From Bilabrum cf. latius (taxonomy: Eukaryota), in assembly GCA_965178125.1 (NCBI GenBank), contig OZ237735.1, positions 1,116,001 to 1,180,000 on the forward strand: a DNA stretch of 64,000 nucleotides. Reading direction: 5' to 3'. The position numbers were made by a program, and so were the translations under genes. This document shows positions 1 to 64,000 of the stretch, one piece after another; position 1 is the first letter of the stretch, and the number at the start of each line of letters is the position of its first letter. The notes beneath the pieces are model-generated. The model was not told the DNA's origin, did no database searches, and saw nothing but the letters and a program-made list of their open reading frames with translations.

Positions 1-3000
1 CACAGACCCAGACACATCTCGAGTCGCATCACCGGATGCTACCGTCACACTCCCAGATGCTGCTGACACCGCAGATCCAGATGTCACGCTCACAGCGCCC
101 GACACCGAGTTCGTCGCAAACCCAGATCCCACGCTCACGCTGCCCGATGAGCCAGACCCAGCGTTCCCGCTCGACACAGACACCACGCCAGTGAAGCCGC
201 CCGTGGACACACCACTCGACACATCCACGGCCCCAGACGAACCGTCCGATCCAGACCCAGCCGCGCTGCCCACGCTCACAGACCCGCTCGTCTGCCCGTC
301 CGCCGCGCCCCCAGACTGCACGCGCACCAGCCCGCCCGTGCCGCTCGTACCAGAGCTGGACCCGGCCAGCACGTACACGGACCCGCCAGCCTCAGACACG
401 CCGCTCGTCTGCGATGCCTGCACAGACACCGACCCACTAGCACCCAGCGTGGACTCCCCAGTGCGCAGCACAAGCCAGCCAGCGTCGCCCGACGATGCGT
501 CGCCAGTCTCAACCACCACGTTCCCGCTGCTGCCGCGCAGAGCTCCGCCGCTCGACACGCTCACAGACCCAGACGCATCGCCAGACGATGTGCCGGATCC
601 CACGCTCACAGACCCAGACACGTCAAGCAACGAGTCGCCCGATCCCACGCTCACAGACCCAGACGCCGCTGACACCGCAGATCCAGATGTCACGCTCACA
701 GACCCAGACACATCTCGAGTCGCATCGCCGGATGCTACCGTCACACTCCCAGATGCTGCCGACAACGCAGATCCAGATGTCACGCTCACAGCGCCCGACA
801 CCGAGTTCGTCGCAAACCCAGATCCCACGCTCACGCTGCCCGATGAGCCAGACCCAGCGTTCCCGCTCGACACAGACACCACGCCAGTGAAGCCGCCCGT
901 GGACACACCACTCGACACATCCACGGCCCCAGACGAACCGTCCGATCCAGACCCAGCCGCGCTGCCCACGCTCACAGACCCGCTCGTCTGCCCGTCCGCC
1001 GCGCCCCCAGACTGCACGCGCACCAGCCCGCCCGTGCCGCTCGTACCAGAGCTGGACCCGGCCAGCACGTACACGGACCCGCCAGCCTCAGACACGCCGC
1101 TCGTCTGCGATGCCTGCACAGACACCGACCCACTAGCACCCAGCGTGGACTCCCCAGTGCGCAGCACAAGCCAGCCAGCGTCGCCCGACGATGCGTCGCC
1201 AGTCTCAACCACCACGTTCCCGCTGCTGCCGCGCAGAGCTCCGCCGCTCGACACGCTCACAGACCCAGACGCATCGCCAGACGATGTGCCGGATCCCACG
1301 CTCACAGACCCAGACACGTCAAGCAACGAGTCGCCCGATCCCACGCTCACAGACCCAGATGCCGCTGATACCGCAGATCCAGATGTCACGCTCACAGCGC
1401 CCGACACCGAGTTCGTCGCAAACCCAGATCCCACGCTCACGCTGCCCGATGAGCCAGACCCAGCGTTCCCGCTCGACACAGACACCACGCCAGTGAAGCC
1501 GCCCGTGGACACACCACTCGACACATCCACGGCCCCAGACGAACCGTCCGATCCAGACCCAGCCGCGCTGCCCACGCTCACAGACCCGCTCGTCTGCCCG
1601 TCCGCCGCGCCCCCAGACTGCACGCGCACCAGCCCGCCCGTGCCGCTCGTACCAGAGCTGGACCCGGCCAGCACGTACACGGACCCGCCAGCCTCAGACA
1701 CGCCGCTCGTCTGCGATGCCTGCACAGACACCGACCCACTAGCACCCAGCGTGGACTCCCCAGTGCGCAGCACAAGCCAGCCAGCGTCGCCCGACGATGC
1801 GTCGCCAGTCTCAACCACCACGTTCCCGCTGCTGCCACGCAGAGCTCCGCCGCTCGACACGCTCACAGACCCAGACGCATCGCCAGACGATGTGCCGGAT
1901 CCCACGCTCACAGACCCAGACACGTCAAGCAACGAGTCGCCCGATCCCACGCTCACAGACCCAGACGCCGCTGATACCGCAGATCCAGATGTCACGCTCA
2001 CAGCGCCCGACACCGAGTTCGTCGCAAACCCAGATCCCACGCTCACGCTGCCCGATGAGCCAGACCCAGCGTTCCCGCTCGACACAGACACCACGCCAGT
2101 GAAGCCGCCCGTGGACACACCACTCGACACATCCACGGCCCCAGACGAACCGTCCGATCCAGACCCAGCCGCGCTGCCCACGCTCACAGACCCGCTCGTC
2201 TGCCCGTCCGCCGCGCCCCCAGACTGCACGCGCACCAGCCCGCCCGTGCCGCTCGTACCAGAGCTGGACCCGGCCAGCACGTACACGGACCCGCCAGCCT
2301 CAGACACGCCGCTCGTCTGCGATGCCTGCACAGACACTGACCCACTAGCACCCAGCGTGGACTCCCCAGTGCGCAGCACAAGCCAGCCAGCGTCGCCCGA
2401 CGATGCGTCGCCAGTCTCAACCACCACGTTCCCGCTGCTGCCGCGCAGAGCTCCGCCGCTCGACACGCTCACAGACCCAGACGCATCGCCAGACGATGTG
2501 CCGGATCCCACGCTCACAGACCCAGACACGTCAAGCAACGAGTCGCCCGATCCCACGCTCACAGACCCAGACGCCGCTGATACCGCAGATCCAGATGTCA
2601 CGCTCACAGCACCCGACACCGAGTTCGTCGCAAACCCAGATCCCACGCTTACGCTGCCCGATGAGCCAGACCCAGCGTTCCCGCTCGACACAGACACCAC
2701 GCCAGTGAAGCCGCCCGTGGACACACCACTCGACACATCCACGGCCCCAGACGAACCGTCCGATCCAGACCCAGCCGCGCTGCCCACGCTCACAGACCCG
2801 CTCGTCTGCCCGTCCGCCGCGCCCCCAGACTGCACGCGCACCAGCCCGCCCGTGCCGCTCGTACCAGAGCTGGACCCGGCCAGCACGTACACGGACCCGC
2901 CAGCCTCAGACACGCCGCTCGTCTGCGATGCCTGCACAGACACCGACCCACTAGCACCCAGCGTGGACTCCCCAGTGCGCAGCACAAGCCAGCCAGCGTC

Positions 3001-6000
3001 GCCCGACGATGCGTCGCCAGTCTCAACCACCACGTTCCCGCTGCTGCCGCGCAGAGCTCCGCCGCTCGACACGCTCACAGACCCAGACGCATCGCCAGAC
3101 GATGTGCCGGATCCCACGCTCACAGACCCAGACACGTCAAGCAACGAGTCGCCCGATCCCACGCTCACAGACCCAGACGCCGCTGACACCGCAGATCCAG
3201 ATGTCACGCTCACAGACCCAGACACATCTCGAGTCGCATCACCGGATGCTACCGTCACACTCCCAGATGCTGCCGACAACGCAGATCCAGATGTCACGCT
3301 CACAGCGCCCGACACCGAGTTCGTCGCAAACCCAGATCCCACGCTCACGCTGCCCGATGAGCCAGACCCAGCGTTCCCGCTCGACACAGACACCACGCCA
3401 GTGAAGCCGCCCGTGGACACACCACTCGACACATCCACGGCCCCAGACGAACCGTCCGATCCAGACCCAGCCGCGCTGCCCACGCTCACAGACCCGCTCG
3501 TCTGCCCGTCTGCCGCGCCCCCAGACTGCACGCGCACCAGCCCGCCCGTGCCGCTCGTACCAGAGCTGGACCCGGCCAGCACGTACACGGACCCGCCAGC
3601 CTCAGACACGCCGCTCGTCTGCGATGCCTGCACAGACACCGACCCACTAGCACCCAGCGTGGACTCCCCAGTGCGCAGCACAAGCCAGCCAGCGTCGCCC
3701 GACGATGCGTCGCCAGTCTCAACCACCACGTTCCCGCTGCTGCCGCGCAGAGCTCCGCCGCTCGACACGCTCACAGACCCAGACGCATCGCCAGACGATG
3801 TGCCGGATCCCACGCTCACAGACCCAGACACGTCAAGCAACGAGTCGCCCGATCCCACGCTCACAGACCCAGACGCCGCTGACACCGCAGATCCAGATGT
3901 CACGCTCACAGACCCAGACACATCTCGAGTCGCATCACCGGATGCTACCGTCACACTCCCAGATGCTGCCGACAACGCAGATCCAGATGTCACGCTCACA
4001 GCGCCCGACACCGAGTTCGTCGCAAACCCAGATCCCACGCTCACGCTGCCCGATGAGCCAGACCCAGCGTTCCCGCTCGACACAGACACCACGCCAGTGA
4101 AGCCGCCCGTGGACACACCACTCGACACATCCACGGCCCCAGACGAACCGTCCGATCCAGACCCAGCCGCGCTGCCCACGCTCACAGACCCGCTCGTCTG
4201 CCCGTCCGCCGCGCCCCCAGACTGCACGCGCACCAGCCCGCCCGTGCCGCTCGTACCAGAGCTGGACCCGGCCAGCACGTACACGGACCCGCCAGCCTCA
4301 GACACGCCGCTCGTCTGCGATGCCTGCACAGACACCGACCCACTAGCACCCAGCGTGGACTCCCCAGTGCGCAGCACAAGCCAGCCAGCGTCGCCCGACG
4401 ATGCGTCGCCAGTCTCAACCACCACGTTCCCGCTGCTGCCGCGCAGAGCTCCGCCGCTCGACACGCTCACAGACCCAGACGCATCGCCAGACGATGTGCC
4501 GGATCCCACGCTCACAGACCCAGACACGTCAAGCAACGAGTCGCCCGATCCCACGCTCACAGACCCAGACGCCGCTGACACCGCAGATCCAGATGTCACG
4601 CTCACAGACCCAGACACATCTCGAGTCGCATCGCCGGATGCTACCGTCACACTCCCAGATGCTGCCGACAACGCAGATCCAGATGTCACGCTCACAGCGC
4701 CCGACACCGAGTTCGTCGCAAACCCAGATCCCACGCTCACGCTGCCCGATGAGCCAGACCCAGCGTTCCCGCTCGACACAGACACCACGCCAGTGAAGCC
4801 GCCCGTGGACACACCACTCGACACATCCACGGCCCCAGACGAACCGTCCGATCCAGACCCAGCCGCGCTGCCCACGCTCACAGACCCGCTCGTCTGCCCG
4901 TCCGCCGCGCCCCCAGACTGCACGCGCACCAGCCCGCCCGTGCCGCTCGTACCAGAGCTGGACCCGGCCAGCACGTACACGGACCCGCCAGCCTCAGACA
5001 CGCCGCTCGTCTGCGATGCCTGCACAGACACCGACCCACTAGCACCCAGCGTGGACTCCCCAGTGCGCAGCACAAGCCAGCCAGCGTCGCCCGACGATGC
5101 GTCGCCAGTCTCAACCACCACGTTCCCGCTGCTGCCGCGCAGAGCTCCGCCGCTCGACACGCTCACAGACCCAGACGCATCGCCAGACGATGTGCCGGAT
5201 CCCACGCTCACAGACCCAGACACGTCAAGCAACGAGTCGCCCGATCCCACGCTCACAGACCCAGACGCCGCTGACACCGCAGATCCAGATGTCACGCTCA
5301 CAGACCCAGACACATCTCGAGTCGCATCACCGGATGCTACCGTCACACTCCCAGATGCTGCCGACAACGCAGATCCAGATGTCACGCTCACAGCGCCCGA
5401 CACCGAGTTCGTCGCAAACCCAGATCCCACGCTCACGCTGCCCGATGAGCCAGACCCAGCGTTCCCGCTCGACACAGACACCACGCCAGTGAAGCCGCCC
5501 GTGGACACACCACTCGACACATCCACGGCCCCAGACGAACCGTCCGATCCAGACCCAGCCGCGCTGCCCACGCTCACAGACCCGCTCGTCTGCCCGTCCG
5601 CCGCGCCCCCAGACTGCACGCGCACCAGCCCGCCCGTGCCGCTCGTACCAGAGCTGGACCCGGCCAGCACGTACACGGACCCGCCAGCCTCAGACACGCC
5701 GCTCGTCTGCGATGCCTGCACAGACACCGACCCACTAGCACCCAGCGTGGACTCCCCAGTGCGCAGCACAAGCCAGCCAGCGTCGCCCGACGATGCGTCG
5801 CCAGTCTCAACCACCACGTTCCCGCTGCTGCCGCGCAGAGCTCCGCCGCTCGACACGCTCACAGACCCAGACGCATCGCCAGACGATGTGCCGGATCCCA
5901 CGCTCACAGACCCAGACACGTCAAGCAACGAGTCGCCCGATCCCACGCTCACAGACCCAGACGCCGCTGACACCGCAGATCCAGATGTCACGCTCACAGC

Positions 6001-6426
6001 GCCCGACACCGAGTTCGTCGCAAACCCAGATCCCACGCTCACGCTGCCCGATGAGCCAGACCCAGCGTTCCCGCTCGACACAGACACCACGCCAGTGAAG
6101 CCGCCCGTGGACACACCACTCGACACATCCACGGCCCCAGACGAACCGTCCGATCCAGACCCAGCCGCGCTGCCCACGCTCACAGACCCGCTCGTCTGCC
6201 CGTCTGCCGCGCCCCCAGACTGCACGCGCACCAGCCCGCCCGTGCCGCTCGTACCAGAGCTGGACCCGGCCAGCACGTACACGGACCCGCCAGCCTCAGA
6301 CACGCCGCTCGTCTGCGATGCCTGCACAGACACAGACCCACTAGCACCCAGCGTGGACTCCCCAGTGCGCAGCACAAGCCAGCCAGCGTCGCCCGACGAT
6401 GCGTCGCCAGTCTCAACCACCACGTT
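1..6426. repeat. Near-perfect coding tandem array, units of 696 bp (232 aa) or 606 bp (202 aa)
   Basis: Anchor GTGAAGCCGCCCGTGGACAC at 191, 887, 1493, 2099, 2705, 3401, 4097, 4793, 5489, 6095 (spacings 696, 606, 606, 606, 696, 696, 696, 696, 606). Units differ by a 90-bp block (two 45-bp sub-repeats) and a few scattered substitutions. Confidence 0.98.
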
Positions 6427-9400
6427 ACCGCTATCACCCAAGTGTGCTGTGTTTGAATGTATTCGAATGGATCCCGAGGATGCGCCTGATGCAGATCCAG
6501 ATTCAATCAGAATGCTTCCGGAGTCTTGCAACTGTGTTGATCCCGTTCCAATTTGTACATCGCCAGAGTTTCCATCTAATGCCGTGCCAGTTCTGAGCTA
6601 AACGGATCCAGAGTTACCGGAATGTGCGGCACCAGAGTCGAATAACATGTTACCTGAGTTTGCTCCAGACGCAGTTCCTGACGATATCTGCACTTGCCCA
6701 GAATTTGCTAGAATCGTGTCACCCGATGAAAAAGTTAGTGCACCGGACTGGCCAGCAGTTGCTAATCCGGAGGCAATTTCGATGTTTCCTGAAACACCGG
6801 ACCCTGCCGATCCAGATTGCACTCGGACAGTGCCAGAGAACCCCTCGGTTGAACTACCACTGAATATGTCCATGCTACCCGATGATCCATCCGTTCCAGT
6901 ACCATCGGCAGTGAAAATGCGTACTCTACCAGATGTACCAGCTGCCGCTGATTGGCCACTACCAATTTCGATTTCACCTCCATCGTTTGAAGCCGTTTGA
7001 GACTCACCAGCGGAAACGTAAACAGATCCCCCCGCGTGGCTTTGAGCTGAACCGGCTGAGATGCTCACAGACCCGGAATCTCCTCGATTCGCATTGCCAG
7101 TCGAAAGAATCAGCCATCCACTGCTTCCTGAAGTAGCTTCGCCGGTTTCAAGTAGGATTTGTCCCGACTAGGCAGATGATGAAGCACCGGTATTCAACTA
7201 AATGTCACCAGAATCACCTTGATCGGATGAACCGGTCTGAATCGTCATGGTGCCGGATGGCCCTCCGAGTGAGTTGCCCGAAACCAATGAAACTGATCCG
7301 GAGTCGCCCTGGCCTGCGGTTCCTGTCGCAAAGGTTAGTCGTCCAGAGTCCATGCCAACTCCATTGGCGTCAGCTGTTTTGACAGACACGCTTCCTGACG
7401 ATGATACACTACCGCCGCCAGATGTGATGCTGACGAGTCCACCAGTGGAGGCAGCATCCGTGGTGCTACCAGCAGCAATATACACATCGCCTCCATTGCC
7501 GGAATCAGACAGTCCACTTAGCACGGAGATGGATCCAGCGCCACCACTAGATGCTGTGCCAACAGCAAGATAAATGTCCCCGGAGTCCCCACATGTGGAT
7601 GTCCCAGTCGTTAGGCTGATGACCCCGCTGTCCCCGCTGTTAGCATCACCAGTGAAAAGGCTAATTCTGCCGGTGTCGTCCCTGAAAGGCGCATCAGGTG
7701 TAGAGATCGTAATTTCTCCGGACGATGACGACAAACCTTGACCGCTTGAAAGCTCTAGCGGTCCACCGTGCTACCCTGGCCGACGTACCTGACCTGCGGA
7801 CAAAACAAGACGCCCGCCACTGCCAACATCCCCGGAGCCAACAACGATCGAGATAGAACCAGAAGTACCGGAGTCTGCAAAACCAGTGTTCAATACAAGC
7901 GTTCCAGTATTGCCACTCTAAGTAGCTCCGGACTCGACGCGAACATCGCCGCTGTTTCCATCTTCTGCTGTCCCACTGACTATACTCATCGCCCCAGAGT
8001 CGCCACTGTCAGCTGAGCCGCTCCTGATCTGGACACCACCAGATGATCCCTGCGTGCTTGAGCCAGAAATAAGCGAGATTGCTCCCGATCCACCAGCTGT
8101 AGTGTGACCAGTAGACAACAAGATAGTGCCACTTGTTCCACTGGTCGATTGGGGTGTTCTAATCTGGATAGACCCCGAGTTCGCACCTTCCCCACTGGCC
8201 AACTCGACAGATCCACCGGTAGAAGATCCATCAGATGTGCTACCAGCAGAAATAGTAACAAGACCTCCGACGCCAGAATCAGCGGAGCCGACTGTCATCG
8301 AGATCGACCCAGCATTTCCAGACGAGGCTTGCCCGGTAAAAAGAAGGATATCACCACCTTCACCGCCGCCCGTTGTGCCAGTAGAGAGCAATATCGTCCC
8401 AGAAAGCCCACGTGCCACTGAATTAGCAGTCCGAAGCGAGATTCCGCCTGAATCACCACTGATTGCCTGACCGGTCGAAACAAGTACCCTACCACCGGTT
8501 CCGCCAGCAGTGTCTAGGGTCTGTCCGGCGCCAATTGTAACATCTCCACCGTTGCCACGCCCGGCAGAGCCCACTGACATCAAGATGCTTCCTCCAGACC
8601 CAAGAGAAGATGTGCCCGTCGTGATGGACACATCGCCCGTGTCATCTTGGGCCGCCGTACCAGTGCGAACCGTGAACGAACCGCTCTGACCGCTGAGGAG
8701 AGCATTGTGAGTCCGCAAAACAATGTTTCCAGTAGTGAGCCCTGAGCCAGACTCGACAAAAAAATCCCCACCCACGCCCGCAAACCCATCTGTTGACTGT
8801 CCGGCAGACAGGTATATACTGCCGCCTTTGCCATCAGTTGTAGATCCAGCAGTAACACTGATAGAGCCGGAGCTGTCTCCAACAGCATCCCCAGTTCGAA
8901 TGTTAATTGGGCCGGACTCTCCGCTGGATGAGGTACCAGTTTGAAGAGTCACGCTGCCGCTCTCACCAGCTAGCCCAGCATTGGCAGTTCTAATCAGAAC
9001 ATCTCCAGACGTCGAAACTTCTCCAAGGCCTGAGGAAATCGACACAAAACCTCCTGTGCGTCCTTCACCGTTCCCGGCTCGAATGATAATGTCGCCACCT
9101 TCACCATCATTCAAACCATTCCCAGCAACTGCGAGGATGTCCCCACCGGGTTCATCTGCACCCTTAGTGTCACCAGCACGAAGCAGGATGTCACCGCCAG
9201 GTCCAGAACTCGCAGTTCCGACGCTTATTATGATGTCACCACTGGCATCAACAGAACCTTCACCAGTCGAGATGATGACCTCTCCGGCTTGTCCACTCGA
9301 AGCCGTACCGGTTTGCAGAATAATGTCTCCAGACCTCCCACGCCGACCAGCATTGGCTGTTCTGATCAAAATAGATCCGCTGGTGCTGTCCTCAGATCGA

Positions 9401-12400
9401 CCGCTCAAGATTGTGACCCATCCTCCTGTGTTGAACGACGTCGCACCACCGATGATGTCCACAGCTCCACCAACGACAGCATCCTCACCAGTACTGTCAC
9501 CTCCGCGCACCACGACTCGACCACCTGATGCCTCGCCAGCGGCATCTCCTGCCCTCACAAGCACGCCGCCACCGTCGAGAGTACCATCACCCTAGCCAAC
9601 TGTTATGCTGATATCACCCCCCGGCCCACTGCGACCATCACCCGAGCGGATCGCAATTCCTCCGCCGCGCGCTTGGTTGATGTTCGAAGCAGAACCGGAC
9701 TTGATGAGAACCTCTCCACCATTCGACATGGGAGATGATGTATTTCCAGCAACTAGGCTGATGCCACCGCCAGCCCCAAAGTCAGAGGTTCCAGCTTCAG
9801 CAATTATGCTACCAGAACTTCCAAGCGTTGTGTTTCCGGATAACAACCTTATGTCCCCACTACCACCACTGTTCGACGACCCAGTTTGGATCTCGATGCT
9901 TCCGCTTGGGCCACCTTCAGATCCCGAGTCACCGGTTCTAAGGAACGCGTCGCCGCTGCCTGCAGCTGTAAGGCCGTCACCTGACTGCAAGAAAAGATCA
10001 CCTCCCCTTGATCCGTGACTGGAACCACCTTTGATCATAACAATTCCACCAGTCCCACCGTTCTAGCTCGTGCCTGCACCACCCTAGATATCAATGGCTC
10101 CACCGGTTCCGTCACGAGACGTGGAGTTGCCAGCACGGGCAACGAAGTCGCCCGCTTGGCTGCCCTCATGACTTCCAATTCGAATCTCGACGGATCCCGA
10201 CTTGTGAGAGGATGGAAGTTGTGCGCCAGGACCAGACGAGGAGCCAGTCTAGAGTATTAAACGACCCGCTGCACCATCACTAGCATTGCCGGTTCCGAAG
10301 CTCACATTTCCGGTCCTTGCAACTCCGGCGCCTGATTCGATAGAGACATTTCCTGATTGCCCGAGGAAACCTACAGTGTTGTCCCCACTGCGAATCTCTA
10401 CTGCGCCTCCTTCCTACTGTGATGCAGAGCTAGATCCACCAACGATGATTACCCGGCCACCATCGAGGCCAAGCTCATGGGAAACGTTGCCACCAGCCAG
10501 GACTACGTCACCCCCGCCACCAAGCATGCCATCAGCTGCGCCACCACCAATCACAACGCTGCCGCTCTAGACAGGTCCGGACCCAGTGCCACCATTCAGC
10601 TGCACACCTCCTCCAGCGCCACCAGTTGAGTCTCCACCTCGGAAGTCCACACTTCCACCGTCCGCACTTGCGACGTCAGTTGCGCTACCGGCAGAGGCAA
10701 CGATACTGCCGCCCTTTCCGCCAATCCCAAAGCTTGAGCCCGACTGGATCACCACATCCCCAGCAATTCCGTGTGATGTGTTTCCAGACCCGATTTCAAG
10801 TGCGCCTGACGATGCCCCTGTAGCATTTGAAGTCCCCGTACGGATAGATACCATGCCGGAGGCACCGTGCAGGGCAAAGCCACTCTCAATGGATACATTA
10901 CCAGATGCAGACCCGCGACGATCTCCAATCGCTCTACTCGCGCCACTATCAGCTCGCCCATTTGCAGAGCGTACAACCACGTCTCCAGAAACACCAAATG
11001 CTGCACCGCCCGACTACAACAGAAGTTCACCACCGGTCGAAGATCCTTCGCCTGCCTTAACAAGTACGCTGCCACCGACGCCCCCTGCTGCATTCGAAGC
11101 CGGCACATTCCCTGCAATAATATTGACAGAGCCTCCCTGACCGATAGCTGACTTGGTCGTCGAGCTGCCAGCAGCAATAGAGACGTCCGAGCCGTTCACG
11201 GCATCTGACGAGCCAACCTCGATCTCAATCGAGCCTGCGCGGGAAGACTAAACTCCGACCGCCGGTCCCGTCACAAAGCGAATAGACCCAGACTGCGAGC
11301 CATTACCACCAGTCGTACCCTGATCGACCGTGCCGGACAATCCAGTCGCAATGATTACATCCCCACTCACGCCTCCTGAGCTTGCAGCAGCCCCTGACTC
11401 CAGCCTAACACCACCACTACTGCCCTTGAGACCACTTCCGTCTGCAGTTCGAATCAATACACGGCCAGAACCGTATGCGTCACTGCCAGCGCCGGATTCG
11501 AGGGTAACTTGCCCACCCTGCCCATTCGAGGCGAGGGATGACCCACCACGAATGTCAACAGACCCAGCGACGCCGCCTCCAAGAGTAGTTGAGCCTGCCT
11601 CAATCGTTGTGTTGGCTCCATTCATCCCTGCAGAGCGACCAGCTGCAACTCGCACGTTACCGGCTCCTGCAGAGCCGAGACCATCACCGGAGCGAACATG
11701 CAACGAACCGGAGCGCACAGAAGTACTTCCTTGCTGCCGTCCTGACGACACGGTACCAGTGGCGATCTTCACGCTTCCCGAGCCGTGTGCTAGCACGCTT
11801 CCAACTACAGGCTCCTGTGACGCGGATTGAATCATAACCTCACCAGATGCTGCCTTGTCAGATGCACCTGACTCGATCGTAACAGCCCCACCCTGGCTGG
11901 ACTTCGAGCTGCCACCATTAATGCTCACAGACCCTCCTTCACTGCCCACGGCGCCAAGCCCTTCGCCACCGCGTATGTTAACACGGCCACCGCTAGATCC
12001 CGATCCAGACGCTGCACCTCCTTCAATTGAAGCGTCTCCAGCCGCAGTAGACGGAGCAGACGTGGTACCACCTAGCAGGGAAGCCGACCCACCGGGCCCC
12101 ATCAAGCTGGATCCGCCGGCCACCGTGGTATCTCCGCCTCTTGCCGGTCCCGATCCGCCCGATAGCTCCAGTGCACCTCCTGATGAGGTCGGTTCAGATT
12201 CCAATCCATCCCCACCTGATATAGAGACTGATCCGCCCAGTCCCTGGGACCCTCCTGCACCAGATACAGCACCACCTTTGATGGAAACGCTACCAGAGCC
12301 AGCCAGTCCTCCAGCTCCGGGGGCAATCTCAATATCACCAGATCGGCCCGCTTGGCCTGCATCGCCGGTGTGAATGTGCACGCTTCCAACCGTTGCAGAG

Positions 12401-15400
12401 TCTGTCGGGGCGTCAGACGAGGACACGAGCACCGTGCCAGTTCCAGTGGGGCCTGAACCAGAAGTGACGACGGCATCACCGCCCTTGCCACTAATACTGT
12501 AGCCACCTGCAACGATTGCAGATCCACCAGTCGAACCAATACCGCGAGCTTCACCACCTGTTACCGCAGCAGAACCTCCAATTGAGCCAGCATCTTCCGA
12601 TGCGCCGCCGTCGAGGCGTACTGCTGATCCCACTCCGGCTGAAGATGAGCCAGCTCCGAGAATCACTGATCCAGCCGATTCGGCTCTGCCAGACCGAATT
12701 AATACATCACCAGAGCGCCGGGATGCTTCACCTGTCGCCAGAGTCGCGGATCCAGAGAGATCCCCACCGGAACCAGTCCCGACTACGACTTCACCAGAGG
12801 GAAGCGACGGGTCTGTTGACTCTCCACTGGATACGAGAACCTTGCCAGCTACTTCACCGCTACCCGAAGAGATGACAGTATCACCGCCTCTAACAATGCC
12901 ATCTCCGGACGAAATGTGAACTGCGCCACCGGACTTCAGTCCAGATCCACCAGTCATTCGCACCATACCGCCATCGCTACTTGACGACGACCCACCTGAG
13001 ACTTCGACTGCAGATGCAGCCGACTCCACGGTGTCTCCGGAGCGAACTAACACGCCGACAGTACCAGGTTCAACCGTGAGACTTGAGCCCTGCACGATGT
13101 TAACTTGTCCTGCCGTAGCTGCATTGCCAGTCCCGACAGACACGTTACCTGAGCTCTTGCTGGGAGAATCCCCCGTACCAATCATCACACCACCGCTTTG
13201 CCCTTCGCTCGTAGCGTCATGAGTACCTATACGAACCATTCCAGATGTCTCGCTGCCAGACGCAGAACCGGAAGTGATGACGGCATCCCCGCCAACGCTG
13301 TTGCCGTCTGCGAGCGACGAACCTCCCTGGACTACGGCAGGACCTGGGGAAGATCCAGCTTCAGTGGCGTCGGCACCGCTGAGAACAGCAGCTCCGCCGC
13401 GGCCCCCTGCAGCCAGCGAACGACCGCCAACCACCTTCGCATCGCTGCCCAGCGATTGAAGAGTGCTACCAGCCGAAACAGTCACAGTACCAGCACGGCC
13501 GGCGCCGGCACTTCCAGAGGCAATCGACACATCGCCAGACCCACCCTGACCGCTTCCTGTCTAGTCGCTGTTCTGCGAGCCGGAATAAATTCGGATCTGG
13601 CCTGATCTTTGTCCGTCTTGGACTGGTGCGGACCCTGCATGAAGTCTACCCGAGGTGCTACCCTGGCCTGAGGTTGGTACAGCTCCCGAAATGACTTGTA
13701 CATCTCCACCAGTCACTGCTTGAGTTCCGGAGCCAGCAACCGACCCACCGGCAACGGTTACGCGACCACCACGGCTACCATGCCCAGTGGCTGAGCCACC
13801 AGCCACCAGAACCTCACCACCAGTCGCTACCTTGCCATCGGAGGATACATCACTTCCTGTGACGCTGACTTTGCCGCCAGCTGCCAGAGACCGGCCACCG
13901 GAAATCCTCACGTCGCCTGCGGTACCAGCGGAGGCATCACCAGACGACACATGAATGTCACCAGACGACGACCCGACCCCACTAGAAATGCCAGATGTCA
14001 CCGAAACGTTACCTGATATGCTTCTATCCCTCGAAGACACCCCAGAGCCGAGGGCTACAGACCCAGACCCTGCACCGCCAGGGCCAGAGAACAGTGATGC
14101 ATCACCAGAAATACCCTGCTTGCCGGCAGCCCCAGTAGATATTTGAACTTGGCCTGATGTACCAGTCTACAAAGTAGACTCACCAGAAACAACCTGGACA
14201 TCGCCGCCTAGCTGGGTTCCAGTGCCACCGGATAATTTCGCTGTGCCTCCAAGCCTACCACTGCTGCCACTCGCACCAACCACAGATACCGTGGCAGCGT
14301 CTCCAACAGAGTCGCCAGGCTTGATCATGATGCTACCCGCAGTCGCTGCGTCGCCAGTTCCGACGGTCACGTCACCTGACAGCTAGCCATCACCGCCGGC
14401 AGCAGCGCTGGACACGACAACATCTCCTGTGCTCCGGCCGACACCCTCGCCAACGATCCGACCAGAGCTAATGGCCACGTCACCACCAGATCCAGTGGTG
14501 GCAATACCACCGGACACCTTCACCAAGCCACCCTTTTGAGTAGCTGATGAGCCGCCGCGGACTTCAACGAGACCAGCAGCCTGCTGCGAGTCTCCAGCAG
14601 TTACGAGCACGCCACCCGATTCGTCACCTGCACCAGACGATACAGACACCGGCCCAGACTGCTTTCCTTGCCCGGACCCTACATCAACCCGACCAGATCT
14701 AGTAGTAGCAGACGCGGACACCACCCTAATGAAGCCACTGCTGAGGCCCCTACCGGACGATACCGTAACGCTGCCTCCGGGAGAATCCTGATTGGAACCG
14801 GTGCTGTCGCCAGCAGCAACAACAACCCCTCCAGGCGATGCACTCTTGCCAGTTGTAATGGTCACAGACCCAGACCCATCAGAAGCGCTCCCCGTAGACA
14901 CGGTTACGTCTCCCGAATCGTGTCCAGCAGAGCCATCCGCCGAGGCTACAGAAACAGTCCCAGAAGAGCCGGTGGACGAGCCTCCAGAGCGAACTTCAAC
15001 TGAACCACCAACGCCCGAGGTCAAACCATCCGCGCTGTCAAACTCACCACCACGGAGCACTACTCTAGATCCAGCAGACCCTGCACCAGAGGAGCCGGCC
15101 CGGACAATCACATCTCCGGCCGAACCGAACTTTGCATCACCACTTGAAACAGACACATTTCCGCTCGATGACACAATACCACTGGCAAAGCTCTCGAGAT
15201 CATTGGCTGCACTGCCTGAACCGAGCTCAACTTGTCCTGACGCAGCATTGGATGCAGCACTCGAAACGCGGACTGCGCCACTCGAACCCGTAGTGCCGCC
15301 TGCTCCACTCGACACATGTACGGCACCACCTACTGTGCCCCTCGCAGTCGAAGCCCCTCCCTGGATCTACACAATTGCACCAGCAGTATCAGATGCACTC

Positions 15401-18400
15401 GTAGACCCGGCTTCGATCTAGATGCTGCCAGCTCGACCGGCCATAGAACGGCCGGTGCTCAACCGGAGAATGCCAGAGTCTCCACCGAGACTCCCCGTTG
15501 CATCCCCGGACCTCAGCGTGACATTGCCCGAGGATGAACCATCCGTAGAATTTGCGAAGCCGCCCAAGCCGCCACGGGCAGTCTACAAGTCCAGATTACC
15601 GGATCGCTTGCCAGCGGGATCGTTGGGACCAATAGTAAGCCTCTTGTGCTGAGCCTGCATGGCAGCCAGCAAATCGATCGCGATACGAATCTTGTTGACC
15701 TCATGAAAGTCCTCCAAATCGAACCCTTTATCCTCGAATTGCATTCTGTCAGTGATTGTGATATACTCTGGGAACTGCTTGTGCACTTCCTGTGCGATCA
15801 CGCCGCGTACCCGGACGTCGTCAATGCCTCGCACCTTCCGCCAGTCCTCAGTGTATTGGTAGCTGGTGACGCGGAGTCTCTGCATACGTTGAAGCAAATC
15901 CTCTTCGTCAACATTCTCAATGTTCCGCTTGATGCGTCGATCGGATGGTGAGATCACCTCAACGATGTCGGCAGGTACGTGCGAGAAGATCTTTTGCCCA
16001 CGAACGCGCATTACGACACCGCTTCTTGTGGTTGCATCGCCGTGCGCAATCTGAAATTCCTCCCCATCGCCACCAACAGTGATTCGCATGCCACCGCCGG
16101 CTTCAATGTTAAAGTCAGAACCCTTCTCGGACTGCATTTCGACATCTCCATGGCTTCCAACGGCGAACCGACGGTTGCCATCATTGTCTACCACCTCGAA
16201 GGTCCCGTCGCTCCCATGCGACGTGCCTGTTGGGTCTGCAGCGCCCTTCCCAAGCTGTACACGTACAGAGCCTCCATCGCCAGCTGCTGGGAGGCTTTGA
16301 TCCTGGTTGTTGGCCTCGCCAGTCGGTGCCTGAGCGCCACTCACGGAAATGCTTGCGCCTGTAGCCCGCCCAGCGTCGCCAGCTGAGACCTGCGTGTCTC
16401 CAGCCGTGATATGGACACTGCCAGCTCGAGCCTTGCCGACAGCTTCACCGGTTTGAATACGAACATCGCCTGAAGCAGCAGCCCGAGAAGCGCCAACACC
16501 AGCAGAGATTCCCGGAGAGGTCTTGATGACGACGGTTCCAGTTGAGCCGCGGCCAGTCGAGGATGGTCCTGAGGTCAGCTCAACATCGCCGCCATCCTGG
16601 ACACCCTCGCCACCGACAATCCGTACTGAACCGCCAGCCGATCGGGAACCATGGCCACTACCAGCTTCAATTGAAACATCGCCGCCAACACCATCCGGAG
16701 TCAACTCGCCAGAGGAAGAACCACCACGGATCGCAACACGTCCTGCATCGCCAGCGGAGAGACCAGCAGCCACGGATACATCGCCGGCACGCCCAGTTGG
16801 GGCATCACCTGACGCGATGGAAACATCACCAGAAACCTGCTTCGAGTCAGGAGTAGCACCCTGAGGCATTGCATCTACATTTCCAGACCCAATGCGCACT
16901 TCGCCAGAAGATCCGACTCGCTGGGCAGCACCAACGCCAGTCAAGACTGTTACTTGACCACTGGTGCCACTTACGCTCAGTCCTGACTCGATTGATACCT
17001 TTCCGCCAGATCCTGATCCACTTGCGGTTCCACCCCGGATCTCAACACCACTGGCATCTCCACTTGCGGATCTCCTGCTGCCACCAGCGATCTTGATGGA
17101 CCCAGCTTTGCCCTCATTGGATTCACCTCCTTCAATGGTTATGTCACCAGCTGCAGCTCCGATTCCGGTGCCCTTGGCAGAGCCTGTGCGCAGCGTGATG
17201 TCACCAGACTTGCCGCCTCCGTGCATCCCGGCTGCTGCAGCGGCATCTCCGAACGATCCATCCGCGGAGACGATATCAATGCTTCCCGATTCACCTCCGT
17301 CCGATCCTCCGGAAGCCAGCAAAACGCTACCGCCAGATGATCCAGCTGCCTTGCGAGCCGCACCAGCTTCGACGACAACGTCACCACCGCTGGATCGATC
17401 CGAGGTCGTTTCGCCGGCTGCGATACGAACTTGACCGGGAGAAGCACCGCGGTGCGCTGCGCCGGCTTTGACTACAACATCTCCAGCGATCTGCTTTTCG
17501 CCAACTGCAGCTCCAGTGCCGATTTGCACGTTCCCTGAAGATCCTCCTGACGCGCTGCTCGAGTCCCCAGGCGCACTGCCGAGCTGCACTGTGCCACTCT
17601 TCGCACCAGGCCCAGACACTCCGCTCGTTACTTCAACTGCACCACCAGGTCCCGCAGCAGCTGCACCGCCTTGAACAAGAACACTTCCGCCCATGTCAGT
17701 AGACATGCGCTGTCCGGCTGCACTGCCACCAACAACGGTCACATTTCCACCACTGCCACCGGACTACACGGGTCCACGAGCCGCAGTACCTGACCCAGCC
17801 TCAATGCGGACCGAGCCGCCGCTAGCACCTGCAGAAGCAACATTGCCTGCCTAAACACGAACCGCGGAAGACTCAGAATCGAGCTTAGACGTGGCGCTCG
17901 AACTCCCAGCCATAATCTCGACGGGCCCAGCAGCACCGCCCGCAGAGTCTCCGCTCGAAATGGTGACTGCACCACTTCGGCCCGTAGAGCTGGCACCCGT
18001 CACCACTGTCACGTTCCCGCTCACCGTTCCATTGGATGAACCGATACTCACAGACCCTGACGAGCCTGCCTTGCCTCTGTGACCGCCGGACTAGATTTGA
18101 ATGGAACCGCCCACAGCCACCCCAGCGGTGCCATCCGCCTAGCGGCGTGAAGAGCGAGCTTGCCCTGGCTGAATAATTACATCGCCAGCACCACCGTCAG
18201 CCTCTCCAGTCGTGACACGCACATCCCCACTGGATTGACCAACGCCACCAGCGGGGCTTTGTGAGTCGCCAGAACCGATGATTACATCACCTGACGCGCC
18301 TTTGGTAGCAGCGCCTGATGTCAACGAGACTCGACCTGTCTTCTCAGCCTCGGCGGACTACACGTTTACATCACCAGAGTTGTACACCCAGTTGCCAGAC

Positions 18401-21400
18401 TCCACAACAACGTTGCCGCCAGGACTGGCACGGCTGCCGTCCTCCCGCATAATGTCCTGCGAGCCGTCGAACACTGAGCGAACGCGAGCAGAATTTGGGC
18501 CCCCAGCTCCATCCACATCGAAGCCTCCTGCCCGCAGCTGAATGTTGCCTCCGGTCTTGCCGCGAGACTTGCCTGTCTCAATGATGATGGGGCCAGCAGC
18601 ACCACCCACTCCGATGGCATCGCCAGTCCTGATGTTCATTGCGCCGGACCCACGGCCGCCACTGCTGCGCCCAGACGATACGAACACCTCCCCAGAAACT
18701 GAGTCAGGGTGCGTGCTCTCCGACTCGGCAGTCTCTATCCAAATCGCGCCAGACGTGCCACCGTTCGGACCACTCTTGCCAGTCCGAATGTGGATCATTC
18801 CACCGCTGCCCCTGCCCTGAGCAGAGCCTGCTACCATTGACACGCTGCCGCCCATGTCGCGGATGGATTGCCCCATTGATTCACCTGCCTCGATGCGAAC
18901 AGCGCCGCCATCGCCGCCGTCTTGCTGGCTGTTCGAGGTGCCTGAGCCACCACGGAGTAGCAAGTCACCGCCAACTCCCTGGTCACTCGCGGATTCACCA
19001 GCTGCAACAGTCACATCGGCGCCGTCACCGCGCTGGCTAACACCAGCAGCCACAGAAACAGCGCCGGCTTCACCGCGCTCGCTGTCCCCAGTCACCAGAC
19101 CAACTGCGCCAGACTTGCCCATGGAGGCACGGCCAGTTCTGATGATGATTTCCCCAGAGGGTCCCATGGCAACGGAACCACCCCTTGGAGACAATCTATT
19201 GTCACCGTCAGAGCCCTGAGCATCCGCAGTGGTGATCTCGATACCACCGGTTGGCCCACGATGTGCTTGACCCGTTGTCAGCCTCAAACGACCTCCACGA
19301 GCCCCCACATCGGCAGTAGAGCCGGCGGAGAGGACAACGTCCGCACCCTCGCCCTGCATGGATTCTCCTGCACCGATGGACACTCCGCCGGCGGAACCAT
19401 CCAAGGCATCACCTGTTCGGATCTCGACGCCTCCTGCAGAACCACTCTCCGAGTCACCCGTACGGATAAAGACTCCGCCTGATGAGCCACGAGTTCCGCT
19501 AGTCGGTGTCACCATTGAAACAGCACCAGACGACGAGTACTCAGATGGACCCGAGCTGAGGACGACATCACCACCACTTCCACCTTTTGCCGCTCCGCCC
19601 TTGAGCACGACACGACCAGCAAATGCATGCGTATTGAGAGAGCTAGACTCGCCACCGGAGATGCGCATGTCACCTCCCTTACCGCCCCGGATCTTGTCGG
19701 CACTCGACCCAGCGCCTGCCTTGATGCTCACCACACCGCCAGTACCATCCACGGCAGTGGACTCACCAGCTTCAATTGTCACAGCTGCGCCAACTTGCGA
19801 CGCACCTGATCCGGCAAGCAGGGACACAGCACCGCCAGCTCCAGCGCCGGCTCGGGCACCTGCAACTGTCGGCTTTCCTCCTGAACCGCCCTGGAACACA
19901 AACGAACCTGCGTCGCCATCTGTTGCATCTCCAGTAGTCAAGGAAAGCGAGCCGGAAGTTCCCTTGGTGCCGGCATTGGCAGTCCGAATGGAGACTGAAC
20001 CAGAGCTTGTCTCGGCAGACTCGCCCGTGCTGAGCTCGATAGCACCGCCAGTTGCCTTGGCAGCGCGACCGCCGGAAATCTCGACGGCACCACCAACAGC
20101 ACCAGCGCGGATTGCAGACGGAGACTTTCCGGCCGCAGAACCACCGAGTATGCGAACGCGTCCGCCCTTGCCTTCGGCTTCGTTCTGTCCGGCACCTGCA
20201 TTCACGAGGACATCGCCACCGCGCCCCTTTACATTCGAAGAAGCACCGCTTCCAAGGAACACATCGCCGGCTTTCTTGCCAGTGCTGCTACCAACGGCAA
20301 GCATGATGCTGCCTGCATTGCTCCCATCGGAGTCCTGGGCTGTTGCACCGGCACTGCTGGGACCAGCGGCGTGCCCAGTCGACAAGAGAATGCCGCCGGT
20401 GCTCGTGTCCAGGCCAGATGACGCGCCGGTTTCGATGCGAACATCACCACTGTCGCCCAGTCTTCCTGCGTCTACCGTGTCGATCATGACGGAGCCCGAG
20501 TCGCCCTCACGAGCTCCACCAGCGGCAATCTGCACGTCACCACCAGCCGCCGATCGCCCTGAAGCTCTCGCGCCGCCTGCAGCAATTGTGACATTGGCGC
20601 CTCGCGTCCCGCTGCCACCTCCAGAAACTCCCGCAGAGATATCAATACCTCCCGCTGAACCGCCTTGCGAGGCACCTGTGGAGACCTCGACAGATCCTGA
20701 AGTGCCGCTTCCGACGCCAGCTCCAGTGCGGAGTTGGAGGTCGCCGCTGCCACCGCCACGAGTGCTGCCCTCAGCACTCTCGACTATCACCTGGCCACTC
20801 GGCTGCGTGCCCTCACCAGCTCCAGAGCGAACCTCGACCGTACCACCACGGGCCGCGGAAGAGGACCCGCCATTTATGACGACGTCACCGCCCACGTCAG
20901 ACAGTGGGTTCCCGCCGAAGCCACGGCCAGCACTAATGCTCACTGCCCCACCGTTCCCGCCATCAATCGGAAACGTTGACAAGCCATCGCCGGCGCCGAT
21001 GATTACGGAGCCGCCAGTGCCCTGCTCAGACGTGGTATCGCCGGCGTCGACCCAGACGTTCCCGCCATCTCCTCGCACGCTGCCATCTCCAACTTTGAGC
21101 ATGATGTCTCCGCCGGGCCCATCTGCAGACGCACCGGTAACGAACTCAGCGGCTCCTGATGCTCCAGAGCTGGAATCGCCGGTTTGGAGTCGGATACCTC
21201 CGCTGTCGCCCTGTGAACCGCCGTCGGCGGTACGAACGAGAACGGGGCCGCTGCCACCAGCAGCTGATGCGCCCGACTGCACCTCGACAGATCCACCACG
21301 GGCACCGCCAGGGTCATTTGACTCTCCTCCAGCAATGCGAACGCTACCACCGACACCAACGGCGCCACTGCCGACCTGAACGTTGATGTCCCCGGCTGCG

Positions 21401-24400
21401 CCAAGGGCTGCGTTGCCAGTGCTGATGCTCACCGAGCCGGAATCGCCGAAAGCAGACTTTCCTGTCTGCAATACGGCAAAGCCTGAAGTTCCTGCGCGAC
21501 CACTGTCTGCAGTCACTAGTTCCAGAGCTCCTGAATCCTTCTCAGTGGAAGCTCCGGTTCGAACGGTCACGCGACCACCAGTGCCAGCAAATGCTGCTCC
21601 GCCATTCAATTCGACTGCGCCGCCGAAGTCAGTCTCGTTGGAACCACGAGCTTCTCCACCACTGATTGACACTGCACCCCCACGACCGCCGTTCAATGAG
21701 GATGGATTGGAGCCTTCACCACCACGGACAACGACCTTGCCGCCCTCAGAGCTCTCGGATGAGGTTCGGCCGGCTGCCACCAACACGTTGCCACCATCGC
21801 CGAGGTCGCCATCGCCTACAGCGATAACAACGTCACCGCCAGCTCCATTGGTTGCCGGGCCGGACTGCAAGGCGACTGTGCCTGAAGGCCCACCAGTAGA
21901 CACTCCAGTTCCGATCGCAACATCGCCAGAAACACCCGAAGTGCCGCTGTTTGATGTCCTAATGACAACTGCTCCAGAGTCCCGCGTGGCACTGTCGCCG
22001 CTGCGAATCTCAACGCGACCACCAGGGCCAGCCTCGGCAGGCCCACCCTCAAGCACAACAGCGCCACCTGCATCGCCTGGCGACATTCCCATAGCTTGAC
22101 CACCGCCGATGACCACGTTGCCGCCATCTCCACCATTCACGTCATCGGTGCTGCTGCCCCGCCCACCAAACAAGCCGATTGAGCCTCCAGCGGCACCCAC
22201 GGCAGTGGATTCGCCACCTGCCACGTTGACTGAAGCTCCAGAACCGACCGCGCTGCTGCCGCCAACAACGTCAACATCGCCAGCCGTCCCGGCCGCTGCA
22301 TTCCCTGAGCCAAGGCTCACCCTGCCGGTGTCGCTCGTGTCACTCGTGCCTGTCTGGATAATGACCTGACCAGATTCGCCCAGAGGCCCAGCGTCCGCCG
22401 TGCGGATACGCACATCTCCGGACGTGGTGCGATCGCTGGAGCCGCTGACGACATCGACATGCCCACCAGTCTGGGTGCCAGAGCTGCCCCCGGACAGCTC
22501 AAGCAGGCCACCAGGTCCGCTCTCGCTGCGACCGCCACTCATGCTCAACCCAGCGGCCGTTCCGTTGGGCACATTCGAGGCCCCAGCCTCAATCAGAATG
22601 CTGCCAGCATCCGCGCTGGCACTCTGATTGCCTGCACCACCTCGAATGATGACTCTTCCGCCACCTGCAGTGGCATCAGTCGTGTTTCCGCCGGTCAGCG
22701 TAAGATCGGACCCAAAGCCAGAGCCAGAGATCCCCGCAGACACCGAAATAGCGCCCGCCGAGCCAGCTGGCGCATCGCCAGAGTGCACAAGGACGTCCCC
22801 ACTGCGCGAATCATCACCAGCATTCGCGGAAGCGCGGCCAGATCCGACTGAGATATCACCAGTGGACCCACCGCGAGCCCCTGCCACATCGGAGGTTCCT
22901 AGCCCGTCCGCTGACCCGATGGTGATAGGGCCAGATGTGCCGTTGATTGCAGATCCAGACTCCAGCTAAAGCGATCCGCCGTGTGGTGCACGTGCAGTTG
23001 CCTGTCCTCCAGCAGCGAGCGCGGCCTCTTCGGCGATGTCATCAGCACTGGCTGACGCGTTGGCACCCATTGGAGCTGCACCACCACCAGCAATCACAAC
23101 GCCAGCACCGCGAGCAGATGCCTTGCTACTGCCAGCGGCAATGTTGATGCCACCTGCCTTTGCAGCAGGAGACCCAAATGATGCGCCGCTGCCAATTCCT
23201 GCGTCGCCAGAGCGAATCTCGAGTGAGCCGGTTCCTGAGGTGCTCGAGCTACCGCTCTGTACGGTGGTGGAGCCGGTGGGGCCCGACTATGACGAAGCCG
23301 ATCCCAGAATTGCCCTACCACCACTGCTGCCAGACCCACCAGCTCCTGCGAGCACAGTCAGGTCACCGCCGGAACCATTTGAAGCGCTGCCTGATTCGAT
23401 GCGGATAGCACCACCGCTTGCGCTCGTGTTCGCGGCCCCGGCACCGCCGGAGATGGACACTGCTCCAGCTGCTCCACCGTCACGAGATGAGGCTCCTCCT
23501 TGGATGGAGACGTTGCCAGCCAGACCTTCACTGCCCTCAATGGCACTGTCACCACGCCCGGCGGATCCAGCTGAGATCTCGACAGATCCTGCGCCGGCAC
23601 CGTCGGAGCCATCACCACCCGCAATTGACACCCCACCGGCCCGTCCCCTGGAGCCAGTGGCAGCGCCTGCAGCGACGGATACGTCACCGCCAGTGGCAAA
23701 AGAGGCACGCTCAATCTCGCGCTCGTCTCCGAGCAGCGCACGCTGCCTTTCTGCTTCTTGTGCGGCGGCCGTGGCGTTCACGGCCCCCGTGCGTAGCTGC
23801 AGCCCGCCGGAGCTGCCTACGGTCTTGGTCTGCCCATCCCCACCGATCGAGCCGGCGGTTTCAAGAGTGATGGATCCAGACCCGCCCCGGCTAGTTGAGC
23901 TGCCAGAGCGGATGGTGACCTCGCCGCCAGTCGCATCGGAGGTCAACGGGGCTGCAAGCTCACCGGCTTCCACAGCCACCGAGCCTGCTGATTGAGACCC
24001 TGAGCCAGCAGAGAGGCTCACGGAGCCTGCAGATCCCTTTGGCGCAGCGCCCGTGCGAATCGTCACGTCCCCAGTGCTGGAGCTGTCAGCAGCACCTCCT
24101 TGGGCACCTCCCGTGGAGATTTCAACCTGACCAGAAGCAGAGCCTGCGGCATTGGCAGCCGTGTTGCTGCCAATGCGGACTGCCCCAGAGATGGAGCCAG
24201 CTGCAGACGTGGCACCAGTGCGGATATCCACGTCTCCGCCAGCGCGTCCGGCAGCTGAGGAGCCAGCGACAATGCTGACCGAGCCGCCATCACCGTCCGC
24301 AAGAGCACGCCCAGCACGCAGATGGAGCGCGCCACCGGCGCCTGCGCCTCCGAGGCGCTCCTCCCCGCTGCCATCGCCTGCCTGGACCGTCGCAGACCCA

Positions 24401-25261
24401 CCAGCACCGCCGCTGGGGCTTGCACCCGAGCCGGCTGCCAGTGTGGCAGAAGCGCCTGCGGTGGAGGCGCGAGAGTCGTTCCCTGCAGCGAAATCAACAT
24501 CACCTGCGGAACGCAAGGTTGTTCCTTCGCCCGTCACTTCGAGAGCGAACGTGCCGGCGGGCTGCGCCTCGCCCGTGCCGTTCGCTGGGGCCGGGGCGCC
24601 GCCGCCGCCACGGGTGCGGTTTCCGAGGAGCCGAAGCTCACCGCCACCAAAGGCCGGGTCGCCCTCAATGCGAACGTTTCCGAGCACGCGATTCTCGCGC
24701 ACAAACGTTGGTGGGCAAGGGGGGCCGAAAATGGTACCCCTGCAGTCGCCATCCATGGCTTCTGGGATCGTGACGCAGCGGGACTGGCTGCCGCACCAGG
24801 CGCACTCGTCGTGCGCAGCGCACGGCTCGCATCCATCCAGCTAGGCACAAGGAGGTGCCACTGGGCAACCAGCGTCCTCGCCGTCACTTGAAGCGTAGAG
24901 CCACTCCTCGCAAGCACCGCCACCGGCGGGGCCGTCTGGGCTGCCAGCCTCGCACTGCAGCGAGTCCAGGCAGTAGCCGCAGCCCTCTGTTGCGACACAA
25001 GGAGAGCATGATGTTGTGATTTCGGTCCTGCGATTTTAACTTGCGGTGGCAATGGGATATACTAGTGTGATCCTGCTGACGGTGACTGAACGGCCGAACC
25101 GCCGAAAGACAGATAAATGACGATTAACCTCACCAAAAATCTTGATCTCCGTCAGTATTGAATGAAGAACATGTGTTTGAGTCCCCTGAAGCTGGGAGAA
25201 CGCCAGCAGCGGCCAAAATAGCCGCGGCGATAGCCATTCTTGCCGCCAGCGGGGCACTCAT
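1..25261 (-). CDS. Giant secreted Gly/Ser-rich beta-repeat (fibre-like) protein with N-terminal PSI domains and an internal peptidase S74 (ICA) domain; >8,385 aa, 3' end beyond window; exons 25261-25134 and 25027-<1
   Basis: ATG at 25261 gives signal-peptide-like MSAPLAARMAIAAAILAAAGVLPASG. The GTGAG...CGCAG intron 25133-25028 joins in frame. All minus-strand ORF fragments ending at 6598, 7198, 7918, 9592, 10567, 11014, 11248, 13561, 14167, 14383, 15583, 17851, 18139, 18358 and 23287 share one frame and end at TAG (27 in-frame TAGs by manual count, no TAA/TGA). The frame is open to position 1. Confidence 0.9.
15640..15945 (-). other. Peptidase S74 / intramolecular chaperone auto-processing (ICA) domain, MYRF/phage-tailspike type, inside the giant protein
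   Basis: PSDRRIKRNIENVD...LQRMQRLRVTSYQY...RGVIAQEVHKQFPEYI...FHEVNKIRIAIDLLAAMQA matches the S74 signature SDxRxK...GxIAQE. Catalytic Ser at 15943-15945, Lys at 15928-15930. Confidence 0.9.
24710..25010 (-). other. Two PSI (plexin-semaphorin-integrin) Cys-rich domains at the N-terminus of the giant protein
   Basis: SCSPCVATEGCGYCLDSLQC...C and GCEPCAAHDECAWCGSQSRC...C fit the CxxC...CxW/YC PSI pattern; a TAG at 24841 lies between them. Confidence 0.8.
25028..25133 (-). other. Spliceosomal intron (106 bp)
   Basis: Donor G|GTGAGG, acceptor CGCAG|; removal links the signal-peptide exon in frame (TG+G = Trp). Confidence 0.85.
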
Positions 25262-25657
25262 GGATCGTCGTTCGATAGAAATACCCTGCAGCACTTCTTG
25301 TCTTCTTGTTCAGCTTTGGTTGCGCAACTCTGTGAAAATTGATGCACACCTGTTTCACGATGCCTTGATGTCGGCTTGAGATCCTCTGATGGACCTCGAC
25401 AGTGGCGTTTTTGGGGTTCAAGCGACAGATTTGCTCGGACGCGGTCGCAACAAGCGGTGCGTTGGATTTTTCTTGCGGTTACAACCACTTTCAAGAAGAA
25501 GATTAAAACCACCTCAAACTGCAGAAAATAAAATTGAACGCTTATAGTACGCAGCCAAGAAAAGTTTTTGTATTCAGTTTTGGTGTTTCGATGAGTCAGG
25601 TTGCTCCCAATTTGAAGTCCTAGTCTTGAGTAGCAAGTTGTTGCTATTTCGAGCCCA

Positions 25658-28600
25658 TCAATGAGGTGCTGACGCCTGCCTTCGCCGAATGGGATTCTGC
25701 ACAGTGAAAGTACCCTGTAACACTCTTTCCCCTTCATGGAGCACCTGGTGACGGCTGGGTGCTGCCACTGTGGGACTCCCACCGCGGCCGCGGGCAGTGC
25801 TCTGCACGTCGCTGGTGTGCCGCTCCTCGTATCGGTTTCTTCGCATCGGGTTCTCAGTTCGAAACCTGGTATTGCCGGAAGATGTCTGGCTGTTTTGCGG
25901 GGCGATTCTGCTAGATTGTGCCTGCGCATGCTCGCCCTCATGCAATCCAGTTGGCACCCTTGCCAAATCACCTCCAGTTTCGTCAAGATCAGGCTCCTCG
26001 CTCGGCATGCTGCTAGAAATGCTACTCTCATCGTCACTATCTCCGTTGAACGGTAAGTTGGACTCATGAACATCTCGAGTGCTAACCTACCGTTCTGGAC
26101 TTCGACCAAACACCCGCTATTCGTCCTCTGATAGCATCCTCAGGTTCTTCCCAATCCCGAGCGGATTCACCTCGCCAGTATCAAGTCTGCTTTGTAGTAG
26201 CACCGCCATCTCCACTGCGTCGGCCCTGCACATGGGGCACCTCCCCTTCGATTGCAGCCATCGGTCAACACAGGCGGCATGGTAAACGTGCTTGCACGGC
26301 AGCAGCCTGGCGATTTCGCCATCCTCGAACTCGCACATACATACTGAACATGTCAGAGAATCATCGCACGAGTCAATAGAGTCAGCAGCTGCAGTCTCAC
26401 CCTCCTTGCTGATAACCTTGTCGTTTCTGCCACTCCTTGATTTCGCAACCTTGTTCGGGTGCGACTCAGCAGAACTGGTGGGAATATCCGATGCAAACGA
26501 GTCTTGGTACTCAAATGCAGGAAACACGCGAATAAGAAACTCTGGCATTGACTGCAATTCCCTGGACTCGTCTACGTCGTCGTCCTCTTCGCCGCCATCG
26601 TCAGGGGCGTCGCGTCCTGAGCACGAGAACATGGCGGATGCCAAGCAGGCAAGGAAAGTCGTAGCTACAACAACCACAATGACGATGAATCCAGTTGAAA
26701 GTTGCCAAGTCGATGGCTATACACCGCAGTAGGTCACGTTGAAATTGGATCTGCCACCAGCATCTGAAATGAACACGATCGACACAGCCCCAGAGTCAAC
26801 ATCGAGCCGATCCGTTGTGTTGAGTGAGTACATTGGCGCTGCACCGCGCAAAGACTCGAGTAACGATTCGAAACCCACCGAAACTCGTCCATGATTTGCA
26901 AACGTTACGTTTCCTATTGGTGCCCTTATTGCTGACTCCGCGCTGGTCGTATCGGAGGCTCCACCAGCCATGCCAGCCGCCTGCTGACCACCTCGAAGGA
27001 CGGCGACCAGCTCGCCATTCGATGGGCTACCTACGTACACAAGGAACGCGTCAGAGTCGCCCAAATGCATTGCCCCTCCAAAATCTAGGGACACGCGGGA
27101 GAAAGATCCGAAACTCTGTCCAGAGAACTCATCTGTGAGCGGCTATACTGCCCACAAGCAGCCAGACGTCTGTGCGGGATAATACCTGTAGTCCACGCCT
27201 GCACTGGATGCCGGCGTTAGTTGCAGGGCCAAACCCGATATTTCTGTTTCGTGCTCGAGGGAGACGATGCCGCACTACTCCTGGTAGACCCCGGCCGAAG
27301 AGCATGATAGTGGACAGGTCTCAACGAAGAAAGGTGGATCCGCGAGACCACCCGCCCCAGGTGTATCTCGTCCAAGACGTGGACACGTATCCGCAGCAGT
27401 CTGGGGAATGCATGTTCCCCCAAAGTCTCCTAGGCACCATCCACATCCAGAAGTGCTCGTGCATGCAGCACAGCTGGTTCCAGCGGCTCTACACTGCTCA
27501 CTAAGGTCAGCGGCTGTGTCTGCTGGACACTACCAGCCAACGGACACTTGGTCGGGAGACGCTGTCCCGTCCTTGTTCGCTGCCCCTGGCCCGATCAGCT
27601 AACTTTGCAGCCATTGAATGTGGTCAGTCTGATCGGTAGCATTGCTGCTGACTCCCTGAGGTACGATCCAACTGCTGCAGGCTCCATATGCTGGCAGTCC
27701 CGTTGCGCTCGCCTCTCCACATTTTGATGTCTACAAACACCAGCCGCACTTACTATGCGATATACAGCTTGTACAAGTCAACGCTGAGCATGATGTCTCA
27801 GAATCTTTGCCTGGCTCGGGTGAGTAGTAGTACGACCCGGAGCATGGAACAGAGGAGTCGGTGAACCCAAAGGCATCGCCAGCCCTGCAGGCAGAGAGGC
27901 TTCCGTCCACACCAGCTCGACACCACCCGCACCTAGGATTCAATTTGCAGTCGGATTCGCTTGATACTACTGCACAAGAAGCTGCAGGGCAGTGTGAAGA
28001 TGCGACAATGACGTCGCCGCACTACTCAGGCCCAGGCTTGCCCTACAATGCTGACTACAAAGCTAAGCTTGACCACCCGACGCTTTCTTCACCAAAGTTT
28101 GCCTCGATGGCCTCCAAGCGGCTAGTACAAGTCGCCGTTGAATCGCACCAGGCACAATCCTACCGCGAAGAGCAGGTCGTGCAACTGCGCAACGTGTGAC
28201 ATTCAGTTGGACATTGAGGGTTCAGTCCATTCTAGTGGTGGTACATGGTTTGCGAGAGAGGGCATGCACTGTCAGGGTGCGATGGGCCACTTCGTGTCCC
28301 GCTGGAGCACTTCTGTGTCGCAGCACAGAAGCCACAGCCCCGAACATCGAGGCACTCGGTGCAACTTGAGATCGATTCGCAGTCTGGGAGTGAGATTTCG
28401 ACGCCTTCCGGCGGCAGTACCCCTTCAAGACTGCCAGTCAAGTACAACTCAACGTCTGGGCTAGGTCGCAGTATTCTGTACACTCCAAGCCCCAAGAGCC
28501 ACCCGGCGCCGTTGTTTCCTGCCTGAACCAGCCTTCGAATCATGTCCTCCGGAGTCAGGCCGGAAGGTGTGGCAGTCAGCTCAAATCTATCACGAATGTA

Positions 28601-31600
28601 CGATGCACTCAGAAAGGCGGTTGTAGCCCGCGTGCTGCCAGCATCAGCCCTAAGGACGTGCACGCGGAGTGCGCTGTAACCTTGCAGCCCAAGCCCAACA
28701 GCAACCATAGACTGGAACTCTGCCTCGCGAAAGTCCTCAATGTTGGTTTCAAGCACTAGTTGTACCGCCAGTCCGGCAAGTTGCGAGCAGTCAAGAGTAG
28801 AAAATCCATATTCACAAGAGCACAGCCCATTCCAGGCATGGCAAGTCCCATGCCCAGAGCAACCATTCGGACACTCCAGGGCAGCTGTGGTCTGAGCGAT
28901 CACAAGATTGCTCGGCGGCGCAACCCCAATGGAATTCTCTGAAGTGACATAAAATGCGTACGCTGAGCCTGGCATGAGGCCAGTGACATTGAACTCGGTC
29001 GCTTGCGGCGGAACGATTCCTGCAAGGCTCCATCGTAGATCAGCGGGTCGAAGATCATCTGGCAAGGAGTTGTTACTCATGCCTGGATACGGCCGCCCAA
29101 GCAGCACTCGAAAAAGCTTGTACTCGGCGATAGGTTTTCCTCCGTCCGAAGAGGGTGGCTTCCACTGTAGTCCCACTTGAACTTGGTATGCCCAACTCGC
29201 TTTGAGGTCCAATGTGCCGATTCTGTCAGGCGTGCTGCTAGAGGTTCGAACGAGCACGGCCTCAGACTACTTCGAGAAGGCAGTATCGGTCTGCACGACC
29301 ACAGAGATTCTATATGTCGTGGTGTGATTCAGCCCCGCGACGACGAACCGCGCCGGCTCCCCTCGAAGCAATCTAGTCCAATCACTACGCGTCGAGTCTG
29401 ACAGGTTCGCTGCCGCGGAACGGTACAGCGGTCGGCCTGTCTCGGCATTTACAAAAACGATGCGATGAATTGAGCACAGTAGGCTAGCTTCGAGTTGAGT
29501 TTGGCTCTCATAGCCTATTTCAAGCGTTGCAGAGGATGAGGTTGTAGATAGCAACCGCGGTATTGGTGGTGGCAGTGGTGGCAGCCATGGTGACACAACA
29601 CCAACAGCTGCCTGACACCCACTGCGTAGCTTGCGTAAACGATCAATAGTTTCCGCATCAACCCTGGTTGGGAGCAACGTATTACCTAATTCTTGTACGG
29701 GCTCAGGTGGAAGTGGGCTGCCTACTCGAACAGTGAACACCACACCAACAGTTTGTCGCGGAATTGCCAACTATGCAGCACCATTGAAACAGCCGTAGTA
29801 GTACAGCTACTCTGCTCCAGACAACGATCTCAGAATCGAACTCATTGCAGAGCTCATCGATGAACCGCTACGTATCCGACCACTCAAATCACTCATTGAG
29901 ATATCTGGCACTTGGTACTCTGCAGAGTTCCGGAATGGCTTCATCTCGAAGTCATAGAGAGCCTATGTACTGCCAGAAAAAGACTAGTTGTGTAAATTTC
30001 TTTCGCACTGTTTACCAAACTGGCTCAGTTGGTGGTAGTAAAACTCGGTGCAGACATACCTAGAACCACCAGTGCTGCCGCTGCCAGACTGCTCCACGGC
30101 GATCACAGCGTGTTCGTCCAGGACGCTATCCAGTAGTTCGGACTCGAATCGTATCTCATCTGATTCCAATAGCTTCACATTTACGGCAAGCGGGCTCGGG
30201 ACAATGGCAGCTTGCGTGGTGAAGTGGTGCGAAGGCTCGCTCCAGCCTCCAGGACCAACACGATTGCGGAGCGCAATCTGCACGAAGTACGTCGACGATC
30301 CAAGGAGTCCACTCAACACTATTGTTCCATTTGTGTACGCACCCGCTTGCATGTGCTCCGAAGTTGTTCTGTTGGACTCGTTGAATGTTCCGCTCTGAAC
30401 CTAGGTAAGCCTAACGCGAATCGCTAAGAGCTCGGCCCCACCGGTACTGACATCCGTGCTCGTCCACAGAACCAGGCTGGACTCTGCAGTGATTCTCGAT
30501 ACTCTTGGAGCGGTTGGAGTTCCTGGAGCTTGAGGCGCGCCCGTCTGCACGGATGAGTTTGACTGTTCCCATGGTGATACAGATCCATCTGTGAACCTAA
30601 GGCGGACCGAAGCAGCATACAATGTTTCGGCTCTGAGACCTTCGACCGCTGCAGACAGGGACATGGCAACATCGTACATATGCCATGCGTCTGGTTTGTC
30701 GCTGTCGCTTCCAATGGATTCCAACGAATTGACTTGCAACGGCCTTGCTGGGGGTTGGTGGTCTCCGAATCTCAGCAACTACGACGAATCAATCACGACT
30801 TCACGAGCAGAGCTGTTGGTTTGAACCTGCACCATGAGAACTTCTACTGATCGAATTGATACTGCAATGGGCTAGTAAGGGACCTTGAACTTGACGGCAA
30901 GCCTGCTTGGTGATTGATCGATAGTCGGTAGTATCAACACGTCCGTGGCTGGAAGTCGGGTAGCAGACGGTTGATTTGCGATCTGCAAGCCTCGCAGCTA
31001 AGCCGTGTTTGACACTTGTTGGCCCAGTGGGTCTGACAACCACATACTGAAGTACGTACTAGGAATTTCATGCATTCCAGACGTAGTAATACCGTTGAAC
31101 TCTAGAGAGAGATTCAATGGGCCCGAGTACTGGACACTCGAAGCTAAATGCGAACACGAGGCGAGCCCATCGTCAGGTGGCATTGACTCTAGCACTGGAG
31201 TACTACCCGTATTAAGGATAACTACGTTGACGAACAGAGGCATATCCAATATTGCCTGCTTGTTCATCTGTGCTGCTACCATTTCGGATTGAAATTGCAC
31301 CGATAGCGTGGATGCCGACACCCATTTTGTTTCAAGCTTGGGCAACTCAACTAGCCTGTCGACTGCTAAAGTGTCGTTTGATCCTAGCTCAACAAGAGTG
31401 GGCATCAAGGTGGCGTTCAATAAAATGACCACGCGGCATCCAGTGAACTCGAGAGCCACAACTCTAGGCTCATTGATTGCTTCCAGAAGTCGAATCGCAG
31501 GAGTGCCGACGTTCCCGGCACATGAGACCGACACGCTCTTCGCAACATCTGTGTGAGTTGCAGCGGCAAATAGGAGCAGACCTGATGGCGAAGAGCTTGA

Positions 31601-34600
31601 TCTAACGAGACGATTTGTGGTTTGGGTACTGATACCACTCTACACTGCCAGCAGAGATTGCTGCAACGCAACTGAGTGATTGAGTTCCAGCCGTGTTGCC
31701 AGTATCCCGCTGCAAAGGCTGGTGCCTTCCTGACTGATTTTCACGCGAAAAAATCTAGTTGTTGGATGAACTACAACAGCGGCAGCTTGGCTGCAGTTGT
31801 TAGAAATGATCACGACTGCTGGCTCCCTGCTCAGCATAGTCGTGCTTGATAGCTGGATCCAGCCGTACGGGGCGACAGCTGCTTCGATGCTGGAATCCAA
31901 GGAATCTTCACTGCTAATCTCAGTGGAACTTGCCATCCAATTACCGAAACTTCTTGCAGTGTCTAAGTTCACGACATGCGTATCATTGGGCAGCCGAAGA
32001 ACAAGTTGCGATTGCGCTGGCTCAACATCGAGGTGCACGCAGAACTTTGCAATGCCAGTCCCGTTGCTAAATACATGCCACTCCATAGAATCTACAACAG
32101 AAGAAGGCCTTTCGCTTCTAGCGAGCAAAAGGTGGGCACCATGGATCTCTGGGCTTACCCCAGGGCACTGTACTGTCACAGCATTGCACCGGAACTCCAA
32201 GGAATGCTTGCTGGTGACAACGCATTGTCCATTAATTGGCGAGATGCCTCCACGAATAGAAGACATCACCCAATTAGAGTTGTTGACTCGAACTGCAGCA
32301 AACTAAGTGCGATCCAAGGAGTGGGTACTCTCAACTTTGCTGATCCACTTGTGCAGCACTTCCTCCTGCAGGCCACTGGAGCAATTCGATCGTGTCTATC
32401 TGAGGACTCTGGCACTAGTCAACCCTGCACCTTCCAAAGAGACGCACGTAGACGCAGTCTTCATTGAATCATTAAAGAATGCAACAAACTAAATCGTATC
32501 GAATGGGCCGGCCACAACACCGTTAAGCCGCAAGTCCATGTACGTATCAGATGCACGAGCTTCCAAAATGCCGAGTAGTCTCGGTGCTGAGTCGGACTGC
32601 GGGTTGTCCAACGCTTCCTTCGAATTGGTTGCAGGCGTACAGTCTCCAGTGGTGCCATTGTAGTACAGCGGGCAAACTGTTAGCAGCTCTCCTGCTCCTA
32701 CTACTGCAAAAGAGTCTGGGTAGGGCAGGCTCGGGCCGTCAAGCCCGACGCACCAGCCCGAGGAGATGCCGCTGGATTCTCCAGCCACACTGCGACCATT
32801 GGAATTGACAAACGAAACTTCACTAGAATCAGAGCATTTTAAAACAGTTTTCCTCCCTGACCACAACTCTTCTGGCCACAGTTGCACATCATGGGTTGAT
32901 CCTGCAAGGGCCACGCGAAGCAAAACTCCCACAGCTTCGTTTGTGAACCGGTCAGACATGCAACTCGGAGACACGACCCAGGCCGTAAACATCTCTGGAA
33001 GGTCAACAGCGAGCTTTGATAAATCCAATTGGTGTATGCCACCATCGCAGCTTGCAGCACTCAGAGAACGGACGTCAGCTGCTGCAACAGCATGCTTGCT
33101 CCACGCGCCAGTGTGGTTGTCCGCGTGCTTGAGCGCCACTACAACGCGTTGGCAGTTATCCACTGAGCTAGGCAACTCAATTGCTATCACGTCTTCTTTC
33201 GATATTGCTGCCACCATTTTTGCGTCTGAGTTGGCTGTCCGTGTCACCGAGTGCGCCTCAAGTGGGAGTAAGACTGGCGTCTCCATGATTGAGTCCTCTA
33301 TCCTCATTAGACTAGCAAGACGGTTCGACTGAACTTGTCCGATCGAATAATTTGATGTCCGTAGCTCTACATTGGTCGGGCACGAGGTGATGCCAGAAAG
33401 TGCGTACTGGCGCAAAGGCAACGTACCAGCAATAAGCAGCGGATCACCCGGTTGCATGCCATCACCTGGAACTCGTGCTACCAAAACACCCTAAATTGGG
33501 CTCTAGCGCATGGTTTCCGGTAGCCTGTAATATGCTGCGTAGCTACCTGTGTCACTTGGCCTGCTACGGGCAATGCCAAGCAAGACTGGTTCCGTGGTTT
33601 GCCACAAATGCACAGCTTGCGACGGCACGGTGAGGTTGCTACAAGCAAAGTCACCAAACCCACCGAGATTCCCAGCCTATACACACGCATGTACGGACTT
33701 CGGGTTGTCCAAAAGCTTAATGTCGAACATGCACGTAGCTTTGCCATCATCTTGACACTCTTCATCGCGCAATGTCCACTCATGAGGGCTGCTTCCGCCG
33801 TCTTGCAACTGCAAGAGCACGTGAAACCCGACCAACTTCCCCCCTCCAGCACTGATTGGTCTTTTCCACGAGAGACGAACTGTTGATGCGTCGAGCATGT
33901 ATATCTCAGTGCTGCAGGGGCGACTCGGAGCATATGGCGGCGCGGTCATGAAACTAGCAGTAGTTGGATCGGATTGCTGGCACCACAACGCGCCAGCAGC
34001 CTCTATCGGGCACTGTGATGTGTCCCTTGCAGATGACACGTGCACAACATACTTAGTTGATCCCAACAGGCCATCCAAGTCAATTCTTGTTGAGGCGCCT
34101 ACTGCCTGGTCACCTCTAGGAATCCCAACAAATTGCACTGGCCTCACCTCCTGCCCAGAAGCATCAAGAACACGCACAATGTACTATGAAATCAAAGCTC
34201 CACCATCTTTAGTTGGATATTCGACGTATAGCATCCCTCGGTCAGGCTGAATAGACGACACATTCACGATTAGTGGTGGGCTTGGATGCACCGGGCTGGA
34301 GCTGGTCCTGGCAGAGCCAAGAATTTCATCTGCTGAGCCCCAGCCTACCACGTTCCGCGACCTCGCAAACGGAAAGTACTACCTGCCTGCATAGAGACCT
34401 GTCGCACAGAAATGCGCAATATCAGTCCCGTTTCCGGCAGGCGTGTTACATGACTCCCGTGCACAAACGGCGCTTGGCGGCACCAGGAAAACTGAGGGAC
34501 TCTTTGTACCCGTGTCATCCGACAGCCACAGCTCGTACTCGAGAATTGGCTCCCCGCCGGTCATGCTCGGCCCAGTTAGTTTGGCACAAAACTCATCCGG

Positions 34601-37600
34601 AAGTTCCCCAGAGTTGATGGGTACGATCTCACGTGGGGTACCTGGAGGCACGGCGTTCATCGTTTGGGAACAGAGCGGCCGCGAAGGCTGCGACAACGCA
34701 TCTTCACCAGCCAGAATTGAAGCTGAGATGCACAAACTGGAGTTTGCATACAGCAGAGATGTATGCACATCTACGAAGGACAGGCTTCGATCGCCGACCT
34801 TGGACTAGTATGCAGCCTCGTGTCCGTCTCCAGTAGCATGCACGCGCAGCAGAGAATTGTCCACTCTGTTTCTGTCGCTATATGTGCTGTTTACAACGAT
34901 AGCCGACACAGGCATACCACCGGTTGAGCCATTCCATTCAACATCAATGGTGCAGGCATCTGGCTGACAGCGAATACGTCTTGCTGTGGGCGCCTTCGCT
35001 TGGACTGCGTCGGGACACTGACTGGCTCGCAACGCTACGTCAGTGCTTGCTCTAGTCACGCTACTCACACCAGCCGAGGACAGAGACATGGCTACGACTT
35101 CATGCACGATGTTGGCTCGCAAGCCGGTGAGTCGCAGCATGCCATCCTGCACGACTCCCCCGTACCGAGTGGAGCTGGCTGCCCTCACCATATCAGCACT
35201 GGGCTGCAGTTTATCCGAAGACGTTGGTACAGAAGCCAGTTGGTGGACTGACAACAGCTGCGTCATTACTGCAGTTCTATCAGAAAAGAACCGGCCAGAG
35301 CCGGTATGATTTGCTACTTCTAATGGTATCGCAGCAGCTATCAGAGACACGTTGCTACCACCGTCATTCCAAACTGGACCGACGCGAATATCAACTGAAT
35401 CGCACGAAGCATTTGACCACGACACAAGCATAGGTTGGGACGGCGGCTGTTTCGAGATGCCTGTTATATATTTCGCCTCGGACCACGGAGACCAACCGGC
35501 CGCCGTTCCCACACGGACAGCAATGCCGTATGACTACTAGCGAACGTGTCGCACCAGCAATCCCGAAGTAAGGCGCCTCAGATAGGGTTCTTCTTGATGT
35601 CTAGATAGGAACAAAATATCATGCAGCGAAGAAGCCACGCTCGGCAAAAACGAATCCACCTGCGCAGCACGCTGCACCTGAGTGCACGAGCTAGTGGAGT
35701 CTGTTGCCGAACGTGAGCATGCCTCCAACGCAGACACGCTGAGCCCGCCAGTACGATTCGTCAAAACTTTCATGGAAACAATACCACCTGTTGACAATTC
35801 TAAACTAAGCTTCGGAGCTTCTGGAGGGGCACGGTGCACCGTAGTCTCAATGTCGTTGCTAAGATCTGACCACTCGCTGTATCCACCTGCATTCCGGAAC
35901 CGAATCCTGCAGCGGATGTGCTTAGAAGCCGGCATTCCAATCACAGTCGTCCACTACAAAGGATGTGACTGATTGACCTAAGTTCTGTACTCTGCTACCT
36001 CCCTACTTGCATTCAAGCGAATTTCCACGTCGTCCGGAACTAGTACAGCCGAAAGTACTGGCGGAAGCTCCCAAGAAGCGCGCCGTTCTAGCACTCCTGA
36101 ATCAAACTCAAGATGCCATAGGCGATCAAACTCACAGTTGCTCACGAGTTGAGAGGAAGCACATTGGAAAATCTCGACTTCAGAGCCAAGCAACAGGGCT
36201 GAGGAGCTTGTGTTTCCGAACACGAGTACACCAGCTTCTTGACCCCAGCTAGGCAGAGAGTCCTTCGGAACGGGGGTAAGCACCGGGCGATTCGGTCTGG
36301 AAGGAGGCTTCGGAGGTATGCAGTACGCTCCAGTTGGATCTGGCTCGTAGTGCTCAATGCATACCACGTGGCAGCTGCTTGCACCATCAACCCAGGTTGT
36401 GTTTGGTGCAAGCTAGACTTGAGCAGCTGCTGCCAGTTCAGAACACAGCAGGCATTCTGATCCATAGTAGCCTGTTCTACACCTCCAAAGGCAATCCGTG
36501 CCTTTCACCCAGTCTGCATTCTCAGGCTTCCGCTGATCGCATACCAAGCAGCTGCTATCGTCGATCTGACCAGCTGCAGAGGTAGTGCCTGGTGGGCACG
36601 ACAAGCATCGGACCTCAAACTGCGGGGAGTCTACAACCTGCTCCCCATATCTACCCTCGAAGCAGAAATCTCGAAGGTAAAGCCTGCCATCTGAAGTGAT
36701 GGGCGACAACTACTCGTTGCTGGTCGTCGGTGATGAAACCAACATGGTTTCCTGAGAGAGCAGCACATCGTGTCCAAAAGAGTCCCCACTACTCGAACTA
36801 AACGTCACAATATTGTGCGTGTGCTTGCACTGTGTACTATCCCAAAATAACCGCAGCCGGTCTTCGGTTGACAACTGCCCTGCCCCCGCCGAGCCAGATG
36901 CCGATATGGAGGCATCACTTTCAGAGAGTCGAGCCTAGAAGCTCAACGTGACGCTAAGAACCCCGACCATTGATGCCCCACGATTTCCAGCAAGAATATG
37001 CACATGATTCTCCATGCGTTCGGAGGACAGCGCCAGTGGGCCATAATTCTGTGCGTTTAATGGCAATGAGTCGCTCTTCCCGAGCCATCGGCACAGCGGG
37101 ATGGGGGCGGTGTGAATGACATTCCCACTGTTCGAAGACATGTTTCCCGACTGAATCATTAGAGAGGCTCCTGTGCCGCTCGATGCACCAGTTAAGTGCT
37201 GTTCAGCAGAAATGGCCGCTCCGTGCACGAAGCTCGCTGCTTGTCGCGCGATATAGACATCCGAGTCCGCTCTTCGGGCCCACCACTGCTGCGCGGGATG
37301 AAAGTAAGGATTGCTGAATATGAATACCGCCCCCCGGCTAAGAGATGATAGACGCCCTCCCGGAAGTCGCTAGGGGTTCACCGTTGAGTTTGCATCGTCT
37401 TCACCGGACAGGAGTGGGGCGTCGATTGCCAGTACGGAATCAGACACCAGGAGGGACTGCCCGAATCGGCTCGTCGAGAAGTCTGCCGAGACTGGCAGCA
37501 TACCGGACTGACGAATGGTCTGATCATCAATGTTATCATGTCTAGTCCAGTTCTTCGACCCTTGTCTCGACCAGACTGCCACAGCAGCTCGGCTTGGCAT

Positions 37601-38488
37601 GCCAGCAAGCAGCAGGTCATCAAGCAGTCCAAGAGACGTCACCTGCTCTGGGAGTGCCCAATGCCCGGCAGGCTGTAGTGACGAATTCAGCGAAGTGGGA
37701 CTTTTGGCAGCGTCGCGAAATGCCTGAGGATCTAGGCCAAGGGCCTGGACCTGATCCCGCATGCCATATGCCAAGCGAGGATCTATAGTGCCTGTCGCAT
37801 TCTGGCACACTGGCTCCCCACGATCAAGGATTTCGGGAGATCCCAAGCGGCACTACTCGAGAACTACTACATACCACTGGGACCATGCACCTGGGCGAGC
37901 TTGATAGCTCAGGGAAATGGCTGCACTCGGCAAGTGCCCGCTGGTTACTGCAACTGTTCCGACTCGCACCGATCCAGTCTGCTTGCCGATCATAGTCTGC
38001 AGCGAGCGCACTGTCAGCCAAAACCTTGGTTCCCACGGTGTTGATGCATTTGTACGCGCGCTGAGCAACACGGCGGAATCTGAGTAAATTGCAATTAGAT
38101 CTCTCGAAGCCGCACTTCGCCGCAAAGTGGACTCGAAAGCCGCAGATCCGGCGACTGACAGAGCCGAAGGAAGTGCGCTGACCGGATTCCACACTCCTTC
38201 TGGAACTATATAGGTCCTGTTGAACTGCGAGTAAACGAAGAGGCCTCCGTACCCGCTCAAACCATACCCAAGCCCACCCTCATTCGCGTTGTTGTTGTAT
38301 AGCAAGTAGCGCGGGGTATCAACTGCGTGAGCGCAAACAAGCACGTAAAACTTCGATTTCCCAATGAAATACGTTATAATATGCCAAGGGTAGGTCTATC
38401 TTTGCTTACCGATCTACGCGAAAGATGTTCGATGGGAAAGCAATACGAAGCCAAGGGCCAGCAGGCTTGCTCTAGTACAGTGAGGCAT
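25658..38488 (-). CDS. Giant type-I membrane RING-H2 E3 ubiquitin ligase (~4,250 aa): signal peptide, FG-GAP-like motif, Cys-rich module, multiple FN3, EGF, ~5 PSI, CUB-like, TM, RING-H2
   Basis: ATG 38488 MPHCTRASLLALGFVLLSHRTSFA. About 19 ORF fragments in one frame, all ending at TAG; final stop TGA at 25658. FN3 motifs (LQWKPPSSDGGKPIAEY, GLMPGSAYAFYVTSENSIG), EGF (CPNGCSGHGTC...CSCEYGFSTLDC), PSI (CxxC..CGWC), TM (GFIVIVVVVATTFLACLASAMF), RING-H2 (CSVC...LPCKHVYHAACVDRWL...CPMC, ~26225-26350). Confidence 0.88.
38323..38409 (-). other. Probable spliceosomal intron (87 bp, in-frame)
   Basis: Donor G|GTAAGC, acceptor CGCAG|, AT-rich interior, directly after the signal peptide; frame is preserved with or without splicing. 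Confidence 0.65.
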
Positions 38489-38931
38489 GCCAGTCGGAGA
38501 GATAGCCTTCAAAAAATTACTACCAACGTCAGCCTTCGTCTATGAAGACAGATTAGTGAACGCGGATTAGCACCGGGAGTCGAGCACGTCAGCTCTTGAA
38601 CGGAACCAGTCAGTGACAGCGCGGCGCCCTATGAGCAAATTCCACCCACATTGTCTGTGTGTGATTCTGCCATGGTGGTTCTCTCTGCTGCACAAAATGG
38701 ACGCTCTAAATACGGGTAGTGGGCCAAGGTACGGACATGTTACACAAGGTCAACTTCTTCAAGATCCGACTGCGAGCATTGGCAACCGGAGCCTAGCACG
38801 GCTACGAGACAGCTATAGATCTACATGTCGTGCCACCCAGATACTGTTAACACTTGTACGAGACTACGCGCATGCGAATGGATTTGATAGCATGCTCGCT
38901 GCCCAGCACCTCCTTGCTCCTCCCACTGGCA

Positions 38932-40035
38932 TCAGTCATCGTAGATGGCCCCCTTATCCGCACCCGCGCCGGCTTCGACGTCGGCGGCATCTTCAGGTCC
39001 CGCCGCTAGGCTCCGGTACGCCGCAGGATCCAGCCGCAGGCTGGACACCTTCTGCCAAATGAAGTACAGAAGGCCGAGCAGGGCCACCAGCATGATGCAA
39101 ACTGCGATGAGCACGGCACCCTCGACAGACAGGCCACTCTTGCCCGCCTCGATCCTGCTGCCGCAATCCGCGCCCTGCCATCCCTCGTAGCAGAAGCACT
39201 TCGGCCGCCCCTTGTCCGTGTCGAAGTCGCATATCCCGTGGGCGTTGCACAGCCGGTCTTCCCCGTCGGGCTGTCTCACCACCGGGCACTCCGACGGACA
39301 GCCAGCCGTGTTCTTAAGAAAGATCTCGTAGTGGCAATCGCTCGTCTCCTACACGGTTTCCTCGTCTGGAATATTTTGAGCGTCATCCTCGCACTCAATC
39401 CAAACTGTCAAGGACCTCTCCCCAAGGTTGCCGGGGCATCGATCGCCCCCCACGTACTTGATTGCCACACCGCGCGACGGATTTGCTGGGTTCCATAGAC
39501 CCCACTGCTCCGTCTCGTTCGAAAGGGGTCCACTTCCGTCGCCGAGGGAGCCGCCAAGGCGGTGACATTCATCTTCCGCTGGGACCAGGAAGTTCGCAAT
39601 CTGCCAAGCAGGACTTCCTCCCGTGGTGCGGTCAGGATACGTCCCGTTTGCGCACTACGCAGGCACCCGCGTGGTGTCCCTGCACACATTGAAGAGATAT
39701 GTGTAATTTCTGGACCCTGCGTTGTTTGCGCTGTCTCGTACACTATATCTGCGAGCACTTGAGTGAAGCAGGATACCATCGAATCGCTTCGCATTTATCG
39801 CTCATGGTCTGAATACGACAACACGCTGAAATTCTAGTTGGCTATGAATTAATCCAATGGTTATGAAAATCCAAGAACTGCAACAGATCTTCGGATCTCA
39901 CGCGCCTCCATTGGGATTTGCAAGCGGTCTCAAATTGAACGATGAATTGCCAAAGTCATAGCCGCAAGTAGTAGATCCAAGAGTATAGCCAAAGGAAACA
40001 CCTAGGCTTGACACAAGCAGCACAGCACTTAGCAT
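38932..40035 (-). CDS. MRH (mannose-6-phosphate receptor homology / ATG27-like) + EGF + TM type-I membrane protein, ~316 aa; exons 40035-39902, 39748-38932
   Basis: Signal MLSAVLLVSSLGVSFG. After the intron: YTYLFNVCR...CHRLG...GVAIKYVGGDRC...LTVWIEC...CHYEIFLKNTAGCP (MRH pattern), EGF CNAHGIC...CFCYEGWQGADC, TM AVLIAVCIMLVALLGLLYFIW. Two in-frame TAG; ends TGA. Confidence 0.85.
39749..39901 (-). other. Spliceosomal intron (153 bp)
   Basis: Donor |GTGAGA, acceptor CGCAG|; required to restore the MRH reading frame. Confidence 0.85.
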
Positions 40036-40193
40036 GGTCTTTCCAGTGCAGGTTTTCTTTGTCTTGGCGTCGACATTTCCAGTCTGATTAACTGAATGAT
40101 AGAACGTTACTATAAAACTTCCTCGATCAATGCTTCGCCTCTTACAGCGTCTGCAGTTCTCTAACACAGACGTCTTTTGTGTCAACGAAGAGA
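40036..40193. promoter_or_regulatory. Probable compact bidirectional promoter region
   Basis: Only 158 bp separate the divergent ATGs of the MRH gene (40035, -) and eIF2-alpha (40194, +); AT-richer than the flanks. Confidence 0.5.
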
Positions 40194-41535
40194 ATGTCTT
40201 CAGCTAGCGCGAGGAAAGCAGAGCAAGCTGAGCTTGATGCTGCGCGCAGGCTACGCAAAGCAGACGAAATTCGCACGTCTATCCTCAGCTTGAAATGCCG
40301 CTACTACGAGAACAAGTTTCCCGAGAAGGCCGACTGCGTCATGTGCGATGTGCTAAGGGTAGGGCAGATGGGCGCGGAGGTCGAGTTGATTGAGTTTGAG
40401 AACAAGGGTGGCCTTGTCCAGCTCTCGGAGCTGTCAAGACGGCGCATTCGGTCTATTCATAAGATCATCAAGCCGTCGCAATAGATCGTTCTTAGAGTCA
40501 ATAACATTGATGCAGAGAAAGGTGAGCCCGCTTAACTTCTTTGGAGCTTGTCCGGCACACGAGCAGCTTTCTTGCCGAGGCACTGCAAACTTCAGGAACA
40601 CAATATCTCAGACCGTTGCTGACTTTGCCCCACTGCTATCCACTGCAGGGTATATTGATTTGTCTAAAAAGCATGTAGACGAGGATGAGAACAAGGAATA
40701 CTCCGCTTTCTACGCTAGCAGCTCATTGGTGCACGGAATCGTTCGAAAGGTTGCGCACGATGCAGGCGTCCCGATGCTCTTGATCTACCGAAAGGTAGTT
40801 TGGCCCTTGTACAGACAGGCCCCTAGGTCTGATGACGATGATGATTTTAGCTTCGATCCGCTCCACGGATTCCACAGGGTGAACGAGAATCCCGACGTGC
40901 TGGACGACCTTGAGCCTGCCCTCGACGAGGACACAGCAGCGTCAGGCGCTGCCGCTGCAGACGCCGCCGATCCCGCCGGTGCAAGCTCGGGAGCCGGTGC
41001 GGGCGAAGAAGAGGACCTCTCGGAGGTGGATTGGGAGACGGACCCGCGGCCCTTCAAAGCACTCAGCAAGGAGCTGCAAGACTCGATCAAGACCAAGCTC
41101 GTCGCAGAGATCAGGCACAGGCTCAGGGACTAGCCCGTGAAGATCCGTGCATCCTTTAAGCTCACCTGCTTCGGGGAGGAGGGCATCAATGCCATCAAGC
41201 GCGCGCTGCTGAAGGGCAAGGCGGTGGTGGACGCCGCCCGGGAGGAGGGCCAGCAGGTCGCCGCCAAGGAGGCTGCTGAGGAGGGCAAGGCCGCGGACAG
41301 CGCAGATGCCAAGGAGAAGGAGACCACCATTCGCATGGCCCTGATCGCCGCCCCGGACTACGTGATCACCGCCAAATGCCCCAGGAAGCGAGGCGATGCG
41401 CTGCTGGCATCGGTCGGCCAAGCCATCGATGCGATTCGAAGCGAGATTGACAAGGCTGTAGGTGGCAACCTGCAGGTATCGGAGCAGCCGGCAATCACCA
41501 ACGCAGATGAAGAGGGCGGGGCAGATGGCTCCTGA
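40194..41535 (+). CDS. EIF2S1: Eukaryotic translation initiation factor 2 alpha subunit, ~404 aa; exons 40194-40521, 40649-41535
   Basis: CRYYENKFPE, S1-domain LSELSRRRIRS (Ser51 loop), EKG|YIDLSKK across the intron, RLRD*PVKIRASFKLTCF.EEGINAIKRAL, LIAAPDYVIT. In-frame TAG at 40482 and 41131; ends TGA at 41533-41535. Confidence 0.96.
40522..40648 (+). other. Spliceosomal intron (127 bp)
   Basis: GTGAGC...CTGCAG; removal restores the conserved KGYIDLSK. Confidence 0.95.
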
Positions 41536-41844
41536 TGTGATACGGGTGGATCTCTGTGGGTGGGAGCATGTGCGTGCGGCTGATTGGATCGGCACACCGG
41601 AGCCGGCAGCTTAGTGTCGCCAAGTTGCTGGGCAGCTATGCCACATGTTCGGTGATTGAGATAAACTTTGTGCCAATAGATGCGTAGTCTGCCAGATGCT
41701 GTATACCAAGTATATCCGGATTCCGGATCAGTTTCTGAGCCTTGGCTCCTGGATGGACCCACGCAACAATGTACAAGACAACAGCTAGCTTGAGGAACTT
41801 CTGCCGACAAGGACACGGATATCGGCAGCGGCAGACTTGGCTGC

Positions 41845-44510
41845 TCACACGCCTTCCACCCAAGAGGACATGTCATCCTCATCATTCTGAGGACCAAACA
41901 TCTGATTGTACGTGTCACTGTTTCTGGTGCCGTATCCGCTCGTCGTTTCACCCCGTCCGATTGAGTCTGACGGACCGATTGCTCCCTCCTGCTGCTGCCC
42001 GCCGGCAGCTGCACCAAGTGGGCCGGGTGCTGCTGCTCCTTGCGGTGGCATTGAAACGAGCTGCGCGTCATCCTGGGAGAGATTTTCCAGTCGGTCGAAC
42101 CCAGCTCCAGCCATGCGGTGTTCTGGAACTGCTGTCTCCGCTGGATGGGGTGCTGCACCGCGGTGCACGCCTTGCGTCGACTTGCCGCCACTGCTGCTGA
42201 TGCCAGGCAGAAGAATGCCACTCTTGCTTGTGCCCGAGTCCATCGCAGAGATGGGCACGTACTAGAAGCCTGTGATTCCAAACACCAGCCTGCCTTCGCG
42301 AGTTCTTGTCACGCTCTGGCCCCGTGATCTAGAAGAGCCCCTGTGCCCTCGTCCCAGGCTTGTTTCAGACTCTCCATGGTGCAGCCTCCGGGTCGCTGCT
42401 GCGGTGATCTCGCGCTGCCTGCGGAGGTTCTAGGAATGAGCAGCACTGGCGGTTGCTTTTCGCAAAGTCTCCGCCGCCCGTCTTCCCTGCGCAGCCGTGT
42501 CGAGAGTCAAGGCGCGGCTCACAGTGGCTAGCGTGCCAGCTACAACAACTCTGAGAATCAAGACGGACCACATGCGAGCATCGCCGCTCGTCGTCCCAGA
42601 GGCCGCAGATGCCAGGATGAACAGCATACCCCACACCAGCACTGCCCAGGTAAAGTACAGGACAGTCGCTTTGGCAGCACCCGCCCGCTCTGCGCCTGCC
42701 AGGATGGTCGACCTCACGCGCCTGCCAGCTGCAGTCGTCCCCTGTTCTCGACTTGGATTTGGCGACCTCTCAAATGATGAATCTGAGTCAACAGGATCCG
42801 CAGCTAGTTTCTCTTGCTCTGCCGTCACAACAAAGTGGACCTTGTGTTGGACCTGCTATTCTGCCAAGTGCCGGTCATTCTTCTGAGCTGGCCTGCCAGC
42901 ACGAAAATCCGCGTCTCCGCCCCGATCCGAGCCTAGGGCGCCTTGAGAAGATGCTCGCGGCGCAGGTCGAGGCGCAGAGCCCCGAGACCTAGATCTGCTG
43001 TTCTCCACTGAGGCACGTAGCATGCTGTTGCTATCCTTGCCATTGTCCTTCGCTGTTCGATCTTCACAGCTGACAGATCCCAACTTAGATGATCCAGTGG
43101 GGAGGGTGGGGTTTTTGTCCGCAGGTGCAAGCTCGGACGTTGCAGTGCCCCGACTGTCGATCCCATCCACGCTTGCCTGCCCTGTTCCCTGGCCTGCCTG
43201 CCGGTCGAAGGGTTGCTTCTGCATGGCAATTGGGCGTGTACTTCCAGTGTCAGCTCGAGACGGTGCTGACACTGCATTGCTCGCATCTCCAGGAGCATCT
43301 CCAGGAGCCTCAAAAGAGCCGGCCTGGCCATGCTCTTCGACAGGCCCGGGGGTTCCGGGAATCGTTTCTTTGGAGCCGGCGGCAGCCACTGGAATGCCCT
43401 GTGTGCTCTGGTGCTCACCGCGATGAGCATTTCTAGCCCCTCTGCCCGTGTCGGATGCCTATTGTTCAGCATCACCCGGTCTTGCATGTTGTCGTGAGGC
43501 CGGGCTTTCCTGGAGTGCCTGCTCCTTGGCCGCCACGCGCAGCAGTCCGTGACCACTGGCTGCATCAAGCAGCGCTACAGCCCCGTCTGCCGGGTTAACC
43601 TTAGCGCTGATCGCTTTGGCCACCACCTTCGTTTCCAAAGTCTACTACCCTTCGCCATCGGGCTCAGGCTCGACAAATGAACTCGACGACTCAGCTAGGG
43701 GCGGGGGTGCGATCGACAGGCGGGCAGAAACTGACCAGCCGATGAGCCCAGCCGAAACCGTGATTCCAATCATGTAGACGAAACAGACCAAAATAGCGCC
43801 AATAAAGCCTATGGAGGAATTTCCTGCCAGCGCGATCGCAATGCAGCTGCCCATCAAAACGACGAAGAGCAGCGCCAATCTCTGGAATATAAGGGCTGTA
43901 GCTTGCAAATTGACGATCCTCTGTTGCGATGGACCGGACGCAAAGGCCTCGTGAAAGAACAAGAGCACATTGAGCAGGGCCAGCACGAGAAACGTGAACG
44001 CTAGAGACACAACTATTCCTTCTGTTGCTTGCTTCAACATGGTCGGGACAAACACAGCCGACGTTGATGCAAAGATATCAAGTAGTTCGTTCAGGCTCCA
44101 TGCTGCAACTCGCAAAATAGGCGTTGAAACATTAATGAGCATGTAAGAAGCAGGAAAAGCGCAAAATGGGCACCGTATTCGCAAACGTCAAAAGGCTCAC
44201 CCAAGCTAGAAAGAAGCAGGCACAATAGCGACGTGACAGTTGTTGTGAGCCTGCCTCGAGTGATGGCTTTAGCTAAAGCTGTTCTGAACCAGACAATCTG
44301 CGATGCGTAACGAACTATCGCGGCCGATTGAAGTCGCTTGGGGCAGGATTGGCAACATCAGCTAGCAAGGCTAGTATTTGGGATTGTCTGCATCGAAAAA
44401 CTTACTATTACAGTCAAAATTCCAGCAAACACCAAGAGAAGAAGTATACGAATCAAGTCAACAGCAAGTGGCTGCTCAAACACGGGATTCTGTGCATCGA
44501 ACGCTCCCAT
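41845..44510 (-). CDS. Putative 7-transmembrane (GPCR-like) protein with a very long third loop, ~819 aa; exons 44510-44406, 44297-44201, 44102-41845
   Basis: Five hydrophobic helices in 44510-43730, a ~330-aa low-complexity loop, two more helices (~42500-42670) and a disordered tail. Fragments at 41845/42430/42856/43645 share one frame and are joined by TAG; ends TGA. Introns GTAAG..CGCAG (44405-44298) and GTGAG..TGCAG (44200-44103). Start codon tentative (in-frame TAA just upstream at 44553). Confidence 0.6.
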
Positions 44511-45136
44511 GAAGCCAAGCCTAGTCTCGACAAACAGTAGCCGCGCCGCGGCTTAAGGCACCCTTGAGTAGGCCAGATTCAAGCAATGATAATAGACATA
44601 CTCGTTTTCGTGTATTTCGGGGAAACAATGTAAGCAATGCTGCTGTACTTTAGGCCGAAATTTGTACTACCGCAACTGATATCAGATCGCACATGATCCC
44701 GGTCGCATGGGCGCCGCGTGGTCGCAGACCAAGCGTAGCTGAGCACAGGCGTGGCAACCTTACCTCCAGGCATATCGTGCCTTCAATTCGCCTCCACAAA
44801 TACCGTGAGCGTTCCAAGATCCCGCGCCCCGATCAAAATCGACATTCTCTGGAGATGCGAAACCCCAATATTCTCTAAGTGGGTTTGGCACAGCAGGTCC
44901 CCAGCACCCTGTGGTCAGTACCATGCAATCTAGCCCTGCGCGATGTCTATCACCCAGACCCGACCATACGACAGCACGCGCGCCTGAGGCTGGTGTCGCC
45001 TGCTTGCCGTATCAGCCGGACGTCGCATCTGCGGCTTGGCCAGCTGCTGGCATCCCAAATGCATGATTGATGGGCCAGATTAAACACTCAGTACGTGCTT
45101 CGAGACCTATGCATGTACTCTAAATTGCTACGTGAC

Positions 45137-45604
45137 TCATCTCCGCCTCTTGGCTGGCCTTTCACCAACAGCCTTCGGTCCGGAGCCTGCCGTAGATGCA
45201 GCGGCGGCGCTCCCTCCCCCAGATGCCTCAGACTGAGCCTGAGAAAGGGCAGCGATCTTGATTTCTTCTCGGTGCTACTGAGCTGCAAGTGTCTTGACTA
45301 GAACGAGCTCCAGAGACTCCCGTAGCCCAGCCACTCGAAACAGCTCTCGCCATCGGCCGAGAACGTCAACTGACACTGCAAACAGCAAAAAACAACTCCA
45401 TGGAACACTTAGATGCATGATCACATACTGTGCTTCAATAGTTGATTCTAAGAGCATGGCACATGCCTTACCTGAGCTGGATTCCTTCAATGCACGTACT
45501 CGATCCACCAGGCCTTCAAGCCTATCAGCAAGCCCACCAGAGGCTTGCTGGAGCTCTTTTAGGACCTACAGTTCCTACTGCTTAGATTCGACCTAATCAG
45601 ACAT
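45137..45604 (-). CDS. DAD2: Probable DASH/Dam1 kinetochore complex subunit Dad2, ~123 aa; exons 45604-45472, 45375-45137
   Basis: With TAG=Q: MSDQVESKQQELQVLKELQQASGGLADRLEGLVDRVRALKESSSVSVDVLGRWRELFRVAGL...LELVLVK resembles the Dad2 pattern (K..EL..L..L...S..L...L..L...V..VL.NW..V...). Intron GTAAGG...TTGCAG; C-terminal NLS-like PAKRRR; 4 in-frame TAG; ends TGA. Confidence 0.68.
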
Positions 45605-45731
45605 TACTGGGCGAGAGTTTGCCAATGCACTGCGCCAAATTGAACACACCACGTTCAAATTGATGACAACGCAATGAACCTTCGCTTCGAGTCAGCGAAC
45701 CTTCCTACCGTGACCACCGAAAACACAAAAT

Positions 45732-48700
45732 TCATCCAATCTTGTGGTCGGGTCGAATTGCCATAGGATTAATAGTCCCGAACTACCTAGAGCCCTCCTT
45801 GCTCATGCTGCGGCTGTCCGCCCCACCTGCGGCTTCGTCGTCCCCTGTACGGTTCCTCGTCTTTGCTTTCGGCCGCAGCTTTGGCCCGGTGGTCGACGTG
45901 CTCCTAGATTCCACACCAAGCACTGGCCCCGAGGACACGGCAGACGCGTTGACCTGCAAGAGAGGGTCGTGGGCACGATCAGTGGCACGGACGGTGTCAG
46001 CACTGGCACCAGCACCGGCACCAGCGTCGCTTGAAGCTCTCCACCTCTCCCCGGCTGCGGCTCCTAGAGCCAGCACCCTCCTCTCTGCTGCAGACCTCCT
46101 GCTGGTCGCGGGGGTCGTGTCCCGGCTAAACAGCAGCATGTAGGCAGACTTGTGCGTGGACGGACGGCTGACTCGCCTAGCTTCCACTGGGATTGTGTTC
46201 GCGTCATCGAAAAACACCCAGTGCTAGTCCGGTCTGCCCGGGAGGCGGGGCGCTCCGGACCCCAGGATCCTCGAGTCGTCCAATGGCCCGGGGCTGCGCT
46301 TTCCGACCGAAGAGTCTGTCTGCGCTCTTGCCCTGGACTTTGACCTGACCAGTAGCTCGGGTGGTGGTGGTGATGACGAGGATCCTGCATTACTTCGCGC
46401 AGCCCGAACCAACGGTGACGTGCTCGACACCGATGCGCTGTCCCTGGGCGACCTCTGCAATGGCTCTGGACTGCGGTCCACAGCCTCGCGGGCAGGGGGC
46501 AGCCTGAGTCTTGGCACGGGTGAAGCGTTCAATGCGCCGTTGCAGGCCCCTCGTGCTCCTGCTCCGGGCGCGCCGTATTGGGTTGGCGGTAGGGCAGGCG
46601 ACAGGGGCGTCAGGCTGATGGTTCGGTTGCGTCTCATAGTCCCATCCGCACCGAGCCCATCTCCGTTGGGGTCGGAACCAGATAGCACCACCACTGGGCC
46701 AGTACCAGTCACACCGCCAGACACGGCCTGGCCACCGCTAGATGCACCTGCTGGAGGACTCCGTACACCATCGCACCCGCCCCCGGCCCCTTCCGGTCCT
46801 CGCCCATCTTGGGCGTCACTAACCCCTGCCAATGGGAGGTGCTTGGGGTGCTGGCTGTGAGTCGGACTAGATTCATCTCGGCTTTCAAGCCCAGGGATGG
46901 TGCTCGGGCCCAGCATTGGCGTTAGCAGCGGGCTAGGGTCCACCGAGCTTCGACCAGGTGGCGAGTGGGCTCCGTCAGGGGCTGGATCTCCATCGCTGCC
47001 ACCCTCCGAGCTGAAGCTGTACTCCTCAACTCCACCCTTCGTGTCAGAGTCTTGCTCCCGAATTGCAGCCTGGTGGGATTGCTTCACGGCCATGCGCAGC
47101 AGCCCCACCTTAGCCCCTGCCGCACGGCATGGTAGACCAGGTCTAGACGATGCGGTGGGAGGTGAGCTGCTCCTGGGAGAACCATGCGAGCCCGGGTACA
47201 CACCAGCAGCGGAGTTGATGCCAGTAGAGTCAAAGAGAGGCGACGTCGGATGCGAAGGCCTGGCATAGGTCGTGTAGTGCCCGCCATCCATGGACCCCGA
47301 GTGGCAAATCAGCCCGAATAGATTGTACCTCACGGACTCGATTACCTTCCTAACAGCGGAATGCTACGACGTCTCAGCAGAAGACGTGCGACCGGACCGG
47401 GCGAGGCGCCTGTCTTGAGGCACGCTGTCGCTGCTTCGCGCTTCGGGCAGATGTGCTGACCGATCAGCCTGGTCCCGCACCCCACCAGTGCCGCGAAGTC
47501 TCGCCCTCGCCGCGCTGGCCACGTCACCGAGGGGTGCATCAGAGAGAGCAGCACGACCGATCGCAGTCGGCTGCACCCGTGCATCAGAGTCCGATATCGC
47601 ACCGCGGGACAGCTTGCTGAGACTCGATGCACTGGCTGCCGGAGACCTCAGTGTGGACCGGTCATCCTGACCATTTCTGTGCACAGACTCCACGTCACCA
47701 GCCACGGATCCAGTAAACGAAGGTCTTCTTGGCCGGATGGCTTCGAAGCCATCAAGCTGTGCCCTGAGCACGCCCTAGGGACGGCCAGGGTGCAGAGAGT
47801 CGGCAAAGTCCGGATGAACGAAGGCAGTCATGTGAAGCGCCATGTCAGATGCAGCCGAAGTAGGGTCTATTACAACTGCTCTTCGTTGATCTGAATCGGC
47901 ACTTGGCAAGGACTACTCATCGAGTGGCCTCGCACGCTCCCCGTGACCCCTGTCTTTCCTCTTGGATGGAGGCTTGCCCCCTCCAGCATCGAACAGGACC
48001 GGGGTGGCCTTTTTTACCATGGCAGCACCACCATCCGCCGTAAACACAAACTCAAAACGCTTAAGCATCACGGCAAGCACCGGCGGCAAGGATGCGAGGT
48101 AGGGCCTGCCAACAACCACACCCCTGGCCTTGCAAGCTTCGCACTGGAATGTGGACCCAAGGGGCGCCTCCCTGAAGTAGCTCCGCAAGCAATCCTCCAC
48201 GGTCGGGTATGCATCGTACTTGCGAAGCAGCCACCATGGTTTCGCGTCAGAACCAGCCGGCCCCGCGGTCGCGCGATCATTGCTGCTTCCACTTGCGACA
48301 GTCTGAGTTCCTATCCGTAACTTATTCCCGTCACCAGCCTTGCGCATCTGAGTGATGCGGAAGCGGTGCCGCCTTGCCTATCCGAACGACATGGACGCGT
48401 CTTGCTGTTTGTCCGTTCCGGTGACCCCGAGCTCGTCGTATGCCAGAGCCGAGTCGACGCCACCCCGCCACCGCATGCTGCCAACCGGACTGGACGGGAT
48501 GGGTAGGGGGGGGAGCATTTCGCCGTCCTCTGGGCCCTCGATCCTCTGCCTGTGGCTGCAAGCCAGGCACCTTGACTCCGTCACGGTACGCACGAAGAAA
48601 AGATCTCTCACTACGCTACGCTACCGCAACACTACCTTGTGCTGCGGAGGTGCCTCCGACGCAGGACCATGCTTGCTATCAGAGCTGACTGTTGGTTCTG

Positions 48701-51700
48701 TCTTGACCCGCTGCTCCTCGTGTTCCACGGCAAGCTCCTCGTGAAGCACGTCGAGCAACTCAGTAAAGGCCTCGTGCCCGTCCTATTGCTGCGCCGAATC
48801 GAACGCAGGCCTCCGCTCTCCGAGAACTCCCTTGAGCAGTGAGGGAGCAAAAGATCGGAAGCCATAGTGCCGTCGGGCAGGCTTGGCCGCTGCCACGTCT
48901 CCGGCTTCAATTGCTTTTTCTGCAAGCTAGACTCGCTCAGCAGCTTCATCTGCGCGCACCACAGGCAGCGCAAGCCTCCAAGCCGAGGGCAGGGCAGACA
49001 TCACGTCCCGCTGGATCCATGCCGCCCAGTCCCGGGCAGAATCCTCCTCCTGCCTCGGGTCCTAGCCGCTGGAAAACTCAATCCAGGACACGACCAAAAA
49101 TTGCTAAAATGCTGCAGCAAACCTGCCCATCATGGCGCCATCACCAGCGCGCATGGACCTTGCCGGGAGCAACCCGCTGGCTAAAGCGTTGGCAGATTTC
49201 GGCATGGTAACTCTGAGCGGGCCGTGGACCCCCGAACAGTACTCCGCAAGCGGCATGCAATGCGAAAGAGCTTGCACAGCTGCCGACATGTAGCACGAAT
49301 TGCCAAGATTCACCAGTCCGGTTGCTCCTGGCCGCGGCTTGCGACCGGTGGAGACCTCTGCGGCCCAGCACGCCTGAACGGTGGCAAGTGGTACGATCAT
49401 GGAGCCGCCGCCCTCTACCGTGATGAACGCGACCGCACCAGCCAGCAGCTCCCGCAGAGTGCCAGCGCAAGTTTCATCACCGCCCGGTACCGGAATGTAC
49501 TACGGGTCGGCAACTGCTTTTCCCGCTGACACTGACGTTGTTTTGCCGTTGGCTCCTCCGGTCATTCGTTGTGTGGCAACGAACGAGCGAGATAGGTGCA
49601 GCTGCAGACCTTGGATGGCCCTTGCGGCGTCCAAAACTGCGCTTTTTGCGGGAGAACCGCCATCGACACCGATGCGGGACATGAGGGACGCAACAAGAGC
49701 ACTGCTTCCAAGCAAGTCCAGAAGGGTCCGCACACTGCGCAAAAACTGCACATGCGGAGTGGGCTTCCCCGGCTCCGGATGGGCTAAGAGCGAGCTTAAA
49801 CAATCGTCTACGACTCGCAGCGATGCATCGTTTCCCAACCAAAAGAAGCTGTGCAAGGCTACCGCGGCGACCGATACTGCCTCGCACCAGTCTATCTAGC
49901 CAGCAGGGCAAGAATTGGCCGGGCTACTCATGCCGTCGCCTTCTACTGTTGCCTCGGGTGGCCCGGCCAAGGCGCACAATGGACTTGGGCACAGCCCTGA
50001 GAATGCAGCTAGACGAAGCCGGCTCGACTGACTATCGTGGAGCCATATCCTCCGGCCTGCGAATATGTGAAGCTGCTCATGGATCAGTCTGGTGATGCCC
50101 TAGGGCGCCAAGGACCCACCCACGCCGCAGGTTGCATCCAGCCCCGGGCTCAGGGCAGTGGCAAGGGCAGCAAATGATACGGTGCTTCGGTAGCTGTGCG
50201 CGCCCAGATCTACCCACACAGGCCCGTACTTTGTCTTGTTGTGAAACACTAGCCGGTGCTTGCCCGCCGTGTGGTCGTACCGTTCAATGTCGGCGAGTGA
50301 AAACAGCTTGGCACCAACCTCGATCGCAACAGACCGGCCAACTAGAGCGTGACCTGTTGGTTCCGCCGCGAAGACCACACCATGCGCGAGCTCCGGCTCA
50401 CTGCCAACATCAGACCCATGGCTGGCAGTTCGCCCTCGATTCCTGGTGACCTTAGGCAAAGGTGCCGCACCTCCTGCAGCCGATGCGACGTCCTTGCCCA
50501 CCGGAGAATCGTGGAACTCCTCCACGATGCTGTAGTCTCGGTCCTGCAAGAAGTATGAGTAGGATTCCTCTACCTCCTCAGAGTGGTCTGATGCGCCATC
50601 CGCAGCGACTGGGGGCGGCGGTCCGCCTGAGTCACTCGTGAACCGAACCACGTGCGAACCGTCTTCTGCGCAGAACTCCACTACCCTGCCGATGTAGTGG
50701 CGCTGGTCACTGGACCAAAGCACGCGCACTCTTGCACCCACCAAGCTCTCTCGGCGCCTGCGCCTAGACCCCACGCTCAAGCGAACCTGTCGTGAGACAC
50801 TCCGGCGCACTGTGGATGCCAGCACGCTCGAACCGCGGCTGGCGCCGATATCTGCCACGAGGCTGCTTCCATCAGCTGACCGCAGCTCTTCTGGATCAAG
50901 AACTGATTCACGCGCGGTGAGTCCCACCCGCCGCTGAACGGCATCGACGAGGTCGTCTGCAGATCGCGTGCCTATTCGAGAGGCAGCAGCCCTGCTGCCA
51001 GCATCGGAGGCCTTCTCGCCCGAGTAGCCACCCGTTCTTGGGGAGGCACCAGCCCCAGAGGCGGCGCCTTCGTTGCGGGCTCCATGCTCTTTCAGTAGCG
51101 CCTGGAAGTCCTCCGCCTGAAGCAGAGTGGCAATCCATCGCACAACGTCCTTCTCGCTGGCCACTCCCATGTTCACTGCCACCCCAACCTTCTCTTCCTC
51201 CGCGCCCTTCGCCACCAGGCCTGCCTGCACTGCAGCACAGGCCATTCCTGGGGTGGGCGCTAGGATCAGGTTTCGCCTGCCTCCCCTGCTCCAGGGCTGC
51301 AGCCCGGGGCCGAGCACAATCCCCGGATCCGACGACGGTGTGCCTGCATCGCGACTACTGACTCCTTCCGGCCCACGCGAGTTTGAATTAGTCTCTCTGG
51401 GCAGCAGCAATGCCCCGCAGGCCAGCATCGCGCCCACGCCCGACCGTCTTGCGTGCTCTGGAGGCAGGCCTGTTGGCACGCCGAGACCCACCGCACCGCT
51501 GCCGGCCATCACGCGCCCAGCCAGCATCGACACCGAATCGCTGCCTGGCACCGATCTCATCCTTGCCTTGGATCCTGGCCAATAGAATTCATCGAGCGGT
51601 CTTGCAACAGGAGTCGCCAGCGAATCACCCTCGCGCGGCACCTCGCTGCCCAACCGGCCTCTTGGGGACAGCTCAGGGCTGTGTCCCGATCCGTCCGAGT

Positions 51701-51755
51701 CGGAGCCGCCAATTCCTGCCCGAAAGCGACTTGGAGACAACTTTTGTGGGTCCAT
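45732..51755 (-). CDS. Ubiquitin-specific protease (peptidase C19) with two N-terminal Tudor-like domains and large low-complexity insertions, ~2,000 aa (5' end may extend in frame to ATG 52103)
   Basis: Cys box GLVNLGNSCYMSAAVQALSHC, QQ*DGHEAF, CxxC..CxxC finger, LPPVLAVMLKRF, His box YNLFGLICHSGSMDGGHYTTYAR, HWVFFDD, SAYMLLF. All fragments in one frame joined by TAG; ends TGA at 45732. Confidence 0.88.
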
Positions 51756-53500
51756 TCGCGGAAATAACGCTGCTTCTGGTGACGCGGAGCTCTTTTCGTT
51801 GCCGGAATCTTCACCCGAACACGACGAATTCTAGCTGTCATCATCTCTGCTTGCCCTTGCTGCGATCGCATCCCGATGCCGACCCCTGATCCTGCCTCCA
51901 GCATGCTCTCCTGCGAGCAATCGAACACATTGGTTGCCGCAAGTTCCGCGGAGCCCCACGGTGGCTGGCGCCAAGTCTAGTCGGAGGGATCGAATCGCAA
52001 GTTGAAGCAGAATCCGCAAACGCAACTGAAGCGGGAGACTCCGTGAACTAGCCGAAAGCTTCATGTCATTTATAGCCTTGGCCAATTCCTCTGGTATCCA
52101 CATAGTGTAGCTGCGAGTACGATAGAAGCAGCCGAAGAAATTCCGACCGTTCGAGTGATGTGTGCCAGTTCAGTTCTTCTAGTAGTGGTACAGTACACAC
52201 AACACTCATAGTCATGCACAACTACGAGTGCCACTCACCTATTCAATCCTGAATCTCCAAGGCGAACCAAGACCATCCTTGATTCCGAGCACCTGTCAAC
52301 GACATCCATCTTGGTGCCACGATGTGTACTGCAACTTCAAGTTGCAACTCAATCGATGTGTTGGCAATCAACGCATTACTGCTGTGCAAGAACGCAAGTG
52401 AAGAACCAAAATTACCATGTACGCCAGCGTCAATCCATGCAATCCAGGGCTAGTGAGGTAGAGCTAGGATCGATGACAAAATCCGGAACCATAGTTGCCA
52501 ACCACTGGCCCACTGGCAGTGATGATGAAGCCAGGCACCCCCAAGTGCATGGGTCCCGTCCTATTGGTTGCAAGACGCCATCCGTCGTTGCGATAAGCTC
52601 CCGATCAATCAACACGCCGCCACCGAATGCCTCTCCTGAAATCGCAAACAGCTGCCTCTGCGATGCCGAGATGCCCCACATGCCATGGCCCATGGGCCAT
52701 GGTTGGGGTGGTGTGTCGCAGGCTGCCCAAAGCTCACCGGCATGGCATCATATTCAGCGCCATTGCCGGCCACCATGGCAACCACGACGGACGTCCCATC
52801 TAGTATTCACCAGGTGCCCTGTAGGTCCAGTGCTCTTGACCCTCAAACCACATGATCCGACCCGTGCACCTGTGCGGATGCAGCGGGGAGTGCCCCTCGC
52901 TGGCGGGCATCGGTGTGGTGACCGCCCGACACTGCCAGAGCGCAACAGCAATTCATTATCGAGCTATGCTTTGATCCGACAGGCCCCCGTTCTCCCGGAT
53001 TGTGTGTGTGCAGTGTTCATGCAATGCATCTAAGCACTCGGAGCTAAATAGTTGAAGGGTGACTATCGGGTGACATCGGCAACACGAGGGGTGCGGGACT
53101 CCTCTGCCTCATCTGACTACAGTTGCGGTATGATTGAATGTATCCGGTGCAACTCTGCTCCGGTATTCAGATTCCAGGCGGATCAGTTGCTGAATGGTGA
53201 AACGCAGGAAATAATTGTTGCGAGCAGTTTTATCGAACGCAGGAAAAAACTTTGATATATTGAATGACCTACAAGGGCAAGAACATATAGATCTTCAGCT
53301 ACTAGGTAAGTTTTACTGGGTTTCGCCCGGCACAACTAACTTGAATTCTTATTAACACAGTGATCAATGGCCACTGGTCTGTGTGATGCCTGCCATATTG
53401 AGCGAGGCTGGCCAACATGGGATCTTCACATCAACTGGTCCTTTGGCTAATTCCGCGCATCGTACTCGTCGATATTTGGATAGTCACCGCAGTCACCAAT

Positions 53501-54431
53501 ATGGCCGCTGCTGGAGGTGCTGCTACTGGAGGTGCCGCTGCCCCTGCCCCTGCCGCTGCCCCGGAGATGAAAGACGACGGGACAAAGGTTACGCTGGAGT
53601 GCAAGGACGGCGTAAAGATCGAGTGCCCCACCGTGATCGCAAGACAGATGGCATACTTGGAGGCTATCCCGAAGGATACGGCAGGGGATGATGATGAGGA
53701 GGACGAGGAGGAGGAGGGCGAGAGTGGTGAGCATTTCGAATTGCGTTCTTCGCCCATCATGTCCTGTTCGTGAAGCCGAGCCAGTCGGCACTGAACGCGC
53801 CAGTAGTTTGTGTACTTTGCGCGTGATTGGCACCTTTTGCTTGAAGCGTGCATTTCAAGTGCTTGAAGACAGTAACGCTTTGTCCGCGATCCTCACTTGT
53901 CATGTCCTCGCAGCCATCAAGGCTGGCCAGAAGCTGCCAGTGATGAACGTTAGCGCTGATTTGCTGAAGCAGGTTGTTGATTTTGGAACCAAGAACTTGA
54001 GCGAGGCAAAGAAGTCGCCAGAGGAGATACCGAGGGTGAGAGGTCGAGCTTTCTTTGCTGATTCCCCCTCTCTTATTCAGTGGCTCAGACTCTTTGGCTA
54101 GTTCCCTATGTCTCCTTTAATTTCACTGCAGCCACTGAAGACTTCCGCTCTGACCGACAACAACGTGCCGGAGTGGGCAGTGGAGTGGACGAAGGCTGCC
54201 ATCAAGGGCGACGATGGCAACGACGATATCAACAAGCTGTTCGACCTCATGAACGCTGCCAATGACCTTATCTACAACACACTCGTTGAGCTCACTTGCG
54301 CTTACGCCGCTAGCAAGCTGAAGGAGATGGACGACAAGGTGTTCTACGCCACGTTCGGATTGACCAGGGATTTCACCCCCGATGAGGAGGCTGACGTACG
54401 AGCGTCGAACAAGTGGGTTGAGGATGCGTGA
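53501..54431 (+). CDS. SKP1: SKP1 (SCF ubiquitin ligase adaptor), ~215 aa; exons 53501-53726, 53914-54035, 54132-54431
   Basis: KVTLECKDG, LPVMNVSADLLKQVVDF, EIPRPL, VPEWAVEW, LFDLMNAANDL...LVELTCAYAA, FGLTRDFTPDEEADVRASNKW. Two GT-AG introns (53727-53913, 54036-54131); ends TGA. Confidence 0.93.
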
Positions 54432-55122
54432 TCGTACAGAGACATTCTTCCCCGCTGTAGACACACACATGATTCAGGGCATTCAGCAGGTCCTCCATTG
54501 CTAGCAGCTCATCCTCTCGTCCGACTGCCAGCCCCAACCTGAATCTTGCAAATTCTCTGGTTGGATTTCCAACCAATGATGCCACAGTGTACGCGCAACC
54601 TAGTCTCGTTAACAATCAGACATGGTAAGACCTGACAAAGCTGTGCCTGTGCGCGACCCTTGACCGGACTGACCGGGGCTGGGAAGAGCACGTGCACTAC
54701 TCCGCCGAGGAGGAGGGGGTTGGGAGGGTGGGCATAAATTACCCAATCTCCGCCCCTCTCCTGAACACACAGAGGGTATGCGCGTCATCGCAAGCAATCC
54801 GTTGGCTTGGTCGCACCTTCCCGGTCGCAACCTCCAGCGGAACCCAACGAGCCGTTCACGCGCTCCCACTCTGGCATCAACACCAAACCCCATACGGCGT
54901 TAGGATCAAGACAATGGGATTGGACCAATGCTTTAAGGCGCGGTAGAAAAATGGATGAGTTGCGCTCGGTTTGTATGTAGCTGGTCAAAGTCACATTCAA
55001 CTGCGGGCAGCGTAAACTCGACCTGCCAATTCAATCACAGTGTTCTAACTTTTGCGGGCAGTACCATGGATCTGTGCAGTGCTTCGTGCAAGAGGCTGAA
55101 CTGAGCCAGGCCATACCAATAA

Positions 55123-58100
55123 TCAGTCCTCTAGCGAAGCTTGAATTGCCTCGAGCAGTGCTGGATCCAAGCCTTCGTCCTCCCCGCTTCCGCTGCTAGC
55201 CGCAGGGGGTGCAGGTGCAGGTGCAGGTGCAGGTGCAGGTGCAGGTGCAGGTGCAGGTGCAGGTGCAGGTGCAGGTGCAGGTGCAGGTGCAGGTGCAGGT
55301 GCAGGTGCAGGTGCAGGTGCAGGTGCAGGTGCAGGTGCAGGTGCAGGTGCAGGTGCAGGTGCAGGTGCAGGTGCAGGTGCAGGTGCAGGTGCAGGTGCAG
55401 GTGCTGGGGCCCAGATTTCATCGAGGAGGCCACTGAGTGCATCTTCCAAGTCTGCAGCTTCGCCTGCACCTTCCAGGTGGGTCGCAGCTGCATCTTTTTC
55501 ATGTCTGCGATCCGCTTCCTTGCTCTCCGATGCCCCCCCTCCTCGCTCGTGTCCCCTAGCAGCATTGCCTGAGCTGCCTGCAGGGTGAGACGGCTTGCCT
55601 CCTTCTTTAAGGCCGTGCATTGATCGCAGCGCAGCGACTGCAGCAGCACCGCCTTGGTAGTCATCCGTGCTCCCTTGGTGACACCAATCGAACAGCTGAG
55701 CCTCCATCCATTGCCACTCTGGCTGCAGCAGCTAACGCTGCTCTGTGCACACTTTCGAGAACCGAAGTAGCTAGCCATTGCCGTCATCGCTCCCTGCTAG
55801 CATCTATAGCGTTGCACACAGGCTCGTCACCATCGCTGTATCGTTCTATCGCTACTTCAGACGAATGAGAGCGACTACTCCAGTCTCGGAATGCGACCAC
55901 AACATTTTCATGCGGTCAGCCACGAACTGGTCGCTTATCTACATGAGCTTCATCAGGCACACAGTCAGTGCGTTTGCGTCGAACGCGTTGCTGCAGTCTG
56001 CCAACTGGCTCATGATCGCTTCGTAAAGTCGCTGGCTTGCATCAACATCGCTGAATCCTATCGCGGACACCGCATGCGACGTATGCTTGCACAGCACCAC
56101 AGGGGCCACAGCTCGATCCCCAAGGATGGGCAAGCTGTAAGCGATGGGCAGCACTTCGCGGTCAAATGCTCTCATAGTTCGGGCTGCCCCACCCCTCTCG
56201 TCCAACTAGCGGCTTGTTTCATGGATCATTGGACAAGCAAACGATGGGACTGGGACACTTAAGGAGTAGCCCGCGGTCCCCTCCTTGCACGCTGTTGAGC
56301 GGGAGAGGCTGTGCACGAGTACCTCCACAAGCCATCGCAAGGCTGGTGTGCTACTAAGGATCCGCAGCAAGAAGCCATCAACTGCCGGGGCATTGTCCCC
56401 GCTCAAACGGTCAGTCAGATAGCGAGTGCGGCACGTGCTCCAGTATTCTGCGCTACGCTCGGACTGGTTGGCTTGCTCCTCAAACTCGAGGCTCTGGGCC
56501 AGAACTTCATCGGCGCTCGCCCTCGCGGCCAGCATCGCTTGCAGGGCCTGTTTAGAGTCTCTCTGGTCATCGCCAAGCGAATCCACGAAGGCAGTGGCTT
56601 GTTCGATCAAACTCGCAGAGTTGTTTAGTTCAGAAGTTGCGTTCCCACCTGAGGGCGAAATAGCGGGCGATGCCGAGCGGTCAGCCGAGGTACCACCAGT
56701 TGCATCTGATCCTGCGGCTCCCTAGCCCGACAAAATCTCGGCCAATCGTTGCATAGCTGCTTGTTTCTACCTCTGGGTTTCAGCTTCGGCATGATACTTG
56801 CCTTCGATAGATTTGCAGTACCCCTTCCTGACCTGCTCACCTTTTAGCAGCAGCTGAGGCACGAGATTCGCAGCGGCCACTAGGAACCCCGCAAGGTCAG
56901 CACCGGCAATCTATCGGGATTGCAACCGTTTCAGCTTTGCGATATCTACTCCTCGCAGGAGCAGAGGCAATTGATCATGCGATGCAACATCACAAGCTTC
57001 AGGCTTCGCGAGTGGCGAAAAATGTCCCGACACCAGATCCATTGCAAGGGTCGCTGCTCCCATAGCGGCCAACAGCCGCGATGACCACGGGCACTGCTAA
57101 CCGGACGACATGTCCGCTAGCAACCACGCAACATCTCTCCAGCGACTGACCTACTACCTCGAGTGAAGCAAGCTGACTCTGCCAACGAGAGCGCACAAGC
57201 GGCCAAGTGGAGAAGCTAGCGCAACCCGGTCGCTACCGTCAGCTTTCTCACCATCGAACCCTCTCTGACCAGACCCCTAGCTCGCAGCTGCAGTCTTTTT
57301 CGAGTCGATCGAGGAGTATGAAATCAGGAATTTCTCGTCCTGCTGCATTTCATCAACGAAGCACGCCTGAAGAGCACGACCAGTTCGGGACACGAGGAAG
57401 GCAGCCATGCGACGAACCGCTGCATTCTAATGGAGCAGCAGGCTCTGCATGAGTCCTTGATGACTACTCATGAAATCGGCGGTCCACCCTGCCAGCGTAG
57501 GTACATATCGTAAGAGAGTTGAGAGCTTCCATACAATGTGAGATGCAATGGGATAGTGGCTCGGCCTTGCCCAGCCAACGCAAACCAAGTACCGAAGCGC
57601 CGCCATGCCGAGATTCAGAATTCCTCTAAATGCCGGAACTGGTGGCGGACCATCTGCGTCGCTCGCGCCAGCTGCAGCCTCACCATCGCAGCTTGCACCA
57701 GCACCGCTAGATGGCCCAGCAGGCGGGCTACTAGAGGGTGAGTCGCAAGCAGCCTCGACTTCGGCCAACAGCGCTGATGCCTACTTCCACGAAAGGTCTG
57801 CTCCTATCTTACAAATACTAGTACGAATTCCGAGCGAAAGCTGCTGAGAAGATCTCACTAAAGCTTCAATTTCTGCTTTGCTGGCCGCTCTCTGGGACAG
57901 GCTTTCAAGCGCGGTCGCGGCGGTGTTGTGAGCAATTCTTCGTCTGCTCTCTCGCAGCGAATAGCCGTATCCAATCGCACTAGCAACTACGATTCCTCGT
58001 AGAATGACATGCCCAAGCAAAGGATCAAACAGAGACTGGCGCGCTCTAAACTGAGCATTTACTGCGCGGACATGACGAGTTTCCAAGTCCGGCAGCGTGT

Positions 58101-61100
58101 CCACAGGCTAGGTGGTGCTGTGCTCCTCTGATACCTTGACCGAACCGATCACTCCGGTACTTTCACAATCTTTTCCCGCAGCACTCTCGTTATCAAGCCT
58201 GGAGTACAGCAGGAGGTAAGCCGACTTGCCAGAGTCCGAATCGGAACCTTGCCCCCCTCCAAAACCTTCCCGAACAACCTGCCGCTAAGAGACGGTAGAA
58301 ACTCTCGTATCGTTTAGCTTGAGCCACTCTTGTCCTTTTAGAGGCTCACAGCCAGGATACTACCCTGAGTTGCGGACATACGTATAGTAGTGGCCCCCAC
58401 CAGCCTTGCCCTCGTGTATGACAACAGCCGAAAGCTGGTACATGTGCTGGGCCTATCGGCTGGGGTCTACCCCGCTCTTGGACTCCAAAGAGTCTTCCTA
58501 AACAAACTCTGAAATGTCTAGTAGATCGCTGACTGGAAACTCTAGACGGCCATTCAGCTTTAGACGTATATCAGCCTGCCGATCGTACTTGAAACGTAGG
58601 AGCTGGAGGAACAGGAAAGGCGGTGCCCTCTTCAGGCGCGTCTTTCGAACCGCTCGCACCAACGTGTTCTCAATTGGACACCTGTATCGTTCATCCCCAT
58701 CCAACACTTCATCAGAGAATGCCGCGATCAGTGCCTCGTGCAGAGTGGCCTTTCCAGAGACGAGGGGCACCTGGAGTAGAGCGTTGTACTGCGTCCGCAA
58801 CACGCCCTCCGCATTCGCAGGCGTGTACGTCCGTACCTCTGAAATGATGCCAAACAAGGAGAGAACCCTAGAACGCTGTAACCTGGTTGTTGGGGACTTA
58901 GGCTCAGAGTCAGCTCGAATTGCGACTGCTGGTCCAGACCCTTTCCCGTCCTGTGAGGCATCCTGGCGCTGTTGATGCCTGGATACTTCGTCTATCCTAT
59001 CGATTAAGCCACTGAGAAACTCAGCTGCGTCTTCTTGGCTTCCAAGCTTGATGGATTGGCCGCAGTTGTCAATATACGACCTAGCAAAATCACGAACTCC
59101 GACAATGCCAGACTCGCCCTGCGACAGCAGTCCAAACATCTTCCGCAGCTCATGCACAGCGGACATGTGCTTATGAACTTGATCGGTCGGGGCGGCATCT
59201 TCTGCGAGCTACTCGACAGGGATTTCGAGCAAGGCTTGCCTGAACTCTTGCACGCTATACAGCGCCTGAATGGTCGAGTTCGCATAGCAAACACTCCCAG
59301 GATTCTCGAGGCCAGCCACCGGAAGCTGTCGGTCCCTCGGGGCTAAATCAGGCAACTTCACTAAATCATCGCTGTAAGGGTTGTCGGCTCCATCGAGGAA
59401 CGCATTCCTGACTAATTCTTCGACGCAGGATCTGATGCCAGTCGACAGCAGGTTCACTCGCTCCAGTGGAGCACTTTCATCAGGGTCGGTGGGATCCATC
59501 AGAGAATCAAACATCGTATCACTTGGTACGTGTTCCATTAATGTCGCTTCCATTTTCCCCTTGATTAATTCTTCGAAGAGCTACGGTTTGTCGCGGCGGA
59601 TAACACTGCTAGGGAGCCAGATCCCATCGGGCTGCGACCTGAAGTGCTACTCATATTGAGCCGTCTCTGCATCTGATAGATACCGTCGGTCAACCAGAAA
59701 TTGACAAGTTGATCTGATATAGTCCGAGCCGTAATGCACCGACTAGTGCTGGATACGATACGAAGCAACCGATGGGATCGGCCCGAATCCAGCTTCAAGA
59801 AGCAACTCAATAGCCTGTCTCGATGCAAATGGACCAACTTGTCGCTACAGCTGGCCCCCTGCTAGCAAGTTTTGTAGGCAACTCGAAAAGCCAGTGGTCG
59901 ATTCCCGCAATGATGCATTGTTGGGCACCTCAGCTGCAGCTCCAAGCTGCATTAGAGTGGAGGCGGTGCGGTCGACGACACGCGGAAATTGGATCGACTC
60001 GTACGCCGCTAGTATGGCAGCTCCCCTGTCTGAGTGCTGCTCCTCCGTGGCGAGGCTTCCACAAATTTGACCGACTCTAGCTGCAAACTACTACATGCTA
60101 CCGCGCGAAGTGATACGAAAAAGGGCCGACGCCGCGCACATGAGAGCCTGCATAGCAGAGCGGCTCGTACCTGCTGTCAAACTATTGAAATCCAGCCCAT
60201 GCTCCTCAGTCATCACAGCTTCCAGCAGGTTCTGGGCCGATGTTCGCATGCTAATTTCGGCTGCTGTCGTTTGTGTCCCGTCGACTACCAAAGAAGAAGA
60301 TGATGGGTTCGAGTTCGCCCCAGGGCCAGATAGGGCAACACAAGCGGCTGAGCGCATCATCTGAGCCGAAACGGTGCACGCGGATTTGCTAAATAGATCC
60401 TTGCACCTACTTGACACTTCATCGGCCCATCGTGACCGTGCCACAGACAGTGACTTGATACCCAGCTCGTTGCGCCTCGTGCTGGCGACAAGACCTCTTG
60501 CAGCGACGCTGTTTGATGTACTGCCAAGGAACAAAGCCAGAGATGCAATGTCTGAGACGTCAGGTGCAATAACTGCAGGGATGACCTGCATGTCTTCGAA
60601 GCACGTGATCGGCATGTATTCTTTCAGCGATCCGGATCGACTCTGCCTGTCAGCTTGCATCTGTACCATCCGATCGATTAGCTCGACAGGCTTCGCAGAC
60701 ACTCTGAAAGCTGCGTCAAATAGAAGTCTTGGACTGACTACGGCTCGAAAACTGTCACCAATAGAGCTTGTCGGAATACTGCTGGAGAGCAAGCTGCTTC
60801 CGCAGCCTTGAAATGCACCAATTGACCCAATGGCGGCACGAGCCAACCCAGCAGGGTCGCACGATACTGCCTCGCGCACCCCCAACAGACCCCCACCGAA
60901 TACTGCCAGTCCATTGCTGGTCGGACCAAGGGGCAACCCGATCGCTGTTGCTTGGTGCCCACCTTCTGCCGCACGGTCGGATGGATTCGGAGCTGCAGCG
61001 CCCTGGTTGTCTTCCTGCTTCTTCTAGGCAAGTGAGACGGGCAACACATTGTACACATCAAACTCAGCAGGTGCTATTCGAGCTACACTACCTGGGCCAA

Positions 61101-64000
61101 GCTATCGCAGAACTCGCGTGGCGTGCTCGCTCCATCTTGCGCTAGCCTCCTGCAGTTTTGCAACTCTGTCCCCCACTGCACCACAAACAGCGGTATCAGC
61201 TGCGATTCGCACGACCATCCGGAGCACGGATGCATCGAGGCCGTTCTCATCCAAGCCGTCCGTTGATCGCTGTACGTACTGATCAATGAAAGCCACCCCG
61301 GCCTGAAGGCACTCCAGCAGAGGGGGGGAGAAGCTCGAGATGAGTTTCAGCCTGCCATCCACATTATCTGATTGCTTCAGTCTGCGAAGAAATGTCTCCA
61401 CGTCTGCCTGCTACGCGATGTCCCTTTGTAAGATTCGCAATTCATCTGTGAGTTGGTGCTGCAATTTCTGCAGCCGATCTAGCGTCCAATCGCGTCTCTC
61501 CTAGGCAATAGCTGCCAAGTGGTAGCAAAAGCAGCATAGTAATGCATTCGCTGGTTGCGAGCAATTCTGGTCTATGCTCGCAAGCACCAGATCAAGCCAG
61601 CCACTCCGAAACAGCAGTGGAGAGCAGCTACCATGTCGATCCGCATCTAGCGGATCCTAAGTTCGATTCGCTGCAGGTAACAGCACTCGGCTCGGCTTTT
61701 CACAGCTCGGAGACAACAACGATAAGTTTTGCTCCACAAGCACACCAAGCAGCGCGCACGCACACGGCGAGCACCAATCCATGCGGAGCGCCGCAGCCAT
61801 TCCAGTAGATTGTAATGAGAAAAGCGTGATTGCCAGCGCAAAGGATCCTACGCTGACTCCCCTCGCAGGTGGCTCCCAGGTCTCATTGCTTGACATGCAA
61901 TGATCCCTCCACTCTGCAGCCTCACTGATCAAGCCCACACTCCATGCTGGTGCAGCATTGCAGAACGGAAGTAGCAAGCGAACAGAACGCACGTGGCTCT
62001 GCACACATAGGGATATAGCTCGCAACTCGCGAGAATTTACATCTGCAGTCAACATACTACTGCATACCTGGTGCAATAGCTGGCCTGCACAATCAACGAC
62101 ATCTGTAACGAGCTGATCCGCGTGGGAAGGCTAGCAGAGCCGCTCCCGCCAGTGCAAAAGACCCGTCGGATTTTCGCAAGCAGCTGCCGCGCCTCCAGTC
62201 GCCTACTCGCTCTTATCAACTCCAGGGTGTAGCCCCTCGCGATCAATTGGGCTGAATAAAGCATTATGAAATGAACTTGCAGAATCTTCAAGAAGCTCGG
62301 CCGCTTGACGATCAAGACCGCATTCCACCTCGAGCTCTTCCGCCTAGACAGAAGCTACAATTGACGCTACCCAGTGCTCCAACCCTCTCGCAGATACTAC
62401 AGCTAACGCAGAAGAGCTCCGATCGTCATCGGAAGCCCAAGCCCCACGGAGAAAGTCGCGAAGTGAGCAGCCTGATCGAGACGTTCCACTTGGCTCGCTG
62501 CACACGGTCCTCAGCATCGATACCATTTTTGCAGGCACCAAATCAAGAAGGCACTTGAAGAGAGACGTATCGTCCACAGTATCATGGGACTTACAAACAG
62601 TGCAGATGGCTGCACAAAACCCATCATTTGATCTGAAGGCATCGTCGAAGGACTTGATATGAGGGCACCCGAGCCAAAATGCTGCCTCTGTTATTTCGCC
62701 TGCCGTGGGTGGCACTGCTGGATCTGAAACAGAGTCCTTATTGCCCATCGTGTCGATGTGAGTCATTTCGTATTCCAAACTCATCGAGACTAGCCTTGAA
62801 TTCGACGATATTCTCAAGTCTTTGAGCAGAACGTTGTCGATGTCTGTGCACCTGCGGTCATCGAGCAGCAAGACGACGCTATCAACATCACTCACACTCA
62901 GAGCAGTAAACATGGAGCGCTTCAAGTCACCAATGCGCGTATTTTCTCCAATCTTGACCTCAACCATTGCCTAATGCTGCGCCTGCAAATCGCCGTACTA
63001 ACCGCGTAGGCCATGGAACAAGTCCATGACCAGGATACTAAGGTTGTGAGGCAATACATGGGAGGGCTCCGCAGTCTCAGGGCTACTGGGTGCCTTGATA
63101 TGCTTAAATCTATCGAGCGCGCGAGACAATGACTGCTTCCTCTTGTTGACCGCCTCTGCCACTCGCTCTTGCCATGCCTTCGACCTATCGATTGCCATGC
63201 ACAGCATTGTCTCCACCTGCCGCCGAGGTTCCTGCGCCTACCCAGAGGCACCGCCAGCAATGGGCCCAGAATGGTTAACACTGAAATTCGTGCAAGCATG
63301 TAGGAATGCCAAGGCTTGGCAGCTTGATGACTTCACCATATCCTTGATTCGATCTACCTGTGCTGCTGCGGTAGCTCTACCGCCTGCAGTTGAGCCTAGT
63401 CGGCGAACGTTGCGCAAACCGTCGAAACATTGAACAAACATGTCGGTGAGAATGGCGTTGAGATGCGGCACATCGTGCTTCCACAGCTCTGAGGCTCCCC
63501 ATAACTCAGATGGATCGCAGAGTACCAATATCCCAGGGCCAAGACCAAGCGGCTTGCTTCCGGCTGGACCTAGCAGCCGCCTGAACTCACCAATAACACT
63601 TCCGTCATAATCCTACGTTTTCATCCACAAGGAGGCTGTAGGCTTTTCCGCGTTGTCTGGCATAGACGCCATTCTAGACGTTCTAAAGTTCACCGAACGG
63701 ATTAGAAACCCGGCGAATTCCGCCGCTGCTGCTGACCTGTCGCAAAATTCAGACCGCTCAGCGCATCTGGGTCGAGTCTTGCTGATACTGCACAGCGAAC
63801 AAGAGCCAGCAAGCAACGCACTCAGCCAATCTTCCGATATCAGTGGTTTCGGTGCCTCAGCAGCATCACTGTGACTACCCCCAGCGGAGCCGTCCAGTGG
63901 GGCCTGCGACTGTGTCAGGTATTCAACGAGACTAAGACTGGGCTACCCAACCAACATCTTGATCCAGTGGAAGAACATGACTGTATCTTCTGAACATGCA
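55123..64000 (-). CDS. Large USP9X/USP24/USP34-like deubiquitinase (>2,950 aa, 5' end beyond window): helical region, UBL-like domain, C19 catalytic domain, (AP)n linker, C-terminal UIM-like motif
   Basis: Cys box GLENPGSVCYANSTIQALY (~59260-59315), SQEDAAEFL, LFLQLLRFKYD..KLNGRLEFP, His box YQLSAVVIHEGKAGGGHYYTYVR, WLKLND, FGG, SAYLLLY (~58200-58440), UBL-like segment ~62790-62967, tail DPALLEAIQASLED. One frame, interruptions are TAG; ends TGA at 55123. Confidence 0.88.
55208..55404. repeat. Perfect hexanucleotide microsatellite (GGTGCA)32 plus a partial unit, coding for a Pro-Ala linker
   Basis: Direct inspection; in the USP frame it reads (AP)~33 just before the UIM-like motif. Confidence 0.97.

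Follow-up and report, generated by a model that had tools for sequence, protein, structure and literature searches.

A giant gene with in-frame TAG codons from Bilabrum cf. latius most likely encodes a three-chain beta-helical fibre with a built-in phage-type chaperone domain

Results

A two-exon gene with an open frame of more than 25 kb

We analysed a 64,000-nucleotide stretch of DNA, hereafter the window, and found one real gene with two exons and a single intron on the minus strand of its left part. The 3' end of the gene and the C-terminus of its product lie beyond the left window end. The features are as follows, with residues numbered along the long open frame ("frame residues") unless noted otherwise.

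25262..25385, minus strand: 5' untranslated region of at least 124 nt; a spliced X1 contig reaches 25385
25134..25261, minus strand: exon 1, ATG plus 42 codons and 2 nt (sequence-based model)
25028..25133, minus strand: predicted spliceosomal intron, 106 nt, GT..AG, absent from X1 and X3 contigs
1..25027, minus strand: exon 2, in phase of the long frame, open to the left end, 27 TAG codons read as sense
24904..25008, minus strand: PSI module 1, frame residues ~10-44 (PF01437; BLASTP to the PSI of the neighbouring gene, E 2e-6)
24715..24867, minus strand: PSI module 2, frame residues ~57-107 (best PF01437 stretch 63-94; BLASTP to the neighbour, E 4e-7)
16207..24507, minus strand: shaft 1, ~170 strand-turn units, frame residues 177-2943 (repeat analysis)
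15946..16206, minus strand: conserved neck, frame residues 2944-3030, covered by homologues
15631..15945, minus strand: ICA/Peptidase_S74 domain, frame residues 3031-3135 (Pfam, phmmer, Foldseek)
6430..15603, minus strand: shaft 2, diverged units, frame residues 3145-6202 (repeat analysis; AF2 of 5788-6111)
1..6429, minus strand: macro-repeat array with GC 67%, truncated at the window end, copies of 202/232 residues, at least 9 of them complete

In one frame of the minus strand, neither TAA nor TGA interrupts the interval from 25035 to the left window end, a run of 8,345 codons that includes 27 in-frame TAG. The six frames of the window contain 169-419 TGA and 41-106 TAA triplets per ~21,333 codons, and a frame of this length is thus not explained by chance. 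From the ATG at 25261, the spliced product comprises 8,385 residues inside the window. Contigs from runs X1 and X3 join position 25026 to 25133 and leave out exactly 106 nt, which begin and end with CT..AC when read on the plus strand; a source-like DNA contig from run X4 retains the intron. X1 contigs of at least 99% identity cover 30 of 30 bins between 6700 and 25700, but the type label of this run, "RNA? (probably DNA)", is a guess. None of the runs listed is on record as RNA, and given the label of X1 the evidence for transcription consists of the spliced contigs.

An earlier note on this DNA had described one intron followed by more than 25 kb of open frame, a product of more than 8,385 residues, and a gene masked by a change of code. 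Our gene model bears out all of this, including the re-translation with TAG as sense that the note had proposed. Standard gene calling splits the gene at its 27 TAG codons: with translation table 11 the frame falls into seven minus-strand ORFs of at least 300 aa, and a 2,199-aa antisense ORF rich in Pro (22%), Asp (18%) and Thr (16%) is called at 2..6601.

TAG is read as sense at this locus. Every long ORF of the window contains this codon in frame (27, 44, 41, 15, 6, and 4 times), and TGA terminates all five complete long frames. The UCH domain of a neighbouring gene reads through TAG codons up to its conserved His box, and the TAG sites within this domain sit at variable columns. In a relative of 55% identity (L001), Gln faces 3 of 20 TAG sites. 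Two fragments of 97% identity, P0002 and P0154, carry Gln at one TAG site and stop short of the next TAG of the window. Judged from these alignments, Gln is the likely meaning of the codon. A search for tRNA genes within the window found none.

N-terminal PSI modules

The product of exon 1 is signal-peptide-like by eye, with an Arg, then an Ala/Ile/Leu-rich core and a PASG motif. It is followed by two PSI (plexin-semaphorin-integrin) modules: on the first 110 residues alone, PF01437 scores 31.2 bits in two stretches (cut-off 23.1), as compared with 20.2 bits when the same region is searched inside a 3,300-aa piece. Of 16 Cys residues in the frame, 15 lie within the first 107 residues. A signal peptide, two PSI domains, and a nearly Cys-free fibre region had all been noted earlier and are recovered here, the first as a signal-peptide-like start. 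The adjoining gene, the frame of which terminates with TGA at 25661, also carries PSI modules, and these are the ones matched by BLASTP.

Shaft repeats

The shaft is built from units of 15-17 residues with the consensus SGxVxVxSGxAxxGx, and the window holds about 440-510 of them. We located 442 strict repeat anchors with spacings of 15 (202 cases), 17 (66), and 16 (42) residues, and estimate ~509 units in total. The ~15-residue strand-turn units of the earlier note are apparent in these numbers, 15 being the commonest of the listed spacings. Its picture of many strands holds as well, its figure of ~550 being slightly high. The second and ninth residues of the 15-residue unit are Gly, and Val/Ile/Leu alternate at positions 4 and 6, a pattern conserved over hundreds of diverged units and kept in relatives at 31-35% identity. 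Gly accounts for 23%, Ser for 19.5%, and Thr for 6.7% of the composition. The shaft matches no Pfam family, PSI and S74 being the only hits for the whole frame, and its repeats match no family in PHROGs. Copies of the macro-repeat are identical in protein sequence within each length class (202 or 232 residues); in their DNA, 10 of 10 variable sites fall on codon position 3 and all are synonymous. We considered this pattern as a proof of the coding strand and rejected it, because the antisense frame has the same wobble position.

Relatives in oomycetes and marine plankton

By sequence comparison, the protein belongs to a family of oomycetes and marine plankton, with 445 representatives at E ≤0.001 and 36 at E ≤1e-30. 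Homologues from Phytophthora infestans (PITG_01491), P. capsici, Aphanomyces astaci, and A. euteiches align over the neck, the ICA, and the flanking repeats at 35-44% identity. They use the standard code and are annotated as hypothetical "Peptidase S74 domain-containing" proteins of 390-860 residues. A plan of repeats, ICA, and again repeats is common to the oomycete and marine metagenome relatives, some of which contain two or three ICA modules. Repeats precede the ICA in 14 of 14 matches having at least 160 residues before it, and follow it in 16 of 17 matches having at least 60 residues past it. Relative L010 continues for 590 residues past its last ICA and closes with repeats; a terminal ICA is absent. 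At locus L003, the signal-peptide exon resembles ours and likewise ends in W, and two PSI modules are present.

The database members of the family are fragments of 220-1,770 residues. With gene calling broken at TAG and fragments as the only entries, the size and plan of the family have stayed invisible. No giant annotated relative (4,589-14,604 aa) was present among 2,797 candidates, which is weak evidence, and a metagenome scan with P0001 alone as query gave no match. An ESM Atlas search with P0003 returned unnamed clusters (Oomycota, Uroviricota, Chlorophyta) with scores of 0.96-0.97, which we treat as leads only. We found no paper on this family in the full text of 8.1 million PMC articles and 0.36 million preprints.

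An internal ICA domain with a putative catalytic pair

The S74 domain that the earlier note had seen interrupting the repeats is a genuine ICA/S74 domain by sequence and by fold. PF13884 matches residues 3031-3091 with an E-value of 2.4e-12 and 47.4 bits (cut-off 22). The sole phmmer match among PDB sequences is the ICA of myelin regulatory factor, MYRF (7dc3, E 2.3e-10), in an alignment that includes the SDRRIK motif. An AF2 model of the neck and ICA region (P0001) has a mean pLDDT of 81.4; in blocks of 10 residues, the mean exceeds 90 throughout residues 71-250 and is 77 in block 61-70. Foldseek superimposes the ICA model on 7dc3 with an E-value of 7.6e-9, a target TM-score of 0.71-0.75, and an rmsd of 1.8 Å over 115 columns, and it also finds the endosialidase ICA 3gw6, the T5 fibre 4uw8, and 3gud. 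Tail-fibre families in PHROGs match via the ICA and neck (phrog_1980, E 1.6e-18).

In ICA self-cleavage, a Ser acts as the nucleophile together with a Lys five residues further on. A putative pair of this kind is formed here by Ser-3031 (codon 15943-15945; Ser-3071 in the spliced protein) and a Lys five residues after it (codon 15928-15930), and the predicted cut lies between Pro-3030 and Ser-3031. Among the ungapped rows of the family alignment, 62 of 81 have the Ser and 70 of 82 the Lys. Ala replaces Ser in 13 of 81 aligned modules, and some of these may not cut.

As the ICA lies mid-protein, cleavage probably divides the chain into two fibres. An extended reading is that of a fibre polyprotein, in which internal ICAs would zip the chains on both sides and cut segments of set length, the products being the cores of protist fibrils or glycofibrils. 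We regard this as rather unlikely. If true, it would account for the protein cores of surface hairs and of adhesive or coat fibrils in stramenopile-like protists, and for those of some glycofibrils in natural waters. Alternatively, the ICA could trimerize the protein without cutting it, leaving the ICA as a knot within a single uninterrupted trimeric fibre whose chains each exceed 8,000 residues. The internal position of the domain, the repeats directly after it, the two or three in-line modules of the relatives, and the Ala-substituted modules are consistent with this arrangement. Our protein nevertheless retains both Ser and Lys at the motif spacing of the MYRF ICA, both residues represent the majority state in the family, and the ICA domains studied so far self-cleave, as far as the sources used here describe them. 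A non-cutting ICA thus appears improbable.

Structure predictions for the shaft

We predicted shaft structures from the window and from a homologue. For shaft residues 5788-6111 of the window, the best AF2 monomer (pLDDT 81.1) is an extended chain, to which DSSP assigns no secondary structure at all; the five models vary widely (pLDDT 81, 72, 71, 51, and 38). Foldseek found no match to the shaft model in the PDB. Against 48,161 chains, VIA-align ranks single chains of the phage tail-fibre hyaluronidases 2c3f (Z 4.0) and 6wv2 (Z 3.8) at the top, a faint resemblance to tail fibres with a triple-stranded beta-helix, a Z of 4.0 falling under the level that VIA-align deems informative.

Three copies of the shaft of P0003 (residues 1345-1675), a database homologue and not the protein of the window itself, are predicted as an interleaved trimer. 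Its ipSAE values are 0.89/0.88/0.89, with 0.00 for the best of three controls, on a scale where 21 of 30 proteins solved as one-chain pairs pass the mark and 0 of 23 solved single chains do, in a calibration that used two copies while the P0003 run used three; among eukaryotic calibration proteins without an older solved relative, 1 of 7 reached the mark. Partner pLDDT is 86-87 and at least 88% of the contacts are common to the runs. The model contains ~2,800 inter-chain contacts, and those of lowest error are offset by 15-18 residues, i.e. by one unit. The shaft block of the window aligns to this region of P0003 with 31% identity (E 4e-10). The result supports, at the level of the family, the triple beta-helix that the earlier note had proposed; the pass of P0003 may echo a model memory of solved triple beta-helices.

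The repeats might instead form an extended, heavily glycosylated, mucin-like core with no regular fold, as in TLP-2, TLP-3, and TLP-4. Linear-peptide glycofibrils of this kind exist according to the preprint describing them (bioRxiv 10.1101/2025.09.30.679562), and the high Gly, Ser, and Thr content, the low-complexity macro-repeat part, and the two shaft models with pLDDT values of 51 and 38 would suit such a core. The pattern of Val/Ile/Leu and Gly, kept across units and relatives, fits a buried beta core instead, and the P0003 trimer model is confident, which together make a mucin-like core distinctly improbable.

Gly-rich strand-turn repeats form single-chain solenoids too. The shaft could accordingly be a beta-solenoid or beta-roll adhesin of one chain, as in bacterial filamentous haemagglutinin or YadA-type heads, with the ICA serving for processing only; a YadA-like head protein appears in weak BFVD rows (E 0.93). 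The lack of assigned secondary structure in the monomer model means that a self-contained solenoid is not predicted, and both the presence of an ICA domain and the one-unit stagger of the many inter-chain contacts between the P0003 copies argue for several chains. We consider a single-chain shaft very improbable.

That the locus is an endogenized viral fibre gene (from a giant virus, polinton-like virus, or phage) unused by the cell is suggested by the S74 domain, typical of viral fibres, by weak BFVD matches of the shaft model to uncultured Caudovirales proteins (E 2.8e-5), and by one half-viral look-alike Atlas cluster, but is scarcely credible given a spliceosomal intron that is present and removed, a signal-peptide exon and PSI modules resembling those of the cellular neighbour, TAG as sense as in neighbouring genes, cellular neighbours (UCH, RING, fn3), and an exon plan that recurs in relatives elsewhere, with homologues carried in oomycete genomes.

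Discussion

Proposed assembly of the fibre

We consider it probable that the gene product is a secreted precursor from which a homotrimeric fibre with a triple-stranded beta-helix is made. Most likely, the protein forms a three-chain fibre of a few hundred nanometres by means of a built-in phage-type chaperone/self-cleavage domain. The signal peptide would route the chain to the secretory pathway, and the two PSI modules would form a disulfide-bonded cap at the N-terminus. The internal ICA would trimerize and keep the three chains in register, allowing the 15-residue units to interleave, each unit contributing one strand to a face of a triangular prism and ~0.48 nm of length. The Ser/Lys pair would then sever the chain before Ser-3031. 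The N-terminal product is expected to be a fibre of ~3,030 residues and ~80 nm; the C-terminal product would start with the ICA and continue for more than 5,300 residues, or at least 160 nm inside the window. The many Ser and Thr residues are probably glycosylated, judging from composition, so a glycofibril, located on the cell surface or in the medium, may be the result.

Comparison with known systems

Phage tail fibres and tailspikes with a C-terminal intramolecular chaperone (endosialidase 3gw6, T5 pb1 4uw8, 3gud) share the ICA fold and the match to tail-fibre PHROGs via the ICA and neck; their trimeric beta-helical shaft upstream of the ICA has a predicted counterpart here. Phage ICAs form the end of the chain, behind the part that they fold, and are then discarded. 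This is the case for the terminal ICA of the T5 fibre, as the source on it outlines. Here, by contrast, more than 5,300 shaft residues follow the only ICA seen, and L010 has no terminal ICA; the textbook mechanism thus fails to cover folding of the downstream shaft. The internal ICA, repeated in relatives, poses a testable question: whether a triple beta-helix can be nucleated downstream of an ICA, and whether fibre length is metered by cutting. Unlike phage fibres, our protein also has a signal-peptide-like start, an intron, PSI modules, and a shaft that matches no PHROG.

Outside viruses, this phage fibre-folding device has been known mainly from MYRF, joined since 2025 by alveolate TLP-12 candidates. 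The MYRF ICA (7dc3) is the nearest solved relative of ours, both by sequence and by fold. Both proteins are eukaryotic and have their ICA inside the chain, and the cut, predicted in our case, divides two functional halves. MYRF, as described, is a transcription factor that is bound to membranes and has a DNA-binding domain; a Pfam search of our whole frame did not find that domain, and the flanks of our ICA are fibre repeats. The oomycete S74 hypothetical proteins are true homologues, but are short annotated pieces in the standard code. The present family would be a second, distinct giant eukaryotic fibre family using an ICA, widespread in oomycetes and marine plankton.

The TLP-12 glycofibril is the closest published case, of which the present gene is a different variant. 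In the preprint's account, TLP-12 is a trimer of 12-residue repeats, its candidate precursors in Amoebophrya and other alveolates reach ~20,000 residues and carry at their C-terminus an ICA proposed to drive folding of the triple beta-sheet, and the glycans are visible by cryo-EM (bioRxiv 10.1101/2025.09.30.679562). Both are giant eukaryotic proteins that consist mostly of short Gly/Ser-rich repeats and carry an ICA; the three chains of TLP-12 are described as weaving together to form a core of triple beta-sheet, and a trimer is predicted here from a homologue. The unit differs, with 12 residues of the form GSxxSx7 in TLP-12, a motif our repeats do not follow, as compared with the 15-residue SGxVxVxSGxAxxGx. 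The TLP-12 ICA is reported to be C-terminal, whereas the one seen here lies inside the chain, starting at residue 3031 out of more than 8,345, and relatives contain up to three. Glycans have been observed on TLP-12, while ours would be carried by the Ser (19.5%) and Thr (6.7%) residues known from sequence. Finally, our protein has N-terminal PSI modules and named relatives in oomycetes, whereas the TLP-12 candidates described are from alveolates.

TAG Is a Sense Codon in the Source Organism

On the minus strand, positions 1..25035 form a single frame of 8,345 codons, 27 of them TAG, when only TAA and TGA are allowed to terminate in a frame scan. The six frames of the window contain 169-419 TGA and 41-106 TAA per ~21,333 codons each, and a frame of this length is thus not explained by chance. 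With TAG read as sense, we recovered the >25-kb frame that the earlier note had described as hidden by a code change. The other long ORFs of the window carry 44, 41, 15, 6, and 4 in-frame TAG codons, for a total of 137 in the six long minus-strand frames. TGA terminates all five complete frames, CAA is in use yet TAA is absent from ~19,000 in-frame codons, and a UCH domain in the window continues past TAG codons up to its conserved His box. These findings together establish that TAG is sense in the organism, and the reassignment looks limited to this codon. P0002 and P0154, 97%-identical database fragments from other assemblies, carry Gln opposite one TAG of the window, and both stop just short of the window's next TAG. 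A 55%-identical relative has Gln facing 3 of 20 TAG sites. These alignments make Gln the likely meaning of TAG. No tRNA genes were found in the 64-kb window.

Read with table 11, the region is split into seven minus-strand ORFs of at least 300 aa and yields an antisense ORF of 2,199 aa at 2..6601 (+). This antisense frame (2,199 codons; Pro 22%, Asp 18%, Thr 16%) overlies the macro-repeats of the sense protein and is open because the two frames have their wobble position in common. It is apt to mislead gene callers, much as had been anticipated for a Pro-rich antisense ORF under standard annotation.

Gene Model and Protein Architecture

The 5' end of the gene is composed of the following features:

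25261, minus strand: ATG, opens the first exon of 128 nt
25133..25028, minus strand: intron, GT..AG, 106 nt, with an in-phase junction to the long frame

Exactly these 106 nt are missing from contigs of sequencing runs X1 and X3, which belong to the same study, confirming the single intron originally proposed; they are retained in a 48-kb contig of source-like DNA from run X4. X1 pieces at ≥99% identity cover 30 of 30 bins of 6700-25700, and a spliced X1 contig extends to 25385. Run X1 bears the tool label 'RNA? (probably DNA)', and our transcript evidence is the spliced contigs, not the run labels.

The putative fibre protein comprises 8,385 residues inside the window, whose end cuts the frame, in agreement with the >8,385 residues given before. 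The exon-1 product has one Arg, then an Ala/Ile/Leu-rich core, then PASG, and by eye this start looks like a signal peptide. Two PSI modules follow within residues 1-110 of the long frame (PF01437, 31.2 bits in two stretches, cut-off 23.1), again as noted earlier, and are similar to the PSI modules of the neighbouring gene. The first 107 frame residues contain 15 of the 16 Cys, and the overall composition is 23% Gly, 19.5% Ser, 11% Ala, and 10% Val. From residue 177 onward the chain is made up of repeat units, with 442 matches to a strict motif most commonly spaced by 15 residues (n=202), followed by 17 (n=66) and 16 (n=42). The 202 exact 15-mers give the consensus S1 G2 x V4 x V6 x S/T8 G9 x A/S11 x x G14 x. 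The near-continuous, almost Cys-free ~15-residue units of the earlier description are thus found; its figure of ~550 strands is a little above our estimate of ~509 units. The units are interrupted, as it stated, by a Peptidase_S74 domain at residues 3031-3091 (Pfam, 47.4 bits, cut-off 22). The terminal 2,143 residues in the window consist of at least nine complete macro-repeats of 202 or 232 residues, a lower bound since the array (GC 67%) is truncated by the window end. Copies are protein-identical within each length class, and their 10 variable DNA sites all fall on codon position 3.

An Intramolecular Chaperone Domain Inside the Putative Fibre Protein

In ICA (Peptidase_S74 intramolecular chaperone) domains a Ser/Lys pair is catalytic, and in phages the chaperone is released. 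A sequence search of solved proteins returned the MYRF ICA as the sole match (7dc3, E 2.3e-10), with SP-SDRRIK of the window protein aligned onto its motif. An AF2 model of the ICA together with the conserved neck directly before it has a mean pLDDT of 81.4, with 10-residue blocks over residues 71-250 above 90. Foldseek superimposes the ICA model on 7dc3 (E 7.6e-9, rmsd 1.8 Å, 115 columns) and further matches the endosialidase chaperone 3gw6, the T5 tail fibre 4uw8, and 3gud. PHROG tail-fibre families align across the ICA region (phrog_1980, E 1.6e-18).

We propose that three chains would be secreted, that the ICA would trimerise them and fix their register, that the units would then interleave into a triangular beta-helix, and that the Ser/Lys pair would cleave the chain before Ser3031 (Ser3071 in the spliced protein). 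In the 87-row alignment of neck and ICA on which the AF2 model was built, the Ser is conserved in 62 of 81 ungapped rows and the Lys in 70 of 82; 13 rows have Ala in place of Ser. A continuous fibre that the ICA does not cleave appears rather unlikely to us. The weak point of the cleavage and trimerisation mechanism is direction: a textbook ICA folds the sequence preceding it, and the window gene and the relative L010 carry long shafts after the last ICA seen. Either the downstream shaft is also nucleated by the trimerised ICA, or another ICA lies beyond the window.

The Shaft May Form a Triple Beta-helix

The shaft matched no family in Pfam or PHROG. We folded residues 5788-6111 on an alignment of 99 segments from the same protein; the best model reached pLDDT 81.1 and pTM 0.67, with five models spanning pLDDT 81 to 38. 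Foldseek found no match for it in the PDB. A structural scan of 48,161 chains gave five rows at Z ≥2, led by the phage tail-fibre hyaluronidases 2c3f (Z 4.0) and 6wv2 (Z 3.8), a likeness that is a hint only.

Trimer prediction was performed with three copies of residues 1345-1675 of the homologue P0003, to which a window shaft block is 31% identical (E 4e-10). The trimer scored ipSAE 0.89, 0.88, and 0.89 (best of three controls, 0.00), with ~2,800 contacts, partner pLDDT of 86-87, and at least 88% of contacts common between runs. Of 30 proteins solved as same-chain pairs, 21 passed the ipSAE mark, and of 23 solved single chains none did. This calibration used two copies, not three, and a pass may reflect solved structures that the predictor had already seen. 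In the contacts of lowest error, residue i of one chain meets residue i+15..18 of the next, the offset expected if each unit supplies one strand of an interleaved triple-stranded beta-helix. The triple beta-helix suggested in the earlier note thus gains support for the family from the P0003 trimer; the window shaft itself was modelled as a monomer, to whose best model DSSP assigned no secondary structure. We consider it unlikely that the shaft is an extended chain held by glycans, and a single-chain solenoid seems quite improbable. For an interleaved triple helix, the 0.48-nm strand spacing of beta-sheets gives a calculated ~80 nm before the ICA and at least 160 nm after it, consistent with the rod of a few hundred nm previously envisaged for such a fold.

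Neighbouring Genes

A viral insertion is very improbable for this locus, whose neighbouring genes encode two ubiquitin hydrolases and an fn3/PSI/RING protein of 4,302 codons and are of an ordinary eukaryotic kind. Every long frame in the window is on the minus strand. Those in 25661-63999 are very long, reaching 4,302, 2,958, and 2,145 codons, and are separated by short gaps. The 4,302-codon frame (25661-38566) combines fn3 domains with several PSI modules and also has a hydrophobic stretch and, at its C-terminus, a RING-H2 finger, the unusual plan of a putative giant receptor-like E3 ligase. Also on the minus strand, frame 40611..42308 overlaps frame 41848..44187 in another phase, which suggests an intron or frame shift inside one gene. 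The ubiquitin hydrolase frame 55126..63999 (-) ends in a run of >50 Pro-Ala dipeptides (~55126-55500).

Relatives of the Putative Fibre Protein

Among 1.84 billion representatives we found 445 proteins at E ≤0.001 (121 at 1e-10, 36 at 1e-30), most of them fragments. The named ones come from Phytophthora infestans (PITG_01491), P. capsici, Aphanomyces astaci, and A. euteiches. Marine samples of TARA and GOS supplied further members. No annotated relatives of 4,589-14,604 residues were found. A strict cleavage-type motif occurs in 49 of the 150 matches listed. Of these, 17 extend 60 residues or more past the ICA, and 16 of them carry repeats in that part; all 14 that have 160 residues or more before the ICA carry repeats upstream of it. 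Homologue P0003 contains three S74 stretches. We found 36 metagenome loci of relatives, including the following:

Selected metagenome loci of relatives
L001: 72% identical in ICA part; 10 TAG; frame open only with TAG as sense
L002: 5,113 codons, open at both ends, standard code; two ICA motifs
L003: 3,087 codons; ICA at 2517
L004: 25 TAG; frame open only with TAG as sense
L010: 2,804 codons; ICA motifs at 182 and 2095; natural end, in repeats

In L003, exons upstream of the long frame specify a signal-peptide-like start that ends in W, followed by two PSI modules, the same as in the window gene. L001 and L004 require TAG as sense, so the recoded lineage has several such genes. Their contigs have a name prefix in common, and the frames are open over the full 6.6 and 11.3 kb, which suggests paralogues in that lineage. 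L010 (9506-17917) and like loci (L007-L014) form a subfamily at 41% identity with Cys spread along the shaft: L010 has ~40 Cys in 2,804 residues, compared with one in the window's shaft. The first ICA of L010 lies only 182 residues past the frame start.

Comparison with a Known Glycofibril

A full-text search of 8.1 million PMC papers and 0.36 million preprints found no paper on the family of the window's protein. The closest published case is TLP-12, a glycofibril from pond water with a cryo-EM structure, a trimer of 12-residue repeats bearing O-glycans (bioRxiv 10.1101/2025.09.30.679562). The preprint assigns it to Amoebophrya proteins of ~20,000 residues that carry their ICA at the C-terminus, and gives ~150 candidates in six alveolate species or strains (bioRxiv 10.1101/2025.09.30.679562). 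Compared with TLP-12 as described there, the window family has units of 15 rather than 12 residues, an internal ICA, repeated in some relatives, instead of a C-terminal one, and, unlike TLP-12, a PSI cap at its N-terminus. Its named hosts are oomycetes, with at least one TAG-recoded lineage, whereas those of TLP-12 are alveolates.

What the first reader, a model, noticed from the sequence alone, without database searches (positions are those of the whole stretch)
15640..15948. Intact S74/ICA autoprotease placed mid-protein, predicting a self-cleaving fibre polyprotein
Seen: P-S-D-R-R-I-K with intact Ser/Lys at about residue 3,070, then GVIAQEV and a helical segment (IAIDLLAAMQAQHKRL), followed by >5,000 more residues of beta-repeats. 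Established: in phage endosialidases/tailspikes and in metazoan MYRF, the ICA domain drives trimerisation and cleaves just N-terminal to the Ser; in phage it is normally the C-terminal domain. Inference: cleavage would release a ~3,000-aa PSI-tipped fibre and leave a second ICA-capped fibre, giving two filaments or a regulated release from one gene. The sequence looks MYRF-like (FHEVNKIRI vs MYRF FLVVNKERI), so origin from a eukaryotic MYRF-type ICA versus a virus is open.
Basis: partly seen in the sequence, partly recalled or inferred. Interest (0 to 1): 0.75.

Follow-up and report, generated by a model that had tools for sequence, protein, structure and literature searches.

The report
Internal self-cleaving chaperone domain, giant protist protein
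A giant secreted repeat protein of a protist that reads TAG as an amino acid carries, in mid-chain, an intact copy of the trimerising, self-cutting domain known from phage tail fibres and the animal factor MYRF, as part of an uncharacterised protein family.

Summary
On the minus strand, 15637-15948 encodes P-S-D-R-R-I-K, GVIAQEV and the helix. It hits Pfam Peptidase_S74 at E 1.1e-13, 51.7 bits against a cut-off of 22. It matches human MYRF ICA by sequence (E 2.3e-10) and by fold (Foldseek E 1.4e-8, rmsd 1.9 A).

This holds. The frame has 27 TAG and no TAA or TGA over 25 kb. Eukaryotic neighbour genes carry 2-43 in-frame TAGs each and all six end in TGA.

A spliced model gives a signal peptide, PSI motifs, Ser3071/Lys3076 and then at least 5,315 more residues. 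A contig from a public run joins the two exons exactly at the predicted intron.

The repeat-ICA-repeat layout is shared by a family. It includes oomycete proteins, a second TAG-recoded metagenome contig, and relatives with two or three ICAs.

Self-cleavage and trimerisation remain inferences. 26 of 128 family ICA copies lack the catalytic pair. The ICA origin, MYRF-type or viral, stays open.

Verdict: a new variant of a known kind.

The parts
25134..25261 (-). Exon 1: ATG at 25261, then a predicted signal peptide (MSAPLAARMAIAAAILAAAGVLPASG...). It ends in the split codon TG|G.
   Evidence: Three-frame reading, DNA, coordinates and in-frame join. This is the strongest hydrophobic 19-mer of the protein, Kyte-Doolittle 1.91 at residues 5-23.
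25028..25133 (-). 106-nt GT..AG spliceosomal intron
   Evidence: Predicted. A 565-nt contig of run X6 joins 25026 to 25133 and skips 106 letters, with ends CT..AC on the + strand. Runs X1 and X5 hold the unspliced DNA. The library kind of X6 is only guessed by the tool.
1..25027 (-). Giant exon 2: 8,342 codons, with 27 in-frame TAG and no TAA or TGA. It is open at the window edge, so the C-terminus is not in the window.
   Evidence: DNA continuity over 14000-25600 is reproduced with 0 differences by a 48,219-nt contig (X1, possibly the source). Over 14218-24988 it is reproduced by a 10,795-nt contig of another study (X5).
24757..25011 (-). Two Cys-rich PSI (plexin repeat) motifs at the mature N-terminus
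   Evidence: PF01437 at E 4.2e-6, 27.4 bits (cut-off 23.1), two stretches.
16024..24756 (-). N-terminal Gly/Ser/Ala-rich repeat region, about 2,900 residues, hydrophobic period 15, super-repeat of about 135 aa
   Evidence: Composition and autocorrelation. Alignment A2 shows the same module on both sides of the ICA and in L002.
15946..16023 (-). Conserved 'neck' just upstream of the scissile bond (..VMRVRGQKIFSHVPADIVEVISP)
   Evidence: Column conservation across 155 aligned ICA copies, for example Pro 92 of 103 filled rows in SHVP. AF2 gives beta strands here at pLDDT 83-88.
15637..15945 (-). ICA / Peptidase_S74 domain, Ser3071 to Leu3173. Nucleophile Ser 15943-15945, Lys 15928-15930, GVIAQEV, C-terminal helix.
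   Evidence: It is the only copy in all six frames of the window.
15583..15585 (-). First in-frame TAG after the ICA, read as sense. A 97%-identical relative (P0002/P0152) has Gln at this position.
6601..15582 (-). C-terminal degenerate Gly/Ser repeat region, about 2,990 residues, same 15-residue period
1..6600 (-). Near-identical super-repeats of 232 or 202 aa (696 or 606 nt), about 10 copies, TAG-free, running off the window
   Evidence: Copy number was not checked against reads.

Best explanation
The window is nuclear DNA of a eukaryote that reads TAG as an amino acid, probably Gln. TGA ended all six neighbour genes examined.

One gene (ATG 25261, one 106-nt intron, then an exon of more than 25 kb) encodes a secreted protein of at least 8,385 residues. 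Its order is: signal peptide, two PSI motifs, about 2,900 residues of 15-residue Gly/Ser-rich repeats, a conserved neck, one ICA (Peptidase_S74) domain, then at least 5,200 residues of the same repeats.

Inferred mechanism, by analogy with phage endosialidase/tail-fibre ICAs and MYRF: three chains meet at their ICA domains in the secretory pathway. The ICA trimer templates trimeric folding of the neck and of the repeat region on its N-terminal side. Once correctly assembled, the Ser3071/Lys3076 pair cuts the Pro3070-Ser3071 bond.

The result would be a PSI-tipped N-terminal fibre of about 3,045 residues, plus a C-terminal product that begins with the ICA trimer and continues as a second repeat region. 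The ICA thus acts as an internal trimerisation and segmentation node of an extracellular fibre or coat protein.

Shown: domain identity, fold, catalytic residues, internal position, gene model, and family conservation.
Inferred: trimerisation, cleavage, fibre nature, and surface location.
For: TAG as a sense codon:
- The frame has 27 TAG and 0 TAA/TGA in 8,342 codons.
- Six neighbour genes carry 2-43 in-frame TAG each. Five have eukaryotic Pfam domains (UCH twice; fn3/PSI/RING; EGF; Dad2). All six end in TGA.
- TAG falls in repeat slots that also hold Q, E or R.
- A 97%-identical relative has Q at the 15585 TAG position.
- An independent 11,334-bp metagenome contig is one open frame with 25 TAG and 0 TAA/TGA. 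Its ICA is 68% identical, with about 790 residues of repeats upstream and about 2,850 downstream.

ICA identity:
- Pfam E 1.1e-13.
- The MYRF 7dc3 alignment puts PSDRRIK on P(A)DLRAK and vrGVIAQEV on tGVIAQEV.
- The AF2 model has pLDDT 85.8. Foldseek finds 7dc3 (E 1.4e-8, TM 0.70-0.75 on the target, rmsd 1.9 A over 115 columns), then the endosialidase, T5 and GA-1 ICAs.
- PMC3742443 (passages read) shows that the MYRF ICA cleaves autonomously in HeLa, yeast and E. coli. It needs S578 and K583 and leaves a C-terminal product that starts at the Ser.

Family:
- 102 of 128 ICA copies keep both Ser and Lys.
- 47 of 95 full-length copies have >=100 residues downstream.
- P0003 has three ICAs and P0004 has two.
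- Named members come from Achlya hypogyna, Aphanomyces euteiches and A. astaci.

Secretion and expression:
- Signal peptide and PSI motifs.
- A contig joined exactly at the predicted intron.
Against:
- 26 of 128 family copies lack Ser and/or Lys, including the second and third copies of P0003 and P0004 and a whole sub-clade. The internal ICA can evidently serve without cutting.
- The known ICA mechanism acts on the sequence N-terminal to it. Nothing found explains how the 5,300 residues downstream would trimerise, and the C-terminus is outside the window.
- The fold of the repeats is unresolved. AF2 gives pLDDT 62.9 with no DSSP strands in its more confident part. Foldseek finds no PDB match at E<=10. 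The best VIA-align Z is 5.4, below the tool's own noise guide.
- The residue encoded by TAG is not settled. Q, E and R fit the contexts equally.
- The run that holds the spliced contig is only guessed to be RNA.
Confidence: 0.6

Rival explanations
1. Non-cutting trimerisation node. The ICA only brings three chains into register in mid-protein, and the chain stays continuous. The intact Ser/Lys would be ancestral baggage or rarely used.
For: 26 of 128 family ICA copies have lost Ser and/or Lys yet remain embedded between repeats, for example P0058 with 420 residues downstream and copies 2 and 3 of P0003. The same repeat module continues on both sides of the ICA.
Against: In the window protein Ser, Asp, Arg, Lys and the GVIAQEV Gly are all present. 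The rows of its 12-row tree group whose cleavage motif was printed all show a Ser there. P0014 and P0022 printed no motif, and one search lists P0014 as Ala/Lys. In MYRF an intact dyad cleaves constitutively and autonomously in three hosts (PMC3742443).
Confidence: 0.25
2. TAG is a stop, always or partly. The ICA would then be the C-terminal domain of a 719-aa ORF (15583-17742), as in phage fibres, and the 'giant protein' would be a string of separate ORFs or pseudogene debris.
For: Under table 11 the ORF 15583-17742(-) ends 20 codons after the ICA helix. That mimics the phage arrangement.
Against: 27 TAG and no TAA/TGA stay in one frame over 25 kb, and the repeat register is kept across them. 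Conserved USP, RING and fn3 genes nearby hold 15-43 in-frame TAG and all end in TGA. L002 shows the same pattern. Relatives called under the standard code continue with repeats after the ICA without any stop (P0008, P0027, P0034, P0155). P0002 reads Q at that position.
Confidence: 0.02
3. An endogenised viral fibre gene from a polinton-like or giant virus, not a cellular gene.
For: S74 domains are common at the C-termini of large modular fibre proteins of polinton-like viruses of protists (PMC12220804, passages read). Two of the three feature-based Atlas clusters listed are mostly viral.
Against: Pfam found no viral hallmark family in the window ORFs scanned. The neighbours are cellular housekeeping-type genes. 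The gene has a spliceosomal intron, a signal peptide and host-like TAG use. tblastn against 50,697 phage records finds nothing at E<=1e-3. An IMG/VR scan gives only a 25-residue hit. Viral S74 domains are reported as C-terminal, not internal. An ancient viral origin of the domain itself is not excluded.
Confidence: 0.05

Closest known systems
MYRF / MrfA membrane-bound transcription factors (metazoa, Dictyostelium)
   Same: The ICA domain is internal, not C-terminal. The Ser-x4-Lys pair, the Asp and the GVIAQEV Gly align. MYRF ICA is the best solved-structure match. In MYRF the C-terminal product starts at the Ser and carries further sequence (PMC3742443).
   Different: No NDT80 DNA-binding domain, MYRF_ICA (PF13887) or MRF_C2 is found in the 8,342 codons in the window, whereas true MYRFs in the hit list have them. 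No transmembrane segment follows the ICA within the window. The protein is secretory because of its signal peptide; that the MYRF ICA is cytosolic is recalled and comes from no call. The flanks are Gly/Ser repeats. The ICA lies across a 0.88-long, SH-aLRT 98 branch from the MYRF-containing group.
Phage endosialidase and tail-fibre ICAs (K1F endoNF 3gw6, T5 pb1 4uw8, GA-1 3gud)
   Same: Same fold (Foldseek E 1e-4 to 3e-3). A fibre-like region lies upstream. The Ser/Lys autocleavage logic is the same (PMC3742443 passages).
   Different: In phages the ICA is the C-terminal domain and is discarded. Here at least 5,200 residues follow it. There is no detectable sequence similarity to phage records.
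Fibre proteins of polinton-like viruses with terminal S74 (PMC12220804)
   Same: Very large modular eukaryote-associated proteins (up to 3.9k aa) with an S74 domain.
   Different: There the S74 is C-terminal and combined with laminin_G_3, collagen and adenovirus-fibre modules. Here it is internal, within Gly/Ser repeats, in a cellular gene context.
Uncharacterised oomycete 'Peptidase S74 domain-containing proteins' (Achlya hypogyna OQR97563.1, Aphanomyces euteiches CAK4417441.1, A. astaci)
   Same: Same family: Gly/Ser repeats, neck, ICA, Gly/Ser repeats, with 41-50% ICA identity.
   Different: The database records are shorter (493-859 aa, probably partial models). Their records show no recoded stop. 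No function has been assigned.

Membership tests
Peptidase_S74 / ICA domain (PF13884) | Profile match above the curated gathering score | tested here: met
   E 1.1e-13, 51.7 bits against 22.
Peptidase_S74 / ICA domain (PF13884) | Nucleophile Ser with Lys five residues downstream, plus the conserved Asp and Gly | tested here: met
   S-D-R-R-I-K and GVIAQEV align to the MYRF positions listed as key in PMC3742443.
Peptidase_S74 / ICA domain (PF13884) | ICA fold | tested here: met
   AF2 pLDDT 85.8. Foldseek finds 7dc3 at E 1.4e-8, rmsd 1.9 A over 115 columns, and also 3gw6, 4uw8 and 3gud.
Peptidase_S74 / ICA domain (PF13884) | Homotrimerisation | not testable with these tools
Peptidase_S74 / ICA domain (PF13884) | Ser/Lys-dependent autocleavage | not testable with these tools
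   This needs expression of the fragment with S3071A and K3076A controls.
MYRF family | NDT80/PhoG DNA-binding domain N-terminal to the ICA | tested here: not met
   No PF05224 in the protein. It is present in the MYRFs P0125-P0150.
MYRF family | MYRF_ICA segment (PF13887) after the S74 core | tested here: not met
   No hit at E<=1. HMMER filters drop most matches above about 0.1.
MYRF family | Transmembrane helix and MRF_C2 after the ICA | tested here: inconclusive
   None is found in the 5,315 residues available, but the C-terminus lies outside the window.
Phage-type fibre or tailspike with terminal ICA | ICA is the C-terminal domain | tested here: not met
   It is terminal only if TAG 15585 is read as a stop, and that reading is rejected.
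Gly/Ser-repeat - ICA - repeat family (unnamed; oomycete and environmental members) | ICA with the conserved SHVP...PSDxRIK neck, flanked on both sides by G/S/A/T-rich 15-residue repeats | tested here: met
   The window ICA sits inside this side of the tree.

The most novel reading that the evidence does not exclude
A eukaryotic lineage uses ICA domains as modular nodes inside single giant secreted polyproteins. Catalytic nodes (Ser/Lys intact, as here) both trimerise and cut. Degenerate nodes (Ser to Ala or Asp, as in copies 2 and 3 of P0003 and P0004) only trimerise. The pattern of nodes would then decide how many trimeric extracellular fibres of what length one gene yields. This would be a cellular, non-viral counterpart of phage tail-fibre maturation, building very long surface filaments.
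Probability: 0.3. Interest if true: 0.8.

Novelty: new variant of a known kind. Interest (0 to 1): 0.62.

Why it matters
ICA domains are understood in two settings. One is a disposable C-terminal folding cap of viral fibres. The other is the release switch of the MYRF transcription factor. Here the same domain, catalytically intact, sits inside a secreted protein of more than 8,000 residues built from one repeat type on both sides. It belongs to a widespread but unstudied protist family, which includes oomycetes, some of them crop or animal pathogens.

If the domain cuts, one gene yields two or more trimeric fibres. If it does not, it is a mid-chain trimerisation clamp. Either would be a new way for eukaryotes to build large extracellular filaments.

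The catalytic and non-catalytic copies within the family offer a natural test set. Separately, the contig documents a GC-rich eukaryote with TAG as a sense codon, where all six genes examined end in TGA. This matters for annotating the organism, because standard gene callers shatter these genes.

Tried and rejected
- The window's own genome is not held. Earlier findings of this scan returned nothing by place or by sequence.
- Complex prediction for a 3-copy ICA trimer was not available, so there is no trimer test.
- Identity of the TAG residue was not settled:
  - PDB alignments of a USP domain (six TAG sites) and of Skp1 (one site, outside the aligned part) fell at variable or unaligned positions.
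  - A context classifier on 52 TAG sites ranked Q, E and R about equally.
  - No tRNA gene lies in the window.
  - Only one orthologous site supports Gln. The 79% relative P0153 has N and S at the two TAG positions.
- The fold of the repeats was not resolved. AF2 gave pLDDT 62.9. Foldseek found no PDB match. VIA-align wide gave a best Z of 5.4, with beta-helix adhesins and phage hyaluronidase at Z 3.5-3.8, all within the tool's noise range.
- Viral relatives:
  - Phage tblastn found none.
  - The IMG/VR scan by single protein gave one 25-residue hit.
- A search for annotated giant relatives (4,588-14,599 aa) with this ICA found none at E<=1e-5. This is expected if gene callers stop at TAG.
- Placing the organism with a USP domain gave one unnamed hit at 26% identity.
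- No RNA holder was listed among the sequencing runs.
- Literature: (listings only, except the passages read) showed no paper on cellular protist proteins with internal ICAs. One search (listing only) showed no paper on a stramenopile-type organism with a TAG-only reassignment. Subscription journals are not covered.
- I considered that the 2,199-aa + strand ORF at 2-6601 might be a gene. I rejected it as the mirror of the biased minus-strand repeat.
Full report
**1. What is at the coordinates.**
The feature is on the minus strand. Translating 15421-16320(-) gives ...KIFSHVPADIVEVISPSDRRIKRNIENVDEEDLLQRMQRL...VRGVIAQEVHKQFPEY...DFHEVNKIRIAIDLLAAMQAQHKRLTIGPN.... Checked against the DNA, Pro is 15948-15946, the Ser is 15945-15943 (TCC) and the Lys is 15930-15928 (AAG). 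The helix ends at 15637.

**2. The reading frame depends on the genetic code.**
Under table 11 the region breaks into many ORFs in one frame. That frame, from 25035 down to base 1, contains 27 TAG and no TAA or TGA.

The rest of the window shows the same pattern. With TAG read through, long minus-strand ORFs appear with 43, 15 and 41 in-frame TAGs. They carry eukaryotic Pfam domains:
- fn3, PSI and a C-terminal RING-H2;
- two ubiquitin C-terminal hydrolases;
- smaller genes with EGF, DASH Dad2 and Skp1.

All six neighbour genes examined end in TGA, and none has an in-frame TAA. TAG makes up 0.12-0.36 of TAG+CAG+CAA. This is therefore a eukaryotic nuclear contig in which TAG is a sense codon.

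The encoded residue is probably Gln. The only direct support is that a 97%-identical relative (P0002/P0152) has Q at the 15585 TAG position and ends at the next TAG position. Repeat contexts fit Q, E and R about equally. Alignments of a USP domain and of Skp1 were uninformative. No tRNA gene lies in the window.

**3. Gene model.**
Upstream of the giant exon, another frame encodes MSAPLAARMAIAAAILAAAGVLPASG..., followed by GTGAGG. A ...CGCAG acceptor lies 106 nt further on. Joining them keeps the frame:
- exon 1 is 25261-25134;
- the intron is 25133-25028;
- exon 2 runs from 25027.

In this model the nucleophile is Ser3071 and the Lys is residue 3076. 5,315 residues run from the Ser to the window edge, where the frame is still open.

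Public contigs support the model. In run X6 a 565-nt contig joins 25026 to 25133, skipping 106 letters with CT..AC ends on the + strand. Run X1 (a 48,219-nt contig with 0 differences, possibly the source) and run X5 (a 10,795-nt contig of another study with 0 differences over 14218-24988) hold the unspliced DNA and bridge the ICA and its flanks. The tool only guesses that X6 is RNA.

The start of exon 2 matches Pfam PSI (E 4.2e-6, 27.4 bits against 23.1, two stretches). The only strongly hydrophobic 19-mer in the protein is the signal peptide.

**4. The domain.**
- Pfam Peptidase_S74 scores E 1.1e-13, 51.7 bits against a gathering score of 22.
- MYRF_ICA (PF13887) does not match, even at E<=1.
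- Against PDB sequences the only hit at E<=1 is human MYRF ICA 7dc3, at E 2.3e-10. PSDRRIK aligns with P-A-D-L-R-A-K, which has Ala where the window has its Ser. vrGVIAQEV aligns with tGVIAQEV.
- PMC3742443 (passages read) names S578, D579, K583 and G626 as key MYRF ICA residues. All four equivalents are present here. The paper also shows Ser- and Lys-dependent, autonomous cleavage in HeLa, yeast and E. coli.
- An AF2 model of 245 residues with a 50-row alignment has pLDDT 85.8.
- Foldseek returns 7dc3 first (E 1.4e-8, rmsd 1.9 A over 115 columns). The endosialidase ICA 3gw6, T5 pb1 4uw8 and GA-1 3gud follow.
- A family HMM finds only this one copy in the protein and in all six frames of the window.

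**5. Relatives and architecture.**
phmmer against 1.84 billion representatives gives 501 hits at E<=1e-3 and 28 at E<=1e-30. The best hits have the same layout: Gly/Ser-rich repeats, a conserved neck (..ISHVPxQ..V.SPSDxRIK), the ICA, then Gly/Ser-rich repeats again.

- P0003 (1,767 aa) has three ICA copies and P0004 has two.
- Of 95 full-length ICA copies among the 150 best proteins, 47 have >=100 residues downstream and 28 have >=100 on both sides. Many records are fragments.
- Named members are hypothetical or 'Peptidase S74 domain-containing' proteins of Achlya hypogyna, Aphanomyces euteiches and A. astaci.
- A metagenome contig, L002, is a single open frame of 3,778 codons with 25 TAG and no other stop. 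Its ICA is 68% identical, with about 790 residues of repeats before it and about 2,850 after.
- No predicted protein of 4,588-14,599 aa with this ICA is on record. That is expected if gene callers stop at TAG.

**6. Catalytic residues across the family.**
Of 128 aligned copies with both positions filled, 102 have Ser and Lys and 26 lack one or both. The 26 include copies 2 and 3 of P0003, copy 2 of P0004, and a sub-clade that lost both. The internal ICA is therefore kept in both cutting-competent and non-competent forms. The window copy is of the competent form.

**7. The repeats.**
Both sides of the ICA share composition (G 0.24, S 0.15-0.18) and a hydrophobic period of 15, with harmonics at 30 and 45. 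They also share a super-repeat of about 135 residues, which aligns between the N-terminal half, the C-terminal half and L002. The last 2,200 residues are about ten near-identical 232- or 202-residue units.

Their fold is unresolved. AF2 gives pLDDT 62.9, Foldseek finds nothing, and the best VIA-align Z is 5.4, among beta-helix-type proteins and within the noise range. 'Beta repeats' therefore remains an inference from the sequence pattern.

**8. Relation to MYRF and viruses.**
True MYRFs (NDT80 + S74 + MYRF_ICA + MRF_C2) appear only from about rank 125, at E 1e-9 to 1e-7. Collagen-tailed and T9SS-tailed S74 proteins appear beside them.

I built a quick tree of 96 ICA copies over 115 columns. 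In it, 18 rows lie on one side of a branch of length 0.88 with SH-aLRT 98: the seven MYRFs, the collagen- and T9SS-tailed rows, eight other rows and P0111. The other 78 rows, all but one from the Gly/Ser-repeat family and including the window ICA, lie on the other side. The root is unknown and many forks are unresolved.

Phage records give no tblastn match. IMG/VR gives only a 25-residue hit. Polinton-like viruses of protists carry S74 at the C-termini of large fibre proteins (PMC12220804, passages read). The origin of the domain stays open. The gene itself looks cellular, given its intron, signal peptide, host-like codon use and housekeeping neighbours.

**9. Most likely mechanism.**
By analogy, three chains would associate at the ICA in the secretory pathway. 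The ICA trimer would template trimeric folding of the neck and the upstream repeats. The Ser3071/Lys3076 pair would then cut before Ser3071.

That would separate a PSI-tipped N-terminal piece of about 3,045 residues from a C-terminal piece that starts with the ICA and continues for at least 5,200 residues. I put this at 0.6.

The main rival is a non-cutting trimerisation clamp (0.25). The family's degenerate copies make it plausible. The intact catalytic set here and the constitutive cleavage of MYRF argue against it.

The other rivals are unlikely:
- TAG as a stop, with a phage-like C-terminal ICA: 0.02.
- A recently endogenised viral gene: 0.05.

**10. Verdict.**
The domain class is known and internal ICAs are known from MYRF. 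The new elements are the context (a giant secreted repeat protein), the family with one to three internal ICAs, and the mix of catalytic and degenerate copies. In the searches named above I found no paper describing this family.

Noticed in passing
whole window, e.g. 25658-38512(-), 45732-52103(-), 55123-63999(-): This is a eukaryotic nuclear contig (GC 0.52-0.67) in which TAG is a sense codon. There are 2-43 in-frame TAGs per gene. TAA is absent in frame, and all six neighbour genes examined end in TGA. The encoded residue is probably Gln but is not settled. One search listing showed no paper on such a code in an oomycete-like lineage.
   Followed up: partly
25658-38512 (-): A 4,284-residue protein with fn3 domains, several PSI-like Cys motifs, a hydrophobic segment and a C-terminal RING-H2 finger. 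It looks like a giant receptor-like E3 ligase and lies directly upstream of the ICA gene. Both genes carry PSI motifs.
   Followed up: no
55123-63999 (-) and 45732-52103 (-): Two very large ubiquitin C-terminal hydrolases, of >2,958 and 2,123 residues, with long low-complexity inserts. The first ends with a long (AP)n run.
   Followed up: no
2-6601 (+): A 2,199-codon open frame lies on the + strand opposite the near-identical Ser/Gly repeats. It is a mirror of the biased repeat (GC 0.67, GC skew -0.31), not a gene.
   Followed up: partly
1-6600 (-): About ten near-identical 696- or 606-nt units, free of TAG, run off the window. They suggest recent tandem expansion. The copy number could be mis-assembled and was not checked against reads.
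   Followed up: no
P0003, P0004 (public proteins): These relatives have three and two ICA domains about 380 residues apart. The first copy keeps Ser. The later copies have Ala or Asp at the nucleophile position.
   Followed up: partly
L002:1-11334: A metagenome contig that is one uninterrupted frame of 3,778 codons with 25 TAG. It is an orthologue-like giant ICA protein from a second TAG-recoded organism (GC 0.53).
   Followed up: partly
53688-54431 (+), 45137-45658 (-): Skp1-like and DASH Dad2-like genes. The Skp1 match covers only the C-terminal part of the ORF, so its gene model probably has introns.
   Followed up: no
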